DNA from: Deltaproteobacteria bacterium
Lineage (GTDB): Bacteria > Desulfobacterota > JAJRXV01
Reading direction: 5' to 3'
Assembly: GCA_024275075.1 (NCBI GenBank)
Contig: JAJRZU010000066.1
Location: forward strand, 1 to 51,135
Length of the DNA stretch: 51,135 nucleotides
Part shown: piece by piece, positions 1 to 51,135 of the stretch
Layout: every line of letters starts with the position of its first letter
Numbering within the stretch: the first letter of the stretch is position 1
Notes under the pieces: model-generated
What the model was told of the DNA's origin: nothing
Databases searched by the model: none
Seen by the model: only the letters and a program-made list of their open reading frames with translations
Translations under genes and position numbers: made by a program

Positions 1-30
1 ATTTCCCCCGTACATATTTCCCCCGTACAA
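1..30. repeat. tandem 15-nt direct repeat, 2 units (14/15 identical), cut by the window edge
   Basis: atttcccccgtacat (1-15) is followed by atttcccccgtacaa (16-30), just downstream of the cysE stop codon. Confidence 0.6.
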
Positions 31-31
31 A

Positions 32-781
32 TTATATACCGCTGCCATCGAGATAGTTCTCAAAAAACTTGTCGTTTTGCACTTTCTTCTTCTTCTTTTC
101 CGGCGACTCCTCTTCGGTGACGATTGCGTTAAGCTCCTTGTGCTCCGCATAAAGCTTACCCACCTTAAGTTCGAGGTCACGCACCTGCTCTAACAGGCAC
201 GATATCGCCCGTGCCTCGGGGTCTGGCAGCTTGTCGTGATCTAAATCGACTCTGTCGTGATGTTCGCCGTCCCGAAAAACTACCCTGCCGGGTACGCCGA
301 CGATCGTTGAATTCGGGGGCACCTCCTTTACGACGACAGAACCCGCTCCCACCATGGAGCCGCTCCCGATCTCGAAAGGCCCGAGTATCTTCGCGCCGGT
401 ACCGATGACGACGTTACCATGGATAGTCGGGTGCCTCTTCACCTTCTCGGTGCTTGTGCCGCCAAGCGTGACGCCGTGGTACATAGTGACGTTGTCGCCG
501 ACCTCCGCCGTCTCACCGATGACGACGCCCATGCCGTGATCGATGAACACCCTACTACCGATCTTTGCCGCCGGATGTATCTAGATACCGGTCAGAAACC
601 GCGCCAAATGCGACAATAGCCGCGCGGTCAGGTAAAGATTGTGAGTCCACAAAAAGTGCGCGAACCGGTGTATGACGATGGCGTGCAGCCCAGGGTAGCA
701 CAAAAGCACCTCCAGCTTGCTGCGCGCGGCCGGATCACGCTCAAAGACTGTCTTGATATCTTCCTTTATCCTGCGAAACAT
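32..781 (-). CDS. cysE: serine O-acetyltransferase (CysE), interrupted by a single in-frame TAG at 581..583
   Basis: ORFs 581..781 (N-terminal helical part) and 32..550 (hexapeptide beta-helix part) share one frame, 750 nt in total. Together they read ..[51 protein letters not shown].., the hallmark SAT core. The TAG sits where characterised CysE proteins have Glu/Asp (G-[IV]-[ED]-I-H-P). Confidence 0.85.
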
Positions 782-905
782 TTTTATCTCTTTCTCATAG
801 TTCTGATATTAGTCATATAATATTATTACCAAAAAAGCAAGCCAAAATAACATCGCCGCCGGCGCTGACATAACCACTTTGTTGCCACAATATGGCATTA
901 TATAA

Positions 906-934
906 TTGACAAAAGAGATATGTTGTGATAATAA
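906..934 (+). promoter_or_regulatory. sigma70-like promoter upstream of tRNA-Leu
   Basis: TTGACA (906-911), 17-nt spacer, TAATAA (929-934). The tRNA starts about 34 nt downstream. Confidence 0.4.
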
Positions 935-967
935 ATACCGGTTCGTTGGTTTCTCACATCCATCCAT

Positions 968-1054
968 GCCGGAGTGGTGAAATTGGTAGACGCACGGGAC
1001 TCAAAATCCCGCGGGGGCAACCCCGTGCCGGTTCGATTCCGGCCTCCGGCACCA
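968..1054 (+). tRNA. tRNA-Leu (anticodon CAA), class II, CCA encoded
   Basis: Cloverleaf readable by hand: acceptor GCCGGAG/CTCCGGC, anticodon stem CGGGA/TCCCG with loop CT-CAA-AA, long variable arm CGGGGGCAACCCCG, T arm GCCGG-TTCGATT-CCGGC, then A-CCA. Confidence 0.95.
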
Positions 1055-1153
1055 CAAGCGTGACGCTTGACCCAGCCAGCCTACAGGAACCCTCCGTGAG
1101 GGCATATCCATTGATATAGCTTTGGTTTAAGCGTTATATTTAATCCAATCCAT

Positions 1154-1193
1154 ATCGAGACACACAAAAAACAAAGCGGGGGTGTGTCTCGAT
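1154..1193. repeat. perfect 12-bp inverted repeat (hairpin) with 16-nt loop
   Basis: atcgagacacac (1154-1165) pairs with gtgtgtctcgat (1182-1193). No T-run follows on either strand, so it is not a classical terminator. Confidence 0.6.
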
Positions 1194-1319
1194 GGGTAAC
1201 AGGAATAATTACAAGGGATTAATCAGTGATGAGGAGTTCAAATCAGCACCGAGGTTAATTATGCGTTATCAAGAAAAGAATCCGATCTTGCAACGGGAAT
1301 GTACAGAAGAGCTTGGGCA

Positions 1320-1439
1320 TGTTGCCCAATACAATTTAAGGGGCTCTGCCCCTTCGCCTCCGTTGTCGGTACCCCATAATATCAACAACTTACAATGTAG
1401 TTTTTTTTGAAAATATGTATTTTATTCTATTTGGCAACA
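1320..1439. mobile_element. MITE-like 120-bp repeat, copy A
   Basis: Terminal inverted repeats tgttgcccaat (1320-1330) and atttggcaaca (1429-1439, rc tgttgccaaat). Internal blocks ccccttcgcctccg..gtcg and gaaaatatg..ctatttggcaacag are shared with copies at 2620-2728 and 2808-2927. Confidence 0.6.
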
Positions 1440-1634
1440 GTCTCTTCATAGTCATTCAATCTATTTGAAAAATTAGAACATGTCAAGCACAAGCATGACG
1501 CCGCTTAATGCTAAGTTGTAACGGATACTGTGAATTAGATTCAAAGAAGCGTTTCAAAATAAGCACGAAAATGATTTCGGTGGAGTTTCCTGAAAAATAT
1601 GGCTGCGTAAGTGTCGGTAATGTTTACTAATCAA

Positions 1635-1711
<77 letters not shown>

Positions 1712-1787
1712 TCATAAGAATCAGGGGAGTTTTATATCACTGATTATTTAGTTTGTCAAGTAGGGGTTTTCTTTTCACTGATAGTCA

Positions 1788-2504
1788 ATGTCTATTTTAG
1801 GGGGGAGAGAGCACGATTTCCGAGTTCAGGAGGCGCAACAAAAAAGCGCTGAAAAAGGTGAGCAGGCAGTGCGCGAAAATGTGCGTAAAGCTTGGGTTGA
1901 TCGAGGGGAATACGCTTTTTGTCGATGGCACGAAGGTTCGCGGCAGTGCTTCGATCCACAAAACGCTGACGAAAAAAGACGCGGACAAGTTGCTCAGGAA
2001 GCTGAACAAGCGTATCGACGCGATGTTAAACGAGTGCGATGCCGTCGACGAAATCGAGTCTGGTAGCGGCTCTTACGTGAAAATGAGCAAGGAACTCGCC
2101 AAAACTGAAAAGCTCAAAGCGAAGGTTGAGGGGGCTCTAAAAGAGCTTGAAGAGGGCGAAACAGGCGTCGAAGAAGGAGTCCGGCGAGTTTGACAAGAGC
2201 AATTTCATGTACGATAAAGATCGGGATGTTTACGTTTGTCCAGCGGGGAAAGAGCTTAAGTTTAAGGGAGTTAGATGCGACAGGGCGAACCACAGAGTTT
2301 ACCGGTCAGGCGGTCTACGGGTGGCGTAAGGAGAAGGTGGAACATCCATTCGGGCACCTGAAGCGGAATCTGGGGGTGCAGTCATTTTTGCTTCGAGGTA
2401 TAGACGGGGTTCGGGCGGAGATGTCGCTACTCGCGACCTGCTTTAACATCCGAAGATTGATAACGCTCCTCGGGATGGACGGGTTCGCGGCGATGATGGC
2501 ATAA
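1788..2504 (+). pseudogene. IS1182/IS5-like DDE transposase remnant (frameshifted, internally deleted)
   Basis: Three overlapping frames carry transposase fragments: ..LGLIEGNTLFVDGTKVRGSASIHK.., ..FMYDKDRDVYVCPAGKELKF.. and the typical C-terminus ..VEHPFGHLKRNLGVQSFLLRGIDGVRAEMSLLATCFNIRRL... The catalytic core between them is missing. Confidence 0.7.
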
Positions 2505-2619
2505 AAGCCGAAGGGGAGGCTCAGCGCGCACTTTTTTGCCCGATTATTTGTGAAAATTAATAATACCGGCAAATAACAGATAAAAAAATGTGCAAATAAA
2601 ATTATTTAAGAAACTGGGG

Positions 2620-2728
2620 CGTGGTTGCGACACAGCCTCCCCTTCGCCTCCGCTGTCGCCCCCCCTTTTTCGGGTGCTTACAGCGCCGGCTTTTGCGAAA
2701 ATATGAATAATTTGCTATTTGGCAACAG
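2620..2728. mobile_element. MITE-like repeat, copy B (left end degenerate)
   Basis: Shares ccccttcgcctccgctgtcg...ggtgcttacagcgccgg..ttttgcgaaaatatgaataatttgctatttggcaacag with copy C. Its right end lies exactly 200 bp upstream of the right end of copy C. Confidence 0.5.
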
Positions 2729-2807
2729 CCCCCTGAAGCAGTGAATCACCAGCCCGCAAAAAAAATGTAACAAAACCGTTTAATTGCAATATACTATTTA
2801 AGGGGCA

Positions 2808-2927
2808 TGTTGCCCAATCCAATTAAGGGGGAATTCCCCCTTCGCTCCCGCAGGTCGCACCCCCTTTTTTCAGGTGCTTACAGCGACGGATTTTTCAAAA
2901 ATAAGAAAAATTCGCTATTTGGCAACA
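2808..2927. mobile_element. MITE-like 120-bp repeat, copy C
   Basis: Same termini as copy A: tgttgcccaat (2808-2818) and atttggcaaca (2917-2927). Contains the 18-nt palindrome aagggggaattccccctt. ORF 2807..2989 is most likely a spurious read-through of this repeat. Confidence 0.6.
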
Positions 2928-2951
2928 GTCCCTTAAGGCCTCTGCATGACC

Positions 2952-3059
2952 GTCATTGCGAGTTTTTTTGTGACGAAGCAATCTCATAAGTTATCTATAC
3001 CACTAAAGACGAGATTGCCACGCCGTTTTCTGAAAAGCGCGAAAGCACCTCGCAATGAC
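2952..3059. repeat. nested inverted repeat (long hairpin) of the cattgcgag/gcaatctc type
   Basis: Outer arms are gtcattgcgag (2952-2962) and ctcgcaatgac (3049-3059). Inner arms are gcaatctc (2978-2985) and gagattgc (3011-3018). Confidence 0.6.
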
Positions 3060-3293
3060 CAAAATGTGAGCTTTTTCAGGTCGTGCCAAGGTCTTTATAA
3101 TTTATTATATCTATACAGCTCTTAAATAGTTTCTTTCCCTTGATGGGACATCCTGATGCGCCGGGACAAGTTGGTGGGTGGAAAGTGTAACAATATAAAT
3201 AACTACCCCCTCTCCCCAGCCCGCGCATTGCGGTGTCTCCCACTAAGGGGGTGGCTTTTTTTAGCCGTACAGATCCCTTAATTTATGTATTAG

Positions 3294-3322
3294 TTGACAA
3301 TGACCACCTAAAAGTATTATAT
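3294..3322 (+). promoter_or_regulatory. sigma70-like promoter upstream of the ECF sigma gene
   Basis: TTGACA (3294-3299), 17-nt spacer, TTATAT (3317-3322), within a TA-rich stretch (tattatatata). Confidence 0.35.
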
Positions 3323-3355
3323 ATAAGTAACGAAATGTATTAAAGGTCAACCTTT

Positions 3356-3922
3356 ATGGATGAGGATCTGCAATATGTTGAGGAAGCGAGGAGCGGCGAT
3401 AAGGAAGCTTTTTCTTTCTTGATAGAGAAGTACCAGAAGCAGATATTTAATTTTATATATCAGTTCTTTCGGGATTACCACCAGAGCCTGGAGGTGACTC
3501 AGGAGACTTTCTTACGGGCGTTTAAGTTCATACACACCTTTCAGTCCGGCAGGAAGTTTTCGACATGGTTATACTCGATCGCGAAGAACCTTTGTATCGA
3601 TGAGATAAAGAAGCGCTCGAAGGTCAACACGATACCGATAAGCGAGGCTCAGAAGCGCGAGAGTCCCGATGACGGCACCTCGATGCTGTATGTGCACAAG
3701 GACCCTGACGCTGAGATGATAAAGTCTGAGGACAAGCGGGCGTTATTAGAGGCGATCGATAAGTTGCCTGTGAAGTATAAGATGGTCATCACGTTATGTT
3801 ATTTTGATGGTATGAGTTATGAGGAGATATCCGAGGTGGTTGAGATGCCGTTAAGCACTGTGAAGGTGAGGATTTTTCGCGCGAAGAAGAAGTTATTGGA
3901 ATATTTGGACGGTAAAATGTAA
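3356..3922 (+). CDS. ECF (group 4) sigma-70 family RNA polymerase sigma factor
   Basis: Region 2 signature ..EAFSFLIEKYQKQIFNFIYQFF..TQETFLRAF..FSTWLYSIAKNLCIDEIKKR.. and region 4.2 HTH ..MSYEEISEVVEMPLSTVKVRIFRAKKKL... An anti-sigma gene follows. Confidence 0.9.
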   Translation: MDEDLQYVEEARSGDKEAFSFLIEKYQKQIFNFIYQFFRDYHQSLEVTQETFLRAFKFIHTFQSGRKFSTWLYSIAKNLCIDEIKKRSKVNTIPISEAQKRESPDDGTSMLYVHKDPDAEMIKSEDKRALLEAIDKLPVKYKMVITLCYFDGMSYEEISEVVEMPLSTVKVRIFRAKKKLLEYLDGKM

Positions 3923-3957
3923 CAAATCATATCTAACCAGAGTAATATTGAGTGAAG

Positions 3958-3987
3958 CGGCAAATGATTGTACGGCAAATGATTGTA
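3958..3987. repeat. perfect tandem duplication of 15 nt (cggcaaatgattgta x2)
   Basis: 3958-3972 and 3973-3987 are identical. The repeat lies in the 134-nt spacer between the sigma and anti-sigma genes. Confidence 0.8.
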
Positions 3988-4056
3988 CTTTTGAATATTT
4001 AGTGATAAGATTAATAATTGGTGGAATATCAGGAATATTGGTACAGGGGTAATGAC

Positions 4057-4731
4057 ATGAGAAAATGTAATGAGATAGAGCCATTGATATATGGTTATAT
4101 AACCGGTGATATCCTCTCTTAGCAAAGGAGGGTGTTAGACGATCATATCAAAGAGTGTGACGAGTGCCTTGATGAGATAATGAGGCTCCAGCGCCTTGAT
4201 ATGAACCTGACGGAGCTGAAGGATGTGGAGGCCGGCCTCTCTGAGGATCTTACTGGTGCGATATTAAGCGAACTGCCGGCGAACATCAAAAGGGCAGGCC
4301 GCGGATACGGTCATCACTTCTTCTCAGCGACGACACTGCTCTCCACGGTTACGGTGGTGCTTGCGGTGCTGGTATTCATCCTCGCCGGCAAGGTGGATCA
4401 GATATCGATCACCTCGAAGGCGCCGAAACCGAAATCGGTGAAGATAATGTTCTTCTCAGAGAAGGCGCAGAATGTATCGTTAGTCGGTGATTTTAACGCC
4501 TGGGGCGTAGACCCCCTATTATTATCAAAGGTAAATGGCAATACCTGGGAAGCGGAAGTGAAGCTGGCGCCGGGTATGTACCAATATAATTTAGTGGTTG
4601 ATGGTAAGAAGTGGATTGCTAACCCGAACTCAAAATCATTAGTGCCAGATGGATTTGGCGGTACGAATTCAGTAGTGATAGTCAATGATAACGGGGGGAA
4701 ACAAATTGAGAGTGTCGGTAAGCAGATTTAA
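4057..4731 (+). CDS. zf-HC2 anti-sigma factor with one TM helix and a C-terminal CBM48/AMPK-beta-like beta-sandwich; in-frame TAG at 4120..4122
   Basis: ATG 4057 gives MRKCNEIEPLIYGYITGDILS-TAG-QRRVLDDHIKECDECLDEI.., the usual anti-sigma N-terminus with H-x3-C-x2-C, in frame with ORF 4132..4731. TM segment is FFSATTLLSTVTVVLAVLVFILAG. The C-terminus VSLVGDFNAWG..W..V.LAPGMYQYNLVVDGKKWIANP is typical of CBM48/E_set. Confidence 0.8.
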
Positions 4732-4763
4732 TAGAGTATTAATTTAAAAAAAGCTTTGATTTT

Positions 4764-4806
4764 ATGAGCCATCTGTATTATTATCGCAGGTGGCTCATTT
4801 GTGTGT
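4764..4806 (+). terminator. hairpin after the anti-sigma gene (possible terminator)
   Basis: 12-bp stem atgagccatctg / caggtggctcat (one G-U pair), 11-nt loop, followed by ttgtgtgt, which is a weak U-tract. Confidence 0.45.
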
Positions 4807-4850
4807 AATAACAAATATTTATAAAAAAATAATGGACAACGGCGTTTATT

Positions 4851-5453
4851 TTGTGTAAAATAGTAAACATATTGAGGGTGTATTTAAAAAACATAGGGGT
4901 TTTGTTCCTTTTTGCGCTGACGCTTTTTGCGTATGCGGATACGTGTCATTCAAGAACGATAGATGACTTGCTGTCTGATAGTAGCGTAACCGCAGATGAT
5001 TCGAAGCGGATAAAAGGTATCTATGACAATATACTGAAGTTTGAAATAAAAGAAGATAAGATACTCTTAATAGTAGAGAATGCGTTGAATAAGGATATGG
5101 GGCCGAAGCGGCTGTTACGGCTTTTGGTGCTAATCTCGAAGTCGGCCGTAGAGGATTTACCGACAGAGGCGTTGATTAATAAGGTATTAGAGGGGTTTGC
5201 CAAGAGCGCGCCTACGGATGTCATAATCAATGAAGCAGAGAGTAAGGTACTATTCTTAAAGAATGCGAAGACAATGTTAAACTATTTGACATTAAAGGGG
5301 TTTGAGGCGACAAAGCCAGAGATGGTGATAAACATGTTAAGCATATATTCGACTCAGGGCTGGGACCCTATAGATTTAAAAAGAGCAATTGAGACAGGTG
5401 GACTTTCAAAGAAGGAATTTCATGAATTATCGATGTTTTTAAAACAAAAATGA
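4851..5453 (+). CDS. hypothetical secreted protein (start uncertain: TTG 4851, TTG 4872 or GTG 4878)
   Basis: Long ORF with an N-terminal hydrophobic signal-like segment GVLFLFALTLFAYA. No motif I recognise. Ends in TGA. Confidence 0.55.
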   Translation: MCKIVNILRVYLKNIGVLFLFALTLFAYADTCHSRTIDDLLSDSSVTADDSKRIKGIYDNILKFEIKEDKILLIVENALNKDMGPKRLLRLLVLISKSAVEDLPTEALINKVLEGFAKSAPTDVIINEAESKVLFLKNAKTMLNYLTLKGFEATKPEMVINMLSIYSTQGWDPIDLKRAIETGGLSKKEFHELSMFLKQK

Positions 5454-5457
5454 GAGC

Positions 5458-8241
5458 ATGAAAAGGAGCGGACCTATGACAGGGGAAGTGAAGCCGGGTA
5501 TGATCACAAAAAAGTGGATTGCCTTTAGATGTTTTTTTCTTTTTCTTTTGACTATCTCCATTCTTATTATTTCAGGTCAAAAAAACTCATTTGCTGCGGG
5601 TATTGTCGGTTCAAAGCATGATTTAGTAGCTATTGATTACCCTTACGGTGTATGTACGGAGTGTCACACCCCGCACTATGCCAACGATATAAGGCTGTGG
5701 CCGAGGGTTTCAAATGCCGCGACTAACCCGGCGGCAATAACAACGCCTGACACAGCCGCTGTCTCAAAGATGTGCCTTGATTGTCATGCGTATGATGTTG
5801 TCACTGATCTGCCGGCGCTACCAGGACCCGGTGGGATGTGGGCATGGGGGATTACGTGGCCGGTACCCAGACAGCTGTTTGATAACGCTGGCAACTGGAT
5901 CTACAAGAAGCATGGCGGTAAAACGTACAAAGACTGCGTCAGGTGCCATACCCATGCGACCGGTTTCGGCCTGCCGCCAATAGACCCCCCAACCTCTGCA
6001 ACATGTTACGACTGTCATGTGTGGGATGATACAACGAATAATGATGATATCGATAATTACACATTCGGTACGCAGGCGACAGTGAATTTTTTAGACAGAG
6101 CGATGATAGATGAAGTTCAGTGGACAACCGGCGGTCATCGCGTACCGGCAGTCGACACTTTGCCTGAGACCTCAAGGCGCGCCGCGCAAAGCGGACCTGA
6201 GTTAGGTTGTGTGGATACGGGCGGCGCTATTCCCAATGGCTGCCATGATGATGCGATACTTCACGGAACGGCAGGTAATCCGTTTAGATTAAAAGTAGTC
6301 GGTGGCGCTACCGGCGCTGATATAATCTCGAATTTGTGTGGTCAGACTATCTGCCATCCGCCGCCGGCAGCGGGTGGAGTGCATATGCTTCATGCCGACC
6401 CGGCGCCAGGCCCTGCAAACCTTTATGAAAAAGGCGTATGTTCAGACTGCCACGATCCGCATGGCGACAGCTCCAATGTAGACGCTTCTTTGGTTAGCGT
6501 CCCGGACATTAATATAAACGCGGCGATGATGCAGCGGGAGGTTGTATGGCGGGACAGGTGGACAGCCGGCGCTTTTGGCGACCCGACAGACACGAACCCG
6601 GTAGTCGTTCCCGCGGATGATAAATTAGAACCGATAACACGATTTCATATAACAGGCGGTAATGACGCTTTAAGCTGGGAGATGGCGGATTATGTCAAGG
6701 ACAGCACATCTTTCAGCGGGGTATGTGAAGCGTGCCATACCGCTGACGGCACAAGCGGGGCCATAACAAGATTCTTCAGGAGAAAAGACGCTGACGGGGA
6801 CACTCAGTTGCCATTTCATGACCTGACCGGCACCAATGCGTGCGCATCATGTCACGAGCACGTGAAAGGGTTTCAGAAGCCAGACATTTGCACGTGTATA
6901 GATAACCCGACAACCGGTACAGCCGGCTGTCACACCGGCGTTGACGCTCAGTTTGCTACCGTTGTAGGCGGAGTTTCATCAGGGGCACGCCAGCATGATA
7001 TAGCTTATGACCCTGTTAACAACCCCAAAGGCAACAACCTGTTAGAGGAGGATTGTGAGAACGTAGACTGCCTTAAGTGCCATGACCTTGATACAAACAG
7101 TAACCATACCGACGGAACGGTGTATTTGGACGCGATCGATACAAAGGCTGGTACCGTGCCGCTTCAGTCTCCTTCAGCATATGCCGATGCGGCGCCCGAG
7201 GGCACCGGCACCATTCAGAGCATAAACGATACTGTGTGGGGTAACATACGCGATGATGGCGGGTACACTACCGGGCAGTGGTGCAGAAACTGTCACGATA
7301 TCGACGGACCGCCCGCCGCGGCGTCAACCAACCTTAATGGTAACGCCGTAGCGCCACCGAACGTAGAGTCTGATTCATCCGGCGCCGCACGCTTCACTAC
7401 GACTGGTCATGGCGCGACATCAGGTACAAACTTCCCGCGGGTCGCACCTAACAATACTGCCGGCAGGACGGCATGTACAGGCTGCCACAACTATCATGGT
7501 AGCGACAACATTCGCATGATCCAGAGAGCCGCGTGGAACGGCAGCGCATGGCAGAAGTGGAACGGTGTAAATGTACCAGAGCCGCTGGACACATCTGCGG
7601 CGGATTACCTGTACAACGGAGACGATGTTAATATCTCGAGCGTTGAACTGTTCTGTCTGGAATCGTGTCATGTTGTTGATTCATTCTCATGGACGACGCC
7701 GCAGCCGCTTTCTTTGGACTTTAGTGATGTAATCACGGCAAGAGGCGGCGCAACGACGAAAAGAGCCCACTATGTCTTTGACTACGTAGGCGGTAACCTT
7801 GGCGCTGATTATGATGCGCACAATGACATTACTTACTATTTCAGCGGCAAAGCGGTAGGGTTTGTGCTCGGCGGTACCGCGGGAACACCGTGGAACGATC
7901 TTGATACCTCTGATAGCAATCCTGCCACCCAGAACCATACATACATCAATGACAGCTCTAAGGGAGAGGCGCAAAAGTTTGTGAACATTATCACCTCGAC
8001 ACCTTCGCCAGGAACTATCAACAGCATATTCAAGGCGATTTGGTACAATGATGGCGTGGATAAGGGCAGAGCGATATGTGTGACATGTCACGATCCGCAC
8101 GGTTCTAATGTTGATGCTACATGGGGATTACCAAACAAGGTTCCTGCCAGCACTGATGATAACATGCTCAGAGGCGAATGGATCACTGGTACGGCATGGG
8201 GAGCGGATGCTGATGAGCCGTGTGATTCATGCCATAAGTAA
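5458..8241 (+). CDS. multihaem c-type cytochrome A (12 CxxCH plus 4 variant motifs)
   Basis: Signal/anchor WIAFRCFFLFLLTISILIISG..SFA. There are 12 canonical CxxCH, several as CxxCHDPHG (doubled-CXXCH type). Alternative start ATG 5476 follows AAGGAG. The C-terminal ~745 aa are paralogous to the end of 15945..19994. Confidence 0.9.
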   Translation: MKRSGPMTGEVKPGMITKKWIAFRCFFLFLLTISILIISGQKNSFAAGIVGSKHDLVAIDYPYGVCTECHTPHYANDIRLWPRVSNAATNPAAITTPDTAAVSKMCLDCHAYDVVTDLPALPGPGGMWAWGITWPVPRQLFDNAGNWIYKKHGGKTYKDCVRCHTHATGFGLPPIDPPTSATCYDCHVWDDTTNNDDIDNYTFGTQATVNFLDRAMIDEVQWTTGGHRVPAVDTLPETSRRAAQSGPELGCVDTGGAIPNGCHDDAILHGTAGNPFRLKVVGGATGADIISNLCGQTICHPPPAAGGVHMLHADPAPGPANLYEKGVCSDCHDPHGDSSNVDASLVSVPDININAAMMQREVVWRDRWTAGAFGDPTDTNPVVVPADDKLEPITRFHITGGNDALSWEMADYVKDSTSFSGVCEACHTADGTSGAITRFFRRKDADGDTQLPFHDLTGTNACASCHEHVKGFQKPDICTCIDNPTTGTAGCHTGVDAQFATVVGGVSSGARQHDIAYDPVNNPKGNNLLEEDCENVDCLKCHDLDTNSNHTDGTVYLDAIDTKAGTVPLQSPSAYADAAPEGTGTIQSINDTVWGNIRDDGGYTTGQWCRNCHDIDGPPAAASTNLNGNAVAPPNVESDSSGAARFTTTGHGATSGTNFPRVAPNNTAGRTACTGCHNYHGSDNIRMIQRAAWNGSAWQKWNGVNVPEPLDTSAADYLYNGDDVNISSVELFCLESCHVVDSFSWTTPQPLSLDFSDVITARGGATTKRAHYVFDYVGGNLGADYDAHNDITYYFSGKAVGFVLGGTAGTPWNDLDTSDSNPATQNHTYINDSSKGEAQKFVNIITSTPSPGTINSIFKAIWYNDGVDKGRAICVTCHDPHGSNVDATWGLPNKVPASTDDNMLRGEWITGTAWGADADEPCDSCHK

Positions 8242-8275
8242 GGAAAGTATTTAACCCGCGGAAATATTTTTTAAA

Positions 8276-8307
8276 AGAGGATGGGATTTATTCCATCCTC
8301 TTTTTTT
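8276..8307 (+). terminator. rho-independent terminator
   Basis: agaggatgg (8276-8284) pairs with ccatcctct (8293-8301), 8-nt loop, then a T7 run. Confidence 0.85.
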
Positions 8308-8385
8308 AAATACGTTGAATTTATTGGGTAATTAATGGGCAGGAAATTTTATTAAAAATTTTTTAATTATTTAAGTAAAAAAACA

Positions 8386-8414
8386 TTGACAATTTTCTGT
8401 CAATGTTGTATTAT
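8386..8414 (+). promoter_or_regulatory. near-consensus sigma70 promoter with A-rich upstream element
   Basis: aaaaaaaca-TTGACA (8386-8391), 17 nt, TATTAT (8409-8414). The -35 is part of the palindrome TTGACAattttcTGTCAA. Confidence 0.6.
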
Positions 8415-8510
8415 TTCTGACAGGGCTGTTTATAAGCCTTAATTCCTGCGATTTCATATTATAAGTTTAAGTAAAGGGATGAAATATTCCCAGTATTATT
8501 AAGGGGATCT

Positions 8511-9551
8511 ATGAAAATCAAAAAAATGTTTTTTGTGAAGCTCTATTTAGTGGCAATCATCTCATCACTGCTTGTGGTGGCGTTTGCCTCTTTTTCGTTT
8601 GCGTCAGTGGAAGTATTCAACAAAAAAAGCGGGTTGGTGTCTGATTTAGCGTACAATATATACATAGGTGAGGATACTGTCTGGTTCGCTTCAGGGCGCT
8701 TTGGTGCTGCCGTGTATGACAAGGGTTCCGGTCAGGTAACCGTTTACGGTAAGGGTAGCAAAATCGCAGCCGGTGCTGTGGGTTCTGTTGCCGTCGGGTT
8801 TGGTAAGACATGGTTTGGCACTGAGCAGGGGCTCAATGTAATGGATGAGGATGGAGAAGTAACGACGATCCTTGAGATAGAGATCCCAAAACTCGGCAAG
8901 GCGGGGCAGATGCGAAAGGCGATGCTTTATAAAGCGAAGAATATATGGTTCGCGGATGGGGCTTTATGGGTGTGTTCCTTAGGGGTAAATGGCGGCTTGT
9001 ATAGATATGACGGCGACAAATGGGAAGAGAGGCGATTTGGACGGTCAGTCTTTAACTATGTAAGTGATTTATTGGTGGTTGGCGATGATATCTGGTTTAC
9101 CACGGGCGGTTTTGGCGTTTATATATACAATAAGGTTAGCGGGAAGTGGACTGTAATAAATACAAGTTCCAAGAACACCGCGTTATTGGTCAACGATACA
9201 ATAGCTTCGCTAATAGCTGTCGGTGACGATGTCTGGGCGGCTACCGGCGACGGCGTTAGTAAGATCAATAAAAGCGAATCAGGTAAAATAACAGTAACGC
9301 ATTATAGCGCTGATGATACAAAGGGCATTATGTTAAGCCCTATCACCACATCAATTGCGGCAACGCAAGAAGGAGATATCTATGTCGGGACTGTTAAAGG
9401 CCTGATAATGTTGTCAGACGGCACATGGTCAAAAGTGGAGATAAGTGATGAGAGCGGGAAACCCTATGATATTCACAGGGTGTTTTCACTTAACAGTGAC
9501 GGTGATACTATATGGGTAGGATCAAACATGGGGATTATAAAACTAAATTAA
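8511..9551 (+). CDS. secreted beta-propeller protein (two-component-regulator-propeller / Reg_prop-like repeats)
   Basis: Signal peptide LYLVAIISSLLVVAFASFSFA. Repeated ..D..[IV]W[FVA].T..G[LV]..[YI]D/N.. blades: TVWFASGRFGAAVYD, TWFGTEQGLNVMD, IWFTTGGFGVYIYN, VWAATGDGVSKIN, IYVGTVKGLIML, IWVGSNMGIIKL. Confidence 0.75.
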   Translation: MKIKKMFFVKLYLVAIISSLLVVAFASFSFASVEVFNKKSGLVSDLAYNIYIGEDTVWFASGRFGAAVYDKGSGQVTVYGKGSKIAAGAVGSVAVGFGKTWFGTEQGLNVMDEDGEVTTILEIEIPKLGKAGQMRKAMLYKAKNIWFADGALWVCSLGVNGGLYRYDGDKWEERRFGRSVFNYVSDLLVVGDDIWFTTGGFGVYIYNKVSGKWTVINTSSKNTALLVNDTIASLIAVGDDVWAATGDGVSKINKSESGKITVTHYSADDTKGIMLSPITTSIAATQEGDIYVGTVKGLIMLSDGTWSKVEISDESGKPYDIHRVFSLNSDGDTIWVGSNMGIIKLN

Positions 9552-9611
9552 ATGTAAATAACACTATGCAAAGTTTTATATAGATAAAACATTTTAAGAG
9601 GGAGTGGGAAA

Positions 9612-12600
9612 ATGAGTTTACGGAAAAGTGGAAGGTTTTTTGTTTATTTTATGTTTGTAGCTGTTTTATGTCTGGGCGGCTATCTGGTCTACGATAATGC
9701 GCAGGCGGACCATTCAACAGGCCGCGCGTGTTATAGTTGCCATACGCTTACAACCGCAGGAGCAGAGCAGACAACGTCTTCTATCCTTACTGGGGCGGCT
9801 CAGGGTGTTCAGAACACTGAGTTGTGCGAGGTGTGTCATACCCAGAAGGAACTGACGGAATTTAACCCCGCGGGGACAGTTTCAAGGCATCCTGTCCATG
9901 TTACGACTAACCAGGCGGGTTATCTCTCAACCCGCGGCGACAACTCGCCGTACCAGGCAGTTAACGCTAATAACTCCATAGAATGCTTTAACTGTCATAA
10001 CTCCAAGCAGGTTACAAAAAGGGGTGACACTACACCAAGCTCTGACGCGAATGCGTACCCTGACCATACATGGGAGCAGATAGACTATCCCGGGCAGGTT
10101 AGTCAGGTCGCACCATGGGACTATCTTGAAAACCATCTCTATGGTACTGAAGGCGGGGTTACAGCCTTAGGCACCTTTTACGATGATTTAAACTATAACG
10201 CCTGTTACGGAGGATCTCCTATACTCGCGAAAAGTACCGCGAACGAGACGATCAACACAGGGCCTACTACTACAAACCCTGTCTTTCCAGGTTGTCATGG
10301 TACGATTGTCGACTCCAAGGGTAAAACAATTCAAGACTATATGACTGTCAATCAGGGAGGAAGAAAAGGAAGCGCCACGATGGGACACGCTATATCCGCT
10401 GACGGCGCTATTATCTCCTGCCGGACATGCCACGACCCGCACGGTAGTACAAGCGCTATCAGGCTGTACACAGGGCCGAACTATGAGTCACAAAACTTTA
10501 ACTCGGTCAACGCGATTTGTAGGGACTGCCACGGATACGATACCGGTACCGGTGGTGCAGCCCCATCGCCAATTACTATTTATGTAAACAACGCAGGCAC
10601 CGCGGAGACAAGGGTTGTTACCGCGCCGGCGCCGCCATGGGTAGGACGTCCATATCTTAACATCCCGCACGGCCTTGAAAGTAACATAAACTCCCCTATA
10701 GAAGGTCAGGCAAATAAATATAATAACGAGGCATGTTGGGAGTGCCACTCTGTTCACCAGCCTCCACCGCCTCCTGATGATGTATCCGTAGAATGTGAGG
10801 TATGTCACGTATGGGATCCGACTACTGACAACGATGATGTCGATAACTATACATTCGGCACCGGTGACTACTCTGACAAAGCTATGATAGACGCGACTCA
10901 GTGGACGACTGCTGGTCACGGCGTACCAGCGGGCAACTTCATGCCGATGACTAATGCAAGATGGCCGTCTAACAATGCTTTCGGCCCTGAACTGAGCTGT
11001 GCGGATACGGGCACGACAGATGGTTGTCACGATCCGAACGTTGCTCACGGTACCGCAACCAACCCGTTCAGGCTTATGGGTAAGACCGGTGTCGGTACAT
11101 ACACTAACACAATTACAAAAGAAGATCATCAAACAGGAGGGGTACAGGCAAACGGACCTGATGGCGTATGTTACAGGACAGACGGTCCCGCATGTCATAA
11201 CCCGGATATAGACACTGACAGACACGACTTTAATGCCGCTTATGCCGGCGGCGTCTGCTTTGACTGCCACGATCCGCATGGCGACAGCTCTAACGCCGAC
11301 CCGACCACAACGCCGATCCCAGACACTAACATAAACGCGGCGATGATCCAAAGAATGCCCGTCGGTGGTGAATGGGTGGCGAATACCCATTATGGAAGGT
11401 TCCCTGACTCAGGCGGAGCTTTTGGTATCGTTACCGCTGCAAACTCATATCCATCAGCAAGGTATGTCGCGACAAACTCAAAAAGCGACTACTACAAGGA
11501 TAATCTTAACTACAGTGGTATATGCGAGACGTGCCATACCGCTGACGGTCCTGGCGCTGTATCTGATGGCGGCAGTATAACAAATTATTTTAGAAGAGAC
11601 AACGGCGACGGCGACGACCTTTCGCTGGTGAATTATCATGATCCTATAGCGACGCCCGAGCAGTGCGCGCTAAAATGCCACTTACACTCAAAGAAATTTG
11701 AGCCCGGCGGCAAGTGTATCGAGTGCCACGCTTCACCGCAGGGTTCTCATCCGGCGATTGTAACGCTGGACTTAACCTCCGGTCAGATAGAGCTTACAGC
11801 CGACGGTGCGAACGGCGCTATGTCCAAGCACGTTGGCGGCTCAACGACGGGTATCACATCGTTTGAATGTGTTATCTGTCACTTAGAAGGCCAGATCGTA
11901 GCCGGTAATCCAGAGCCGAACAGCACTTACCATAAAAACGGTACAGTTGAGCCAAGAGATCAAGCCTCCGGCGGCGAGATCGCGGCCCTTGGCGCTGGCG
12001 GTAGCTACACGCCAACGCTCGACGCGCGAGGCTATGCTACAAACGCGTACTTGTTGAACGCGAACTTCTGCGGCGGATGCCACGACGCTAACGGCGCCGA
12101 ATGGTGGGCTACAAAGGGCGGAAACGCGTTGCAACCATTCAACAACTCAGCTATGTCCGATGCTGACGGCGTCCCCGGTGCGAACGATACGACCACGGTG
12201 CCTGACATCTATTCAAGATATAATAACGTAGGGCTTGGTGAGAACACCGGCGGCACAGGTGACCTCGAGGGTAAGAGCTCGGCTATGTACAGTAAATTCA
12301 CCACGGCGAATTATAATGTTGTGCCGCAGATAATGAAAGCTTATTCTCCGCACGGCAACCCGTCTACTAATGTAACAAAATCAGAGTTTCAGGGTGAGAC
12401 CCCGGGCGTTAATACATTTGTAACGAATCCCGTGGCGTGTCTTAACTGCCACCCCGCGCACGGTTCTGATATCACTGCTTCCGGGGAAACCGGTTATAAT
12501 CAATTAGGCGCGAACGGCGGCGCTATGGTGCGTACCGCTGATCCTTCATTATGCTGGGATTGTCACAGCAAACCAGTTGCGAACGTGTGGGACTTCTACG

Positions 12601-15600
12601 GCGATACTGACAGGGTCAGCGCGAACCCGCTTCAGTGGAGCGTTGGCGGCGGCAACTGGACAAGAGGCACAGGTCCCTTTAACTATAAGGGCGGATACCA
12701 GATGCGAAGTATACATACCCCGGCTAACGCCGGCGGCGTCATCGCATGTGGGGTATGTCACGACCCGCACGGTATCGATACCGCGAACACAGCTAATGAA
12801 TACTTCCTGCTCCCTTCTCTAAGGGTGGGGGCGGGCGACCCGGGCGGATGGGTTACATCCCCTTATAAAGAGGACAGGCCGGGTAACAAAACCGGCTCCG
12901 TAGCGCCTGAAGACCCGACACAGGTCAATGGCGAGCCGTACAAGCTTGCAGGGAAAGGCTGGAACGGCCCTACGTATGCAGACTGGTACGATGGTAACGG
13001 CGCTCCGACTAACCAGAACAAAGGTACAGGCCCAAGGGTGGAGCCTATGACTTCCGGCGGTAGCTTCGCCTACTGTAACCCGCCGGAAATCGGCGGCGGC
13101 TACGGTGACGGCGCTGACGCCACTTATGGCGGCAACGGTCATCAGGGATTCTTCTTGAACGACAACACATTTGGGACAGACGGTATCATGTTGTTTGCCG
13201 GCAAGGCGGGGGATAACTTTGAGCAGGCGCCTGTTACAGTCAATCCGCAGGCAGCGTTTGAAGCTGACGGCGGCGCCACAGGCGTATTCACATTAAACGC
13301 TTTCAGCGGCTTTTGCAAGAACTGCCATTCAGCTACAGACGCTCTTGGCATAGAATATGGATCATGGACGGGACACCACTCGGTATTCGGCGTCACTCCA
13401 TATAACGACGTGTATAATCAGTCGATCGCTCAGTATGTTCACGGCGGTCCGCAGGGTAAAGAGGAAGAGATAAGGCTTCTGGCTACAAACGAGGTGGGTA
13501 GGTCATCTGGCGCCGGCATGAAGTGGGCGATAACCCAGGGTAACTTCACTGTAGGCGCTGAAATGAACTGGCAGATGGAGGCTAACGGGAATAAGGTCAA
13601 CTATCATGAATTTACGTGTTCTAAGTGTCACACTCCTCACTCTTCTGTTATCGACAGGCTGATGAGGACAAACTGTCTGTCAGGCGGTAACACGAGCGAT
13701 GACTCGACCTCAACGCCGGGCTCTGGCACCAACGGTCCGTCGGTTATCGACACGACCGTAGGTAACTGGGTTGATACGGAAACGACGAATAGAGCGGGCT
13801 ATACATATCCGCATCCGTATTTTGCCGCTGTTACCCCTACAGTCGAAGCGTTTACGATGCACTGCCACAACAGCTTTATGTATGTAAACGGCACCGACCC
13901 GGGCTGGGGTATGGGGCAAACAGGGCAAAACGCGGATGGCGTGACCATAACTTATAATGGCGGCTGGCAGAAACTAAGCGCCAACGGAAACGACCCGGGC
14001 GGATGCGCTACGATCGCGTGTCACTCGTTCTTCCCGAACTTTGCGATCGCGACTGCCGAGGGGAGTCCTAACTCGATTCAAAGATCGGGCGCTCACAGGG
14101 TGCATCTGGACTTGGCTTTTGACAGCACGTATACATCAGGAGCTGATCCTGAGTCATTCTATGATTCAGACGGCGACGGCGTGCAGGACAAGTTCGGCCT
14201 TGGCGACCTTGCTCAGCTTGACTGCGATTACTGCCATGCGTATGGGGCAGGCAGTACACCTCCGCGAGATAATGCAAACGCCGCTCCTCACAGGAACGGT
14301 ACTATAGAATTTGCCGACGCGGGTAACCCTGACTTGACGGGCACGACTATCTGCGCTAACTGCCATGCGGATGACGCGGCGGCGAAAGCTAACTGGGGCG
14401 GTAACTCCAACGATGACTACACGCGGCTGGCATGTACAAGCTGTCATTCACAGACCTCGCCGGCGTGGACTATTTTCGGTAATGTCAGAGGCGCGAACGT
14501 GAATGGCGACGGCAGTAACTACGGCTTCTTCATCAATGGCCACGGTTTGGACAGCGGCAGCTTATATGGATGGGATGCGACATCACTCGGCGCCAACTTC
14601 TTAGGTGACCCGGGTACTGATACTGACTCTGACAGCATCGGTGATGACGGTTGTATGTATTGTCATGATATAACATCGCCGCATATAGACGCTAACACTG
14701 CAAACGGCTCGCAGGGCTTCAGGTTTGAGTCAGGTAACTTCCCGAGCACAGCGTCAGTTTCCGCTGTATGCCTTGACTGTCACGAAAGAGCTGACGGACC
14801 TGGCGGCGGCGCGACAAACGCCAGACTGGCGACAGATTCCACCGACCTGATACTTGACCACGACTCCGCGTCGATGTCAGCGGTTCCTGTCAGTTACACA
14901 AGGCTGAACAGTTCAATAACATGGGGTTTTGCGCCTGACTGTAACGATTGTCACGACCTGCACGGCAGTACAAACAGGATGATGATCGGTTCAAACCATA
15001 CGGCAGCGGTTCCACCGGCGCCAGACGCTGTTAACGCGAGGATAACAGACCAGAACGAAGCCGCGTGGACACCTAACAATATAATCGTCGATTACAAGAA
15101 CCCCTTGGCTTTTGAATTAGGTAAGACTACAGCGCCGATAGGCCCTTGTATCACATGCCATAGAAATGGCGCGCCTAACGGTACTGATCATAACAACCAG
15201 AACTCGGTTAATAACGATCACACGCATGGCGGTCCGACAAGTACAGTAACAAGTCCTGTGGTCTGTACGGATTGTCATAAGCATAAGAAGGCGTTCGCTC
15301 CTTCCGCCTGCGACGAATGTCACGGCTGGCCTCCAGGGTACAATGACCCTGGCAAAACGGGAGAGGCAGTAGGTTCTATAGAGCAGCCAACTCTTATAAC
15401 GGCGCCTGAAGCTGGTGCGCATCTATTCCATACCAGGCAGAACGTAGGCACTACCGCTACGCCTGGACAACCGAAACTTGATACCGCATGTGCGGAGCAG
15501 GGCTGTCACGTTCGGATCAGTTCTGGCGCGGCAACGGGTCATAGTACCCCTGACGACCAGACGGCGGAAGTCGATTTTGATATCATAAACGACTATGCGA

Positions 15601-15872
15601 CGGGCACTAACCCGACATATCCGAACCATGCGCAGGGCGACCCGATAATCGTCAAGGATATTGCTGGTGGTACTGGTGATAACTCTGGTCTCGGCGATGG
15701 TTCAAGGGACAGAAACATTGGTAACACTCTTGACTCTGGAGACGCCACTGGTTTGGGTACTGCGACCGGCGGTCAGAGTGACGCTACATGTACAAATATC
15801 TATTGCCACAGTACTGTCGTCAAGCAGGCGTCAGGCGACTGGTGGGTAACAGGTGCGACGCCGCCAAAATGA
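9612..15872 (+). CDS. giant multihaem c-type cytochrome B (27 CxxCH plus CX4CH variants); ends at a TGA that is in frame with the next ORF
   Basis: RBS agagggag. Signal anchor FFVYFMFVAVLCLGGYLVY. I hand-counted 27 canonical CxxCH, plus CATIACH, CAEQGCH and CTNIYCH (CX4CH). The final unit CTNIYCHS..WWVTGATPPK-TGA lacks its partner CxxCH, which lies just past the stop. Confidence 0.9.
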   Translation: MSLRKSGRFFVYFMFVAVLCLGGYLVYDNAQADHSTGRACYSCHTLTTAGAEQTTSSILTGAAQGVQNTELCEVCHTQKELTEFNPAGTVSRHPVHVTTNQAGYLSTRGDNSPYQAVNANNSIECFNCHNSKQVTKRGDTTPSSDANAYPDHTWEQIDYPGQVSQVAPWDYLENHLYGTEGGVTALGTFYDDLNYNACYGGSPILAKSTANETINTGPTTTNPVFPGCHGTIVDSKGKTIQDYMTVNQGGRKGSATMGHAISADGAIISCRTCHDPHGSTSAIRLYTGPNYESQNFNSVNAICRDCHGYDTGTGGAAPSPITIYVNNAGTAETRVVTAPAPPWVGRPYLNIPHGLESNINSPIEGQANKYNNEACWECHSVHQPPPPPDDVSVECEVCHVWDPTTDNDDVDNYTFGTGDYSDKAMIDATQWTTAGHGVPAGNFMPMTNARWPSNNAFGPELSCADTGTTDGCHDPNVAHGTATNPFRLMGKTGVGTYTNTITKEDHQTGGVQANGPDGVCYRTDGPACHNPDIDTDRHDFNAAYAGGVCFDCHDPHGDSSNADPTTTPIPDTNINAAMIQRMPVGGEWVANTHYGRFPDSGGAFGIVTAANSYPSARYVATNSKSDYYKDNLNYSGICETCHTADGPGAVSDGGSITNYFRRDNGDGDDLSLVNYHDPIATPEQCALKCHLHSKKFEPGGKCIECHASPQGSHPAIVTLDLTSGQIELTADGANGAMSKHVGGSTTGITSFECVICHLEGQIVAGNPEPNSTYHKNGTVEPRDQASGGEIAALGAGGSYTPTLDARGYATNAYLLNANFCGGCHDANGAEWWATKGGNALQPFNNSAMSDADGVPGANDTTTVPDIYSRYNNVGLGENTGGTGDLEGKSSAMYSKFTTANYNVVPQIMKAYSPHGNPSTNVTKSEFQGETPGVNTFVTNPVACLNCHPAHGSDITASGETGYNQLGANGGAMVRTADPSLCWDCHSKPVANVWDFYGDTDRVSANPLQWSVGGGNWTRGTGPFNYKGGYQMRSIHTPANAGGVIACGVCHDPHGIDTANTANEYFLLPSLRVGAGDPGGWVTSPYKEDRPGNKTGSVAPEDPTQVNGEPYKLAGKGWNGPTYADWYDGNGAPTNQNKGTGPRVEPMTSGGSFAYCNPPEIGGGYGDGADATYGGNGHQGFFLNDNTFGTDGIMLFAGKAGDNFEQAPVTVNPQAAFEADGGATGVFTLNAFSGFCKNCHSATDALGIEYGSWTGHHSVFGVTPYNDVYNQSIAQYVHGGPQGKEEEIRLLATNEVGRSSGAGMKWAITQGNFTVGAEMNWQMEANGNKVNYHEFTCSKCHTPHSSVIDRLMRTNCLSGGNTSDDSTSTPGSGTNGPSVIDTTVGNWVDTETTNRAGYTYPHPYFAAVTPTVEAFTMHCHNSFMYVNGTDPGWGMGQTGQNADGVTITYNGGWQKLSANGNDPGGCATIACHSFFPNFAIATAEGSPNSIQRSGAHRVHLDLAFDSTYTSGADPESFYDSDGDGVQDKFGLGDLAQLDCDYCHAYGAGSTPPRDNANAAPHRNGTIEFADAGNPDLTGTTICANCHADDAAAKANWGGNSNDDYTRLACTSCHSQTSPAWTIFGNVRGANVNGDGSNYGFFINGHGLDSGSLYGWDATSLGANFLGDPGTDTDSDSIGDDGCMYCHDITSPHIDANTANGSQGFRFESGNFPSTASVSAVCLDCHERADGPGGGATNARLATDSTDLILDHDSASMSAVPVSYTRLNSSITWGFAPDCNDCHDLHGSTNRMMIGSNHTAAVPPAPDAVNARITDQNEAAWTPNNIIVDYKNPLAFELGKTTAPIGPCITCHRNGAPNGTDHNNQNSVNNDHTHGGPTSTVTSPVVCTDCHKHKKAFAPSACDECHGWPPGYNDPGKTGEAVGSIEQPTLITAPEAGAHLFHTRQNVGTTATPGQPKLDTACAEQGCHVRISSGAATGHSTPDDQTAEVDFDIINDYATGTNPTYPNHAQGDPIIVKDIAGGTGDNSGLGDGSRDRNIGNTLDSGDATGLGTATGGQSDATCTNIYCHSTVVKQASGDWWVTGATPPK

Positions 15873-15944
15873 GGTTATACAGTAGTATGTGGCGATTGTC
15901 ACAGCGCGACCAACCCTGCGTCACAGCCTCACCAGACCCATGCG

Positions 15945-18900
15945 GTGACATACGGCTTCTTATGCCAGGATTGTCACAATGGCCGTGGCAGGACAGCCGC
16001 CGCCACAACTGCATATCATGTAAATGGCTATGTAGAGCTGAACATAAGTAAGACGTTAGGGGCAGCGACAGTAACAGGGACATTCAGTTCAACTTATTCA
16101 GTCGCAGCGGGCACAACTAACGATAACCTGCCTGGCGATTATGCGAGAGCTGGATGGTGTGACAACGTTTACTGTCACAGCAATGGCGTAGAAATAAAAG
16201 GCATGGCGGCAACTTATCAGACAGTTGACTGGAATGACTTTGGAACGCTGACATGTTCATCATGTCACGGTACGGGCGGTACGTCAGCACACGGCGAGCC
16301 TGATTACGCGAGTGGCGGAGCAGGCTCGGCAAGCGCTAACAGCCATGAGGCGCATATAGGTAAGGCAGGCCTGAATAATGACAGGCTTGAGTTGCATTGC
16401 AGTGACTGCCATTCGGCTACAGTAGTCGCGGGTTCTGATTACATCAGCGCACCGACTATCAACGCTCCGAACGGCGGAACGCACGTAAACGGCGTTGTGG
16501 ATGTTTCAAGCGCTTCATTTACATTATCATACAACGTAAACGGGCAGAAGAAATGCTATAGTTCTTGCCACGGTACTTATAATACAACAACTGAAATTGC
16601 TTGCGCGCCTCAGTGGGGCGGCGGTTCTAAAAGCGGAGGGTACGGTTCATGCCAGATGTGTCATGATGTCAATTCATGCGATCCTGAAGATGTTGTAAGA
16701 CCTAAGGCACCGACTGATCAGAAACCAGCGGGTACTGCTCACGCGAATAAGATTGACTTCGCTCAGTACACCGGTGCCGGGGCAACCGGTCATGGACTTG
16801 ATTCCGCGTCAACGTATGCGGGCGGTATTAATGCCGGTGCCGGTCTTATTTGGACAGCGGGCACTTTATATGATCCATTTGATGTCGGGACAGCAGATGT
16901 AGGGTGCTTGTCAACAAGCGGTAATATGGCTACGCCGGGAGATGGCTGTCACTCATATCTGTTGCAGTCAGGTACTCGTGACTGGGATAAGTACAAGAGC
17001 CACTATACCGCTAAACCGGCGGCTACACACTCAGGCGATGACTTCTTCTTAGGGAGTAGCTTCCAGTCCAACATTGACGCGCTCTGTGAATATTGTCACG
17101 ATGGAGTTACAGCGCCAGGTCTTTCAGGTGGTAACTTCTCACATACTAAGGGTACGACAGGTTCGGCTCTTACATGGCCATACGTTCCGAAGTGTGTTGA
17201 CTGTCACGATCCGCACGGTGATGGGAATGACTATATGATCAAGTACGCTGTTTCAAGGGATTATGGTAGTCTCGCTAACGGTAACCCTGCTTTGTCTGAC
17301 CTGTCATCACCGAACCTGGGTTCAACGCAGGCGGAGATAGACTTGATGTTGCCTGTTACATTCAATGTGGATCAAGTCACTGGATTTGACGGCGGCATCG
17401 GTAAAGCCGGCGATTATTATCAGGCCAATCCGACAACGAACGGTAACGGTATCTGTCAGGTATGTCATACCCAGAACCTGGTCTATGATAACGAGGCTAT
17501 AAGCGGCACCGCGACTACAACGCACCAGAACTGGCTTGATGCGGCATTAAACAGTCCGTTTGATACTGACGCGCCGGTTCAGGACTTCCTGTCACCGAGC
17601 GGTCGAAGGTGTAGTTCATGTCATAAGCACTTTGAGTGTGATACAGAGAAAGGATTCCCGATACCGAAACCGAATCCGCCTTGTACGCCGGCTCCATACT
17701 GCTCAGATTGTCACGTATGGAACCCGAACGGCGACACGAATCATCCGTTAATGACGACTCAGGCTAACGGCGGTCTTAATGGTCATCCCGGATTCAAGGA
17801 TCCGACTGGTCAGAATGACGACATTGATGATTACACATTCGGTACGACTGACTTTACTAACAGAGCGATGATAGACGGCGTTCAGTGGACATCCGGCGGT
17901 CATGGTACAGCGACGTCAGTTTCGTTGCCAGAGACATCAAAGGGTATAAACGCAGGGCCACAGCATTCATGTACGCCTGGTACTACATCAGATGGTTGTC
18001 ATGATTCTACGGTATTGCACGGAGACGCCGGGAACCCGTTCAGGTTGTTGGTATATAATGCAGCTACCGGCGGGGCCATAATAAATGAGCTTTGTTCAAA
18101 TTGTCACCCGCCACCGACGCTTGCAGGTGTACATAAGCGACATGCTAATGGTAAGACCCCAATGTTTGAAGCTGGTCAATGTACAGACTGTCACGATCCT
18201 CATGGCGAGAGCGCGAGAACGGATGCAGGGTTGACGACTGTCAATGACGCTGACTTAAACGCGGCGATGATTCAGCGGGAGTTAGTCTGGAGAGACAGAT
18301 GGACAGCCGGCGCTTTTGGCGACCCGACAGACACGAACCCGGTAGTCGTTCCCGCGGATGATAAGTTAGAGCCGGTGGTAAGATTCTATAAAGCTGGTGG
18401 TCTTAACGCAACAGCTTGGGATATGAAGGATTATGTCACTGAGTCATCATTAAACAGTGGTGTCTGTGAAGCGTGCCACACAGCTGACACCGTAGGCGAG
18501 CCTGAGACGCAGTTCTTTAGAAGAAAGAACGCTGACGGCAGTACGGAGGCTTCATTACCTTCATTCCACAAGACGGCTAACGCGGATTACTGTACAGCCA
18601 GTTGTCATACGCACGTAAAAGGTTTCGAGAAACCTGACCTGTGTAGTTGCTTGTCATGTCATGCCGGCGTCGACAGGCAGTTTGCTCCGGTTGACGGTTC
18701 AAACGTGTCGTCAGGTCCCCAGCAGCATGACATAGTGTACAATCCACCAACCAGTCCTCCCTCTACAGGGAGTCTTGACGCGGATTGTAATACGGGAGGA
18801 ACTGTAGATTGCCTGAAGTGTCATGACCTTGACACTAATGGTAACCATATGGACACAACGGTTTATTTAAAACCGATAGACTCGACCAAGACAGGCGCTT

Positions 18901-19994
18901 CCCCGTTGACGTCACCTTCAGCATATGCGGAGGCCGCTCCAATGGGTACGGCAGGCGCCCAGAGTATTGGAATGACCGTATGGGGTAATATCAGGTCTGA
19001 TTCTACCGGTACGTATGAGACTGGTGAATGGTGTAGAAGTTGCCACGACCTGAACGGTCCGCCTTCCGCGGCGTCAACCAACCTTAATGGTAACGCCGTA
19101 GCGCCGCCGAACATAGAGTCTGATTCCTCCGGCGCCGCACGCTTCACTACGACGGGTCATGGCGCTCAATCAGGAGCTAACTTACCGCGGGTCGCACCTA
19201 ACCCGGCTACGAATAATGGTAGAGCGGCATGTACAGGCTGTCACAACTATCACGGTAGCGACAACGTTCGCATGATCCAGAGAGCCGCGTGGAACGGTAG
19301 CGCATGGCAGAAGTGGAACGGTGTAAATGTGCCAGAGCCGCTGGACACATCTGCGGCGGATTATGTGTACAACGGTAATTCCACTACTATATCGAGCGTT
19401 GAACTGTTCTGTCTGGAATCGTGTCATGTTGTTGATTCATTCTCAGCTCTGCCGCCGGAACCATCATTGGACTTTAGTGATGTAATCACGGCAAGAGGCG
19501 GCGCAACGACGAAAAGAGCCCACTATGTATTTGACTACGTAGGCGGTAACCTTGGCGCTGATTATGATGCGCACAATGACACCAATTTCTACTTCAGCGG
19601 TAAAGCGGTAGGGTTCGTGCTCGGCGGTACTGCGGGAACTCCGTGGAACGATCTTGATACCTCAGATGGCAATCCTGCCACTCAGAACCATACGTACATC
19701 AATGACAGCTCTAAGGGTGAGAGCGCGAAGTTTACGACTGTTATCACCTCGACACCTTCGCCAGGTACTATCAACAGCATATTCAAGGCTATTTGGTATA
19801 ACGATGGACTGAACAAGGGTAGGGCGATATGTGTGACATGTCATGATCCACACGGTTCTAATGTTGATGCTACATGGGGACTACCAAACAAGAGTCCTTC
19901 CAGTACGGATGATAACATGCTCAGAGGCGCATGGATCAATGGTACGGCATGGGGAGCTGATGCTGACGAGCCATGTGATTCATGTCATAAGTAA
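15945..19994 (+). CDS. multihaem c-type cytochrome C (18 CxxCH plus variants); probably the continuation of 9612..15872
   Basis: Same frame as 9612 (offset 6333 = 3 x 2111). The 24 codons 15873..15944 are open and encode GYTVVCGDCHSATNPASQPHQTHAV, a 19th CxxCH. No RBS precedes GTG 15945 and the ORF has no signal peptide of its own. Confidence 0.85.
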   Translation: MTYGFLCQDCHNGRGRTAAATTAYHVNGYVELNISKTLGAATVTGTFSSTYSVAAGTTNDNLPGDYARAGWCDNVYCHSNGVEIKGMAATYQTVDWNDFGTLTCSSCHGTGGTSAHGEPDYASGGAGSASANSHEAHIGKAGLNNDRLELHCSDCHSATVVAGSDYISAPTINAPNGGTHVNGVVDVSSASFTLSYNVNGQKKCYSSCHGTYNTTTEIACAPQWGGGSKSGGYGSCQMCHDVNSCDPEDVVRPKAPTDQKPAGTAHANKIDFAQYTGAGATGHGLDSASTYAGGINAGAGLIWTAGTLYDPFDVGTADVGCLSTSGNMATPGDGCHSYLLQSGTRDWDKYKSHYTAKPAATHSGDDFFLGSSFQSNIDALCEYCHDGVTAPGLSGGNFSHTKGTTGSALTWPYVPKCVDCHDPHGDGNDYMIKYAVSRDYGSLANGNPALSDLSSPNLGSTQAEIDLMLPVTFNVDQVTGFDGGIGKAGDYYQANPTTNGNGICQVCHTQNLVYDNEAISGTATTTHQNWLDAALNSPFDTDAPVQDFLSPSGRRCSSCHKHFECDTEKGFPIPKPNPPCTPAPYCSDCHVWNPNGDTNHPLMTTQANGGLNGHPGFKDPTGQNDDIDDYTFGTTDFTNRAMIDGVQWTSGGHGTATSVSLPETSKGINAGPQHSCTPGTTSDGCHDSTVLHGDAGNPFRLLVYNAATGGAIINELCSNCHPPPTLAGVHKRHANGKTPMFEAGQCTDCHDPHGESARTDAGLTTVNDADLNAAMIQRELVWRDRWTAGAFGDPTDTNPVVVPADDKLEPVVRFYKAGGLNATAWDMKDYVTESSLNSGVCEACHTADTVGEPETQFFRRKNADGSTEASLPSFHKTANADYCTASCHTHVKGFEKPDLCSCLSCHAGVDRQFAPVDGSNVSSGPQQHDIVYNPPTSPPSTGSLDADCNTGGTVDCLKCHDLDTNGNHMDTTVYLKPIDSTKTGASPLTSPSAYAEAAPMGTAGAQSIGMTVWGNIRSDSTGTYETGEWCRSCHDLNGPPSAASTNLNGNAVAPPNIESDSSGAARFTTTGHGAQSGANLPRVAPNPATNNGRAACTGCHNYHGSDNVRMIQRAAWNGSAWQKWNGVNVPEPLDTSAADYVYNGNSTTISSVELFCLESCHVVDSFSALPPEPSLDFSDVITARGGATTKRAHYVFDYVGGNLGADYDAHNDTNFYFSGKAVGFVLGGTAGTPWNDLDTSDGNPATQNHTYINDSSKGESAKFTTVITSTPSPGTINSIFKAIWYNDGLNKGRAICVTCHDPHGSNVDATWGLPNKSPSSTDDNMLRGAWINGTAWGADADEPCDSCHK

Positions 19995-20040
19995 CAGTAG
20001 CATAGCGGAAATTAATGTCGATAGTTGACATTATCAAAAA

Positions 20041-20075
20041 GGGGTGAGAAAATTCTCGCCCCTTTTTATTTTTTT
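20041..20075 (+). terminator. rho-independent terminator
   Basis: ggggtgaga / tctcgcccc 9-bp stem (one G-U pair), loop aaat, then tttttatttttttc. Confidence 0.8.
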
Positions 20076-20245
20076 CTTGAAAAGTTATATTATTTAGTAT
20101 ATGATTTGAAAAATGCTGTATTATGAATATAAGAGGGTTTTATTTTTAGTAGCGATTTTGAAAGGAGGTACGTAAGTAGTTAGTATTATTGCTTGAATTG
20201 TTAGAATAAATATTGAAAAATATATATATATATTAGAAAGGAGAT

Positions 20246-20755
20246 ATGATGAGAAAAATTAGTTTTATTGTTATATTGGTTGTACTATCATTAATGACCG
20301 CGAGTTTCGTGTTTGCAGAAGGAGCGAAGGAAGGCGACGTGACGCCGAAAATAATCCTGAAGGATGTAAGGACTAACCAACCGACAAAGCTCAATGAAAT
20401 AATTAAGGGTAAAGTAACGGTGTTAGTATATATGCAGACATCCTGCGCCGCATGCAGGAAGGAGCTTGAAGCATTAAAGAACATGAAGGATTTTGTGCCA
20501 GAGCTAAATATAATAGCTGTTAGCGTTGATGCCGGCTGCACAAACAGGATTAAGAAGTACATCGACCATTATAAATTTGATTTTATGTTCTTACATGACC
20601 CAAGCTTTACAACTCCAGAGCTGTTTAATTTCTCTTTCACGCCTGCTACCGTCGTAATAGTAAAAGATGGCAAGATAATAGCGTTAAAAGGCGGATATAG
20701 AAAGGGAGACGAGAAAAAGATAATGGAAATTGTGCAGGATGCTTTAAAGAAATAA
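20246..20755 (+). CDS. TlpA/ResA-like thiol:disulfide oxidoreductase (thioredoxin fold, C-A-A-C)
   Basis: RBS aaaggaga. Signal or anchor SFIVILVVLSLMTASFVFA. Redoxin core KGKVTVLVYMQTSCAACRKELEALK...FTPATVVIVKDGKI. Confidence 0.75.
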   Translation: MMRKISFIVILVVLSLMTASFVFAEGAKEGDVTPKIILKDVRTNQPTKLNEIIKGKVTVLVYMQTSCAACRKELEALKNMKDFVPELNIIAVSVDAGCTNRIKKYIDHYKFDFMFLHDPSFTTPELFNFSFTPATVVIVKDGKIIALKGGYRKGDEKKIMEIVQDALKK

Positions 20756-20784
20756 TGATAATGACACATTACGTTTTATCTTAT

Positions 20785-20813
20785 AAGGGGCTTTCAACTT
20801 AGAGGAGCCCCTT
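20785..20813. terminator. hairpin between convergent genes (possible bidirectional terminator)
   Basis: aaggggct (20785-20792) pairs with agcccctt (20806-20813), 13-nt loop, weak T-tracts. It abuts the stop (20816..20818) of the extended TPR frame. Confidence 0.45.
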
Positions 20814-20944
20814 TATTATATCTTCTTTTTTAACTCTTTGACCTTATTTCTTATACTTTTATTCTTTGCGGCTTCTTTGTTATACTTCAAGTAAGATTCA
20901 TAACTTTTGAGCGCGCCCTCGTCATCATCGATCTTAAGGTAGAT

Positions 20945-22375
20945 TTAAGCTAAATTAAGGTAGTAGAATGAATAGAACCTCTTCTCATCCTGTGAGAGTA
21001 AAGAAAAGGTGTTTTCATATACTTCCTTCGCTTTCTCATATTTCTTGAGGTTATAATAGCAGTCAGCGACATAGAAATTAAGGTCATAAGCCTCAATTCC
21101 TAAGCTTATCAGCTTTAAGTATGCGTCTAAGGACTCCTGGAACTGCCCCTTCTTGTAATACAGATTAGCCATTGTAGTCAGTATCGGGATATCGTCACTA
21201 TGATTCTTATAAGCAAAGCTTAAAAACTTAAGTTTCAAGTCTTCATACTGGAGATGACTTAACAAGTCAACATAGGCTAAAACGTAGTATTTATCACGCT
21301 TAATAGCCTCCTCAAGATACCCGGAAGCTTCTTCATAATCACTTCTCTTTAAGCTTATTGTTGCAAGCTGGTAGTAAATAGCCGGGTCATCAGGGGTTAG
21401 GGTCAATATCTTGTTATAAATGCTCACCGCGTTATCATATTCAATGAAGAACAGATTCTTATCAGCTTCCTGCTTTAATAACCAGGCTTTCTTCGGCGCC
21501 TGCATGTGTGACGGTTCACTAAAAATGGTCTTTAAAATATTTGACAGGAACCTGAACTGCATAGAGATCTTCAAAGTCCTGTTAGCGTTTACAATAGTGA
21601 TATATTGAGAAATTAAAGGCACCTTCTGGAGCGCTAACAAGAAATTTACCACGATATCCTCAATGGGTGTCTTGACGTTATCAACGATAAAAGCTGGGAA
21701 ATATGAAAGGCTTATACTAATGATAACCGGGTCTCGCTGCTCTTGCAGGTCAGTGATATGAACGACCGTTACAGGTACGCCAAGCAATGTGCCTTCGAGT
21801 TTATTGTCTGAATAAGTAAATGAATCAATATCTTCTTTCGGATAATTAAAACCAGGGTTACTCCTAAGCTTCTCTTTAAAGAAATCCAGGTAATCCTCCT
21901 TGATGGATTCATAAACCGGCAGTACCCATATAATCTTCTTGATCAGGCCTAACCGGTGCGCGGCGTACAGATAATTATAAGGAGCATATAGCCGTTTAAA
22001 CTTCGTAGTTATACCGGTATAGGTCTCTAAAAGATCGTAATTATTATTCTGTATCAGCTGCTTGGCTTCTGCTATCTGAGCATCAGGGATACTTGATGTG
22101 ATCTCAAGGTTAGCGTCAACAAGTATAAGCGTTGCGTCTCTTATACCGTTTTTTGCCCAGAGTGCGATGTTATCAGAGCCTATTTCAACTATCTCAACGT
22201 TTCTGACCTTATCTATAAAAACCGCGGCTGGCTCTGGCGATGCTTTTGCGGGTTCTAAAGCTAAGTCAGATCGTATCTTAGTTGCTTTTGGCTCTTTTGT
22301 CCTGGTATTGTAGTAATACAAAGACGCAAAAGCGATGATAATAATAAAAGTTATTGTTACGAATATTTTTTTCAT
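20945..22375 (-). CDS. membrane-anchored TPR-repeat protein; annotated stop TAA (20945..20947) is in frame with 42 further TPR-like codons down to 20816
   Basis: Likely start is ATG 22375 (MKKIFVTITFIIIIAFASLYYY, RBS ggtgga). TPR units include YYQLATISLKRSDYEEASGYLEEAIK, ANLYYKKGQFQESLDAYLKL and VADCYYNLKKYEKAKEVYENTF. After the TAA the frame continues IYLKIDDDEGALKSYESYLKYNKEAAKN... Confidence 0.75.
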   Translation of the reverse strand: MKKIFVTITFIIIIAFASLYYYNTRTKEPKATKIRSDLALEPAKASPEPAAVFIDKVRNVEIVEIGSDNIALWAKNGIRDATLILVDANLEITSSIPDAQIAEAKQLIQNNNYDLLETYTGITTKFKRLYAPYNYLYAAHRLGLIKKIIWVLPVYESIKEDYLDFFKEKLRSNPGFNYPKEDIDSFTYSDNKLEGTLLGVPVTVVHITDLQEQRDPVIISISLSYFPAFIVDNVKTPIEDIVVNFLLALQKVPLISQYITIVNANRTLKISMQFRFLSNILKTIFSEPSHMQAPKKAWLLKQEADKNLFFIEYDNAVSIYNKILTLTPDDPAIYYQLATISLKRSDYEEASGYLEEAIKRDKYYVLAYVDLLSHLQYEDLKLKFLSFAYKNHSDDIPILTTMANLYYKKGQFQESLDAYLKLISLGIEAYDLNFYVADCYYNLKKYEKAKEVYENTFSLLSQDEKRFYSFYYLNLA

Positions 22376-22894
22376 TTTTCCACCTGAAATTAAATTTAAC
22401 AGGCCAGCCTGTTTTTTATGGGGGTTAATTTCCCGCATCTTGTTACTATAAGATTAATCCAGATATGTGGGAGTAGTCCATTAATTTATGAAAAGCTATC
22501 AAAAAACGGTGAATAAATCAAGGAAATAAGTTTAATGAACTAAGTTAATGAACTTTCTCGCGGCAAGCTGACGAGAACCTGCCCTAACCCGCGGGGAATC
22601 AAGCCCATAGATAAAAACCGGTGCGCCTGTTCAGCAAGAATGAAAATAGTTTACAAAAGTCTTGAAACTTTTATTTTATATTTTAGTATTTAGGTATTAT
22701 AAAGTGATTAATAATTTTCTTGTTGATAAATTCATCTTAATACTTTATAAAAAGGGGGTTGCATCAAAATAACTGCGTTTTCTCAAGGAGGAGGCATGAT
22801 GCCTCAGTTATTAAGGGCTTGGTATAGAGGTTGTTAAGGTATAAATAAACTTAATGAGTTATTCTTGACTTATTTCATTAAAAGAGGAGGGCTT

Positions 22895-23764
22895 ATGATT
22901 GGCGGACTAAGAGGTGGAAAGAGGATTGTCATGTTCATCTTAGCGATGATGATGGTGATTCTATACAGTGCTACAGGGATTGCCCAAGATACACCAATAA
23001 ACGAGAAGGTTGTAACAGGTAAAGAGGAAAAACTCTCTGCCGAGACGAAGGATATAAAAGGGGTTGTTGTTGATATGCTTTCAGGGCAGCCTATTGAAGG
23101 CGCGAAAGTGTGTTTGCTCGGGGAGGAAACCACCACCGCTTATGACGGCAGATTTATTTTTAAAGACGTAAGCGTCTACCATTTTATTCAGATTACCGCG
23201 AGAATAACCACTGACTTAGATGTCATCATCGGTTGTTCATACTTCTCCGTCCCCGCGAATTATTACCCGGTAACAGCGTCAAAAGAGAATAAAATGGATG
23301 TAAAAATTGTCAATATGCTTGAAGATGCAGAAGTGGTTCTAAAGATCAACGATTATTCCATTGATGATATCGATAGGTTTTGCAGCGAATGTCATGAATC
23401 AAGCCCATGTTTGATTGAAGAAGAGTATGGGAAAGCTGTAACCAATAAGGTAAACCTTAAAGGGGTACTGGTCAAGCAGAGCAGGCTTGAGGAGTATATT
23501 GAAAAGATGCGCACCCAGAAGATTACATTTGAAAGGTATAAAAAAATAAGATACTTAGACAGTCATCCGCAGGGAATTGATATAACCGCTACTGACAGTT
23601 TCAGTGAGGGGCGGATTGCGCTGCCAGAAGGCTTGAAACTTAAGCAAAAGAAGATAATTACTTGCGATACATGTCATACGAGACACGTCCCGACAGAATT
23701 CGGACAGTTTGTCGTTATGGATTTCAACCAAAAGGAGTCTGTGTGCATTAAATGTCATAAATAA
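22895..23764 (+). CDS. small trihaem c-type cytochrome with N-terminal carboxypeptidase-regulatory-like beta-sandwich
   Basis: RBS aaagaggaggg precedes ATG 22895. Signal is IVMFILAMMMVILYSATGIAQ. GVVVDMLSGQPIEGAKVCLLGEETTTAYDGRFIFKDV resembles CarboxypepD_reg. Haem motifs are CSECH, CDTCH and CIKCH. Confidence 0.8.
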   Translation: MIGGLRGGKRIVMFILAMMMVILYSATGIAQDTPINEKVVTGKEEKLSAETKDIKGVVVDMLSGQPIEGAKVCLLGEETTTAYDGRFIFKDVSVYHFIQITARITTDLDVIIGCSYFSVPANYYPVTASKENKMDVKIVNMLEDAEVVLKINDYSIDDIDRFCSECHESSPCLIEEEYGKAVTNKVNLKGVLVKQSRLEEYIEKMRTQKITFERYKKIRYLDSHPQGIDITATDSFSEGRIALPEGLKLKQKKIITCDTCHTRHVPTEFGQFVVMDFNQKESVCIKCHK

Positions 23765-23772
23765 AAATTGTG

Positions 23773-23801
23773 TTGCATATATTTGACATTTCATATATAA
23801 T
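23773..23801 (+). promoter_or_regulatory. sigma70-like promoter
   Basis: TTGCAT (23773-23778), 17 nt, TATAAT (23796-23801). If used, it excludes the TTG 23802 start of the downstream ORF. Confidence 0.4.
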
Positions 23802-23843
23802 TTGCAATCAGTGAGTAAAATACATTTTTTAGAAGGCGATAAA

Positions 23844-26800
23844 TTGACAAAAAAAGTAATCGACCCCTTTTTGCTGATTTTAGTATTCTTTATCTTGCTG
23901 TTATCATTAAGCATTTCCCCGTCACCGCTAATTGAAAGAAGTTATGCCGCATGGTTCTTTTTTAAGAAGGATGAACCCAAAGAAGCGGGTTTTGTCAGAA
24001 TATGGTTACCGACAAGGATTCTAAACAAGCTGGGGTCTCTTAAATCCGGTAGCAACACTAAGCAAGTGGAGAGAGAGATTGAGCAGATCAATAAGGAATT
24101 GGAAGTCCAGGTGATCCCCGTGGGAACAAAAGTCCAAATATTTTTCTATTACAAAGACAGGCCTCAAGTGAAGCATAAGCTGATTGCGAACAAGCTCTCA
24201 CTGTACAGGCTTGCACTGTCGAAACCAGATGAGAATTTTGGTCCTATAATCGATGATATCGCCGCAGTGAATGAGAAAATAGATTTCCTGGAGTTTGACA
24301 GGGAGGATGATAATATCTTCTTCCAGTGGCCGGTAGAAAAGGATGAGGCGGCGCAAGAACCGTCAACGCTGCAAGTGGTGACTGAAGATGAAGATGCCCG
24401 GCCAGAAGCGCCGGCAGTTGTGACGATACCAGTACCCGTACCGGTTGCCATGTCCGCGCCCGCGCCCGCGGTGGAGCTACCGGAGCCCTCTTCAAAGGCC
24501 ACGCAGCTATATATCAAAGAGCATGAGAAGACACAGCGGCTTCAAGAGAGAAATGATCAGATAGTAAAAGAATTTAGGTTAGTTGAGAAGAAGTACTTAA
24601 ATGAGATAGATTCCTTGAAGGAATTGAATGATAAGTTATTAGATGATGTTGAGAATATGAAAGAGTCATATAATGAGTTATCAGAGAAAAATGCAAAGTA
24701 TTTAAAAGATAATAAGGACCTAGAGCGGCGTTATAACGACTTAAAGGCGACAAAGAGTAGTGAGAGTAAAGATTTTTACAAGATAGAGAAGACGTATGAA
24801 AAGCATTTGAAAAGGATTGATGATGAGAAGAGGGCGCTGGTTTTAGACCTTGATACCGCAGAGCTGAAAATCAAGGAATTGTCTAAGAAAAATAATGACT
24901 TGCAAAGCAAAGAGAAGTTCTTGGAAGGGTTGCTCAAAGAGGAGAAACACAAAGCTGAGAAGAAAATAAAGAAGGCGCTTAAAGAATACGATCTGGAGAT
25001 AAAGGCTCTTAAGAAGAAAAATAAAAAGATAAGAAAAGAATATGATGAATTTGTTAAAGGAAGCAAAAAGGGAGAATCTGACAAGATAGCTTCTTTGACC
25101 GATCAAATTCAGGCGTTAAATAAGAAGAACGACAAGTTGGCTACTGAATATGAACAGTATAAGAAAGACACCGAAGCGGAATTAAGCGAAAAGGTGAGTG
25201 AACTTACTTTACAGATCAACACTGTTAAGAGCAAAAACGAGAACCTTGTAGAGGAACTTGCCCGGAAGGAGGCTGAATATTCTAAGGAAGAGTCAATATA
25301 CAAGAAAAAGGTTAAAAAGCTCCAGGGCAAGCTTGAGAAAGTCAGGGAGGATCTCGCCGCATTACAGGAAGAGCAAAAGAGTAGCCAAACTTCCGCTGTC
25401 GCCTTGGATGAAGGCATAAAAGGTGAATTAGAAGGGTTGAAAGAGAAAGCTGCTGAATATATGGAGGAGGCTGAGCGGCTCAGGGATGAGAAGGATGCTT
25501 TAAAGAGCAAGCTTGATTCAGCGCTGCAAGAGAATGATAAAGTAACAAAGGCTTTAGAGTTATATAAAAAGGACGCGTCTTCGGCTGGATCCAACGAGAT
25601 AGCGACTTTAAAAGAGGAGCTAAAGAAAGCTAAGGCGGATATGGCAGAGCTGAAGAGTGAGTATGGCTCTTATAAAGAGGATGCGGCTAAGCATCAGTCT
25701 GAGATTGAGGCGGTGCTTGAGAGGGAGAAAAAGGCGCGGGAGGAATTAGAGGAGAAGCTGTCAAGTGTATCTGAAGAGAAGAAGAAACTGCAAAAAGAGG
25801 CGATGAGCATCCAGAAGGATAAGGATGACATTCTCATAAAGTACCAGAAAAAGGAAGAGGAGCTGCAACGTAAGTTAGAGCAGGCTTCAAAGGAAGATAA
25901 AGTAGCGCTTCAAAAGGAATATGACAGTCATGTCAAAGAGAAAGAGAAATTGTTGTATGAGTTAAGGGAAAAGGAGAAGAAGTACCAGGAGGCTGTCGCG
26001 CAGTTGGAGCTTGACCTTAATGCTCAGCTGGATAAAGAGCGTTTTGCGCGTATGGAAGCTGAAGAGGAGATAAAAAAATTAAAAGAGAGGCGTGAGAGCG
26101 CTGAAAAATGCAGTATCGATATCGAGAAGGAGAAGAAGAAGATCATCGAGGAGATGCGGCGTGAAGCAGAGCAGCAAAGGCAGATACTGGAATTGGCGAA
26201 TGAAGAAGAGAAAAAAGAATTAAAAGCGAAATTCAAAAAGCTTCAGCTTGAAAAGGAGAAAGCTTTGGGGGAACTTCGCGCCAAAGGCGGTGGTAAGGTC
26301 TTTGATGAAGGCAGAATTGAGAGTGAGTTAAGAGCCAAGCTTGAAATAGAGATGAGGAAAAAGCTTGAGAATATGATAAAGGAAGAACTTGCCAAGGGGA
26401 TGAGCGGAACAGGTGCGCAACCCAGGGTAGCGGTAAAGGCCGCCGCTGTCAGGAAGCCGCCTAAGAAAGCCGTAAAAGTTGTTGCCGCGACGCAGAAAGA
26501 GGAGGCAAGGGGTATCCCATACAGCGTTGAGTTCGAGAATTTTTACATAGAGAGCGGCCTTTGCTCAAACTGGATAACCGCGATATTTGAGGACGAGTTT
26601 GATGTCTGGGTCGGGACGAAGAACAGGGGCGTAGCAAGACTCATAAAGGGTGAGAACAATTGGATATGTTACTCAAGGTTAGATGGACTGGCCGGTGATG
26701 ACGTATCATCAATAGTCAAGTATGACAACTCGATATACATCGCGACAGACCTTGGGATAAGCAAGTTTGACGGGATCAACTGGCAGACGATAAACCGCTT

Positions 26801-27401
26801 TGAGAATGTTGTCTTGAACAATGCCTTGATGAGGGTGCATAACAATACATTATGGATCGCCGCGAGGACTATGTATGGCGGGCTGGTCACATTTGACGGC
26901 CAAAAATGGGAGAACAAGAGCCTCATAAGGCCAGGTGAACTGTTAAACAACATCTCCAGCTTTGAGTTCCAGGGTGACACCCTCTGGATCGGTACGACAA
27001 AAAACGGTGTCTACAGTTATGATGGTAAGGTCTGGGGGATGTTGACAGTATCTTCAGGGTTAGTCAGCAATTTCATATACTCAATCGCTGTCGACGGGGA
27101 TGATGTCTGGATCGGGTCTTGCTGCGGTGTCGTCAAATATAACACTACTATCTTCGCGATCACCATATTGGACAAGCAAAAAGGGTTGGCTCACGATTCT
27201 GTATATGCCATTGCCGTTGACGGCGATGCTATCTGGTTCTCCACAAAGGGCGGGATAAGCATGTATGATGGATATGAGTTCGTTAATTATACTAAGAACG
27301 ATAATATCGCCGACAACAGGGTGACCTCTTTATTTGTTCAGGACAAACATGTCTGGTTTGGCACTGTCGGTGGTTTGGTTAAAGCGGTTAAAGAATATTA
27401 A
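23844..27401 (+). CDS. membrane-anchored long coiled-coil protein with C-terminal Reg_prop-like beta-propeller
   Basis: The ORF is open from 23802; TTG 23844 (LTKKVIDPFLLILVFFILLLSLSIS) is the favoured start. About 600 aa are K/E/L-rich heptad-like sequence. The C-terminus has propeller blades: DVWVGTKNRGVARL, SIYIATDLGISKFDG, TLWIGTTKNGVYSYDG, DVWIGSCCGVVKYN, AIWFSTKGGISMYDG, HVWFGTVGGLVKA. Confidence 0.8.
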   Translation: MTKKVIDPFLLILVFFILLLSLSISPSPLIERSYAAWFFFKKDEPKEAGFVRIWLPTRILNKLGSLKSGSNTKQVEREIEQINKELEVQVIPVGTKVQIFFYYKDRPQVKHKLIANKLSLYRLALSKPDENFGPIIDDIAAVNEKIDFLEFDREDDNIFFQWPVEKDEAAQEPSTLQVVTEDEDARPEAPAVVTIPVPVPVAMSAPAPAVELPEPSSKATQLYIKEHEKTQRLQERNDQIVKEFRLVEKKYLNEIDSLKELNDKLLDDVENMKESYNELSEKNAKYLKDNKDLERRYNDLKATKSSESKDFYKIEKTYEKHLKRIDDEKRALVLDLDTAELKIKELSKKNNDLQSKEKFLEGLLKEEKHKAEKKIKKALKEYDLEIKALKKKNKKIRKEYDEFVKGSKKGESDKIASLTDQIQALNKKNDKLATEYEQYKKDTEAELSEKVSELTLQINTVKSKNENLVEELARKEAEYSKEESIYKKKVKKLQGKLEKVREDLAALQEEQKSSQTSAVALDEGIKGELEGLKEKAAEYMEEAERLRDEKDALKSKLDSALQENDKVTKALELYKKDASSAGSNEIATLKEELKKAKADMAELKSEYGSYKEDAAKHQSEIEAVLEREKKAREELEEKLSSVSEEKKKLQKEAMSIQKDKDDILIKYQKKEEELQRKLEQASKEDKVALQKEYDSHVKEKEKLLYELREKEKKYQEAVAQLELDLNAQLDKERFARMEAEEEIKKLKERRESAEKCSIDIEKEKKKIIEEMRREAEQQRQILELANEEEKKELKAKFKKLQLEKEKALGELRAKGGGKVFDEGRIESELRAKLEIEMRKKLENMIKEELAKGMSGTGAQPRVAVKAAAVRKPPKKAVKVVAATQKEEARGIPYSVEFENFYIESGLCSNWITAIFEDEFDVWVGTKNRGVARLIKGENNWICYSRLDGLAGDDVSSIVKYDNSIYIATDLGISKFDGINWQTINRFENVVLNNALMRVHNNTLWIAARTMYGGLVTFDGQKWENKSLIRPGELLNNISSFEFQGDTLWIGTTKNGVYSYDGKVWGMLTVSSGLVSNFIYSIAVDGDDVWIGSCCGVVKYNTTIFAITILDKQKGLAHDSVYAIAVDGDAIWFSTKGGISMYDGYEFVNYTKNDNIADNRVTSLFVQDKHVWFGTVGGLVKAVKEY

Positions 27402-27500
27402 CAATAGAAAAAATATGGTGACAAAAAGTAACTATTTTATCGATTGTTAAGTATAAGTAGATGTAAAAAAAATCTTTTCAAAAAAGATGAGGAGAAAAAT

Positions 27501-29852
27501 ATGAAAACCTTAAATCTTCGTTATTTTAGTATATTAGCTACTTTGGTGTTTTCTTTCATAATATGCTCTAACGATGCCGCTTATGCTGATCACTCATTGG
27601 CCAATCCATGTTATACGTGCCATAACCTGAAAAGTTCAGGGATCATAGTAGGATCGCGAAGTATTTCAAGCAGCCGGACGTACCTTACTTCCGCCCCTAA
27701 CAACTATGTTGCCGGCGGGCCGTTTGATTGCAGTTTCTGCCATGTGTCATTATCTGACATACCAGAGTTGTTTAACTACCCTGGTACATTGCCGACCGAT
27801 GAGTCAAGTCACCCGGTTGACGTTATCAATGACGAAGATGACAATGTAAATGAGCTTGTCTGCGCAGACTGCCACTTGTTAGAGACCAGCGGCACCGGTG
27901 CCGGGCACGATGTCGCTCCCTTGGGATTACAGTCCAAAGACGGCAGTGACGGTTACCCGAACCACAAGTGGATCGATGTCGGGTTCACTCTTTACAGCGG
28001 CGTTGACTATCCTAACGACGCGAGCAACAGGACTCACCTCGTCGCGCCGTACGGGAAGAAAGTATATACCGGCAGTGACCTGAACAGATCTGTAAACTGG
28101 GGCGGCACTCTTGACAACACCACCCTGCTTTGCTTTGTATGCCACAGCGCCACAAACCTCGCCACCGGCGTAACGCTTACTGGTAACTGGGCGGCAGCTT
28201 CATACAGCATCGAGGCCGAGTATAACAAGGTCGATGACCAGGGCGTAACCGCCGGACACGTTATCCGTACAGCAGGCGGCACGCTGGCTGTAGGCGATAA
28301 AATGCCCTGCTATAACTGTCACGATTCCCATGCGGCTACCGGCGCGGGCAGTAACAAAAAGCTGATACGAAACACGACTAACCCATACAGCTCATCTTCC
28401 TTCTCTGTTACAGGATATGACTACACAAACACACAGATAATTTGCGCCGGTTGTCATGACACCGGTGTCAGCGCAACTACTACCGGCACCACTGTCGAAG
28501 GATTGACTCCGGTCGACCCGTATGACTTTGACGTTGCCAATTCAAAGACTATACATATAAATAACGGGGTCTTGGCTACTTTGGCCAACTCGACTGTCGG
28601 CTGCCTGAACGTTGTCGGCAGCAAGTGCCACTCAAACGCGCACAACCCGAAAGCGATAGCCGATTCTGATGACCAGCCATGCTTCCCATGCCATGGCGGC
28701 GTGGTTAATGACAGCGCTATGGATCCATGGGGCAGGGGCGGCGATTTTGGCGCTAACAACACAAAGACAACAACCGTTGACGCTACAATTACATCAGCTC
28801 ACAACATCGATTTCGATGCTACTAACCACGGAGCGGATAACCCCCTTGGTACAAGAGGATCATGTACTGTCTGTCACACTGTGGAAAAACGGCTCATGGC
28901 TGACGGTACTACACTGAAACTCTGGCATGGCGACGGTGACCCGCGTAACGACTTTAGAGACGTGAGTCCGACTACTGTCGATGAACTTGACGCGGCGCCG
29001 GTTCTGATAAATGATACAGAAGGATATCGATATGACCCGCCGTGGCTCTTATGTATCGACTGCCACGATAATGAAACGGACACCACCGAAGATTACTACG
29101 GTTTAATAGGTAACAACGTTTCTGCGCCATTAAACCTTGATCAATTTATAGATATAACCACTCCGACCCCGTTGGAGTATGTATACGGCGCCGGCGATTT
29201 TGACAATTCCGCTTATCATGACGCGCTTGTCGCGGATGCCATGGCGCCCCCGAGCGTCGGTACCGATAACAACGCGACGCCGGTCAAAAGATATAATCTT
29301 CAGCCATATAAGGCACATTACAAGCAGACTGACAGCTCTGGAGTTCTGCACGTTTTAGAACCTTCGAGTACTACTACAGATCCACTGAATGCCGCATACC
29401 CATCGTATGACGCGACTGCCGCTTCTGAGGATTCCACTTCGGCGGCATGGAGAGTCGTTGCGTGCCTGGACTGCCATAATTCGCATGGCGGCGAGAACGC
29501 TTCGCTGTACAGGAGCCCGCGTCAGACACCTACAACAGGACTGACAAACGCCAACGGAAGAGACATCTGCCTTGACTGCCATAATGATACGGTGGTGCCT
29601 CAGATAGATTTCCCGCCTCAGATGCAAGTTACACAGGGCGGCGCTATGACCCCGCCTAATACAAGAGGCCCTATGATGGTGCCGCCGGCGACAGACCGGT
29701 ACCTAAACGATATACCAGAGCATTCTGACGGCGTTACAAGCTGCTCAAAGAGCTCAGGCGCCGTGTATGCGTGTCATAACCCGCATTCACCGTCCTGTGA
29801 GACGTGTCACGGCTACCCTGCTGTTATAGGCGGCGGTGTGGATATACCATAA
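27501..29852 (+). CDS. multihaem c-type cytochrome D (12 CxxCH plus CX7CH/CX9CH candidates)
   Basis: RBS gaggag precedes ATG 27501. Signal is LRYFSILATLVFSFIICSNDAAYA. I hand-counted 12 canonical CxxCH, including CYNCHDSH and CLDCHNSHG. Confidence 0.9.
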   Translation: MKTLNLRYFSILATLVFSFIICSNDAAYADHSLANPCYTCHNLKSSGIIVGSRSISSSRTYLTSAPNNYVAGGPFDCSFCHVSLSDIPELFNYPGTLPTDESSHPVDVINDEDDNVNELVCADCHLLETSGTGAGHDVAPLGLQSKDGSDGYPNHKWIDVGFTLYSGVDYPNDASNRTHLVAPYGKKVYTGSDLNRSVNWGGTLDNTTLLCFVCHSATNLATGVTLTGNWAAASYSIEAEYNKVDDQGVTAGHVIRTAGGTLAVGDKMPCYNCHDSHAATGAGSNKKLIRNTTNPYSSSSFSVTGYDYTNTQIICAGCHDTGVSATTTGTTVEGLTPVDPYDFDVANSKTIHINNGVLATLANSTVGCLNVVGSKCHSNAHNPKAIADSDDQPCFPCHGGVVNDSAMDPWGRGGDFGANNTKTTTVDATITSAHNIDFDATNHGADNPLGTRGSCTVCHTVEKRLMADGTTLKLWHGDGDPRNDFRDVSPTTVDELDAAPVLINDTEGYRYDPPWLLCIDCHDNETDTTEDYYGLIGNNVSAPLNLDQFIDITTPTPLEYVYGAGDFDNSAYHDALVADAMAPPSVGTDNNATPVKRYNLQPYKAHYKQTDSSGVLHVLEPSSTTTDPLNAAYPSYDATAASEDSTSAAWRVVACLDCHNSHGGENASLYRSPRQTPTTGLTNANGRDICLDCHNDTVVPQIDFPPQMQVTQGGAMTPPNTRGPMMVPPATDRYLNDIPEHSDGVTSCSKSSGAVYACHNPHSPSCETCHGYPAVIGGGVDIP

Positions 29853-29942
29853 ATTATTAAACCATGTAACTAATGGGGTGTATTCTGGTATTATTAAACA
29901 GCATAAAAATAAACTCGGTTGAATGGAAACAGGAGGAAATAA

Positions 29943-32900
29943 ATGGATTCCCTGCTTAAGTTAAACAAGAAACTGCTGATGGTGGCGTTAGCTTCACTAC
30001 TGCCAATATTGCTATTTAGTGTGTCGGCGTTTTCTTTTGTGCACTATGAACACACGAACAATGGCATAAAGTGCATCTCTTGCCATAATTCCTTTATGCA
30101 CCAGAATACAGGGCGGACAAACGCCGTTAACTCATTCAAGTATCTAAATGGTGATGATGACGATGTAGCGACCGGCGGGCCTATCGGGACGACAGAAGGC
30201 ACTTATGTTTCAGGTATGCCTAATACATGCCAGAACGTTGACTGTCACGCGGAGAATACTGTCGCTACTGATGAGGTTGTGACCTGCTCCTCCTGTCACT
30301 TTGACACTGCCGATACTAATGACTTCACTTATTTGGGCGTAACGCCGGTTATGGCTAAGATCGATTCCGCTCAATGGACGAATACCGGTCACGGGCGGCT
30401 GGTCGCATCTGGTAACTATATTTCAGGCAACCCCCCTGCTAATTTCACGGATTGTACTACATATTGCCATACAACATCCGTAGCGCACGGCGAATCCGCC
30501 ACAAACCCGTTCAGGCTGATTACAAACGGCGGAGCTGTTGATTTCAGCGATGTTGCCGACCCTCAGCTTGACAATACTGTATGTCTGGACTGCCACAGCG
30601 CTACCGGCGTTACAAGCGGCCTTGCTACAGCTTATCCAGAAGAGAACCATTTTACGGCAAAAGCGTTAGCCAATAACGGTCAGATCTCCGGCGGCTCGTT
30701 CTGCTGGGACTGTCACGACCCGCACGGCGATACAAACGATTATATGCTTCATGAAACCATAACAAAAACTTCTGACGGCGTGTTCGGTATACCGCAGACT
30801 TACACCGCGGCATTTGTATTCAGTAAAGCAGAAGAAGCCGGTGAAGATTTAGACGGACCCGGCGTCGGGATAGACTCTGACCCGCTCGCGTATGATTGGG
30901 CGGATTATGTAAAAGATGTAACGTTTGACGGTGTTTGTCAGGTCTGCCACGATTTCACAATCCGCTTCAAAGGCGGAGCGGGCGGCGATTACGCTTCCAC
31001 ACACAACCATAGCGGCACCGGTGTCGGGCAAAGATGTACTGCCTGCCACGCGCACCAGAACGATTTCACCGCTTCGTGTAACACATGCCACAACTACACT
31101 GACATAGGTTGTAACACGGATTCAAGCTGGCCGTCTAACCCGGACGTCGGGTGGGACCCGGTTCTTGATACGACTACTCACGAAAAGCATGTATGCTCAC
31201 CTGTCGCGATGAGTTGCTCTGACTGCCATGGTCATAACGGTAGCGGCGCGACGCACAATCAGGGCACCGCGGCTAACAAAGGTGCGGGCACCCCTGTGGA
31301 CGCCGCTTTCGTAACCATAGATTTAGCAAATATAGCCACAGATCCGGCATACTGGAACGGTAACGGTACCAATATAACATACAGCGGCACGCCGGGCGTG
31401 GATTCCGCTACCATAAGAAAGACCTGTGACAATACTACCTGCCATTACGGTCTGTCGCCTGACTGGGGGATGGAAGTCGCTTGCACCGACCTTGACCCGT
31501 CAACTATACTTATAACTGACCCTGCTAACGGTACAAACGTCACTATCGGTACTCCGGTCAATGTAACAGTCTCGCTGACGGCGGGAGACGCGGACATTGC
31601 CAACGCCGAGTATGAGACAAGCGATAACCCGGGCGTCTGGAACGCTCTGGCCACGCCGTGGGATACATCAGCGCTTACCGATGGTGTCAACTATACGGTC
31701 ACGGCAAGGGCTACAGACCCTGATTGCAACGAAATAGTCTATGATACAAGCGTTGTTACGGCGGTTGCCGCTCCTTCAATGACGCCGTTTGGCCCTATTT
31801 CTCATTACGCTAACCCGGACACCGGTACTAACCTTGGTAACGATGTAACAAACGTTACTTGCGGGACAGACCCGTTGTCGGGTGGTAACTGGGTGATATT
31901 AGAGCCATCCCCCACATGCGGCGGTGACGGCACTAATAGAGTAAGGATCAGCCTGAAACCGCCACCGAGCGCGACAACAATTCTTGTCACCGCGATAAGG
32001 AACACGACAAGGGCTGATGGCATCGAGATAACTACATGGGACGCGGAGGCCTGGGCCAAAGATAAGGATGGCGGCGATATAACTTTAACGTTTGAGTTGA
32101 TCGATTACTTCAACGGTACTGTTGTACCAATCGCAAGCGCTACAGACCCGACATTCCTGCCTACTAATGTGGACTCTCTTGTATCTGTAACGGGCGTTTC
32201 AGCTGGCAATTACCTCTTGCAGGCAGGGCACAAGATCGGTCTTAGGGTAATTGGTAATTTTACCGGTACAGCGTCAACGGATTTTAGGATGTATCTTGCC
32301 GACAAGAATCCGCCGATCACCAACTTTAGAATGATATTGACTTACAGCGGTAACAGCGCGGACGGTACGGGCCTTGCCCCGCCGGCTCCGGGCAGCGTTA
32401 CCGATATTACACCCGCGCCGCCGGAGACTACGGGCGGGGGCACCACGCCGCTTGCGTGTAACACATGCCACCAGTTTGGCCCTGACGATGACGTAGCGGG
32501 CGCGAAGAACATAGACGGCGTGGATCAGTACTACTATCCGAATGTCGGCGACCACACGAAGCACGGTATGACGAACATCGCCGGCGGCGTCTACGCGAGC
32601 CCGACGAACGTTGATGCTCAGGGCACGTGTACAACATGCCACGAATCCGGTGATATACTAACCCCGACTGACTGGACAACGAACCACAGAACCGGTAATA
32701 TTGACTTTGCCGCGAGCATAAAGGGCGGAACTTACGATCCGCCTACAAAGACGTGTACGGGCGTGTCCTGTCACGGCGCTTCTAACCCTGTATGGGGCGT
32801 TAGCGTTATGACATGCTTTGACTGCCACAGCGGCGTTGAGGCGGATAATAAGCCTCAGATATCGCTTGGCACGCCGAACCCGATTGACCAGACTCAATAT

Positions 32901-35471
32901 AATACGACAGGTCACGGTCAGTGGGTTGTAGGACCTACTTACCCGAATGAATGCTATGAGTGTCATAATAGCGTTGCGGCTCACACTACTAAAGACCCGA
33001 ACGACCCGTTCAGGCTGGGCGTAAACGCTCAGAACATGGACAATGTCTGTCTGAACGCCTGCCACGGCGTGGGGGGCACGTCCATTTATACGGACATGCT
33101 GTCTCATACCAAGACTGTCATAGGTTCGCTTTACACATGGCCGTTTGTACCGAAATGTATAGACTGCCACGATCCTCATGGCGACGCTAATATCAAGATG
33201 ATCAGACCTAAGATAAATGTCGCGACCAATAACAACAACCCCGGCGGCGGCAGCTACGATGCCGGTGATGGCGACATAGACGGTGATACATACATAGATT
33301 ATGGCATCCAGAAGTCTACGGCTATTGCGCCTGCTGACGCGGCGTCACAAAACAGCCAGTTATCGACGGCGATTTCATTTACCAACAACACTATTGGTAA
33401 AGGCGCTGGCGGATTCGCAGGGGGCGCGGGCAGTGAAGGCACGGGTATCTGCGAAGTATGCCACCAGAATACGCCAAGATATAACAGGCAGGGCGATACA
33501 AATAATGACGGCCACCCGCCGGATCCTTGCACAAACTGCCATAATCATGCGCAGGGCTTCAAGGGCGCGGGCGGCGGGCCTGGCTCTAACTGCCTGGGCT
33601 GTCATAACGTGCCGCAGGGTCTAAGAAGATCTATACAGCTGGATTTCGAGATGACTTATACGCACGCTGTCACATGGGCTACTATGTCAGGCTCTGACTG
33701 TGAGAACTGCCATACAGCCAACCACAGCGATGGCGGCGCGATAACATTGAAAGTATGGGATCCGGGCGGCGCTACCTTTGTAGGCGTCAACTATACCGGT
33801 GGCAACACGGCGAATCAGGCGTGCTTGAGTTGCCACGATTCTGACGGCGGACCGGCGTTTTCCAGCGGGCTTACGCCGCCGAACATCAACGCAAGGTGGC
33901 AAAACGGCGCTACGACAACGCCTTATAACAAGTATCCTGACGGCGGTACGGGAGCCTATCCTAACACCGTACCAGTGCTGCAAAAATCATATTCGCCACA
34001 TGCGATGCCGGGTACAAACGATAACAAAGGCGCAAGCAACACTACAGGCGAAATCGGTTGTGTAGGTACCGGCGTAGCATACGGCTGCCACACCGCACAC
34101 GGTTCTAACTTTGGCTCTGGCGCTGACGGCACGATAGTGACTACAAGGCGTATGCTGAACAATAATGGCGGCGCTTATACAGCCACTGATTTTGACGAGA
34201 AATTATGTTGGGGCTGTCACCCTGATGACGGGTTCGATTATTACGGCGACGACAGCGTTCAGGGCGACGGTATCGGCTGGCAGGGAACGTGGAACAATTC
34301 CATCGCGACTTATAAGGCTGGGAATTACCAGTCAAGCCACTTCTACCCAAGTCTGACGGCTACATGGAACGGCTCGGGTATCCCTTCTGGCACCAGGAAC
34401 AACATTTACTGTTCGACCTGCCATAACCCGCACGGACTGTTACCTGACGCTCAGGATCCAGACTCTCCGTTCAAAGTGCCGATACTGCGTGGTACGTGGC
34501 TGACATCGCCTTACAAAGAGGACAGGGCGCCCGGCTCAGTAACCAGTAACCCGGGTACGAACGTCTACGCGCCATGGAACGATACCAATAATGATTTCGG
34601 TCCACTGCCAAGGGTAACGCCAAACAAAGATCAGGCGGATGTAGAGCCCGGCGGCGGCTACACCGGTACATATAAAAACGGCTGGGACGGTTTCTTTATC
34701 GACCAGAACACGTTTGGCCCCGGCGTTTATATAACGAACACCGGAGCAGGCCCGAACCTGACTTCTGAGACTGAGTTTGCCGGACTGTGCATGAACTGTC
34801 ACACAAAGAACTATCTTGTGACGCTGGCAAGCTGGAATGGTCATAATACTGTGTTAGGCTGGGATACTGCCCCAGGCGCTACCTTTAATGACATATTTGA
34901 CGGGCAGGCGGGTTCGAGTGATGGTACCACGGGGTCTGGCAAGACAAACACGGGCGGCAGTGAGTGGATGTTCCAGTACTTTGGCGGCGCTTCTGTAGAC
35001 TATGGACAAGGCGGTAGTAGCAGAAAATACGGTACGCGGTCAGGGGATACCAGCCCGATAAGAGAACCGACGATAGATAACAAGTACGCTTATAATGGAA
35101 CTAACTGGGGCTTGAACTACGCTACTCAAAGTAGTGCGGGCGGGATACAGCAAGGGTTCCATAAGTATCCATGCTCCAAGTGCCATAATCCTCACGCAGC
35201 AAGGCTGCCAAGGCTTATGAGGACAAACTGTCTTGACAACGGTTCGTACGCAACAGGCCACGTAAACGAGACCCTGGCCGATGATTACGGCCCGGGCACT
35301 GATTATTCTGATAAGACGGTATCAGGTAGCCATACGCCTACAGGCACCGCTGAATATCAAGCTCTTGTCGTCAATCTCGTAACGACAAACTGGGAGGCTG
35401 CAAACTGTCACAGCGTTGCCGGTTCAAATGCTCACGGCTGGAACACGTTGACGCCGTGGGATGGGCCTTAA
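29943..35471 (+). CDS. giant multihaem c-type cytochrome E (22 CxxCH plus CX3CH/CX4CH variants) with a haem-free Ig-like insert
   Basis: RBS aggagg. Signal is LLMVALASLLPILLFSVSAFSF. I hand-counted 22 canonical CxxCH. Variants are CQNVDCH, CTTYCH, CDNTTCH, CTGVSCH and CLNACH. About 335 aa (31450-32455) have no haem motif. The C-terminal third is paralogous to the middle of cytochrome B. Confidence 0.9.
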   Translation: MDSLLKLNKKLLMVALASLLPILLFSVSAFSFVHYEHTNNGIKCISCHNSFMHQNTGRTNAVNSFKYLNGDDDDVATGGPIGTTEGTYVSGMPNTCQNVDCHAENTVATDEVVTCSSCHFDTADTNDFTYLGVTPVMAKIDSAQWTNTGHGRLVASGNYISGNPPANFTDCTTYCHTTSVAHGESATNPFRLITNGGAVDFSDVADPQLDNTVCLDCHSATGVTSGLATAYPEENHFTAKALANNGQISGGSFCWDCHDPHGDTNDYMLHETITKTSDGVFGIPQTYTAAFVFSKAEEAGEDLDGPGVGIDSDPLAYDWADYVKDVTFDGVCQVCHDFTIRFKGGAGGDYASTHNHSGTGVGQRCTACHAHQNDFTASCNTCHNYTDIGCNTDSSWPSNPDVGWDPVLDTTTHEKHVCSPVAMSCSDCHGHNGSGATHNQGTAANKGAGTPVDAAFVTIDLANIATDPAYWNGNGTNITYSGTPGVDSATIRKTCDNTTCHYGLSPDWGMEVACTDLDPSTILITDPANGTNVTIGTPVNVTVSLTAGDADIANAEYETSDNPGVWNALATPWDTSALTDGVNYTVTARATDPDCNEIVYDTSVVTAVAAPSMTPFGPISHYANPDTGTNLGNDVTNVTCGTDPLSGGNWVILEPSPTCGGDGTNRVRISLKPPPSATTILVTAIRNTTRADGIEITTWDAEAWAKDKDGGDITLTFELIDYFNGTVVPIASATDPTFLPTNVDSLVSVTGVSAGNYLLQAGHKIGLRVIGNFTGTASTDFRMYLADKNPPITNFRMILTYSGNSADGTGLAPPAPGSVTDITPAPPETTGGGTTPLACNTCHQFGPDDDVAGAKNIDGVDQYYYPNVGDHTKHGMTNIAGGVYASPTNVDAQGTCTTCHESGDILTPTDWTTNHRTGNIDFAASIKGGTYDPPTKTCTGVSCHGASNPVWGVSVMTCFDCHSGVEADNKPQISLGTPNPIDQTQYNTTGHGQWVVGPTYPNECYECHNSVAAHTTKDPNDPFRLGVNAQNMDNVCLNACHGVGGTSIYTDMLSHTKTVIGSLYTWPFVPKCIDCHDPHGDANIKMIRPKINVATNNNNPGGGSYDAGDGDIDGDTYIDYGIQKSTAIAPADAASQNSQLSTAISFTNNTIGKGAGGFAGGAGSEGTGICEVCHQNTPRYNRQGDTNNDGHPPDPCTNCHNHAQGFKGAGGGPGSNCLGCHNVPQGLRRSIQLDFEMTYTHAVTWATMSGSDCENCHTANHSDGGAITLKVWDPGGATFVGVNYTGGNTANQACLSCHDSDGGPAFSSGLTPPNINARWQNGATTTPYNKYPDGGTGAYPNTVPVLQKSYSPHAMPGTNDNKGASNTTGEIGCVGTGVAYGCHTAHGSNFGSGADGTIVTTRRMLNNNGGAYTATDFDEKLCWGCHPDDGFDYYGDDSVQGDGIGWQGTWNNSIATYKAGNYQSSHFYPSLTATWNGSGIPSGTRNNIYCSTCHNPHGLLPDAQDPDSPFKVPILRGTWLTSPYKEDRAPGSVTSNPGTNVYAPWNDTNNDFGPLPRVTPNKDQADVEPGGGYTGTYKNGWDGFFIDQNTFGPGVYITNTGAGPNLTSETEFAGLCMNCHTKNYLVTLASWNGHNTVLGWDTAPGATFNDIFDGQAGSSDGTTGSGKTNTGGSEWMFQYFGGASVDYGQGGSSRKYGTRSGDTSPIREPTIDNKYAYNGTNWGLNYATQSSAGGIQQGFHKYPCSKCHNPHAARLPRLMRTNCLDNGSYATGHVNETLADDYGPGTDYSDKTVSGSHTPTGTAEYQALVVNLVTTNWEAANCHSVAGSNAHGWNTLTPWDGP

Positions 35472-35560
35472 CTAAACAGATGAATGGTAACTAATAGTTG
35501 CCAGGAAAGTATTTTATGATGAAAGAGTTATTTATAGACATAGAAAAAGGAGATAAACCG

Positions 35561-36577
35561 ATGAAAAAGGTTATCGCAAAAGCGCCGCTCAATAAGATGC
35601 TGATATTGCTCATGGCATTAATGTTTGCCGCGTCAACTGCATTCGGCTATGAGGTGATGAATGAAGCCTTCTCGCAAAGCAATAAGGGGGCGAATGTCGC
35701 AGGCGGTGAGTTCATCAAACTAAGTGACGGTCAGGAGGGCTGGCGGGCTACAACTTCGACAGAAGCCTATAACGGCGAAGAACCGAACTATATGGTTTAT
35801 GATATTAAAAATATCAAGGGCTTGCAAGAGGGCACGATAGAGTTCTTCGTACAGCGAAGCCGTGAAGGCGGAGTCGTTTATGAGCGCAGTGGCAATCCAG
35901 AGACCTACGATACATTGTTCGAGCTGTTAGCCCCTTCCCACAACACTGTATTCAGCTTGATGATCATGTGGGATTACGCGAATAACGCTAATGAAAGCGC
36001 GCTCTTGTTTAATCACTCTCAACTGACGAGCGGTAGCGGCATTCACCGTGTATGGCCTGAAGTGGTGCCTATGGGATTCAAGCCTGAAATCGGTGATTCA
36101 GTTCACGTCGCGATTACATTCGGCGCAACGCCTTCAGACAACAAGGTATATATAAACGGCGCTGAGATCGGCAGGTCAGAGAATTTACTGCCGGGGGTTA
36201 CTGTGGGAACCGCTGACGGGAGCTTCGCAGATTACATCACAGCTTCGGCTTCGATGAGAATCGGTATCGAGACAGGGGCCCCGGACAACTACCCCGGTGG
36301 ATCGTCCATGCTTTACCGCTCTGTATTAAGCAGTATTGTCGTTGATGATGAGATAAAGACAAGCTTTGCACTTGACGGCTTCGCGTATGCCGGTATCCCT
36401 GCCGGACTGAAAGCTGATTATGCTGACTCTTCAGTATCATTGACCTGGGGCGGGGCGCAGTCATCTGATGTCGTCGGTTATAATGTTTATAAGAAGGCAG
36501 TGAACGAGAGTACTTATACAAAGTTAAACGATACAGAAGTAAGTGATTCAGGTTTTAGCGATGGTGACGTAACATAA
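35561..36577 (+). CDS. secreted LamG/concanavalin-like plus FN3 protein, N-terminal part; stop TAA 36575..36577 is in frame with the next ORF
   Basis: RBS aaaggaga precedes ATG 35561. Signal is MLILLMALMFAASTAFG. LamG-like blocks are EGTIEFFVQRS and SVHVAITFGATPSDNKVYINGAEIG. An FN3-like unit is cut by the stop: ..VVGYNVYKK..FSDGDVT-TAA-GLSYDYVVKGVNSDGMES.. Confidence 0.8.
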   Translation: MKKVIAKAPLNKMLILLMALMFAASTAFGYEVMNEAFSQSNKGANVAGGEFIKLSDGQEGWRATTSTEAYNGEEPNYMVYDIKNIKGLQEGTIEFFVQRSREGGVVYERSGNPETYDTLFELLAPSHNTVFSLMIMWDYANNANESALLFNHSQLTSGSGIHRVWPEVVPMGFKPEIGDSVHVAITFGATPSDNKVYINGAEIGRSENLLPGVTVGTADGSFADYITASASMRIGIETGAPDNYPGGSSMLYRSVLSSIVVDDEIKTSFALDGFAYAGIPAGLKADYADSSVSLTWGGAQSSDVVGYNVYKKAVNESTYTKLNDTEVSDSGFSDGDVT

Positions 36578-36622
36578 GGGTTAAGCTATGATTATGTTGT
36601 AAAAGGCGTAAACAGTGACGGC

Positions 36623-39412
36623 ATGGAGTCAAACGCGTCCAACGTCGCCTCAATAACAGTCATTTCAGAGTTCTATAGAGTGACGGAGACTTCAAAGGAT
36701 TATGACCCCAAGAACCTCACCGGCGCTTATTCTGACGGTGCGATTGTCCTTAATTGGGGCGCGCCGGCCGGCGTTACTTTAGCCGGATATAATGTATACA
36801 GGCGGGAAGGCGAAGGGAGCGCAATGTTCACGAAATTGACAAGCGACCCGATCGCTGCGACAACTTACAGCGATTCCGCTATTACTTCTGGCGGTGTATA
36901 CTACTATTCAGTGACGTCAGTCAGCGCAGACGGCAAAGAGGGACGGTACCCGTCTGAGATCAGAGTAGAGGCGGCAAACGTTGCGATAAGCTCGATCTCC
37001 ATCGATCCTTCAAGGGCAGTAAGATCCGGTGAAGAGGTAACGATCACTGCTTTGGGTACATCAGGTAATACCGGCGCTTTTTCAGTCGCCGGAGTAGTTA
37101 GCGGCGCGGGGCTTAGCGAGACCTCAGCAGGCGTATATTACGGTACGTTTACGGCAGGTGATTCTGTTGACAGCGCGTCAGTCACCGTCAGTCTTGGCGG
37201 TGTGACGCAGACGGCGGCATCGACGGTCACAATAGACAATGACGCTCCTTATAAGATCGTCGGCCTTGACATCAAGAATGACTGGGAAGCTGAGATAAAC
37301 ATCGACTGGCAACCTGCGACAGACTCTGATTTCAATCACTATAATGTATACAGGAGCACAGAAGATATAACTACGCTCGCGGGCGTAACGCCGGTCGCAG
37401 TGATCGACAGCGCGGACACATCAGATTACTGGGATCAAAGCGTGACACCGAACCTGGTATATTTCTACGCCGTCGCCGCAGTCGATAATGCCGGTAACGT
37501 TGGCGATATGTCAGACGTTGTCTCGGCAAGGGTGCTCGCGGACACATCATTACCGGTTGTCTATAGTATAAGTGACAATTCTGCCGGTGTAACATTAAGA
37601 GATGGTGACGTTTTAGAGGTATTAGTAGAGGGAGAATCAGACTGTGAAGCATCATTCAGCGTTGGTTCTGTTGTAGTGGATGTTGCATTGACGGAAGACA
37701 GCAGGGTCGGTAGCTATACCGGCAGCTATATTGTGCAGGCATCTGATATAGTAAATGATTTTATTGTTGTAAAGCTTGCTGACTCCTCTGGTAACGAGTC
37801 TACTTTTGCGAGTGAATATAAAGTAAATATCGACGGGGGCACACAGACCGATACAGCGCCGCCTGCAATTGACAGCATTTCTGAGAACTCATGGTCGATT
37901 GCCGGTTTCTCAGGTAAATTGGTTGCCGGCGATCTGCTGACCGTTGACCTCACAGGTGAGGCGGGCGGTACGGCGTATTTTGATATCACAGGAGTAGCCG
38001 AGAAAGTCAGAATGACAGAGAGCGCGGATGAGCCGGGTACATATACCGGTACATATACGATACAAGACGGTGATTATGCACAAGCTGCTTCAGTTACCGG
38101 TTCTTTGGCGGACGCGGCGGGTAATGTAACGTCATTGACAGCGTCAAGCACGTTTGATGTCGATACGACAATAAACATCGAAGTGACCCCGAGCCAGAGC
38201 GTAGTACCTGCTGACGAGAGTACAAGCGTCGATGTTGTGGCGAAAGCGACAGACCTGAACGGTGATGCCGTATCAGGCCATAATATCAAGTTCACGCTGA
38301 CAACTACAGATGAATACACAGGTATCGTCGGTTCGGGCAGATACACCGAATTTGATGATATCGTTGGCGGCAGTTTGCGCGTCGAGTGGCGTGGCGAGAC
38401 AGACGCATTTGGTGAGGTAAGCGTATCCTACAAGTCCGGTTTTGCGGCCAAGACAGCGATGATCCTCGCGAAAGACTTAAATTCCGGTGACATAGGGGTT
38501 GGTTATATTACATCATTTGTTTCAGCAAGCGTCGATATTACGTTGCTTCAGCAGATGTCATCAAGGCGTTTAAGGACGATAGGGCTTGGCGTATACATAT
38601 CAGTTACCGCTACGCCTGACAAATTGACGGCAGATGGTGAGAGCAAGTCAAGGATCAAAGCGAGAGTGACGGATGTTACCGGTCAACCGGTTTCAGGTGA
38701 GAGAATCGTGTTTAGTATATCAAGTGATAACGGTACATTGGTTGCCCTTGATTATACTACTGACAACAGGGGCCTTGCCGAAGCTGTTTACACCGCGGGT
38801 AAGAAGATCGGTACTGTGGTTGTCACAGCGCTGGATACGACAGCAGGTATAAGCGGCTCGACGATGATCGTCTTGATGAGTGACGCACCGGCTAATGTAT
38901 ACATCTCTGCATCACCGACGACACTGCCGGCTGACAGCAGAAGCAGAGCGACGATCGACATAAAAGTGAGTGATATTAATGATAACCCGAACCAGGGCGC
39001 CATTATCGAGTATGAGATAACAAAAGGCGGCGGTTCTCTGGACAGTAACTCTAACGATACAGACCGAAACGGTGAAGCGAAGAATGGGTACAGGGCGGGA
39101 GCTTCCGCCGGTACTGTTACGATCCAGGCGAAGGTAACTTCAAGGATACCATCGACACAAGAGGTCAGCAGAGCCAAAGGTACAGTATTTATCGGTAAGG
39201 TGTTCGATGACTTTGAAGATGGTGAAGTTACGAAGTGGTTAAAAGATGTTGGTGATGATATTGCGAAAGGTGAAGTTATCGCGAAGATCTCGACTGATAT
39301 GGGAGAGTTTGATGTAGTAGCAAGGCAGGCAGGAAAGCTCTACTCGATCAAGAAGTATGAAGATGATGACTTTACAATTGGTGAGACATTAGCTATTATT
39401 GAAGTAGAATAG
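36623..39412 (+). CDS. FN3 x2-3, Ig-like (Big_1/invasin-type) repeats and C-terminal lipoyl-like domain; continuation of 35561..36577
   Basis: Same frame as 35498/35561 (offset 1125), with no RBS. FN3 signatures are LAGYNVYRREG..GGVYYYSVTSVSADGKEG and FNHYNVYRST..LVYFYAVAAVDNAGNVG. Big_1-like units are TATPDKLTADGESKSRIKARVTDVTGQPVSGERIVFS and SASPTTLPADSRSRATIDIKVSD. Ends in TAG, then TAT, then TAA. Confidence 0.8.
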   Translation: MESNASNVASITVISEFYRVTETSKDYDPKNLTGAYSDGAIVLNWGAPAGVTLAGYNVYRREGEGSAMFTKLTSDPIAATTYSDSAITSGGVYYYSVTSVSADGKEGRYPSEIRVEAANVAISSISIDPSRAVRSGEEVTITALGTSGNTGAFSVAGVVSGAGLSETSAGVYYGTFTAGDSVDSASVTVSLGGVTQTAASTVTIDNDAPYKIVGLDIKNDWEAEINIDWQPATDSDFNHYNVYRSTEDITTLAGVTPVAVIDSADTSDYWDQSVTPNLVYFYAVAAVDNAGNVGDMSDVVSARVLADTSLPVVYSISDNSAGVTLRDGDVLEVLVEGESDCEASFSVGSVVVDVALTEDSRVGSYTGSYIVQASDIVNDFIVVKLADSSGNESTFASEYKVNIDGGTQTDTAPPAIDSISENSWSIAGFSGKLVAGDLLTVDLTGEAGGTAYFDITGVAEKVRMTESADEPGTYTGTYTIQDGDYAQAASVTGSLADAAGNVTSLTASSTFDVDTTINIEVTPSQSVVPADESTSVDVVAKATDLNGDAVSGHNIKFTLTTTDEYTGIVGSGRYTEFDDIVGGSLRVEWRGETDAFGEVSVSYKSGFAAKTAMILAKDLNSGDIGVGYITSFVSASVDITLLQQMSSRRLRTIGLGVYISVTATPDKLTADGESKSRIKARVTDVTGQPVSGERIVFSISSDNGTLVALDYTTDNRGLAEAVYTAGKKIGTVVVTALDTTAGISGSTMIVLMSDAPANVYISASPTTLPADSRSRATIDIKVSDINDNPNQGAIIEYEITKGGGSLDSNSNDTDRNGEAKNGYRAGASAGTVTIQAKVTSRIPSTQEVSRAKGTVFIGKVFDDFEDGEVTKWLKDVGDDIAKGEVIAKISTDMGEFDVVARQAGKLYSIKKYEDDDFTIGETLAIIEVE

Positions 39413-39460
39413 TATTAAGACTTAGTTATATTATAGCTTTGAAAAGAAAGGAGGGTCACA

Positions 39461-39523
39461 ATGAAAAAAGTTAAGTACATGAAGCCGAAGGTTGTTGGAA
39501 GTAGCAGCGTTCATCCGTGCTAA
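39461..39523 (+). CDS. candidate 20-aa small protein MKKVKYMKPKVVGSSSVHPC
   Basis: Strong SD aaaggaggg lies 5 nt before ATG 39461. Stop is TAA and a terminator-like hairpin follows about 30 nt downstream. It is below the size cut-off of the ORF track and no homology is known to me. Confidence 0.35.
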   Translation: MKKVKYMKPKVVGSSSVHPC

Positions 39524-39554
39524 TTGGCAAACTAAAGGAAATATGATAAAAAAA

Positions 39555-39596
39555 GCCGGTTCCTGGTTACCTAACCAGGTAAATCGGTTTTTTTTG
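39555..39596 (+). terminator. rho-independent terminator-like hairpin
   Basis: cctggt (39562-39567) pairs with accagg (39574-39579), extended by ccg/cgg, followed by a T8 run (39588-39595). Confidence 0.6.
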
Positions 39597-39623
39597 TCTA
39601 TTTTACGCGCAGGCGGGAAATAT

Positions 39624-41414
39624 ATGAAAATAGATATACATAACAGAGTTATACGTGCGTTTTGTTTGTTGATTGCCGCTGTTATATTTAGTGGTAATGC
39701 ATTTTGTGCAGAGCAGACAGACGCTCTAATATTATTGAATGATAATATTACTATAAACGAGGCGAAAGCGCTATTTTATAAGAATAATATCCACGCGAAT
39801 CTTTTTATGATACCAGGCTCTGTTTATGTGAATGGAGAGAGGCAGAGCATCTTAAGCCTGAAGGGGGATGCTATAGTAAAGGACGTCTTTTTGTCAGGCG
39901 CACAAGCTGGTGCTGGAACGGAATCATTCACAAAGAATCAGTGCCAGGCGGTCAATTTTTTCCAATATAACGAGAATCTGAAAGCAAGGGCGGAATATTC
40001 AGGTGGGGAGGAAAAGATGGAGATCACTCACGCGCCGCCAAGAGATCTCTTTGTTCACAGCAAAAGAGAGAGTACATTAAACAGCATTGCCGCAACCTCT
40101 TTTACAAAACCCGCCGATTTCTATTTTACATCAGAGTATTTAATAGGTGACGTTTCAGTCGCGATAGTCATCCCAGAGAGCGATGGCAGCGAGATGGACT
40201 CGACAGAGGATTGGGACGAGGCGAGGATAGAAGAGGTGGTCAATGAGATACAGGCGTCTTTGATATGGTGGAGCAACCGGATACCTGGTCAGAAGCTATC
40301 GTTTTATGTTTTCAAGTACCCGCAAGTCACCACAAAATATGAGATAATAAACATGACGGCGGGCGAGGCGTTCTCTGACGAATCGCTCTGGGTGGATGAT
40401 ATTATGGTCAATCTGGGCTATAGCGATGATCTTTATCCGCCTGAAGAATATGATTATATGGATAAAGTCTATGCATTTAACAATGACTTACGGAACGGCG
40501 TCGAGGACGAAGAGGTAATAACTGACTGGGCAATAACATTCTTTGTCATAGACAGTTTTAACGATGATGACGGTAAGTTCGCCAATGATTTCTTTGCTCT
40601 CACCTATTTGGGCGGGCCATACACAATTTTAACGTATGATAATGAGAACTATGGCATAGAGAAGATGAGGGAGGTCGCTCTGCACGAGATGGCGCACCAG
40701 TTTTATGCGTTAGATGAATATTATATCGCTTATGAGCCGTGCACCTCACGCTCTGGTTATCTCGCGGTGGAGAACCAGAACAGCGAGTTTAGCGAATCGT
40801 CTTCCTGCGTCTCTGATGAGGTCTGCGTTATGAGAGATTTAGGCCGCTCCACATTCCCTTATGATACCGGTAAGCTTTGCGATTATACGAGGGGGCAGTT
40901 AGGGCTGGACGACATGGATGAGGATGGTGTGCTTGACCCTGTAGGTGCGGATCCGGTAATCCTCCTTGACCCTTATGAGGAGGGGACGATGATGTTTGCC
41001 GGCAGCGTTTCCGTCAAGACATACCCGAACTCAAACCCGCTCATGTACCCGAATAGTGTGGACCGGCTGGATATAACGGTAAGTAAGATAGTGACGCTTC
41101 AATATAGGTTAGGTGAAGAGGGCTGGGTAGACATTGAACCAGATGACGGCGAGTTGTGGGGGCGTACGGAGCGGTTCGCTTTTATACCGGTGCCGATCCA
41201 GACCGGTTATTTTACGTTGGAGATAAAGGCGGTGGATTCTATGGGTAATGAGACAAAGGTGGTGGCGGCGACGAACCTGTATATAGAGTCGACAGCAGGC
41301 AATTCTGTTGTATCTCTGTGTTTTATTGCCAGTGCCTCTTATGATAATGATACAAGTCAGAACATTGTCTTAGAAGCGCTTGATTATTTTACGAAAAGCA
41401 TAAGAGGTTTATAA
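39624..41414 (+). CDS. secreted HExxH zinc metalloprotease-like protein with C-terminal C-F-I-A box
   Basis: Favoured start is ATG 39624 (MKIDIHNRVIRAFCLLIAAVIFSGNAFCA). The ORF is open from 39492, but that extension overlaps the small ORF and terminator. Motif VALHEMAHQFYALDEY. The tail is ..SLCFIASASYDNDTSQNIVLEALDYFTKSIRGL. Confidence 0.7.
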   Translation: MKIDIHNRVIRAFCLLIAAVIFSGNAFCAEQTDALILLNDNITINEAKALFYKNNIHANLFMIPGSVYVNGERQSILSLKGDAIVKDVFLSGAQAGAGTESFTKNQCQAVNFFQYNENLKARAEYSGGEEKMEITHAPPRDLFVHSKRESTLNSIAATSFTKPADFYFTSEYLIGDVSVAIVIPESDGSEMDSTEDWDEARIEEVVNEIQASLIWWSNRIPGQKLSFYVFKYPQVTTKYEIINMTAGEAFSDESLWVDDIMVNLGYSDDLYPPEEYDYMDKVYAFNNDLRNGVEDEEVITDWAITFFVIDSFNDDDGKFANDFFALTYLGGPYTILTYDNENYGIEKMREVALHEMAHQFYALDEYYIAYEPCTSRSGYLAVENQNSEFSESSSCVSDEVCVMRDLGRSTFPYDTGKLCDYTRGQLGLDDMDEDGVLDPVGADPVILLDPYEEGTMMFAGSVSVKTYPNSNPLMYPNSVDRLDITVSKIVTLQYRLGEEGWVDIEPDDGELWGRTERFAFIPVPIQTGYFTLEIKAVDSMGNETKVVAATNLYIESTAGNSVVSLCFIASASYDNDTSQNIVLEALDYFTKSIRGL

Positions 41415-41469
41415 TGAATCCATGAAGCGATTAAGAATATTAAAGTTTTTTAATTTTATAAAAAAAACA

Positions 41470-41498
41470 TTGACAAATTGCGTTAAAGTATGTATTTT
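41470..41498 (+). promoter_or_regulatory. sigma70 promoter closely resembling the one at 8386
   Basis: aaaaaaaaca-TTGACA (41470-41475), 17 nt, TATTTT (41493-41498), preceded by TG. Confidence 0.55.
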
Positions 41499-41572
41499 AC
41501 GAACAATATGGTGAAAAACCATGTTAGGGGGTTTTTTATAAGAAGCGTGTTCAGACAACCTAAAAGGAGATA

Positions 41573-44500
41573 ATGTATATGAAGGTAAAGTCATTTGCTG
41601 TTCTTTTCACTGCTTTAAGTATACTTCTTTTTGGCCTTTCTAATAATTCTTATGCAGACAAAGAATGGAATTTAATTTCAGAAGGTGCGTATTTCGGTTT
41701 TGGCGGGGCTGTCGATCCGCTTACCCAATTGCCTGCCGTGGTTACAGATTTCAATTCAGATGGTATCGATGATGTGGCATTGGGGTTTGGTGCTGGTGCT
41801 GCCGCGGGTGCCCAGTTAGCGGACGAAAAAGTGTACATTGTCTTGGGTAATGAAGAGGCGAAGAACTTTGTAGATGAACCGGTGTTGGTGATTACCGGTA
41901 ATGAAAACAGTGCCTTTGGAACTGTTGTCAAGAATATCGGAGATATTGATAATGATGGTGGGGACGACCTCTTGGTGGGTGCGCCTGGTGAGGGGGCAGT
42001 ATATATCTTACTTAATTCGCTTATCCATGCCCAGATCATAGAAGATGGCGAGATCAATATCCAAAATGGCGATACGGTCAGCTTAAAGATAATGGGGCCT
42101 TCTCCCAGCTTGTTTGGTGTAGCGGCTGACATAGCTGGTGATGTAAATGGTGACGGGATTAATGACCTCTTGATCTCTGAGATGGGGGATTCTGGCAAGG
42201 TTCATTTCATCTTAGGGAATGTTATAAGAGACAGTATTAACAGTGCATCTCACATATTGAATCTATCAGGAGCTGATTCTGCCAGCGCAGTCTTTGAAGG
42301 ACCGCTAATCGGGGAATTCGGCTTTGCTGTAGGCAGCGCCGGGGATATAAATGGTGATGATTACGACGACATAATAATAACCGCGCCTTCAGTGGGGGCC
42401 ACGCCAGGTGGTGGTGCGGCCTATATCTATCTTGGTGATTCTATAATCGATACTGAAGTTGATATGATTATTAACAGTATTCCTTACAGAGATTCATCAA
42501 CAAATGAGTATGTGAATTCTTCTTTTGGTTATACATTCGCTTCTGGTTTTGACATAAATGGTGATGGGAAGGACGATTTATTGATCGGCGCGCCTAATTC
42601 GGGTACCGTCAAAGACTCTGGTACCGCGTATTTATATTTTGGCAGCGCAATCATGTCGCAGATGCAGGAAAGGTCGGTCTATAACCACGAGGAGAAAGAT
42701 TACATAGAGTTCTTCGGGGAAGCGGAAGGCGATAATTTTGGCAGAGTAGTAGGTGCGATAAATGCTAATGGTGATAATTATGACGATATAATAATAACAG
42801 CTCCCTTAGGTAAGGATGAGGGGACAGGGCGGGTTTATTATTTGGCCGGTAATGAGACTGAGAAGCTGACAAATACATTTGATACAATAATGATAGGTTC
42901 GTTCAGCCCAAGTGGCGCGGATATGATCGGTGAAGGTTTAGGCTTTTCTATCGCTGTCGGAAAGAACACGTCTGAGGCTGGTACAGAGGATTTGTATTTG
43001 TTCAGTTCGGATACAAAAAGGAAGATCAAGCTTTGCGCAATTGTCAATACTCCTTCGAATGTCCTTGATAGTAACGTAATCGCCGAAAAAAATTATGTTT
43101 TAACGGCTGAGGATAGTCCGTATATTGTGCGTGATGATTTAAACATCCCCAAGGGAGAGACGCTGACGATTACTACTGGAGTGACCTTAAAGTTTAATAC
43201 TATTAAATTCTCAAGCGGTGGTTATTCTGATGATTTATTAGAGCTGAACGTTTTAGGGGCGCTTATTGCTGAAGGGACGCCAGGGCTTGGGCACAACAAT
43301 GAGGATATTGTTTTCACGATGAACACTGCAAGCCCCACAAAAGGTGGTTGGCTGGGAATAAATATTGATGATGGCGGCACCGCCATCATCAAAAATTGTA
43401 GCATCGGTTATGGCGTTAACGGTGTATTGGTTGACAGGTCTGAATTAACCTTTGAAAACAATTCAGTATTTAGAAATGGTGGTACTCTTAAGTTGCCGGA
43501 GGATTGTTTGGCGAGCGATTTTGTTTGTGCTTCACCAGCTGGCTATGGCGTTTTTGTAAAGAGCGGGCATTTATATTCTTTTGAAAACAATTTACTATAT
43601 AATAATGATGCAGATGGCCTTAGCATTGTTACGCCTGATGCCCCTGCGGAAGACCCTAAAAACATTTTGAGCCAGATAATAGGGAACGAGTTTATCACTA
43701 ATGGTAGAAATGCGTTAAGCACTGATGATAAAGAATTAAACATTAGTTTCATCTCTGATAATATTATGCTCTTTAATGGTGCCAGTGGCATAGATGGCTT
43801 CTCTGATACACAGATATCAAACAACTTCATCTCATCAAATTATGGCAGTGGCATCGGTAGTGTTTCACGAAGCACTGTATCAAATAATTTCATTGAGTTT
43901 AACGCAGTGGGCATTGTAGCGAAGGACTCAACAACTATTGAAAATAATGTTGTTGTCAGTAATGAAGTCGGAGTATCGCTGGATTCATCGAAGCTGACAA
44001 ATAATCTGATCGGGGTTAAAGAGAATGGTGAACCGGCGCCAAATGGTACTGGTGTTGTTGCCAGCTCTCTTGTTGAAATATACCAAAACCTGATCCAGTA
44101 CAATGACTTAAATGGCTTGGAGCTGATGAAAAATTCTGCTGGCTCTGAGGCAAGCGCTGTTGTCTGGCAGAATCAAATCTCTGATAATGGCAGAAATGGT
44201 ATCGTGCTTTTTGACGCAAGTCCAAAGATTATCGGTAATGACATTTATGGTAATGGGACGAGTGGAGGTTACAGGGAAGCTAATGGTATTAAAAGCGACA
44301 ATTCCTCCAGGCCGTTGATTTCGCAGAACAACTTCAGAAAGGTTGTGCAAAACAGCCCTGTTGACAATGCTGATATGGCGTTAAGGCTTTTTCATAATGC
44401 ACCAAGTTATGAAAATGAGTTCTTTACGATTAGCCCAAGTGGAAATTGGTGGGGAACTGTTGTTAAAGATGATATCGAAAAAATAATATGGGATATCAAT

Positions 44501-44728
44501 GATGATGACATATCTATTTTAGGGGAGGTGGGGATCACTTCTCAAGCAAATGGTGAGATAGAAAAATCGACTGTTGCAAAGCCGTCTACAACGGCTCAAA
44601 CCGTGCCATCAATATTCTCATGTTTTATCGCCACTTCATCTTATTATGAGCCAAAAAAAGAAGGAATTGAAAATGACAAGAATTTTTTAAATAGAGTTAT
44701 TGAAATTATGAATATTTTAACTTTTTAA
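41573..44728 (+). CDS. secreted FG-GAP (integrin-alpha-like) repeat plus right-handed beta-helix protein with C-terminal C-F-I-A box
   Basis: Signal is FAVLFTALSILLFGLSNNSYA. FG-GAP units include FGTVVKNIGDIDNDGGDDLLVGAP, FGVAADIAGDVNGDGINDLLIS, FGFAVGSAGDINGDDYDDIIITAP and FGYTFASGFDINGDGKDDLLIGAP. The C-terminal half has N-N-x-[IV]-x-x-N-x-x-x-G-[IV] beta-helix repeats. The tail is ..SIFSCFIATSSYYEPKKEG.. Confidence 0.8.
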   Translation: MYMKVKSFAVLFTALSILLFGLSNNSYADKEWNLISEGAYFGFGGAVDPLTQLPAVVTDFNSDGIDDVALGFGAGAAAGAQLADEKVYIVLGNEEAKNFVDEPVLVITGNENSAFGTVVKNIGDIDNDGGDDLLVGAPGEGAVYILLNSLIHAQIIEDGEINIQNGDTVSLKIMGPSPSLFGVAADIAGDVNGDGINDLLISEMGDSGKVHFILGNVIRDSINSASHILNLSGADSASAVFEGPLIGEFGFAVGSAGDINGDDYDDIIITAPSVGATPGGGAAYIYLGDSIIDTEVDMIINSIPYRDSSTNEYVNSSFGYTFASGFDINGDGKDDLLIGAPNSGTVKDSGTAYLYFGSAIMSQMQERSVYNHEEKDYIEFFGEAEGDNFGRVVGAINANGDNYDDIIITAPLGKDEGTGRVYYLAGNETEKLTNTFDTIMIGSFSPSGADMIGEGLGFSIAVGKNTSEAGTEDLYLFSSDTKRKIKLCAIVNTPSNVLDSNVIAEKNYVLTAEDSPYIVRDDLNIPKGETLTITTGVTLKFNTIKFSSGGYSDDLLELNVLGALIAEGTPGLGHNNEDIVFTMNTASPTKGGWLGINIDDGGTAIIKNCSIGYGVNGVLVDRSELTFENNSVFRNGGTLKLPEDCLASDFVCASPAGYGVFVKSGHLYSFENNLLYNNDADGLSIVTPDAPAEDPKNILSQIIGNEFITNGRNALSTDDKELNISFISDNIMLFNGASGIDGFSDTQISNNFISSNYGSGIGSVSRSTVSNNFIEFNAVGIVAKDSTTIENNVVVSNEVGVSLDSSKLTNNLIGVKENGEPAPNGTGVVASSLVEIYQNLIQYNDLNGLELMKNSAGSEASAVVWQNQISDNGRNGIVLFDASPKIIGNDIYGNGTSGGYREANGIKSDNSSRPLISQNNFRKVVQNSPVDNADMALRLFHNAPSYENEFFTISPSGNWWGTVVKDDIEKIIWDINDDDISILGEVGITSQANGEIEKSTVAKPSTTAQTVPSIFSCFIATSSYYEPKKEGIENDKNFLNRVIEIMNILTF

Positions 44729-44738
44729 GGGGGAGAAC

Positions 44739-46175
44739 ATGCGAAAATTAGCGACAAGAGTTCCTTTGTTAGTACTATGTCTTATTCTTGGTGCGTTATT
44801 GATAGCTTCTTGTAATGATTCACAAGATGCTGTTATCAACAGCTCAGGGGGGGATGACTCTGCTTTGGCAATAACTGATATGGATAGTGATGGTTACGAT
44901 AGTACCGTTGATTGCAACGATGATGATCCTACCGTACACCCTGGCGCGACTGAAATGCTTGGTGACGGGGTTGACAGTAACTGTGATGAGGTCGGGAGTG
45001 ATGTTGACGCTGATAATGACGGATACAGCGCATCTGAGGGCGATTGCAATGACAATGATCCTACTATCGGTAATTATGCCCAGGAAGTATGTGGTGATGG
45101 TATAGATCAGAACTGTGATGGTTATGACCTTTTATGTACAGAAGCTGATGCCGCAAATGAGGACAACGACTTTGACGGATATACTCCAGCTACTGGTGAT
45201 TGCGATGACAATGACCCTGATATAAATCCAGGCGCGACGGATACTTGTGAGGATGGCATTGACCAGAACTGTGATGGTATCGACCCTGCCTGCGATAATG
45301 ATGGCGATGGCTACCCGGTTAATCAGGACTGTGATGACAATGATCCTACAATCCACACTGGCGCACCTGAAAATTGCTATGATGGTATTGACAGAAATTG
45401 TGACGGGTTGCTTTTAGACTGTAACGTTGACTTGGATGCTGACGGGTACAGTGTATCCGCGGGGGATTGCAATGACCTGAACCCGAAAATAAATCCTGGG
45501 GTAATAGAGGGGAGAAACGCACAGGGCAAGTTAGAGAATTGTGGTGATATAGTTGATAACGATTGTGACAGCTATATAGACTTAGAGGAATCATCTTGTA
45601 ATGAGCCCGAATTCAGTTCAACAGCCATAACTTCGACAGCTTGTATTGAAGGCATTTCCCCTGATGGCACTACGAAGGATATATGTGACACATACTCTGT
45701 CAAGTTTACAGCCAATACATTGTCAAAAGGACCTGATAACACCACCTATACGCTGTATGTTGACTGGGCGATAGTATTTAGGGAGTACCACGTAATGAAC
45801 GTTTTAGAAGGTGGGGTGCCAAGCTATTTCGCAGTTGAGTGGACAGGTGTTGAAGCTCATCATCGCTACGACGAGAGAGACCCATACACAATACAGAACC
45901 CGTATGCGTATCCTGACTTTTTGATAGACACAAACGCGGATGGAGTGCCTGAGCCGCAGTATTATGCATGCCCGGCTACATCAGGTCCTGGTGATTATCC
46001 TGTATGTTATAGTGGTTCAGGGTCAGCTAAAACAATTTTGTTATATTCTAATACATACATGAACGGTGCCGCTACTGAGCAGCTTTACTTGATACCGTTT
46101 TCTTGGCATGTTAGAGCGACGGATGCGCCTGGAAGATGGATAGACGCGGCCGGCTATTTTGATGGTGAGTATTAA
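44739..46175 (+). CDS. lipoprotein with five MopE-type Cys/Asp-rich putative metal-binding repeats
   Basis: RBS aaggggga. Lipobox is LLIASC. There are five repeats of D-x-D-x-DGY....DC[ND]D.[DN]P.I.PGA.[ED].C.DGIDQNCDG. The C-terminal ~180 aa have no motif I recognise. Confidence 0.75.
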   Translation: MRKLATRVPLLVLCLILGALLIASCNDSQDAVINSSGGDDSALAITDMDSDGYDSTVDCNDDDPTVHPGATEMLGDGVDSNCDEVGSDVDADNDGYSASEGDCNDNDPTIGNYAQEVCGDGIDQNCDGYDLLCTEADAANEDNDFDGYTPATGDCDDNDPDINPGATDTCEDGIDQNCDGIDPACDNDGDGYPVNQDCDDNDPTIHTGAPENCYDGIDRNCDGLLLDCNVDLDADGYSVSAGDCNDLNPKINPGVIEGRNAQGKLENCGDIVDNDCDSYIDLEESSCNEPEFSSTAITSTACIEGISPDGTTKDICDTYSVKFTANTLSKGPDNTTYTLYVDWAIVFREYHVMNVLEGGVPSYFAVEWTGVEAHHRYDERDPYTIQNPYAYPDFLIDTNADGVPEPQYYACPATSGPGDYPVCYSGSGSAKTILLYSNTYMNGAATEQLYLIPFSWHVRATDAPGRWIDAAGYFDGEY

Positions 46176-46215
46176 AATTTAATAATCTCTGATTTGAAAA
46201 TTTTTTCTAAATGTA

Positions 46216-47718
46216 TTGAAAAAAGCTAAGTGGGGGAGTTTTATCTTGAATCCCAATAAAACCAGGGTTCGGCGGATTTTATATATAATTTGGTTTTTTT
46301 TTACAATAGCGGGTTTTACGGTGTTAAAGAGCAATGATTGTTTTGCTGCGGCTATTGACGCTTCAATTGATTTCTCTTATGATACTGGTGAAACTACGAC
46401 CACAACTTCTGGTACAAGTACGAATGAGAGCGTTAATAACTCATATATGTTGAGTTACAAGGAAAAAATAAATATGGCGCTGGATTTACAATCTGAATTT
46501 AAGATAGACACCACAAAATCAAAAGCTTCTGACCAGTATACAGCAACAACATTTGATCCTGAGATGACTGTTGGAGTCGCCAGCACCCAATGGATCCTTG
46601 ATATGGGAGTAAAAGAAGGGATTACTGACTCAGAAGACCCTAATGCAAAAAAGAAAACAACTTTTGATTACTATTTTGATTTTGAGTTGAAGCCCGAAGT
46701 AATTATTCCAGAGATGCAACTTAAATTAAGTCAAACAGAGAGTTATGAGCCCGAAACCACTGATACCTTAAATGCCTCTGTGGAGTTTTCCACAGACTAT
46801 GAGATTGATTTTATGGGAATAGGGCTTGATTTTAATTATAATAAAGCTATAACGGACGATAGGTTGAAGCGGGATTCTGATACCTTAGACAAAACTTATG
46901 ATTATTCTTTATCCTTAAAACATGATTTTACAAACACAATTAATTATTCTTTCGATTATGCCGCAGATTCTGCACACGGCGTTACATATTTTGATGACGG
47001 TGAAATAAAGTCTGAATCCAGTTCAACGTCGTATGGCATTAAGAATAGCCTGGATTATAGCGTTTTTGAAAAGACTCAGTTTGGGGTCGCCAATGATTAT
47101 TCTGATTCAAAGGATACAATCACCAATATAACGGATGTCTCAAAGTCTTCTTCTGCAAATGTTTCTCAAGATGTATATGACTGGATATCATTAAAATTTG
47201 ATTACGGAAAAAATTCAACTGAAACATTAGATTCTCCAAATGATAGCTGGACTATTACAGATTCTTATACATCTGGCGCTACTGTGAAGCCGAACAAGTT
47301 TTTTGATCTTGCAGTTGACACTAATCAGTCAAAGTCTATTGATAACGAAAATGATATTACTCAAGCGAAAGACATAAACGCTTCATGGACAAATGAACTT
47401 ACAGAAAGTTTAAAGTTAAGCTATGATGTATCAAATAAGAAGGCGTATACTGATGGTTCGCTTGATTCTGATGATGATTCAATGCAATTTCAAGTGGACA
47501 TTAAAATCGATACAGAGATTAATCTTAAAATCACACCAAGTTACGGGTATGATAAGGAGCGTGATCTGATATTAGGTTATGATACTTCAAAAGAGAGCCT
47601 TGATGTAGAGGTGGAGTATACAATCAACCCTACGAGGAAGATGGAAATAAAAGTGAATCACTCTTATAGCAGAAGCGAGAATCATGATACGTCGGTGATT
47701 GAAAGAACTGACGATTAA
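46216..47718 (+). CDS. outer-membrane beta-barrel-like protein, N-terminal part; stop TAA 47716..47718 is in frame with the next ORF
   Basis: Signal is ILYIIWFFFTIAGFTVLKSNDCFA (alternative start TTG 46246 after ggggag). The sequence is D/S/T/N/Y-rich with alternating hydrophobic residues, typical of amphipathic beta strands (YDYSLSLKHDF, INYSFDYAADS). Confidence 0.65.
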   Translation: MKKAKWGSFILNPNKTRVRRILYIIWFFFTIAGFTVLKSNDCFAAAIDASIDFSYDTGETTTTTSGTSTNESVNNSYMLSYKEKINMALDLQSEFKIDTTKSKASDQYTATTFDPEMTVGVASTQWILDMGVKEGITDSEDPNAKKKTTFDYYFDFELKPEVIIPEMQLKLSQTESYEPETTDTLNASVEFSTDYEIDFMGIGLDFNYNKAITDDRLKRDSDTLDKTYDYSLSLKHDFTNTINYSFDYAADSAHGVTYFDDGEIKSESSSTSYGIKNSLDYSVFEKTQFGVANDYSDSKDTITNITDVSKSSSANVSQDVYDWISLKFDYGKNSTETLDSPNDSWTITDSYTSGATVKPNKFFDLAVDTNQSKSIDNENDITQAKDINASWTNELTESLKLSYDVSNKKAYTDGSLDSDDDSMQFQVDIKIDTEINLKITPSYGYDKERDLILGYDTSKESLDVEVEYTINPTRKMEIKVNHSYSRSENHDTSVIERTDD

Positions 47719-47772
47719 TCTGTTGATTATGATTACAAGGAACCGATAAGAGGAGTAAATTTCAAATTCTCT

Positions 47773-48057
47773 ATGACAAGAAAGTCCGCTGATACCAGTG
47801 GAGATGAGATAGGCCCTGTTACTGACTTAAGTTATACATATACAATTAACTGGGAGATTATTAATGCAAATATTGATACGACATATCAGCTTGATGATCC
47901 GCAGGAGGCAGTGAATTCAGAGTCATTTGATATCAGTTTAAGTATGCAATTCCTTGAGTTGGCAAGTTTTAATGTATCATATACGTTTTCGCAGGATTTA
48001 GGGGATCAGGTAAACAAAAATCATTTGGTCTCTACAGGATTCACGATGGATTTTTGA
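47773..48057 (+). CDS. C-terminal part of the same beta-barrel protein
   Basis: In frame with 46216 (offset 1557), and codons 47719..47772 are open (SVDYDYKEPIRGVNFKFS). It ends ..LVSTGFTMDF with a terminal Phe, the classical OMP C-terminal strand signature. No RBS precedes ATG 47773. Confidence 0.65.
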   Translation: MTRKSADTSGDEIGPVTDLSYTYTINWEIINANIDTTYQLDDPQEAVNSESFDISLSMQFLELASFNVSYTFSQDLGDQVNKNHLVSTGFTMDF

Positions 48058-48205
48058 TAAAATATTTGAAAGGGGTGAATGTGTAAATATATTTCTTAAT
48101 TACTGCAAGTTAAATATAATAAGTTTTAACTTGATTTGTTAAGTAGGTGAAGTTATTCAAGGTAAGATTTTAAAAATATAATTAATTCAATTAAGGGGGA
48201 AGTAA

Positions 48206-48934
48206 ATGAAGAAGCATATATTCTTAGCGACGATTTTATTATTAGTTTCTTTGATGTCAGGTTGCGGTTCTTTAACAATGAGGAGCTCTATCTCGCCATT
48301 TAGCTCTGAGGACGCCCAACAGTACAGTAGTATTAAGAAGATCGCGGTGTTACCGTTTGACAACCTTACGAAAACAAAAGATGCTGAACAACTTGTTAAT
48401 GCTTTGTTTACTACAGAGATATTAAACAAAAACCTTTTTGATTCTATTGAGGATGTAAGGTATGTGGCAAGCGTTATGAAGATGTTGAAGATCAAAAGGA
48501 CGGAGATTCTTGACAGGGACCTCGTTCTTAAGATGGGTGAGACGATGAGGTGTGAAGCTATCATCGTTGGTCAGATCAACGCTTATAAAGTCGGGAAGAA
48601 AGATGAATCCACCGATTTAAGTATCAGCACGACTATGCTTGATACGCGCTCTGGCGACATACTATGGACAGCTAATGTAACATATACATCAAGTACTTCT
48701 TTAGGGAAGATATTTGGGGTTACACCAGGACCGAATCACCTGATTATGGCAAGGGCGGTCGTTGAGGAATTGGCCAGCTCATTATCAAGCAGGATCAGAA
48801 ACGCCAGGGAAGAAGAGGCGGAGATGGAAGTTGACAGGCAGTACTTAGAAGAGCCGGGCGAGTATGACGAAGAGCTTGGTGGAGAAGAAGAGATACCTGA
48901 ACCAATTGAACCTGAAATGGATATTGAAGAATAA
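48206..48934 (+). CDS. envelope lipoprotein (IAVLPF-x-N motif, DUF799/LpoB/CsgG-like) with acidic C-terminal tail
   Basis: RBS aaggggga. Lipobox is LVSLMSGC. KKIAVLPFDNLTKTKDAEQLVNALFTTEI is followed by CEAIIVGQINAYK. The tail is EEEAEMEV..EEPGEYDEELGGEEEIPEPIEPEMDIEE. Confidence 0.6.
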   Translation: MKKHIFLATILLLVSLMSGCGSLTMRSSISPFSSEDAQQYSSIKKIAVLPFDNLTKTKDAEQLVNALFTTEILNKNLFDSIEDVRYVASVMKMLKIKRTEILDRDLVLKMGETMRCEAIIVGQINAYKVGKKDESTDLSISTTMLDTRSGDILWTANVTYTSSTSLGKIFGVTPGPNHLIMARAVVEELASSLSSRIRNAREEEAEMEVDRQYLEEPGEYDEELGGEEEIPEPIEPEMDIEE

Positions 48935-48952
48935 ATAGAATAAATTAGATTG

Positions 48953-50371
48953 ATGAAAATTATGAAGTTGTCAAGAACAAGGCTAATATTTATTCTATGC
49001 ATAGTGGTCTCTATCTCTTTATACCCTTATTACGCACTTGCTGCGGAGAGCATAGATGATAAAGAAGTTATTGCACAGGTTAACGATGAGTCGATTACTA
49101 CAAGCGAATTTATTTATTATATAAGTAAATACAGCGATAATATTGCTGAGCTAAATGCTCAAGGCGAGAGTGGGAAGCGTAAATTACTTGATAAGATTAT
49201 CGAATTTAAGTTATTGTTAGCTGTTGCAAAGGAATACAAAGGTGATAAAGAGCCAATATTCATAATGAAGTACAAGGACTTCTTAAGGAAGAGGTATGCT
49301 GAATTATTTAAGAAAAATTTAGTCAATTATGTAAAAGTAACTCAAGATGATATTCAAATAGAGTTCCTTAACCTGGATAAGAGTGGGAAAAGGAAATCAA
49401 AAGAGGAGATAAAAAAAGAGAAACAGAAGATCAATGATGACTTACATGTAAAAAAGTTTAAAGAGTTACTGCAAAATAAACTTGATGAATTAAAAAAAGA
49501 AAATAGTATTAAAATACATGATGATGTCATTCAGCAGTTAGAAGAAGCAAAAGATGTAGGTAAAGATGCTATTGTCTTTGAGGTCGCGACTGAGGCGTTT
49601 ACTTTAGAAAGGCTGTATACTTTAATTCCCCCTAATGTCAGGCATTCTCCAAAGAGTATGTTACTGACAAAGAAGTTTTTATCGATAGTTATTGATGATG
49701 AGATTGATACGACATTGTTGGCAAGAGAAGCGCGCCGTTTGGAGCTGGATAAAAATGAAGTGTTTTTTAATTTAGGTAACGAGGATTATTATGAAAAAGC
49801 GCTTGTCAACTCCTTGGATTACAACCATGAGTTCTTAAAAAAGACTTATGGCGGTATAAAGATTACTGATGAGGAGGTTAGGCAATACTACGATGAAAAG
49901 AAGCAAGATATAATTGAGAATGGGAATATTTATAAGGTTCGACTATTGTTTTTCATGAGAAGAGATGACGCGGACGACGCGCATAGTGAATTAGAAAAGG
50001 GTAACAAATTTGAAAAGGTTGTTGAAAATTATAAGGATAAGTTAAAAAACAAGAACTGTGAGTTAGGTTACGTTTCTAAAAAAAAGATTGAACAAGAGTA
50101 TGGCAGTAAGCTTAAAGAGGAGTTGTTTGACTTAGATGTCGGTGAGGTGAGTGAAGTAATTGCGTTGCCAGATGGTTATATCATCGCCGAGATAGTAGCA
50201 AAAAAAGAGAATGTTATTGCAAAGTTTGACGACATCGCACCAAAGGTCAAGGATATTGTAAAGGATGAGAAGAACAGGCAGGCTTTAGCCGGCTTAGTAA
50301 GTGACCTAAAAAAGAAAGCAAAAATACAGATTAACAATGAGTTATTGCAAAGTATAACATGGAATGATTAA
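48953..50371 (+). CDS. SurA/PrsA-like periplasmic chaperone with PpiC-type (parvulin) peptidyl-prolyl isomerase domain
   Basis: Signal is LIFILCIVVSISLYPYYALA. The SurA-N-like part is VIAQVNDESITTSEFIYYI. The parvulin core is YKVRLLFFMRRDDADDAHSELEKGNKFEKVVENY..ELGYVSKKKIEQEYG..LFDLDVGEVSEVIALPDGYIIAEIV. Confidence 0.75.
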   Translation: MKIMKLSRTRLIFILCIVVSISLYPYYALAAESIDDKEVIAQVNDESITTSEFIYYISKYSDNIAELNAQGESGKRKLLDKIIEFKLLLAVAKEYKGDKEPIFIMKYKDFLRKRYAELFKKNLVNYVKVTQDDIQIEFLNLDKSGKRKSKEEIKKEKQKINDDLHVKKFKELLQNKLDELKKENSIKIHDDVIQQLEEAKDVGKDAIVFEVATEAFTLERLYTLIPPNVRHSPKSMLLTKKFLSIVIDDEIDTTLLAREARRLELDKNEVFFNLGNEDYYEKALVNSLDYNHEFLKKTYGGIKITDEEVRQYYDEKKQDIIENGNIYKVRLLFFMRRDDADDAHSELEKGNKFEKVVENYKDKLKNKNCELGYVSKKKIEQEYGSKLKEELFDLDVGEVSEVIALPDGYIIAEIVAKKENVIAKFDDIAPKVKDIVKDEKNRQALAGLVSDLKKKAKIQINNELLQSITWND

Positions 50372-50374
50372 CTT

Positions 50375-51135
50375 ATGAACAATTCAAAAAAACTCAGACT
50401 AATTCTGACTTATCTGGTACTGGCGGTGATGGTTCTTGGAAGCGATTCTTATGCGAAAGAGGGGTTCGGGTTCTATTTCGATTATGGTTTTGGCGGAAGG
50501 GGTATCGGTGAAGGTAAGTTTGATCGCCCGGTTGCCGTAGCTGTAGATTCTAAGGATAATATCTATGTAATAGATCAGGGAAACAACCGGATCCAGAAGT
50601 TTGATGATGATGGAGACTTCATTTTAGAGTGGGGCAGTAAGGGTGCAAAACAGGATAAATTTGATGATCCAGCCGCAATATATATAGATAAAAAAGATAA
50701 TGTATTTGTTGTTGATTCGCTTAATCATAGGATTACAAAATTTGATGCAAAAGGGAATTTTGCAGGCTCATTTGGTGAATTAGGCGGCCGGCGCGAGAGG
50801 TTCAATTCGCCAAATGACATGACTTTTGACTTAAATGATTATATCTATGTCGCAGACACAAAGAACAACAGAGTCCAGAAATTCTTGACTAATTGGTCAT
50901 TTAACAAAAAGTGGGGAAGGGAAGGCGATGATGATGAGGAATTTCAGCTGCCAAGCAGTATAGAATATGTAAAATACAAATTTGGGTATATCTATGTAGC
51001 CAATTTCTCAAACTGCATTGTTCAGCGTTTTGACTTAGACGGTGATTTTAATAGCAGCTTTGTTTTAAAGCCTGAATATGGTGATTCTGATGACTTTGAG
51101 GAAGATGAAGTAGAAGAAGTAGAGGAAGAGGAAGA
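50375..51135 (+). CDS. secreted NHL-repeat beta-propeller protein (partial, runs off the window)
   Basis: ATG 50375 and signal LILTYLVLAVMVLGSDSYA. NHL units are FDRPVAVAVDSKDNIYVIDQGNNRIQKFD, FDDPAAIYIDKKDNVFVVDSLNHRITKFD and FNSPNDMTFDLNDYIYVADTKNNRVQKF. I translated it by hand to 51135 and found no stop. It is absent from the ORF track because it is open-ended. Confidence 0.8.
   Translation, partial: MNNSKKLRLILTYLVLAVMVLGSDSYAKEGFGFYFDYGFGGRGIGEGKFDRPVAVAVDSKDNIYVIDQGNNRIQKFDDDGDFILEWGSKGAKQDKFDDPAAIYIDKKDNVFVVDSLNHRITKFDAKGNFAGSFGELGGRRERFNSPNDMTFDLNDYIYVADTKNNRVQKFLTNWSFNKKWGREGDDDEEFQLPSSIEYVKYKFGYIYVANFSNCIVQRFDLDGDFNSSFVLKPEYGDSDDFEEDEVEEVEEEE

Follow-up and report, generated by a model that had tools for sequence, protein, structure and literature searches.

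Why should six genes on a single bacterial contig each be cut by exactly one in-frame stop codon, with recognisable coding sequence running on in the same frame? The question arises from 51,135 nucleotides of a Deltaproteobacteria bacterium (GCA_024275075.1, JAJRZU010000066.1:1-51135), the whole stretch analysed and hereafter the window. The initial annotation had held that no single explanation fits the six, and had left nonsense pseudogenes, consensus errors and programmed readthrough as options. Our findings support a model where the stops are, very probably, point substitutions rather than recoding signals or gene boundaries, and all six are accounted for if one base of a sense codon changed from G/C to A/T in each. 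No new genetic code is involved.

Reading Frames across the Six Stops

Codon reading of the window confirmed all six stops. On the minus strand, cysE (serine O-acetyltransferase; 32..781, 249 codons, ending in TAA) carries TAG at 581-583, its codon 67. The anti-sigma factor (4057..4731, plus strand; 224 codons, ending TAA TAG), which comprises zf-HC2, a TM segment and a CBM48-like domain, is cut at codon 22, inside the zinc-finger, by TAG 4120-4122. The gene that had been labelled cytochrome B/C is indeed interrupted, but the label does not hold: it encodes one multihaem c-type cytochrome of 3460 aa with 45 CxxCH motifs (9612..19994, plus strand, 3460 codons, ending in TAA), with TGA 15870-15872 as codon 2087, where a GSu_C4xC__C2xCH haem motif has its conserved Trp. 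The TPR protein (20816..22438, minus strand; 540 codons from the first ATG, ending TAA TAA), whose start lies at 22375 in orthologues and in the database gene model, has TAA 20945-20947 as codon 498, in its last TPR repeat. A surface protein with LamG-like, FN3, Big_1 and biotin-lipoyl domains (35498..39412, plus strand, ending TAG TAT TAA; probable start 35561) is interrupted in the first FN3-like repeat by TAA 36575-36577. Finally, a predicted beta-barrel outer-membrane protein, OMP (46216..48057, plus strand; 613 codons, ending ...DF TGA TAA), has TAA 47716-47718 as codon 501, in its C-terminal fifth.

Beyond every stop the frame stays open and homologous, as had been claimed, for 182, 202, 1373, 42, 944 and 112 codons in cysE, anti-sigma factor, cytochrome, TPR, LamG/FN3 and OMP genes, respectively. 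The probability of such open frames by chance, (61/64)^n, is 1e-4, 6e-5, 2e-29, 0.13, 2e-20 and 5e-3 in the same order. In three of the genes a domain match bridges the stop (zf-HC2, TPR_12/TPR_7 and GSu_C4xC__C2xCH). The interrupted genes make up 6 of the 21 protein genes in the window (29%), the 21st being an intact partial NHL gene at 50375-51135; the stops fall anywhere from 0.10 to 0.92 of gene length and amount to 0.04% of the window's codons. Genuine ends are 17 TAA, 2 TGA and 1 TAG, and the tandem TAA noted after the genuine TAG end and after one of the TGA ends is present as described. The statement that there are no frameshifts applies to the 21 cellular genes, which are free of them despite more than 70 homopolymers of at least 6 nt in the window, but not to an IS transposase remnant (1788-2504) that is broken across three frames. 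The public database stores fragments of the genes as separate proteins (P0009, P0121, P0406, P0407), and the stops thus belong to the public record itself.

Could the stops be true gene ends, each separating two expressed genes, or could TGA and TAG encode selenocysteine and pyrrolysine? Either idea is scarcely credible. In favour of the former, AAGGAGG precedes a GTG at 4132, and ATG or GTG codons lie past four other stops. However, that Shine-Dalgarno sequence abuts its GTG with zero spacing and codes for QRR, and AGAGGAG lies 18 nt before an ATG at 47773; the earlier remark that downstream pieces have no ribosome binding site is essentially right, and we found no usable pair of Shine-Dalgarno sequence and start. 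The downstream pieces of exported proteins would, moreover, presumably be made without signal peptides, domains bridge the stops, and the orthologues are single ORFs over every site, none being split at the same points. Selenocysteine use is common among Deltaproteobacteria, which lends the latter idea some appeal; yet the TGA aligns with Trp, not with Cys or selenocysteine, and the TAGs with Glu and Ser, not with Lys or pyrrolysine. The 66 nt after the TGA hold no SECIS-like hairpin (z = -1.4) and no Rfam element. For practical purposes, the orthologue alignments refute both readings.

Orthologues and the Spectrum of Changes

Orthologues from three other assemblies have sense codons at the stop sites and uninterrupted genes in all six cases, which supports the view that these are interrupted single genes. 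In cysE, Glu occupies the stop column in 12 of 12 homologues, and the codon is GAG in the two relatives read as DNA, indicating a GAG>TAG change (G>T). The TPR orthologues (n=6, 433-521 aa) read through the site with five Glu and one Asp; the codon is GAA in both L002 and L003, hence GAA>TAA (G>T). The same change is deduced for the LamG/FN3 gene, whose orthologue on L006, continuous over at least 1234 aa, has Glu (GAG, one of one) at the site. That locus, reached through P0249, also provides an OMP orthologue of 608 aa, uninterrupted and ending in ...KF, with Ser (TCG) at the stop, so that TCA>TAA (C>A) is the probable change. For the cytochrome, L002 and L003 carry orthologues of at least 2915 and 1487 aa, respectively, that run continuously across the site, and both have a Trp, encoded by TGG, at or next to the stop position. 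Trp is likewise present in the paralogous CxxxxCH...W...CxxCH motifs, and the PF09698 match that spans the stop scores best with Trp (22.0 bits, versus 14-19 for Cys, Arg, Gly, Ser and Leu). Together these point to TGG>TGA (G>A). In the anti-sigma factor, zf-HC2 covers residues 4-37, across the stop, and an alignment with RsiW (5wuq) crosses it with Lys in that column, while the uninterrupted 230-aa orthologue in MAG Dive96_bin3.187 has Ser (TCC). The ancestral codon may have been TCG, GAG or AAG.

A sense codon thus lies a single G/C-to-A/T change away from every stop. GAR>TAR is certain in three genes and TGG>TGA applies to the cytochrome; TCR>TAR is probable for the anti-sigma and OMP stops, where GAR>TAR may have acted instead. 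This amounts to G:C>T:A at three sites for certain and at five at most, plus one G:C>A:T. Given the window's codon usage, uniform substitution would send 44% of nonsense paths through G/C>A/T, and the probability that all are of this type is 0.007 for six of six, or 0.037 for the four certain sites. The pattern matches substitution-type damage or a mutator, with a G/C>A/T spectrum and no indels, at four sites with certainty and compatibly at two. The surroundings of the six changed bases have no apparent motif in common, of the kind that a methylation-motif error would leave. We also considered arbitrary codon replacement, as by an in-silico edit; this is unlikely, all stops being one step from a codon for the orthologue residue.

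The sequence beyond the stops does not look decayed. Identity to orthologues past the stop equals or exceeds that before it in three of the six genes and is similar in the remaining three: 68% versus 51% in LamG/FN3, 53% versus 42% in OMP, and 54% in the 42-codon TPR tail, equal to the upstream part. Slow decay of an operon-scale region into ordinary old pseudogenes, to which the intact orthologues and the nearby IS remnant might be taken to point, is for this reason very improbable. Such genes would carry several lesions, indels and relaxed conservation past the first, whereas here there is exactly one lesion per gene, with no frameshift, deletion or second stop, and the haem motifs shared with orthologues are all kept.

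Close relatives did not emerge from the searches. Exact look-up of the window proteins on other contigs gave no match, and in protein clusters all are singletons from one NCBI assembly, with no relative at 90% identity or above. A genome scan with the propeller protein returned no relative, a search for homologues of the FG-GAP protein brought up an excess of repeat proteins and no orthologue, and a metagenome scan with the hyp640 alignment gave, among the matches listed, only L005 (29% identity), which was left out. Besides L006, found by way of P0249, an alignment of paralogous and orthologous cytochromes led to L007.

Possible Decoding of the Stops

Programmed readthrough, one of the options initially raised, finds no support. 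The bases right after the six stops are A, C, G, A, G and T; the downstream fold z-scores, in gene order, are -2.3, -0.6, -1.4, -0.7, +0.4 and +0.7, with no significant structure or common shape; and all three stop codons also end genes.

More elaborate is a partial decoding like that of Blastocrithidia, where UAA and UAG would be read as Glu by a tRNA-Glu-derived suppressor and UGA as Trp, with UAA as the main terminator. It would keep the genes functional and make nonsense at Glu or Trp codons nearly neutral; a free-living vent-type deltaproteobacterium would then possess an early, low-usage bacterial counterpart of that code, with all three stops suppressed, which we regard as a long shot. 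Several observations fit. Four stops coincide exactly with Glu (TAR) or Trp (TGA) positions and the other two with variable ones, an agreement with P=0.010 when substitution is taken as uniform, rising to 0.18 once it is confined to G/C>A/T changes. TAA ends 85% of genes. A second in-frame stop follows within two codons in 9 of 20 genes, against 3.6 expected (P=0.005) and 8 of 58 in relatives (Fisher P=0.009), though this test was picked post hoc and the numbers are small. The absence of frameshifts and the undecayed downstream sequence are also as predicted. A code with UAR as Glu, UGA as Trp and a dual-use UAA exists in a eukaryote (PMC12153298).

Against this, TAA, TAG and TGA all still end genes (17, 1 and 2, respectively) at C-termini matching those of orthologues (cysE, TPR, hyp200, LamG and OMP). 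Of 186 Trp positions just one uses a stop codon, and of 795 Glu positions just three, and two sites correspond to Ser, so that regular use at one amino acid is not seen. The stops share neither context nor downstream structure, and relatives are without internal stops. An Rfam search of the window returned two tRNAs and nothing else, tRNA-Leu(CAA) and tRNA-Arg(TCT), both ordinary. We know of no bacterium that decodes UAA as a sense codon. Overall, suppressor decoding is very unlikely, and the initial view that reassigned TAG and TGA cannot explain the set stands.

Origin of the Substitutions

We return to point substitution, in which each stop would be an independent single-base change in an otherwise intact gene read with the standard code. 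There is no second lesion and no indel, and 29% of genes, a biosynthetic gene included, are hit at any position along their length, which gives the lesions an unselected and very recent look. Since only 4.1% of random substitutions (window codons) create stops, some 60-150 substitutions free of selection would be needed in 45.6 kb to yield six. The process would be one that changes bases, not length, such as oxidised or depurinated G read as T, or deaminated C read as T. Pseudogenes and consensus errors are the live options, as initially proposed.

The changes may well have arisen in the deposited sequence and not in the living lineage, although we would not put this quite at even odds. If a scarce template, or a single one that was amplified, had been damaged, or if low depth had led to consensus errors, the real genes would be intact. 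8-oxoG formed during preparation classically shows up as G>T. At normal ratios of indels to substitutions, frameshifts should be at least as frequent as nonsense, and none is seen in the cellular genes; among 10,262 mycobacterial pseudogenes, frameshifts account for 66.5% and internal stops for 16.1% (PMC9676053). Extrapolated genome-wide, some 30% of genes would be knocked out, which seems hard to square with a viable cell. On the other side, the contig has no Ns, correct homopolymers and intact tRNAs and so has the appearance of short-read or polished data, for which a substitution error of 0.1-0.3% lies far above normal. Oxidation artefacts, too, reportedly stay at low fraction and enter a consensus only at very low depth or after amplification from one template. 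An excess of broken ultra-conserved residues is also lacking, though in a test with too little power to separate the hypotheses, as 1-3 broken residues were expected in all: in cysE, the stop and V160I are the sole departures from fully conserved columns, and none of the ~70 orthologue-shared CxxCH motifs is damaged where ~1-2 would be expected. The paralogues cyt927 and the C-terminus of cyt3460, at 76-94% nucleotide identity, are too diverged to reveal rare errors.

Alternatively, and with a probability of about one in three, the stops are real, very recent nonsense alleles of a base-substitution mutator or a strongly relaxed lineage, the genes being fresh pseudogenes or hypomorphs. The mutator would have lost 8-oxoG repair of the MutY, MutM or MutT type, whereas a relaxed lineage could reflect a bottleneck, polyploid cells complementing broken copies or a dying clone. 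It is usually the majority allele that an assembly reports, and this contig shows good quality otherwise. Without such repair, G:C>T:A changes rise while indels do not; a mutator would thus account both for the G/C>A/T spectrum, with its three to five G:C>T:A changes, and for nonsense without frameshifts. The undecayed sequence past the stops suits young lesions, and the older, frame-broken IS remnant indicates that gene decay occurs in this genome. Nevertheless, 6 of 21 genes, with cysE cut at codon 67 and the anti-sigma factor at codon 22, imply hundreds of knock-outs per genome and ~0.1-0.3% unselected divergence. The stop positions carry no sign of purifying selection, and persistence of the alleles is unsupported, all protein clusters being singletons and same-species sequence not having been found elsewhere. 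The spectrum itself cannot tell artefact from real mutation, as G/C>A/T is the universal spontaneous mutation bias. On balance, we lean slightly toward error in the deposited sequence.

Implications and Comparison with Known Systems

The practical value of these findings lies in annotation and quality control. The cysE, ECF anti-sigma factor, 45-haem cytochrome, TPR, LamG/FN3 surface protein and OMP loci should each be annotated as one gene interrupted by a stop, rather than as twelve ORFs in all; public protein collections now contain their fragments. Lesions that are nonsense only and G/C>A/T only, at one gene in three or four, are a useful warning sign for assemblies, of consensus error from damaged template or low depth or of an oxidative-repair mutator arising naturally at an iron-rich vent. 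Should the stops prove fixed and the proteins full-length, which is unlikely, this would be a major finding, the first bacterium in which all three stop codons are decoded ambiguously; it would explain at once the stops at Glu and Trp, the lack of frameshifts, the conserved downstream sequence and the tandem stops after genuine ends.

The nonstop nuclear code of Blastocrithidia is mimicked by the window in its Glu, Glu, Glu and Trp residues and TAA-dominant termination. However, Blastocrithidia is a eukaryote with abundant in-frame stops, whereas those of the window are as rare as 0.04% of codons, with genes also ending in TAG and TGA at conserved ends. A TGA at a conserved Trp recalls the bacterial TGA>Trp code (table 4). 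Yet, unlike in the bacterial reassignments (table 4; TGA>Gly, table 25), TGA occupies a single Trp position out of 186 and terminates two genes at the same C-termini as in orthologues, and the region is neither AT-rich nor reduced (45-50% GC) and contains no recoding element. Annotated internal-stop pseudogenes are similar to the genes described here, in that a recognisable gene carries one in-frame stop where orthologues are intact. In natural pseudogene decay, on the other hand, frameshifts and truncations dominate and lesions accumulate (PMC9676053), in contrast to the six nonsense changes of the window, with one lesion per gene and no downstream decay. Although the implied rate of 0.1-0.3% is much above that usual for damage artefacts or mutators, the substitution-only, G/C>A/T changes of the window resemble those of 8-oxoG and deamination artefacts and of MutY/MutM-type mutators.

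Interrupted Genes in the Window

The window, a complete contig of 51,135 bp in an NCBI assembly, has 21 protein genes, two tRNAs, and one broken IS transposase. Codon-by-codon translation placed all six in-frame stops where the initial annotation had put them: in cysE (TAG, 581-583, minus strand), the anti-sigma factor gene (TAG, 4120-4122, plus), the gene of a 3460-aa multihaem c-type cytochrome (TGA, 15870-15872, plus), the TPR gene (TAA, 20945-20947, minus), the gene of a LamG/FN3/Big_1 surface protein, hereafter LamG (TAA, 36575-36577, plus), and that of a predicted beta-barrel outer-membrane protein, OMP (TAA, 47716-47718, plus). Past the stop, the frame stays open for 182, 202, 1373, 42, 944, and 112 codons, respectively. 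Three of the stops fall within a Pfam domain that continues across them: the anti-sigma factor has zf-HC2 there (residues 4-37), the TPR protein TPR_12/TPR_7, and the cytochrome GSu_C4xC__C2xCH. Each interrupted gene carries exactly one lesion, the stops falling at 10, 27, 28, 60, 82, and 92% of gene length. As also proposed in that annotation, no gene is frameshifted, despite more than 70 homopolymers of at least 6 nt in the contig. The downstream pieces are without a usable restart site; in the anti-sigma gene, AAGGAGG at 4124-4131 directly abuts GTG 4132, with a spacing of zero. Pieces of the interrupted genes are filed as separate proteins in the public database (P0009, P0121, P0406, P0407); thus, the stops belong to the deposited sequence.

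For no window gene did the sequence collection searched contain anything above ~76% protein identity, and the window proteins are singletons in the clusters of the protein collection. More distant syntenic relatives were found on four contigs. L002 and L003, both from JGI metagenomes, have genes for a cytochrome, a redoxin, and a TPR protein, and for further cytochromes; the other two belong to the NCBI MAG "Deltaproteobacteria bacterium Dive96_bin3.187," from a Southwest Indian Ridge vent chimney study (PMC9769843), and carry LamG, hyp603, FG-GAP, MopE-like, OMP, lipoprotein, and SurA (L006) or sigma, anti-sigma, hyp200, cytochrome, and propeller genes (L007). In these relatives all six genes are uninterrupted single ORFs; identity to the orthologues is the same before and after the stop, and the haem motifs held in common are all intact. 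Gene ends in the relatives draw on all three stop codons, TAA accounting for 71%.

Gene Clusters and Domain Architectures

Genes for five multihaem c-type cytochromes lie between 5458 and 35471; together they encode 94 CxxCH motifs, 45 of them in one protein, and interspersed among them are genes for a redoxin, the TPR protein, a 1199-aa coiled-coil/propeller protein, and a beta-propeller. This conserved cluster has syntenic counterparts in the vent MAG (L007) and the two JGI metagenomes (L002, L003), and is probably an extracellular electron-transfer module. The 927-aa cytochrome (5458-8241) and the C-terminal third (17202-19994) of the 3460-aa cytochrome (9612-19994, plus) are paralogues: the proteins are 68% identical and, at an offset that stays at ~11.75 kb, stretches of the nucleotide sequence match at 76-94%, which suggests duplication or gene conversion inside the cluster. 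The anti-sigma factor (4057-4731) has an unusual architecture, with an N-terminal zf-HC2, one TM segment, and a C-terminal CBM48/AMPK1_CBM-like carbohydrate-binding domain, kept in the MAG orthologue (58% identity). At the C-terminus of LamG (35498-39412, plus), a biotin/lipoyl-attachment-like domain (39200-39409; PF00364, E=4e-9), odd for a secreted adhesin-like protein, is retained in the orthologue. A 478-aa protein (44739-46175) with at least four MopE-type putative metal-binding motifs (PF11617, E=2e-38) adjoins the FG-GAP/beta-helix protein and OMP.

The IS remnant (1788-2504, plus) lies between the two tRNA genes and the sigma factor gene, its transposase pieces spread over three frames; only the last ORF matches the C-terminus of DDE_Tnp_1_6 (profile 67-125/125). 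Three copies of an intergenic repeat of ~130 nt, 63-85% identical, flank it (about 1322-1451, 2639-2739, and 2810-2939). At 1-31, immediately 3' of the cysE terminator, stand two direct copies of ATTTCCCCCGTACA, and the contig end falls within this repeat.

Residues Replaced and the Genetic Code

The cysE stop replaces a Glu found in 12 of 12 homologues, with GAG in two relatives (GAG>TAG); the TPR stop, Glu in five of six orthologues and Asp in the other, with GAA in two relatives (GAA>TAA); and the LamG stop, a Glu encoded by GAG in the one orthologue (GAA>TAA). At the cytochrome stop both orthologues have Trp, TGG (TGG>TGA), as do the paralogous CxxxxCH...CxxCH motifs at the residue level, and with Trp the Pfam motif reaches 22.0 bits, versus 14-19 bits with the other one-step residues. 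Judged from the sense codons of the orthologues, these are certainly three G>T changes and one G>A. The anti-sigma change is uncertain (Ser, TCC, in one orthologue; Lys in RsiW), and that in OMP is probably TCA>TAA (Ser, TCG, in one orthologue); each of these two stops is one step from the orthologue's residue via C>A, or via G>T given an ancestral Glu. Under uniform substitution and the window's codon usage, 44% of nonsense paths are G/C>A/T, giving P=0.007 for six of six and P=0.037 for the four certain sites.

Recoding was rejected, since each stop codon terminates window genes at C-termini matching orthologues: TAA in cysE and TPR, among others, TGA in hyp200 (...FLKQK) and OMP (terminal Phe), and TAG in LamG. 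Among 186 Trp positions in the window just one carries a stop codon, and among 795 Glu positions three do; the base following the stop varies between the six sites. The 66 nt downstream of the stops revealed no common or significant fold, and Rfam returned only two ordinary tRNAs in the window. The reading of the six stops narrows to nonsense substitutions of one base each, all G/C>A/T, with the standard code in use.

Origin of the Stops

A random substitution yields a stop in only 4.1% of cases, or in about 8% if all changes are G:C>T:A; six stops thus imply ~60-150 unselected substitutions in 45.6 kb. When bacterial genes decay in the ordinary way, frameshifts are commoner than nonsense changes; among 10,262 mycobacterial pseudogenes they make up 66.5%, versus 16.1% for internal stops (PMC9676053), so six nonsense changes with zero frameshifts are improbable under ordinary decay (5e-5 to 0.016, by the ratio assumed). 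Their spread over 10-92% of gene length indicates stops unfiltered by purifying selection. The IS remnant, the window's only old pseudogene, does show frame breaks, which argues that the six stops stem from a different, substitution-only, G/C-directed process. Candidate lesions would be oxidised or depurinated guanine and deaminated cytosine, arising either in the sequenced template or in a lineage without 8-oxoG repair.

A record-level error in the deposited sequence has slightly less than an even chance of being the explanation: one gene in 3.5 is struck, cysE among them at codon 67, a hit rate hard to credit in a viable cell, and neither a selection signature nor secondary decay is seen. 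Yet the contig is otherwise clean, and damage artefacts would need very low depth or single-template amplification to enter a consensus; according to an oxidative-damage artefact study, preparation damage reportedly remains, as a rule, at low allele fraction. Somewhat less probably, the stops are real young alleles of a mutator or relaxed lineage. Other or unknown causes take the remaining probability. The phenomenon is of an already known kind, and its value lies mainly in quality control and annotation, unless reads prove the stops fixed.

Comparison with Known Codes

It is very improbable that the stops are suppressed as in Blastocrithidia, where, according to PMC12153298, UAR encodes Glu, UGA encodes Trp, and UAA doubles as terminator. 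A weak excess of tandem stops after gene ends would fit such decoding: in the small sample of 20 complete genes, 9 have another in-frame stop no more than two codons after the first, a threshold set post hoc, versus 3.6 expected (P=0.005; e.g. 4732-4734, 20756-20764, 20813-20815, 41415-41417, and 48058-48060) and versus 8 of 58 at the orthologous loci of relatives (Fisher P=0.009). The Glu/Trp pattern is unremarkable if mutation is only G/C>A/T (P=0.18). The likeness to the Blastocrithidia code consists in the replaced residues Glu, Glu, Glu, and Trp, and in a termination that is TAA-dominated in the window.

Follow-up and report, generated by a model that had tools for sequence, protein, structure and literature searches.

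The window, i.e. the whole 51,135-nucleotide contig that was analysed, belongs to an uncultured Desulfuromonadia-like bacterium and carries an extracellular-electron-transfer gene cluster. Within this cluster, positions 9612-19994 of the forward strand translate in one frame into 3,460 codons with a lone internal stop (Table 1). Mechanical gene calling yields two ORFs, here called ORF A and ORF B. The first-pass annotation had described them (9612-15872, stop included, and 15945-19994) as lying in the same frame, with the 24 intervening codons open and encoding GYTVVCGDCHS, and the translations of 9612-19994 and of 15873-15944 agree with both statements. The ATG of ORF A is preceded by a Shine-Dalgarno-like GAGGGAG, and its N-terminus is a candidate signal or anchor with a maximum hydropathy of 2.37 from residue 9.

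Table 1. Coordinates of the cytochrome gene, its parts and the other in-frame stops of the contig
Feature	Position	Strand	Description
Reconstructed single gene	9612..19994	+	One internal TGA in 3,460 codons; homologues align across the junction
ORF A	9612..15869	+	ATG start, 2,086 aa, 219 kDa, 26 CxxCH and 4 variant motifs; TGA at 15870-15872
NapC/NirT-like N-terminal region	9645..10022	+	Residues 12-137; predicted membrane anchor, then first haem motifs; PF03264
Split CxxxxCH...W...CxxCH unit	15789..15902	+	CTNIYCHSTVVKQASGDWWVTGATPPK-stop-GYTVVCGDCH; TIGR01904 spans the stop
In-frame TGA at conserved Trp position, inferred from TGG	15870..15872	+	Profile, homologue alignments, unit comparison
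Open stretch after the stop, up to the first possible start	15873..15944	+	24 codons; GYTVVCGDCHS, in which CGDCH is the CxxCH of the split unit
ORF B from mechanical gene calling	15945..19994	+	GTG start, 1,349 aa; stop TAA at 19994
C-terminal module of ~800 residues	17604..19991	+	Paralogous to a separate 927-aa cytochrome gene at 5458-8241
cysE TAG at invariant Glu	581..583	-	Glu in 79/80 relatives
Anti-sigma factor TAG inside the zf-HC2 domain	4120..4122	+	Gene adjoins an ECF sigma gene; PF13490 spans the stop
TPR protein TAA inside the last TPR repeat	20945..20947	-	42 further codons; stop spanned by TPR models, with single-repeat scores below threshold
FN3-like repeat TAA in a surface protein	36575..36577	+	Splits 1,304 aa into ORFs 35498-36577 and 36623-39412
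Probable outer-membrane beta-barrel TAA	47716..47718	+	Frame open for 112 more codons, ends ...STGFTMDF, then two stops

The cytochrome and its relatives

The predicted product is a giant multihaem c-type cytochrome that belongs to the Geobacter-type CxxxxCH/CxxCH family. If the stop is read as Trp, the apoprotein would have a mass of 363 kDa and contain 45 CxxCH and 8 non-overlapping Cx3-4CH motifs, i.e. 45 canonical haem motifs and up to 53 in total with the variants. These are predicted haem sites, as covalent attachment is read from the motifs. An earlier count of 27 + 19 canonical motifs holds for the part after the stop (19), whereas ORF A has 26, not 27.

The hydrophobic anchor with its NapC/NirT-like start is followed by MtrC-like, c7-like and CxxxxCH/CxxCH modules, and the last ~800 residues duplicate the neighbouring 927-aa cytochrome (66% identity over 816 aa in BLASTP; 72% over 754 aligned codons). 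The match of ORF A to PF03264 scores 29.2 bits (gathering cut-off 24.1) and suggests that the protein may oxidise quinols. The NapC/NirT/CymA quinol dehydrogenases likewise have an N-terminal hydrophobic helix directly before the CxxCH motifs. However, they are about 200 aa long and bind four haems, whereas the module in the present protein, if real, makes up only its first 4%. By analogy with these families, the protein would be exported by the Sec pathway and receive its haems in the periplasm, and its chain of 45-53 closely spaced haems would form a long electron conduit.

The TIGR01904 / PF09698 cytochromes, first defined in Geobacter sulfurreducens, have the same repeated CxxxxCH, conserved Trp and CxxCH as the present gene. 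The segment after the stop matches both models (TIGR01904, 37.7 bits against a cut-off of 27; PF09698, 29.3 against 21.7). The family members and the homologues found are about 1,000-1,450 aa long, compared with 3,460 codons here; unlike them, the present gene has fused NapC/NirT-like, MtrC-like and c7-like modules and a premature stop. Desulfuromonadia cytochromes with up to 87 haem motifs have been described, following earlier reports of 69 and 53 (PMC11492766). These too are long single polypeptides that contain tens of haem motifs and show little conservation from one species to another; their predicted role is long-range electron transfer or storage. Next to them the present gene, with 45-53 motifs and a best database identity of 29-31%, is large but no record, and the expectation that the repaired protein would be exceptionally large was not borne out. 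At face value, it is a new, very divergent giant multihaem cytochrome whose relatives among 5.8 billion proteins do not exceed 31% identity. It is part of an electron-transfer gene cluster and extends the known long tail of multihaem proteins by one example.

The interrupted haem-binding unit

The TGA is situated between CTNIYCH and CGDCH, six residues ahead of the CxxCH, and the next residue is Gly. With Trp in its place, the junction unit scores 30.0 bits against TIGR01904 (cut-off 27); with X, C, G and R the scores are 20.6, 19.2, 21.8 and 21.2, so that among the residues tried only Trp passes the cut-off. In 20 of 22 other units from the contig window and locus L001, Trp occurs 6-13 residues before the CxxCH, and in 8 of these 20 Gly follows it directly. 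In a read-through product, the peptide across the junction would contain ...TPPKWGYTVVCGDCH....

The search of 5.8 billion proteins produced two distant homologues only, P0002 and P0003 (29-31% identity). Both carry PF09698, as does the present gene, and they and three cytochromes of L001 align straight across the junction. The layout is far beyond chance, with a curated domain model spanning the stop and several homologues aligning across it. Neither these 5.8 billion proteins nor the genomes and metagenomes scanned contained an orthologue in which the position of the stop could be compared. The 801-aa junction region had no relative in a protein-guided scan of 185,579 species genomes, metagenome contigs had no match to 27 bases surrounding the stop (its third base set to N), and the contig index has no record of proteins identical to ORF A or ORF B. 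A sequence search of solved structures with the junction region gave no match. No terminator or long repeat was found at the junction; the absence of a long repeat rejects misassembly through repeats.

ORF B has the appearance of a continuation. Firstly, no Shine-Dalgarno-like sequence was found upstream of its GTG at 15945. Secondly, hydropathy over 15 residues peaks at 0.93 within its first 300 residues, whereas values of 2.3-2.8 are reached in the signal or anchor segments of ORF A and of three sibling cytochromes. Finally, comparison with its paralogue gives a dN/dS of 0.25 with all 14 haem motifs kept and no decay. Intact sequence downstream would fit programmed read-through of the stop, but a very recent change or a sequence error would leave it just as intact.

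In the CxxxxCH/CxxCH family, large cytochrome genes often stand in tandem, e.g. three in a row in L001, and ORF A and ORF B might be separate neighbouring genes of which ORF B is expressed and exported on its own. This is hardly credible: the stop falls within a single domain unit, the 24 open codons ahead of the first possible start encode the CxxCH of that same unit, and ORF B lacks the ribosome-binding site and signal peptide, whereas each of the L001 tandem genes has its own signal peptide. Normal family members have a signal peptide each and end just past a complete unit.

One gene with TGG changed to TGA is the best reading because the downstream part has no start or export signal, Trp fits the unit best and the homologues align across the junction. 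By these comparisons, the two ORFs were originally a single gene. The first-pass annotation had come to the same view from the sequence, arguing that the stop falls inside a CxxxxCH...CxxCH unit at the Trp position of three sibling units (which are present at about 32754, 31425 and 16554), that ORF B could not be exported alone and that a change from TGG is the simplest origin. All of this is upheld by the profile, the alignments, the unit comparison and the missing start and export signals of ORF B.

Other in-frame stops

The contig has at least six lone in-frame stops (1 TGA, 2 TAG, 3 TAA), about one per 2,500 codons. Thus the view of the cytochrome stop as a singular event does not hold, as at least five other genes contain one in-frame stop each, and these include TAG and TAA. 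Since five other genes carry lone stops, the cause is contig-wide and not specific to the cytochrome gene.

Apart from its stop, cysE has no damage at 45 near-invariant positions. At the stop of the anti-sigma factor gene, Glu gives the best score with PF13490 (28.7 bits, compared to 26.5 for X), while the TPR models do not discriminate between residues at the stop of the TPR protein. The FN3-like repeats are not recognised by Pfam models; in repeat-to-repeat alignment, neighbouring repeats align across the TAA with E = 5e-14. The last interrupted gene is a probable beta-barrel protein by its C-terminal Phe signature, and no homologues of it were found in the protein database. No sequence context is common to the six stops. 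Outside an IS transposase remnant, no frameshifts were seen in ~15,000 codons of the contig genes.

An independent public MAG, Dive96_bin3.187 (loci L002 and L003), has two lone in-frame stops in 20 kb. One of them is a TAG replacing GAG at a Glu position (L002 versus L003). Altogether, the two independent assemblies of related organisms contain eight lone stops in ~71 kb, without any frameshift. At the four sites where the ancestral residue can be inferred, it is Trp for TGA or Glu for TAG; however, the TAA of L002 aligns with Arg, not Glu. Four related loci (L036, L082-L084; ~48 kb) contain no in-frame stops, which disfavours clade-wide recoding.

Origin of the stops

We consider it likely that the locus contains one giant cytochrome gene with a TGG to TGA change, and that this stop is one of at least six produced by a generic substitution-only process. 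The process is taken to be generic and limited to substitutions because the lone stops number at least six, are scattered and are accompanied by no frameshift outside the IS transposase remnant. In the cytochrome, one base substitution would have changed the conserved Trp codon of one haem-binding unit, and the premature stop probably carries no biological message. On the other hand, TGA at Trp and TAG at Glu in the inferable cases are also predicted by tolerated suppression.

As to the source of the substitutions, we lean slightly towards a consensus or assembly artefact, e.g. a damaged or low-coverage template. Real nonsense alleles in the sampled population are possible but rather unlikely. 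Six stops would imply ~0.15-0.3% random substitution error, unusually poor for an assembled consensus, whereas under real neutral decay frameshifts would be expected as well. The undamaged near-invariant positions of cysE and the two lone stops of Dive96_bin3.187 also count against the preferred explanation. Nonsense-interrupted genes in draft metagenome assemblies similarly have a lone stop at a conserved residue, an otherwise intact frame and no downstream decay. However, six stops in 51 kb with all three codons and no frameshift in intact genes, and a second related MAG with the same pattern, are unlike the usual case.

If the sequence is taken literally, translation would end after 2,086 residues and produce an exported cytochrome of ~219 kDa that contains 26-30 haem motifs and breaks off within its last unit, and the downstream 1,373 codons would give no exportable protein. 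Only as an exception, a small fraction of ribosomes reading UGA with Trp-tRNA would restore the original residue.

Another possibility is genome-wide tolerated suppression or incipient recoding, in which UGA is read as Trp and UAG (perhaps UAA) as Glu at useful efficiency, perhaps in the Dive96 MAG too. Trp and Glu codons could then turn into stops at almost no cost, so that such changes would build up, while frameshifts would still be purged and the 3,460-residue cytochrome would be made. This agrees with the TGA at Trp, the TAG at the Glu of cysE, the zf-HC2 TAG best read as Glu, the GAG-TAG difference between L002 and L003, the absence of frameshifts beside the eight stops of the two assemblies and the conservation of sequence past the stops. 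A bacterial tRNA-Trp variant with a 4-bp anticodon stem is known to read UGA (PMC13092985). However, in-frame stops are extremely rare, with 1 TGA against 187 TGG and 5 TAG/TAA against 793 GAG/GAA, the same three codons serve as normal gene ends, and the only tRNAs found in the window are Leu-CAA and Arg-TCT, neither a suppressor. The residue inference is limited to four sites, and stops commonly lie a single base change away from Glu and Trp codons; the Arg at the L002 TAA and the four related loci without stops also count against suppression. Moreover, suppression of all three stops is not known from any bacterium. Suppression is thus improbable. If anything, slightly less probable still is the statement that the stops are real and read through via an unusual tRNA or a weakened release factor, so that a ~50-haem cytochrome and five other proteins are made; if true, a free-living bacterium would decode all three stop codons ambiguously. 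Were the stops real and fixed, the pattern of eight stops and no frameshift would point to stop-codon suppression in such a bacterium.

A leaky UGA specific to this gene is very unlikely. Here competition of Trp-tRNA with release factor 2 would produce mostly the 2,086-residue form and a few per cent of the full-length protein, setting the ratio of short to long conduits. UGA is the leakiest stop; its reading by Trp-tRNA amounts to about 2-4% in E. coli reporters (PMC10570021). Read-through would restore exactly the ancestral Trp, and ORF B is fully intact. However, five other genes have lone stops, including TAG and TAA, and nothing singles out the cytochrome gene; no stimulatory structure was found downstream and no orthologue showing conservation of the stop; and the stop breaks a haem-binding unit and is not at a module boundary.

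The stop is probably not a programmed signal. A reassigned code with UGA as Trp (table 4 type) is ruled out by 187 TGG against a single in-frame TGA in 15,244 codons and by a TGA acting as a true terminator at 5451-5453. Many Desulfobacterota use selenocysteine, and the TGA is in frame within a redox protein, but insertion of selenocysteine has a practically negligible probability and is effectively refuted: the region 15870-15950 has no SECIS-like fold (no better than shuffled sequences, z = 0.08) and no Rfam match, and the homologues and the family profile have Trp, not Cys, with Cys giving the worst score. For annotation, the consequence of the lone stops is that gene callers split six genes of the contig and create false 'signal-less' cytochromes and surface proteins.

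Continuity of the cytochrome gene across its internal stop

Single-frame translation of 9612-19994 gives 3,460 codons with one internal stop, the TGA that separates the upstream frame (ORF A) from the downstream one (ORF B). This agrees with the first-pass annotation, in which the two ORFs share a frame and are linked by an open stretch, and the sibling units quoted there are present where it placed them. Its motif count of 27 + 19 stands for the 19 CxxCH motifs past the stop, whereas ORF A contains 26, which gives 45 canonical motifs, together with eight non-overlapping Cx3-4CH. ORF A corresponds to an apoprotein of 219 kDa; joining both parts raises this to 363 kDa.

Features of the window and lone in-frame stops in contigs of a related genome
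Feature	Position	Strand	Stop	Remarks
ORF A	9612-15872	+	TGA 15870-15872	ATG start; 2,086 aa
Open stretch after the TGA	24 codons, ORF A frame	+		encodes GYTVVCGDCHS
ORF B	15945-19994	+	TAA, end 19994	earliest start codon GTG 15945
Peptide crossing the junction				...TPPKWGYTVVCGDCH...
cysE (serine O-acetyltransferase)	32-781	-	TAG 581-583	FLTGI... context
Anti-sigma factor	about 4057-4731	+	TAG 4120-4122	stop within zf-HC2; downstream of ECF sigma gene 3356-3922
TPR protein	about 20816-22438	-	TAA 20945-20947	stop within last TPR repeat; 42 in-frame codons beyond
FN3-like surface protein, 1,304 aa, Big_1 domains	35498-36577 + 36623-39412	+	TAA 36575-36577	stop within FN3-like repeat
Probable outer-membrane beta-barrel	46216-47718 + 47719-48054	+	TAA 47716-47718	open 112 codons further, end ...STGFTMDF, then two stops
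927-aa cytochrome	5458-8241
AhpC/TSA-Redoxin family protein	20246-20755
DDE transposase (PF13751) remnant	1788-2504
tRNA-Leu(CAA)	968-1054
tRNA-Arg(TCT)	1635-1711
L003 contig, lone stop	2984-2986		TAG	GAG (Glu) in L002; sequence beyond stop conserved
L002 contig, lone stop	9751-9753		TAA	class IV aminotransferase; AGA (Arg) in L003

Several observations concern the unit broken by the stop. Firstly, the 93-residue junction peptide was scored against NCBIfam TIGR01904, a CxxxxCH/CxxCH domain model with a curated cut-off of 27 bits. Only Trp at the stop clears this cut-off (30.0 bits, compared with 21.8 for Gly, 21.2 for Arg, 20.6 for X, that is, an unknown residue, and 19.2 for Cys), and each half of the junction taken alone falls below it (22.0 bits upstream, 9.8 bits downstream). 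Secondly, Trp is found 6-13 residues ahead of CxxCH in 20 of the 22 other Cx4CH...CxxCH units of the window and of L001, a locus with three tandem cytochromes; in 8 of these 20 units it is directly followed by Gly. In the split unit the stop lies 6 residues ahead of CxxCH and is followed by Gly, while the nearby DWW, 15-16 residues upstream, is outside the Trp range. Finally, the only homologues found, P0002 (Logan SRR29063593) and P0003 (ENA), at 29-31% identity, both align without a break over the junction and have W-G where the stop falls, and six BLASTP alignments to the three L001 cytochromes cross the junction even with X at this position.

Normal family members each have their own signal peptide and end directly after a complete unit, whereas ORF A stops mid-unit. 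ORF B contains no hydrophobic segment (maximum 15-residue hydropathy 0.93, compared with 2.3-2.8 in the real signal peptides of the window), and no Shine-Dalgarno sequence was found ahead of its GTG, in line with the earlier description of this ORF as lacking a signal peptide and an RBS. It is also undecayed: over its last ~750 codons it shares 72% identity with the 927-aa cytochrome gene, with dN/dS = 0.25 and 14 of 14 haem motifs matched. Taken together, the domain model covering the stop, the Trp of the sibling units, the homologue alignments, and an ORF B that is unlike normal members and undecayed show that the ancestral gene was continuous across the junction, and a TGG to TGA substitution is the best reading of the stop. 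Both the single gene and the lost Trp had been proposed in the first-pass annotation and are upheld by these sequence comparisons.

Lone stops elsewhere in the contig and in related genomes

During annotation of the neighbourhood, five more window genes were found to hold exactly one in-frame stop each. With X in place of the stop, the cysE product is a full-length match to TIGR01172 (250.7 bits, cut-off 210.65), and Glu occupies this position in 79 of 80 relatives. Otherwise cysE seems intact: at the other 44 near-invariant positions the sole change is a clade-typical Gly-to-Ala. The stop of the anti-sigma gene is covered by PF13490, with Glu as the top one-step residue (28.7 bits, compared with 26.5 for X); the mechanical ORF call begins at GTG 4132, loses the zf-HC2 domain, and as called has no match. 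In the FN3-like surface protein the first ORF bears a signal peptide and the second has none, and adjacent repeats align through the stop (E = 5e-14). The outer-membrane barrel is the weakest of the five cases, because no homologues were found among 5.8 billion proteins.

The lone stops occur at about 1 per 2,500 codons, roughly in proportion to gene length, and no shared sequence context was found around them. No frameshifts were observed in window genes (~15,000 codons) outside an IS transposase remnant. Given the five companion stops and this lack of frameshifts, the cytochrome TGA is one case of a contig-wide, substitution-only phenomenon.

Judged by cysE, the organism falls near an uncultured clade, for which the top-matching genome, at 76-77% identity, is the NCBI MAG 'Deltaproteobacteria bacterium Dive96_bin3.187' (JAJRXV01), followed by Geobacter-type sequences (about 66%). 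Two contigs of this MAG, L002 and L003, are syntenic and 88% identical to each other, and each has one lone in-frame stop. No convincing lone stops were found in four other loci of the cysE clade (L036, L082, L083, L084; about 48 kb). Thus the phenomenon is confined to certain genomes or assemblies and does not extend to the whole clade.

Possible causes of the stops

Nothing was found to mark the cytochrome TGA as special in fold, Rfam, terminator, repeat and codon-use checks. The RNA fold of the 81 nt starting at the stop is not stronger than that of shuffled sequence (z = 0.08), the Rfam search gave no relevant match, and no terminator or long repeat was found near the junction. A table-4-type genetic code is excluded, as the window genes contain 187 TGG codons versus one in-frame TGA, and TGA is also the terminator of a gene at 5451-5453.

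We give a consensus-sequence artefact a slightly better than even chance. A random-error model requires a substitution rate of about 0.15-0.3%. Such a rate would mark a low-quality consensus, though a low-coverage or a damaged, heavily amplified template could give rise to it. Real nonsense alleles are possible but less likely; natural neutral decay would be expected to produce frameshifts too, and none are seen. By analogy with E. coli reporters, where Trp-tRNA reads UGA at 2-4% (PMC10570021), even a real stop would still pass a little full-length protein with the original residue.

Suppression would account for the missing frameshifts, and also for the fact that, wherever the lost residue can be inferred, TGA stands in for Trp and TAG for Glu. 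On the other hand, in-frame stops are extremely rare, all three codons serve as normal terminators, the pattern is absent from sister loci, and no bacterial precedent is known. We regard functional read-through or suppression as unlikely overall, the genome-wide form being improbable and the gene-specific form more improbable still. Selenocysteine insertion at the TGA, where the family residue is Trp and not Cys, is barely conceivable, two true genes are hardly credible, and even jointly these two readings have very little weight.

Architecture and neighbourhood of the giant cytochrome

Pfam and NCBIfam models identify a NapC/NirT-like anchor region at the N-terminus, and further modules that are MtrC/MtrF domain II/IV-like, cytochrome c7-like, paired-CXXCH, and CxxxxCH/CxxCH units. 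The protein would be exported via Sec and its haems attached in the periplasm, and electrons may then hop through a chain of closely spaced haems. Directly downstream is a gene for a secreted AhpC/TSA-Redoxin family protein (TlpA/ResA-like thiol-disulfide oxidoreductase), a plausible candidate for a thiol-reducing helper in haem attachment.

The last ~800 residues of the giant gene (17604-19991) are paralogous to the 927-aa cytochrome encoded two genes upstream (identity 66-72%, dN/dS 0.25, dS about 0.9), which suggests that the gene may have grown through module duplication or fusion. The cluster contains four additional multihaem cytochromes with 3, 12, 12 and 22 CxxCH motifs, beta-propeller, FG-GAP/beta-helix and MopE-like proteins, the probable outer-membrane barrel, a SurA-like chaperone, and the ECF sigma and anti-sigma pair. 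It is compatible with an extracellular-electron-transfer island.

Desulfuromonadia cytochromes have up to 87 haem motifs, with 69 and 53 in earlier reports (PMC11492766), and extracellular multihaem cytochromes are poorly conserved and often species-specific (PMC12977616). The giant cytochrome is a new, highly divergent multihaem cytochrome whose premature stop may or may not be real. The sole element that could be surprising is the nonsense pattern across the contig.

The transposase remnant, which holds the only frameshifts of the window, is broken over three frames and adjoins two tRNA genes. The large cytochrome genes (5458-8241, 9612-19994, 27444-35471) have a G+C content of 50-55%, compared with 36-45% in their neighbours, which may reflect either Gly/Ala/Cys/His-rich composition or foreign origin.

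Follow-up and report, generated by a model that had tools for sequence, protein, structure and literature searches.

A recurrent module of giant multihaem cytochromes as the probable core of an MtrC/MtrF-type five-haem unit with loop insertions at its haem sites

What is the nature of a module of about 90 residues that recurs in several large cytochromes, and do its widely spaced cysteine pairs still bind haem? This question is raised by a stretch of 51,135 nucleotides, the whole of which was analysed and is referred to below as the window. It encodes five large multihaem c-type cytochromes with 12–26 CXXCH motifs each, namely A (5458-8241), B (9612-15872), C (15945-19994), D2 (27444-29852) and E (29943-35471). 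The initial annotation had described five copies of the module in A, B, C and E (two in E), had not recognised it as a named domain, and had suggested a special haem environment, a substrate site or a docking site as its possible function.

Copies of the module and the surrounding five-haem unit

Translation confirmed the quoted module sequences, with one copy each in A, B and C and two in E. The borders given initially were exact for B (aa 395-488, 10794-11075), C (aa 586-701, 17700-18047) and the first copy in E (aa 115-192, 30285-30518), while those of the other two copies contained one-base slips: the NPFRL end in A lies at 6291 (not 6290), and the in-frame start of the second copy in E lies at 32883 (not 32882). 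The haem-site spacings were as described, with CX8CH in B (CADTGTTDGCH), CX10CH in A (CVDTGGAIPNGCH), CX8CH in C (CTPGTTSDGCH), CX3CH in the first copy in E (CTTYCH) and a canonical site in the second (CYECH). The elements CxxCH, ID, Q, GH, CH, H and PFRL are invariant across these five copies, all of which were recovered from the window proteins by a local HMM at E-values of 1e-13 to 1e-33. The recurrence of the module is far beyond chance. The count of five was nevertheless too low, as a sixth clear copy is present in C (aa 236-354, 16650-17006), reading KIDFAQY..GHG..CX13CH and lacking the NPFRL tail. Three weak relatives with canonical sites were found in addition (A 603-689, C 1030-1118 and B 1639-1695). 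Long-spaced C-Xn-CH motifs also occur outside the module, at A 480 (CX10), B 520 (CX7), D2 387 (CX7), D2 767 (CX9) and E 1373 (CX8).

As a separate entity, the module did not hold up. In an all-against-all BLAST comparison, A, B, C and E shared stretches of 350-1000 residues around it, and conservation continued beyond its borders, which are arbitrary, across a five-haem unit that closes with CxDCHDPHGD. The unit became apparent when 30 residues upstream and a further 95 downstream were added to each module copy, and its layout is [CX2/4CH]-[CXXCH]-[CXnCH]-[CX2-7CH]-[CxDCHDPHGD]. All six units of the window, each on the plus strand, have five C-Xn-CH sites in conserved order within a compact stretch, as is characteristic of the MtrC/MtrF/OmcA pentahaem domain, where five such motifs fall within about 130-200 residues. 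The unit of B (aa 375-558, 10734..11285) runs from CWECH and CEVCH through GHG, CX8CH, NPFRL and CX7CH to CFDCHDPHGD, and that of A (aa 160-337, 5935..6468) from CVRCH and CYDCH through GHR, CX10CH (6208-6246), NPFRL and CX4CH to CSDCHDPHGD. Two units are found in C, the second of which (aa 556-755, 17610..18209) comprises CSSCH, CSDCH, GHG, CX8CH (17970-18002), NPFRL, CSNCH and CTDCHDPHGE. The first (aa 204-426, 16554..17222), overlooked in the initial annotation, comprises CX3CH, CQMCH, KIDFAQY..GHG, CX13CH (16905-16952), CEYCH and a fifth site ending in DPHGD, and has no NPFRL. The two units of E, referred to as E1 (aa 96-263, 30228..30731) and E2 (aa 938-1081, 32754..33185), read CX4CH, CSSCH, GHG, CX3CH, NPFRL, CLDCH and CWDCHDPHGD, and CX4CH, CFDCH, GHG, CYECH, DPFRL, CX3CH and CIDCHDPHGD, respectively.

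Expressed as the number of residues between the two cysteines of each site, the spacing is 4,2,2,2,2 (CX4CH followed by four CXXCH) in most of 78 copies of the unit. The window units have spacings of 2,2,8,7,2 (B), 2,2,10,4,2 (A), 2,2,8,2,2 (second unit of C), 4,2,3,2,2 (E1) and 4,2,2,3,2 (E2), and haem 4 is expanded in the lineage of the window like haem 3, to CX4-11CH. In an alignment of 33 units, the five Cys-Cys-His triplets are invariant or nearly so, as are four further histidines and the block CxDCHDPHG. With five proximal and four further invariant histidines, the number of ligands would fit five bis-His haems, provided that the remaining one is supplied from elsewhere. As judged from these alignments, the module is the segment that carries haems 2 and 3 of a reiterated, predicted five-haem unit.

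Distribution of the family and the variable third haem site

A profile and database search, proposed in the initial annotation as a check, showed that the family extends outside the window. A six-copy profile run against 1.84 billion representative proteins returned the window proteins at E-values of 4e-29 to 4e-50 and 68 proteins at E<=1e-3, 64 of them from outside the window. Nearly all of these relatives are giant multihaem cytochromes, often with several copies each and, short fragments aside, nearly all 1000-5341 residues long. They are named ‘hypothetical protein’ or ‘CxxxxCH...CXXCH cytochrome family protein’ at source, with no function given, and their family consensus reads CxxCH..D.DDF....G..A.ID...W...GHG...G.Y...N.AA......C.YCHD..V.H....NPFRL. 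A scan of GTDB species genomes anchored on CxDCHDPHG found the unit at 51 loci, including loci of Thermodesulfovibrio/Nitrospirota, Desulfobulbia, Anaeromyxobacter, Acidobacteriota, Calditrichota, Geobacter sp. OR-1, G. argillaceus, Geomonas sp. Red32 and Geothermobacter hydrogeniphilus. The same kind of scan returned no relatives for protein A, and the module alignment offered no conserved stretch to serve as an anchor. In a word-indexed protein search, the module alone gave no match and protein A gave three outside relatives only, and the search repeated with the 67-copy alignment gave no match at E<=1e-5. The stretch itself was absent from the sequencing runs searched.

At the second site of the module, which is the haem-3 site of the unit, 111 of 131 copies (85%) carry CXXCH, six carry CX3CH or CX4CH, and 14 carry CX5-24CH; in the copies from the GTDB loci, the site is canonical throughout (55/55). 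In P0005, a relative that is truncated, the two cysteines are separated by about 28 residues, so that n takes the values 2, 3, 5, 6, 8, 10, 11, 13, 14, 18, 23, 24 and ~28 at one homologous site. In B, the long-spaced site (10998..11030, plus strand) aligns with a canonical CTDCH in its nearest relatives, P0011 and P0012. These two proteins, which read ..GPELLCTDCHDRDVPHG.., hold the nearest canonical copies to A, B and C alike, and they are as close to A, B and C as these three are to one another, with 57-63% identity to the nearest canonical copy versus 60-61% to the nearest long-loop copy. By this comparison, non-canonical spacing is not a defining property of the module.

The residues expected of a haem site are retained regardless of spacing. 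Among 67 aligned copies, C1, C4, H5, G41, H42, C78, H79 and H85 are invariant; the four invariant histidines include that of GHG, the one following the second cysteine of the second site and another six residues downstream of it. The first cysteine of this site is nearly invariant in the same 67 copies and is kept in all 14 long-loop copies. The loops between the cysteines contain neither His nor Cys, and the only conserved residue in them is a Gly at the end, which is found in 13 of the 14 copies, at a position where 76 of 111 canonical sites have Tyr. Asp makes up 17.5% of their residues (versus 8.2%) and Gly 20% (versus 11.5%), an enrichment in both cases. Similar insertions can be seen between paralogues: A has CTCIDNPTTGTAGCH (CTC-IDNPTTGTAG-CH) where C has CSC-LS-CH, an insertion of eight residues, and E has CX8CH where B has CLNCH. 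Indeed, C-Xn-CH motifs with n>4 sit at positions homologous to canonical CXXCH motifs, with the proximal His kept. Given the alignment to canonical sites, the retained ligands and the insertions between paralogues, we conclude that these would be normal haem sites with inserted loops. The long-spaced cysteine pairs, initially proposed to be haem sites, are most likely just that, and CX8CH, CX10CH and CX13CH are best read as loop insertions into an ordinary haem site, as in OmcZ. A decayed haem site was also considered as a reading of the long-spaced site and was rejected.

Alternatively, the distant cysteines could form a disulfide, for instance as a redox switch, in which case the site would carry no haem and the module one haem only. 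This possibility, named in the initial annotation as one that would refute the haem-site idea, draws on the fact that both cysteines lie 8-13 residues apart with no other cysteine partner nearby. MtrC-family proteins have a functional CX8C disulfide, but this lies in their beta-barrel domain. Structure prediction gives it some room, as the AlphaFold model of the module has a moderate pLDDT of 74 and leaves the loop uncertain, with values of about 45-50 over residues 51-70, a segment that contains the loop start. The model had no fold match in the PDB (Foldseek), and that of the whole unit (pLDDT 47.5) was too poor for a fold search. We nonetheless consider a disulfide improbable: a His invariably follows the second cysteine, canonical CXXCH stands at the aligned position in the large majority of copies, the first cysteine has not been lost from any long-loop copy, and both candidate distal histidines are invariant in every one of these copies.

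Precedents, loops and maturation genes

Long-spaced haem motifs have precedents, and the one drawn on in the initial annotation, the CX15CH of MccA, was apt; SirA shares this motif, and OmcZ has CX14CH. In OmcZ, haem is bound via CX14CH with the intervening loop looped out and located in the subunit interface (PMC9473688), and a loop-deleted CXXCH version still undergoes maturation and proved expressible in Shewanella, unlike the native motif (bioRxiv 10.64898/2026.07.18.739370). The spacings listed in the literature are CX3, CX4, CX11, CX15 and CX17 (PMC11492766), and the largest of these, CX17CH, is exceeded by n of up to ~28 in the present family. A full-text literature search found no paper that mentions ‘CX8CH’, ‘CX10CH’ or ‘CX13CH’.

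The CX15CH of MccA and SirA marks an active-site haem with its own lyase, and the signature between the two haems of the module is strongly conserved. Both observations would suit a specialised haem site of that kind, either catalytic or for substrate binding, whose loop would provide active-site residues and whose maturation would need a dedicated lyase. The loops themselves argue against this, and with it against the special substrate or docking site suggested initially: they are lineage-specific, range from three to ~28 residues among close relatives, are Asp/Gly-rich and offer no conserved ligands, with the terminal Gly alone being conserved, and most family members lack them altogether. 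Moreover, candidate bis-His ligation can be assigned to both haems, no significant similarity to MccA or SirA was detected in PDB searches, and no gene for CcsBA, ResBC or CcmF was found in the 51-kb window or on the syntenic contigs L052 and L053, which carry the relatives P0003 and P0004. We therefore regard a catalytic role of this kind as very improbable, more so than a disulfide, and retain the reading of an ordinary haem site with an inserted loop.

Directly after C lies a gene for an exported thioredoxin-fold protein with a CAAC motif (20246..20755, plus strand). Among NCBIfam models, ResA fits it best, but with a score of 52 bits that falls far short of the cut-off of 170, and an orthologue with 66% identity occupies the same position after P0003, a case of conserved synteny. 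We infer that this protein is a candidate apocytochrome thiol reductase that might keep the distant cysteines reduced. Between B and C, a selenocysteine reading of an in-frame TGA was considered but gained no support: P0003 has Asp at the position of the stop, and for the fold downstream z is -1.4.

The loops might, in turn, be functional surface elements selected in this lineage, either as acidic sites for cations or minerals or as contacts between domains comparable to that of the OmcZ loop, with maturation aided by the thioredoxin-fold protein. Their Asp/Gly enrichment and terminal Gly are in line with this idea, as are the recurrence of insertions at haem 3, haem 4 and other sites within the lineage, the position of the OmcZ loop in a subunit interface, and the syntenic thioredoxin gene. 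On the other hand, loop length and sequence are as poorly conserved as expected for tolerated insertions, and the weak ResA score speaks against the maturation part, such that we put this forward as a tentative reading that is rather doubtful as a whole. It is conceivable in a similarly tentative sense that the maturation system of this lineage attaches haem to C-Xn-CH of almost any length, possibly with help from the thioredoxin, and that the loops bind cations, minerals or partners on an MtrC-like wire.

Relation to MtrC/MtrF and comparison with known systems

The initial impression that the module corresponds to no named domain could be upheld only in part: neither Pfam nor NCBIfam has a model devoted to the signature, but the unit around it matches the pentahaem domain of MtrC/MtrF. 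On the module, Pfam and NCBIfam gave generic cytochrome models, apart from PF22113 and TIGR01904. PF22113, which represents domains II/IV of MtrC/MtrF, matched E 95-264, thereby spanning E1, at 67.7 bits (cut-off 30), with hits at E<1e-3 in 20 of the 33 units of the family. It did not match the unit of B taken alone or C, and it reached 22 bits in A, below its cut-off. TIGR01904 matched E 915-972 at 29.5 bits (cut-off 27), covering haems 1-2 of E2, where the CxxCH of this domain is the first CxxCH of the module; E1 also has the CX4CH-then-CXXCH motif of TIGR01904/PF09698, while in A, B and the second unit of C the haem-1 site is CXXCH rather than CX4CH and gave no match.

Searches of PDB sequences with A, a segment of B, a segment of E and the module profile yielded only generic CxxCH matches or noise. 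MtrF was reached by the five-haem profile only, and not by the module profile: positions 8-164 of the former aligned with residues 469-624 of MtrF (3PMQ, 3pmq_A) at a full E-value of 5.5e-7 and a domain E-value of 1.6e-5. This segment is domain IV with haems 6-10, and all five of its motifs are in register with the unit profile. An hhalign comparison of the unit with MtrF gave a probability of 92% and an E-value of 5.8e-7. When the MtrF segment was shuffled with Cys and His fixed, the score fell from 46.7 to 29.4 +/- 5.4 (maximum 44.2, n=60), meaning that about 60% of the hhalign score stems from the Cys/His pattern alone. Most of the MtrF signal is hence the pattern of haem ligands, and the remainder is real but modest. 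Common descent with the MtrC domain appears likely from these comparisons, rather than convergence on the same haem spacing.

In this alignment, the CxxCH of the module corresponds to haem 7 of MtrF, GHG to ‘IHGLH’, the CXnCH site to haem 8, and NPFRL to QPLAL. The main octahaem chain of MtrF runs 10-9-8-6-1-3-4-5 and so includes haem 8, while haem 7 is a side branch adjoining the beta-barrel domain (PMC3279761). Loss of the haem corresponding to haem 8 would cut the wire, and the aligned position of the long-spaced site as a main-chain link thus adds to the evidence against a disulfide.

Taken together, we consider it probable that the module is the core, with haems 2 and 3, of an MtrC/MtrF/OmcA-type five-haem wire unit and that its long sites are haem sites with inserted loops. 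In such an electron-wire unit, reiterated in giant multihaem c-type cytochromes, each Cys-Xn-Cys-His site would bind haem c via two thioether bonds, with the His after each second cysteine as the proximal ligand. The invariant His of GHG and the invariant His six residues past the second site would be the likely distal ligands, and the aromatic and acidic residues of D.DD[FY], ID..[QE]W and NPFRL may pack against both haems. The first site of the module would be equivalent to the side-branch haem 7 of MtrF and the long-spaced site to the main-chain haem 8. In the lineage of the window, a Gly/Asp/Thr-rich loop of 8-13 residues (up to ~28 in relatives) would have been inserted at haem 3, and often at haem 4, and would bulge out as in the CX14CH of OmcZ, leaving the haem site unchanged. 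What the data demonstrate is the recurrence, the family distribution, the alignment to canonical sites, the conservation of ligands and the similarity to MtrF domain IV; haem attachment, the ligand assignment, the geometry of the loop and a part played by the loop or the thioredoxin are inferred. Against this explanation count the moderate structure model of the module and its missing fold match, the large share of the Cys/His pattern in the MtrF score, the absence of a PF22113 match for A, B and C in the module region, and the fact that the long-spaced sites of MccA and SirA need dedicated lyases, none of which is encoded in the window.

If the explanation is right, a previously unrecognised signature becomes an annotatable unit, an MtrC/MtrF-like pentahaem block from which giant cytochromes are built in several lineages and which current Pfam models detect only patchily. 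Haem counts that rely on CXXCH or CX2-5CH would be too low by at least nine sites in the window. The natural length series at one haem site could also serve as a test set for the cysteine distance that is tolerated and for the lyase and thiol-reduction systems that cope with it. The relevance of the result lies chiefly in cytochrome c biogenesis and in the annotation of giant cytochromes, with no indication of a new catalytic centre.

Among known systems, MtrC, MtrF and OmcA share with the window units five haem motifs in equal order and with similar spacing, a distal-His ‘HG’ between haems 2 and 3, and P.[FL].L after haem 3. They differ in that the first site of the family units is usually CX4CH and in that the inter-haem signature of the family (D.DDF, ID..W..GHG, NPFRL, CxDCHDPHGD) is far more conserved. 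Furthermore, the Mtr proteins have two units per decahaem protein, whereas the units described here are strung along proteins of 900-5300 residues, and the former have haems packed as a parallel triad plus a perpendicular pair, with split beta-barrel domains on the flanks. The ‘CxxxxCH...CxxCH’ Geobacter domain of TIGR01904/PF09698, after which JGI names P0003 and P0004, spans haems 1-2 of the unit, but the model stops before the part comprising ID..W..GHG..CXnCH..NPFRL. The long spacing of haem-binding cysteines is shared with MccA of Wolinella and SirA of Shewanella, which have catalytic loops of fixed length and a dedicated lyase gene, in contrast to the variable loops with no linked lyase gene seen here. 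OmcZ of Geobacter sulfurreducens is likewise an extracellular multihaem cytochrome with a long loop between thioether cysteines, and this loop is dispensable for haem binding. OmcZ showed no sequence relationship to the window family and differs from it in having just one CX14CH motif, of fixed length, whereas here n ranges from 2 to ~28 at one homologous site and several sites are expanded per protein.

Long-spaced sites beyond the signature module

Haem-like C-Xn-CH sites with n well above that of canonical CXXCH were also found outside the module, the ~90-residue haem 2–haem 3 segment of an MtrC/MtrF-like pentahaem unit. Among the large multihaem cytochromes of the window, A (5458-8241) carries a CX10CH site at residues 478-492 (6889-6933), B (9612-15872) a CX7CH site at residues 520-529 (11169-11198), D2 (27444-29852) a CX7CH site at residue 387 and a CX9CH site at residue 767, and E (29943-35471) a CX8CH site at residues 1373-1383. 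A canonical CXXCH of a paralogue aligned opposite two of these five sites. Throughout A, B, D2 and E, nearly all ‘CH’ dipeptides have a Cys no more than 14 residues upstream.

The junction of B and C

The TGA that ends B is in frame with the next cytochrome, C (15945-19994), and the 24 codons that separate the two (15870-15944 with the TGA included) read GYTVVCGDCHSATNPASQPHQTHA and add another CxxCH. A signal peptide is missing from C as called, and P0003 and P0004, two module-carrying relatives, show no break at the position matching this junction. B and C may represent a single gene of ~3460 residues that is either split by a mutation or an error, or read through. TAA is the stop codon in 19 of the 22 ORFs; selenocysteine at the in-frame TGA is not supported.

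Synteny of the cytochrome cluster and amplification in a relative

The entire cluster is syntenic, with 44-71% identity, in two JGI metagenome contigs, L052 and L053. Its members, with segments at 3356-5453 and 20945-29852, are an ECF sigma factor, a protein with a CBM48 domain, an unknown protein of 200 residues, the cytochromes, the thioredoxin, a minus-strand TPR protein, a CarboxypepD_reg protein bearing three haem motifs, a Reg_prop propeller protein and the 12-haem D2. Elsewhere in the window, an invasin-like Big_1 protein (36623-39412) and an FG-GAP/beta-helix protein (41573-44728) precede a 478-residue protein (44739-46175) that contains 24 Cys and five putative metal-binding repeats of the MopE type.

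A and C share 59% identity over their C-terminal ~890 residues (6200-8241 versus 17900-19994), which points to duplication inside the cluster. The 3944-residue relative P0013 contains three identical module copies (residues 1273-1366, 2013-2106 and 2753-2846) spaced by exactly 740 residues, which shows that a large unit containing the pentahaem block was amplified in tandem very recently.

A conserved thioredoxin-fold protein

Directly downstream of C lies an exported thioredoxin-fold protein (20246-20755), whose counterpart in L052 (4647-5156) has 66% identity and occupies the same position. It carries a CAAC motif, and its best match is ResA.
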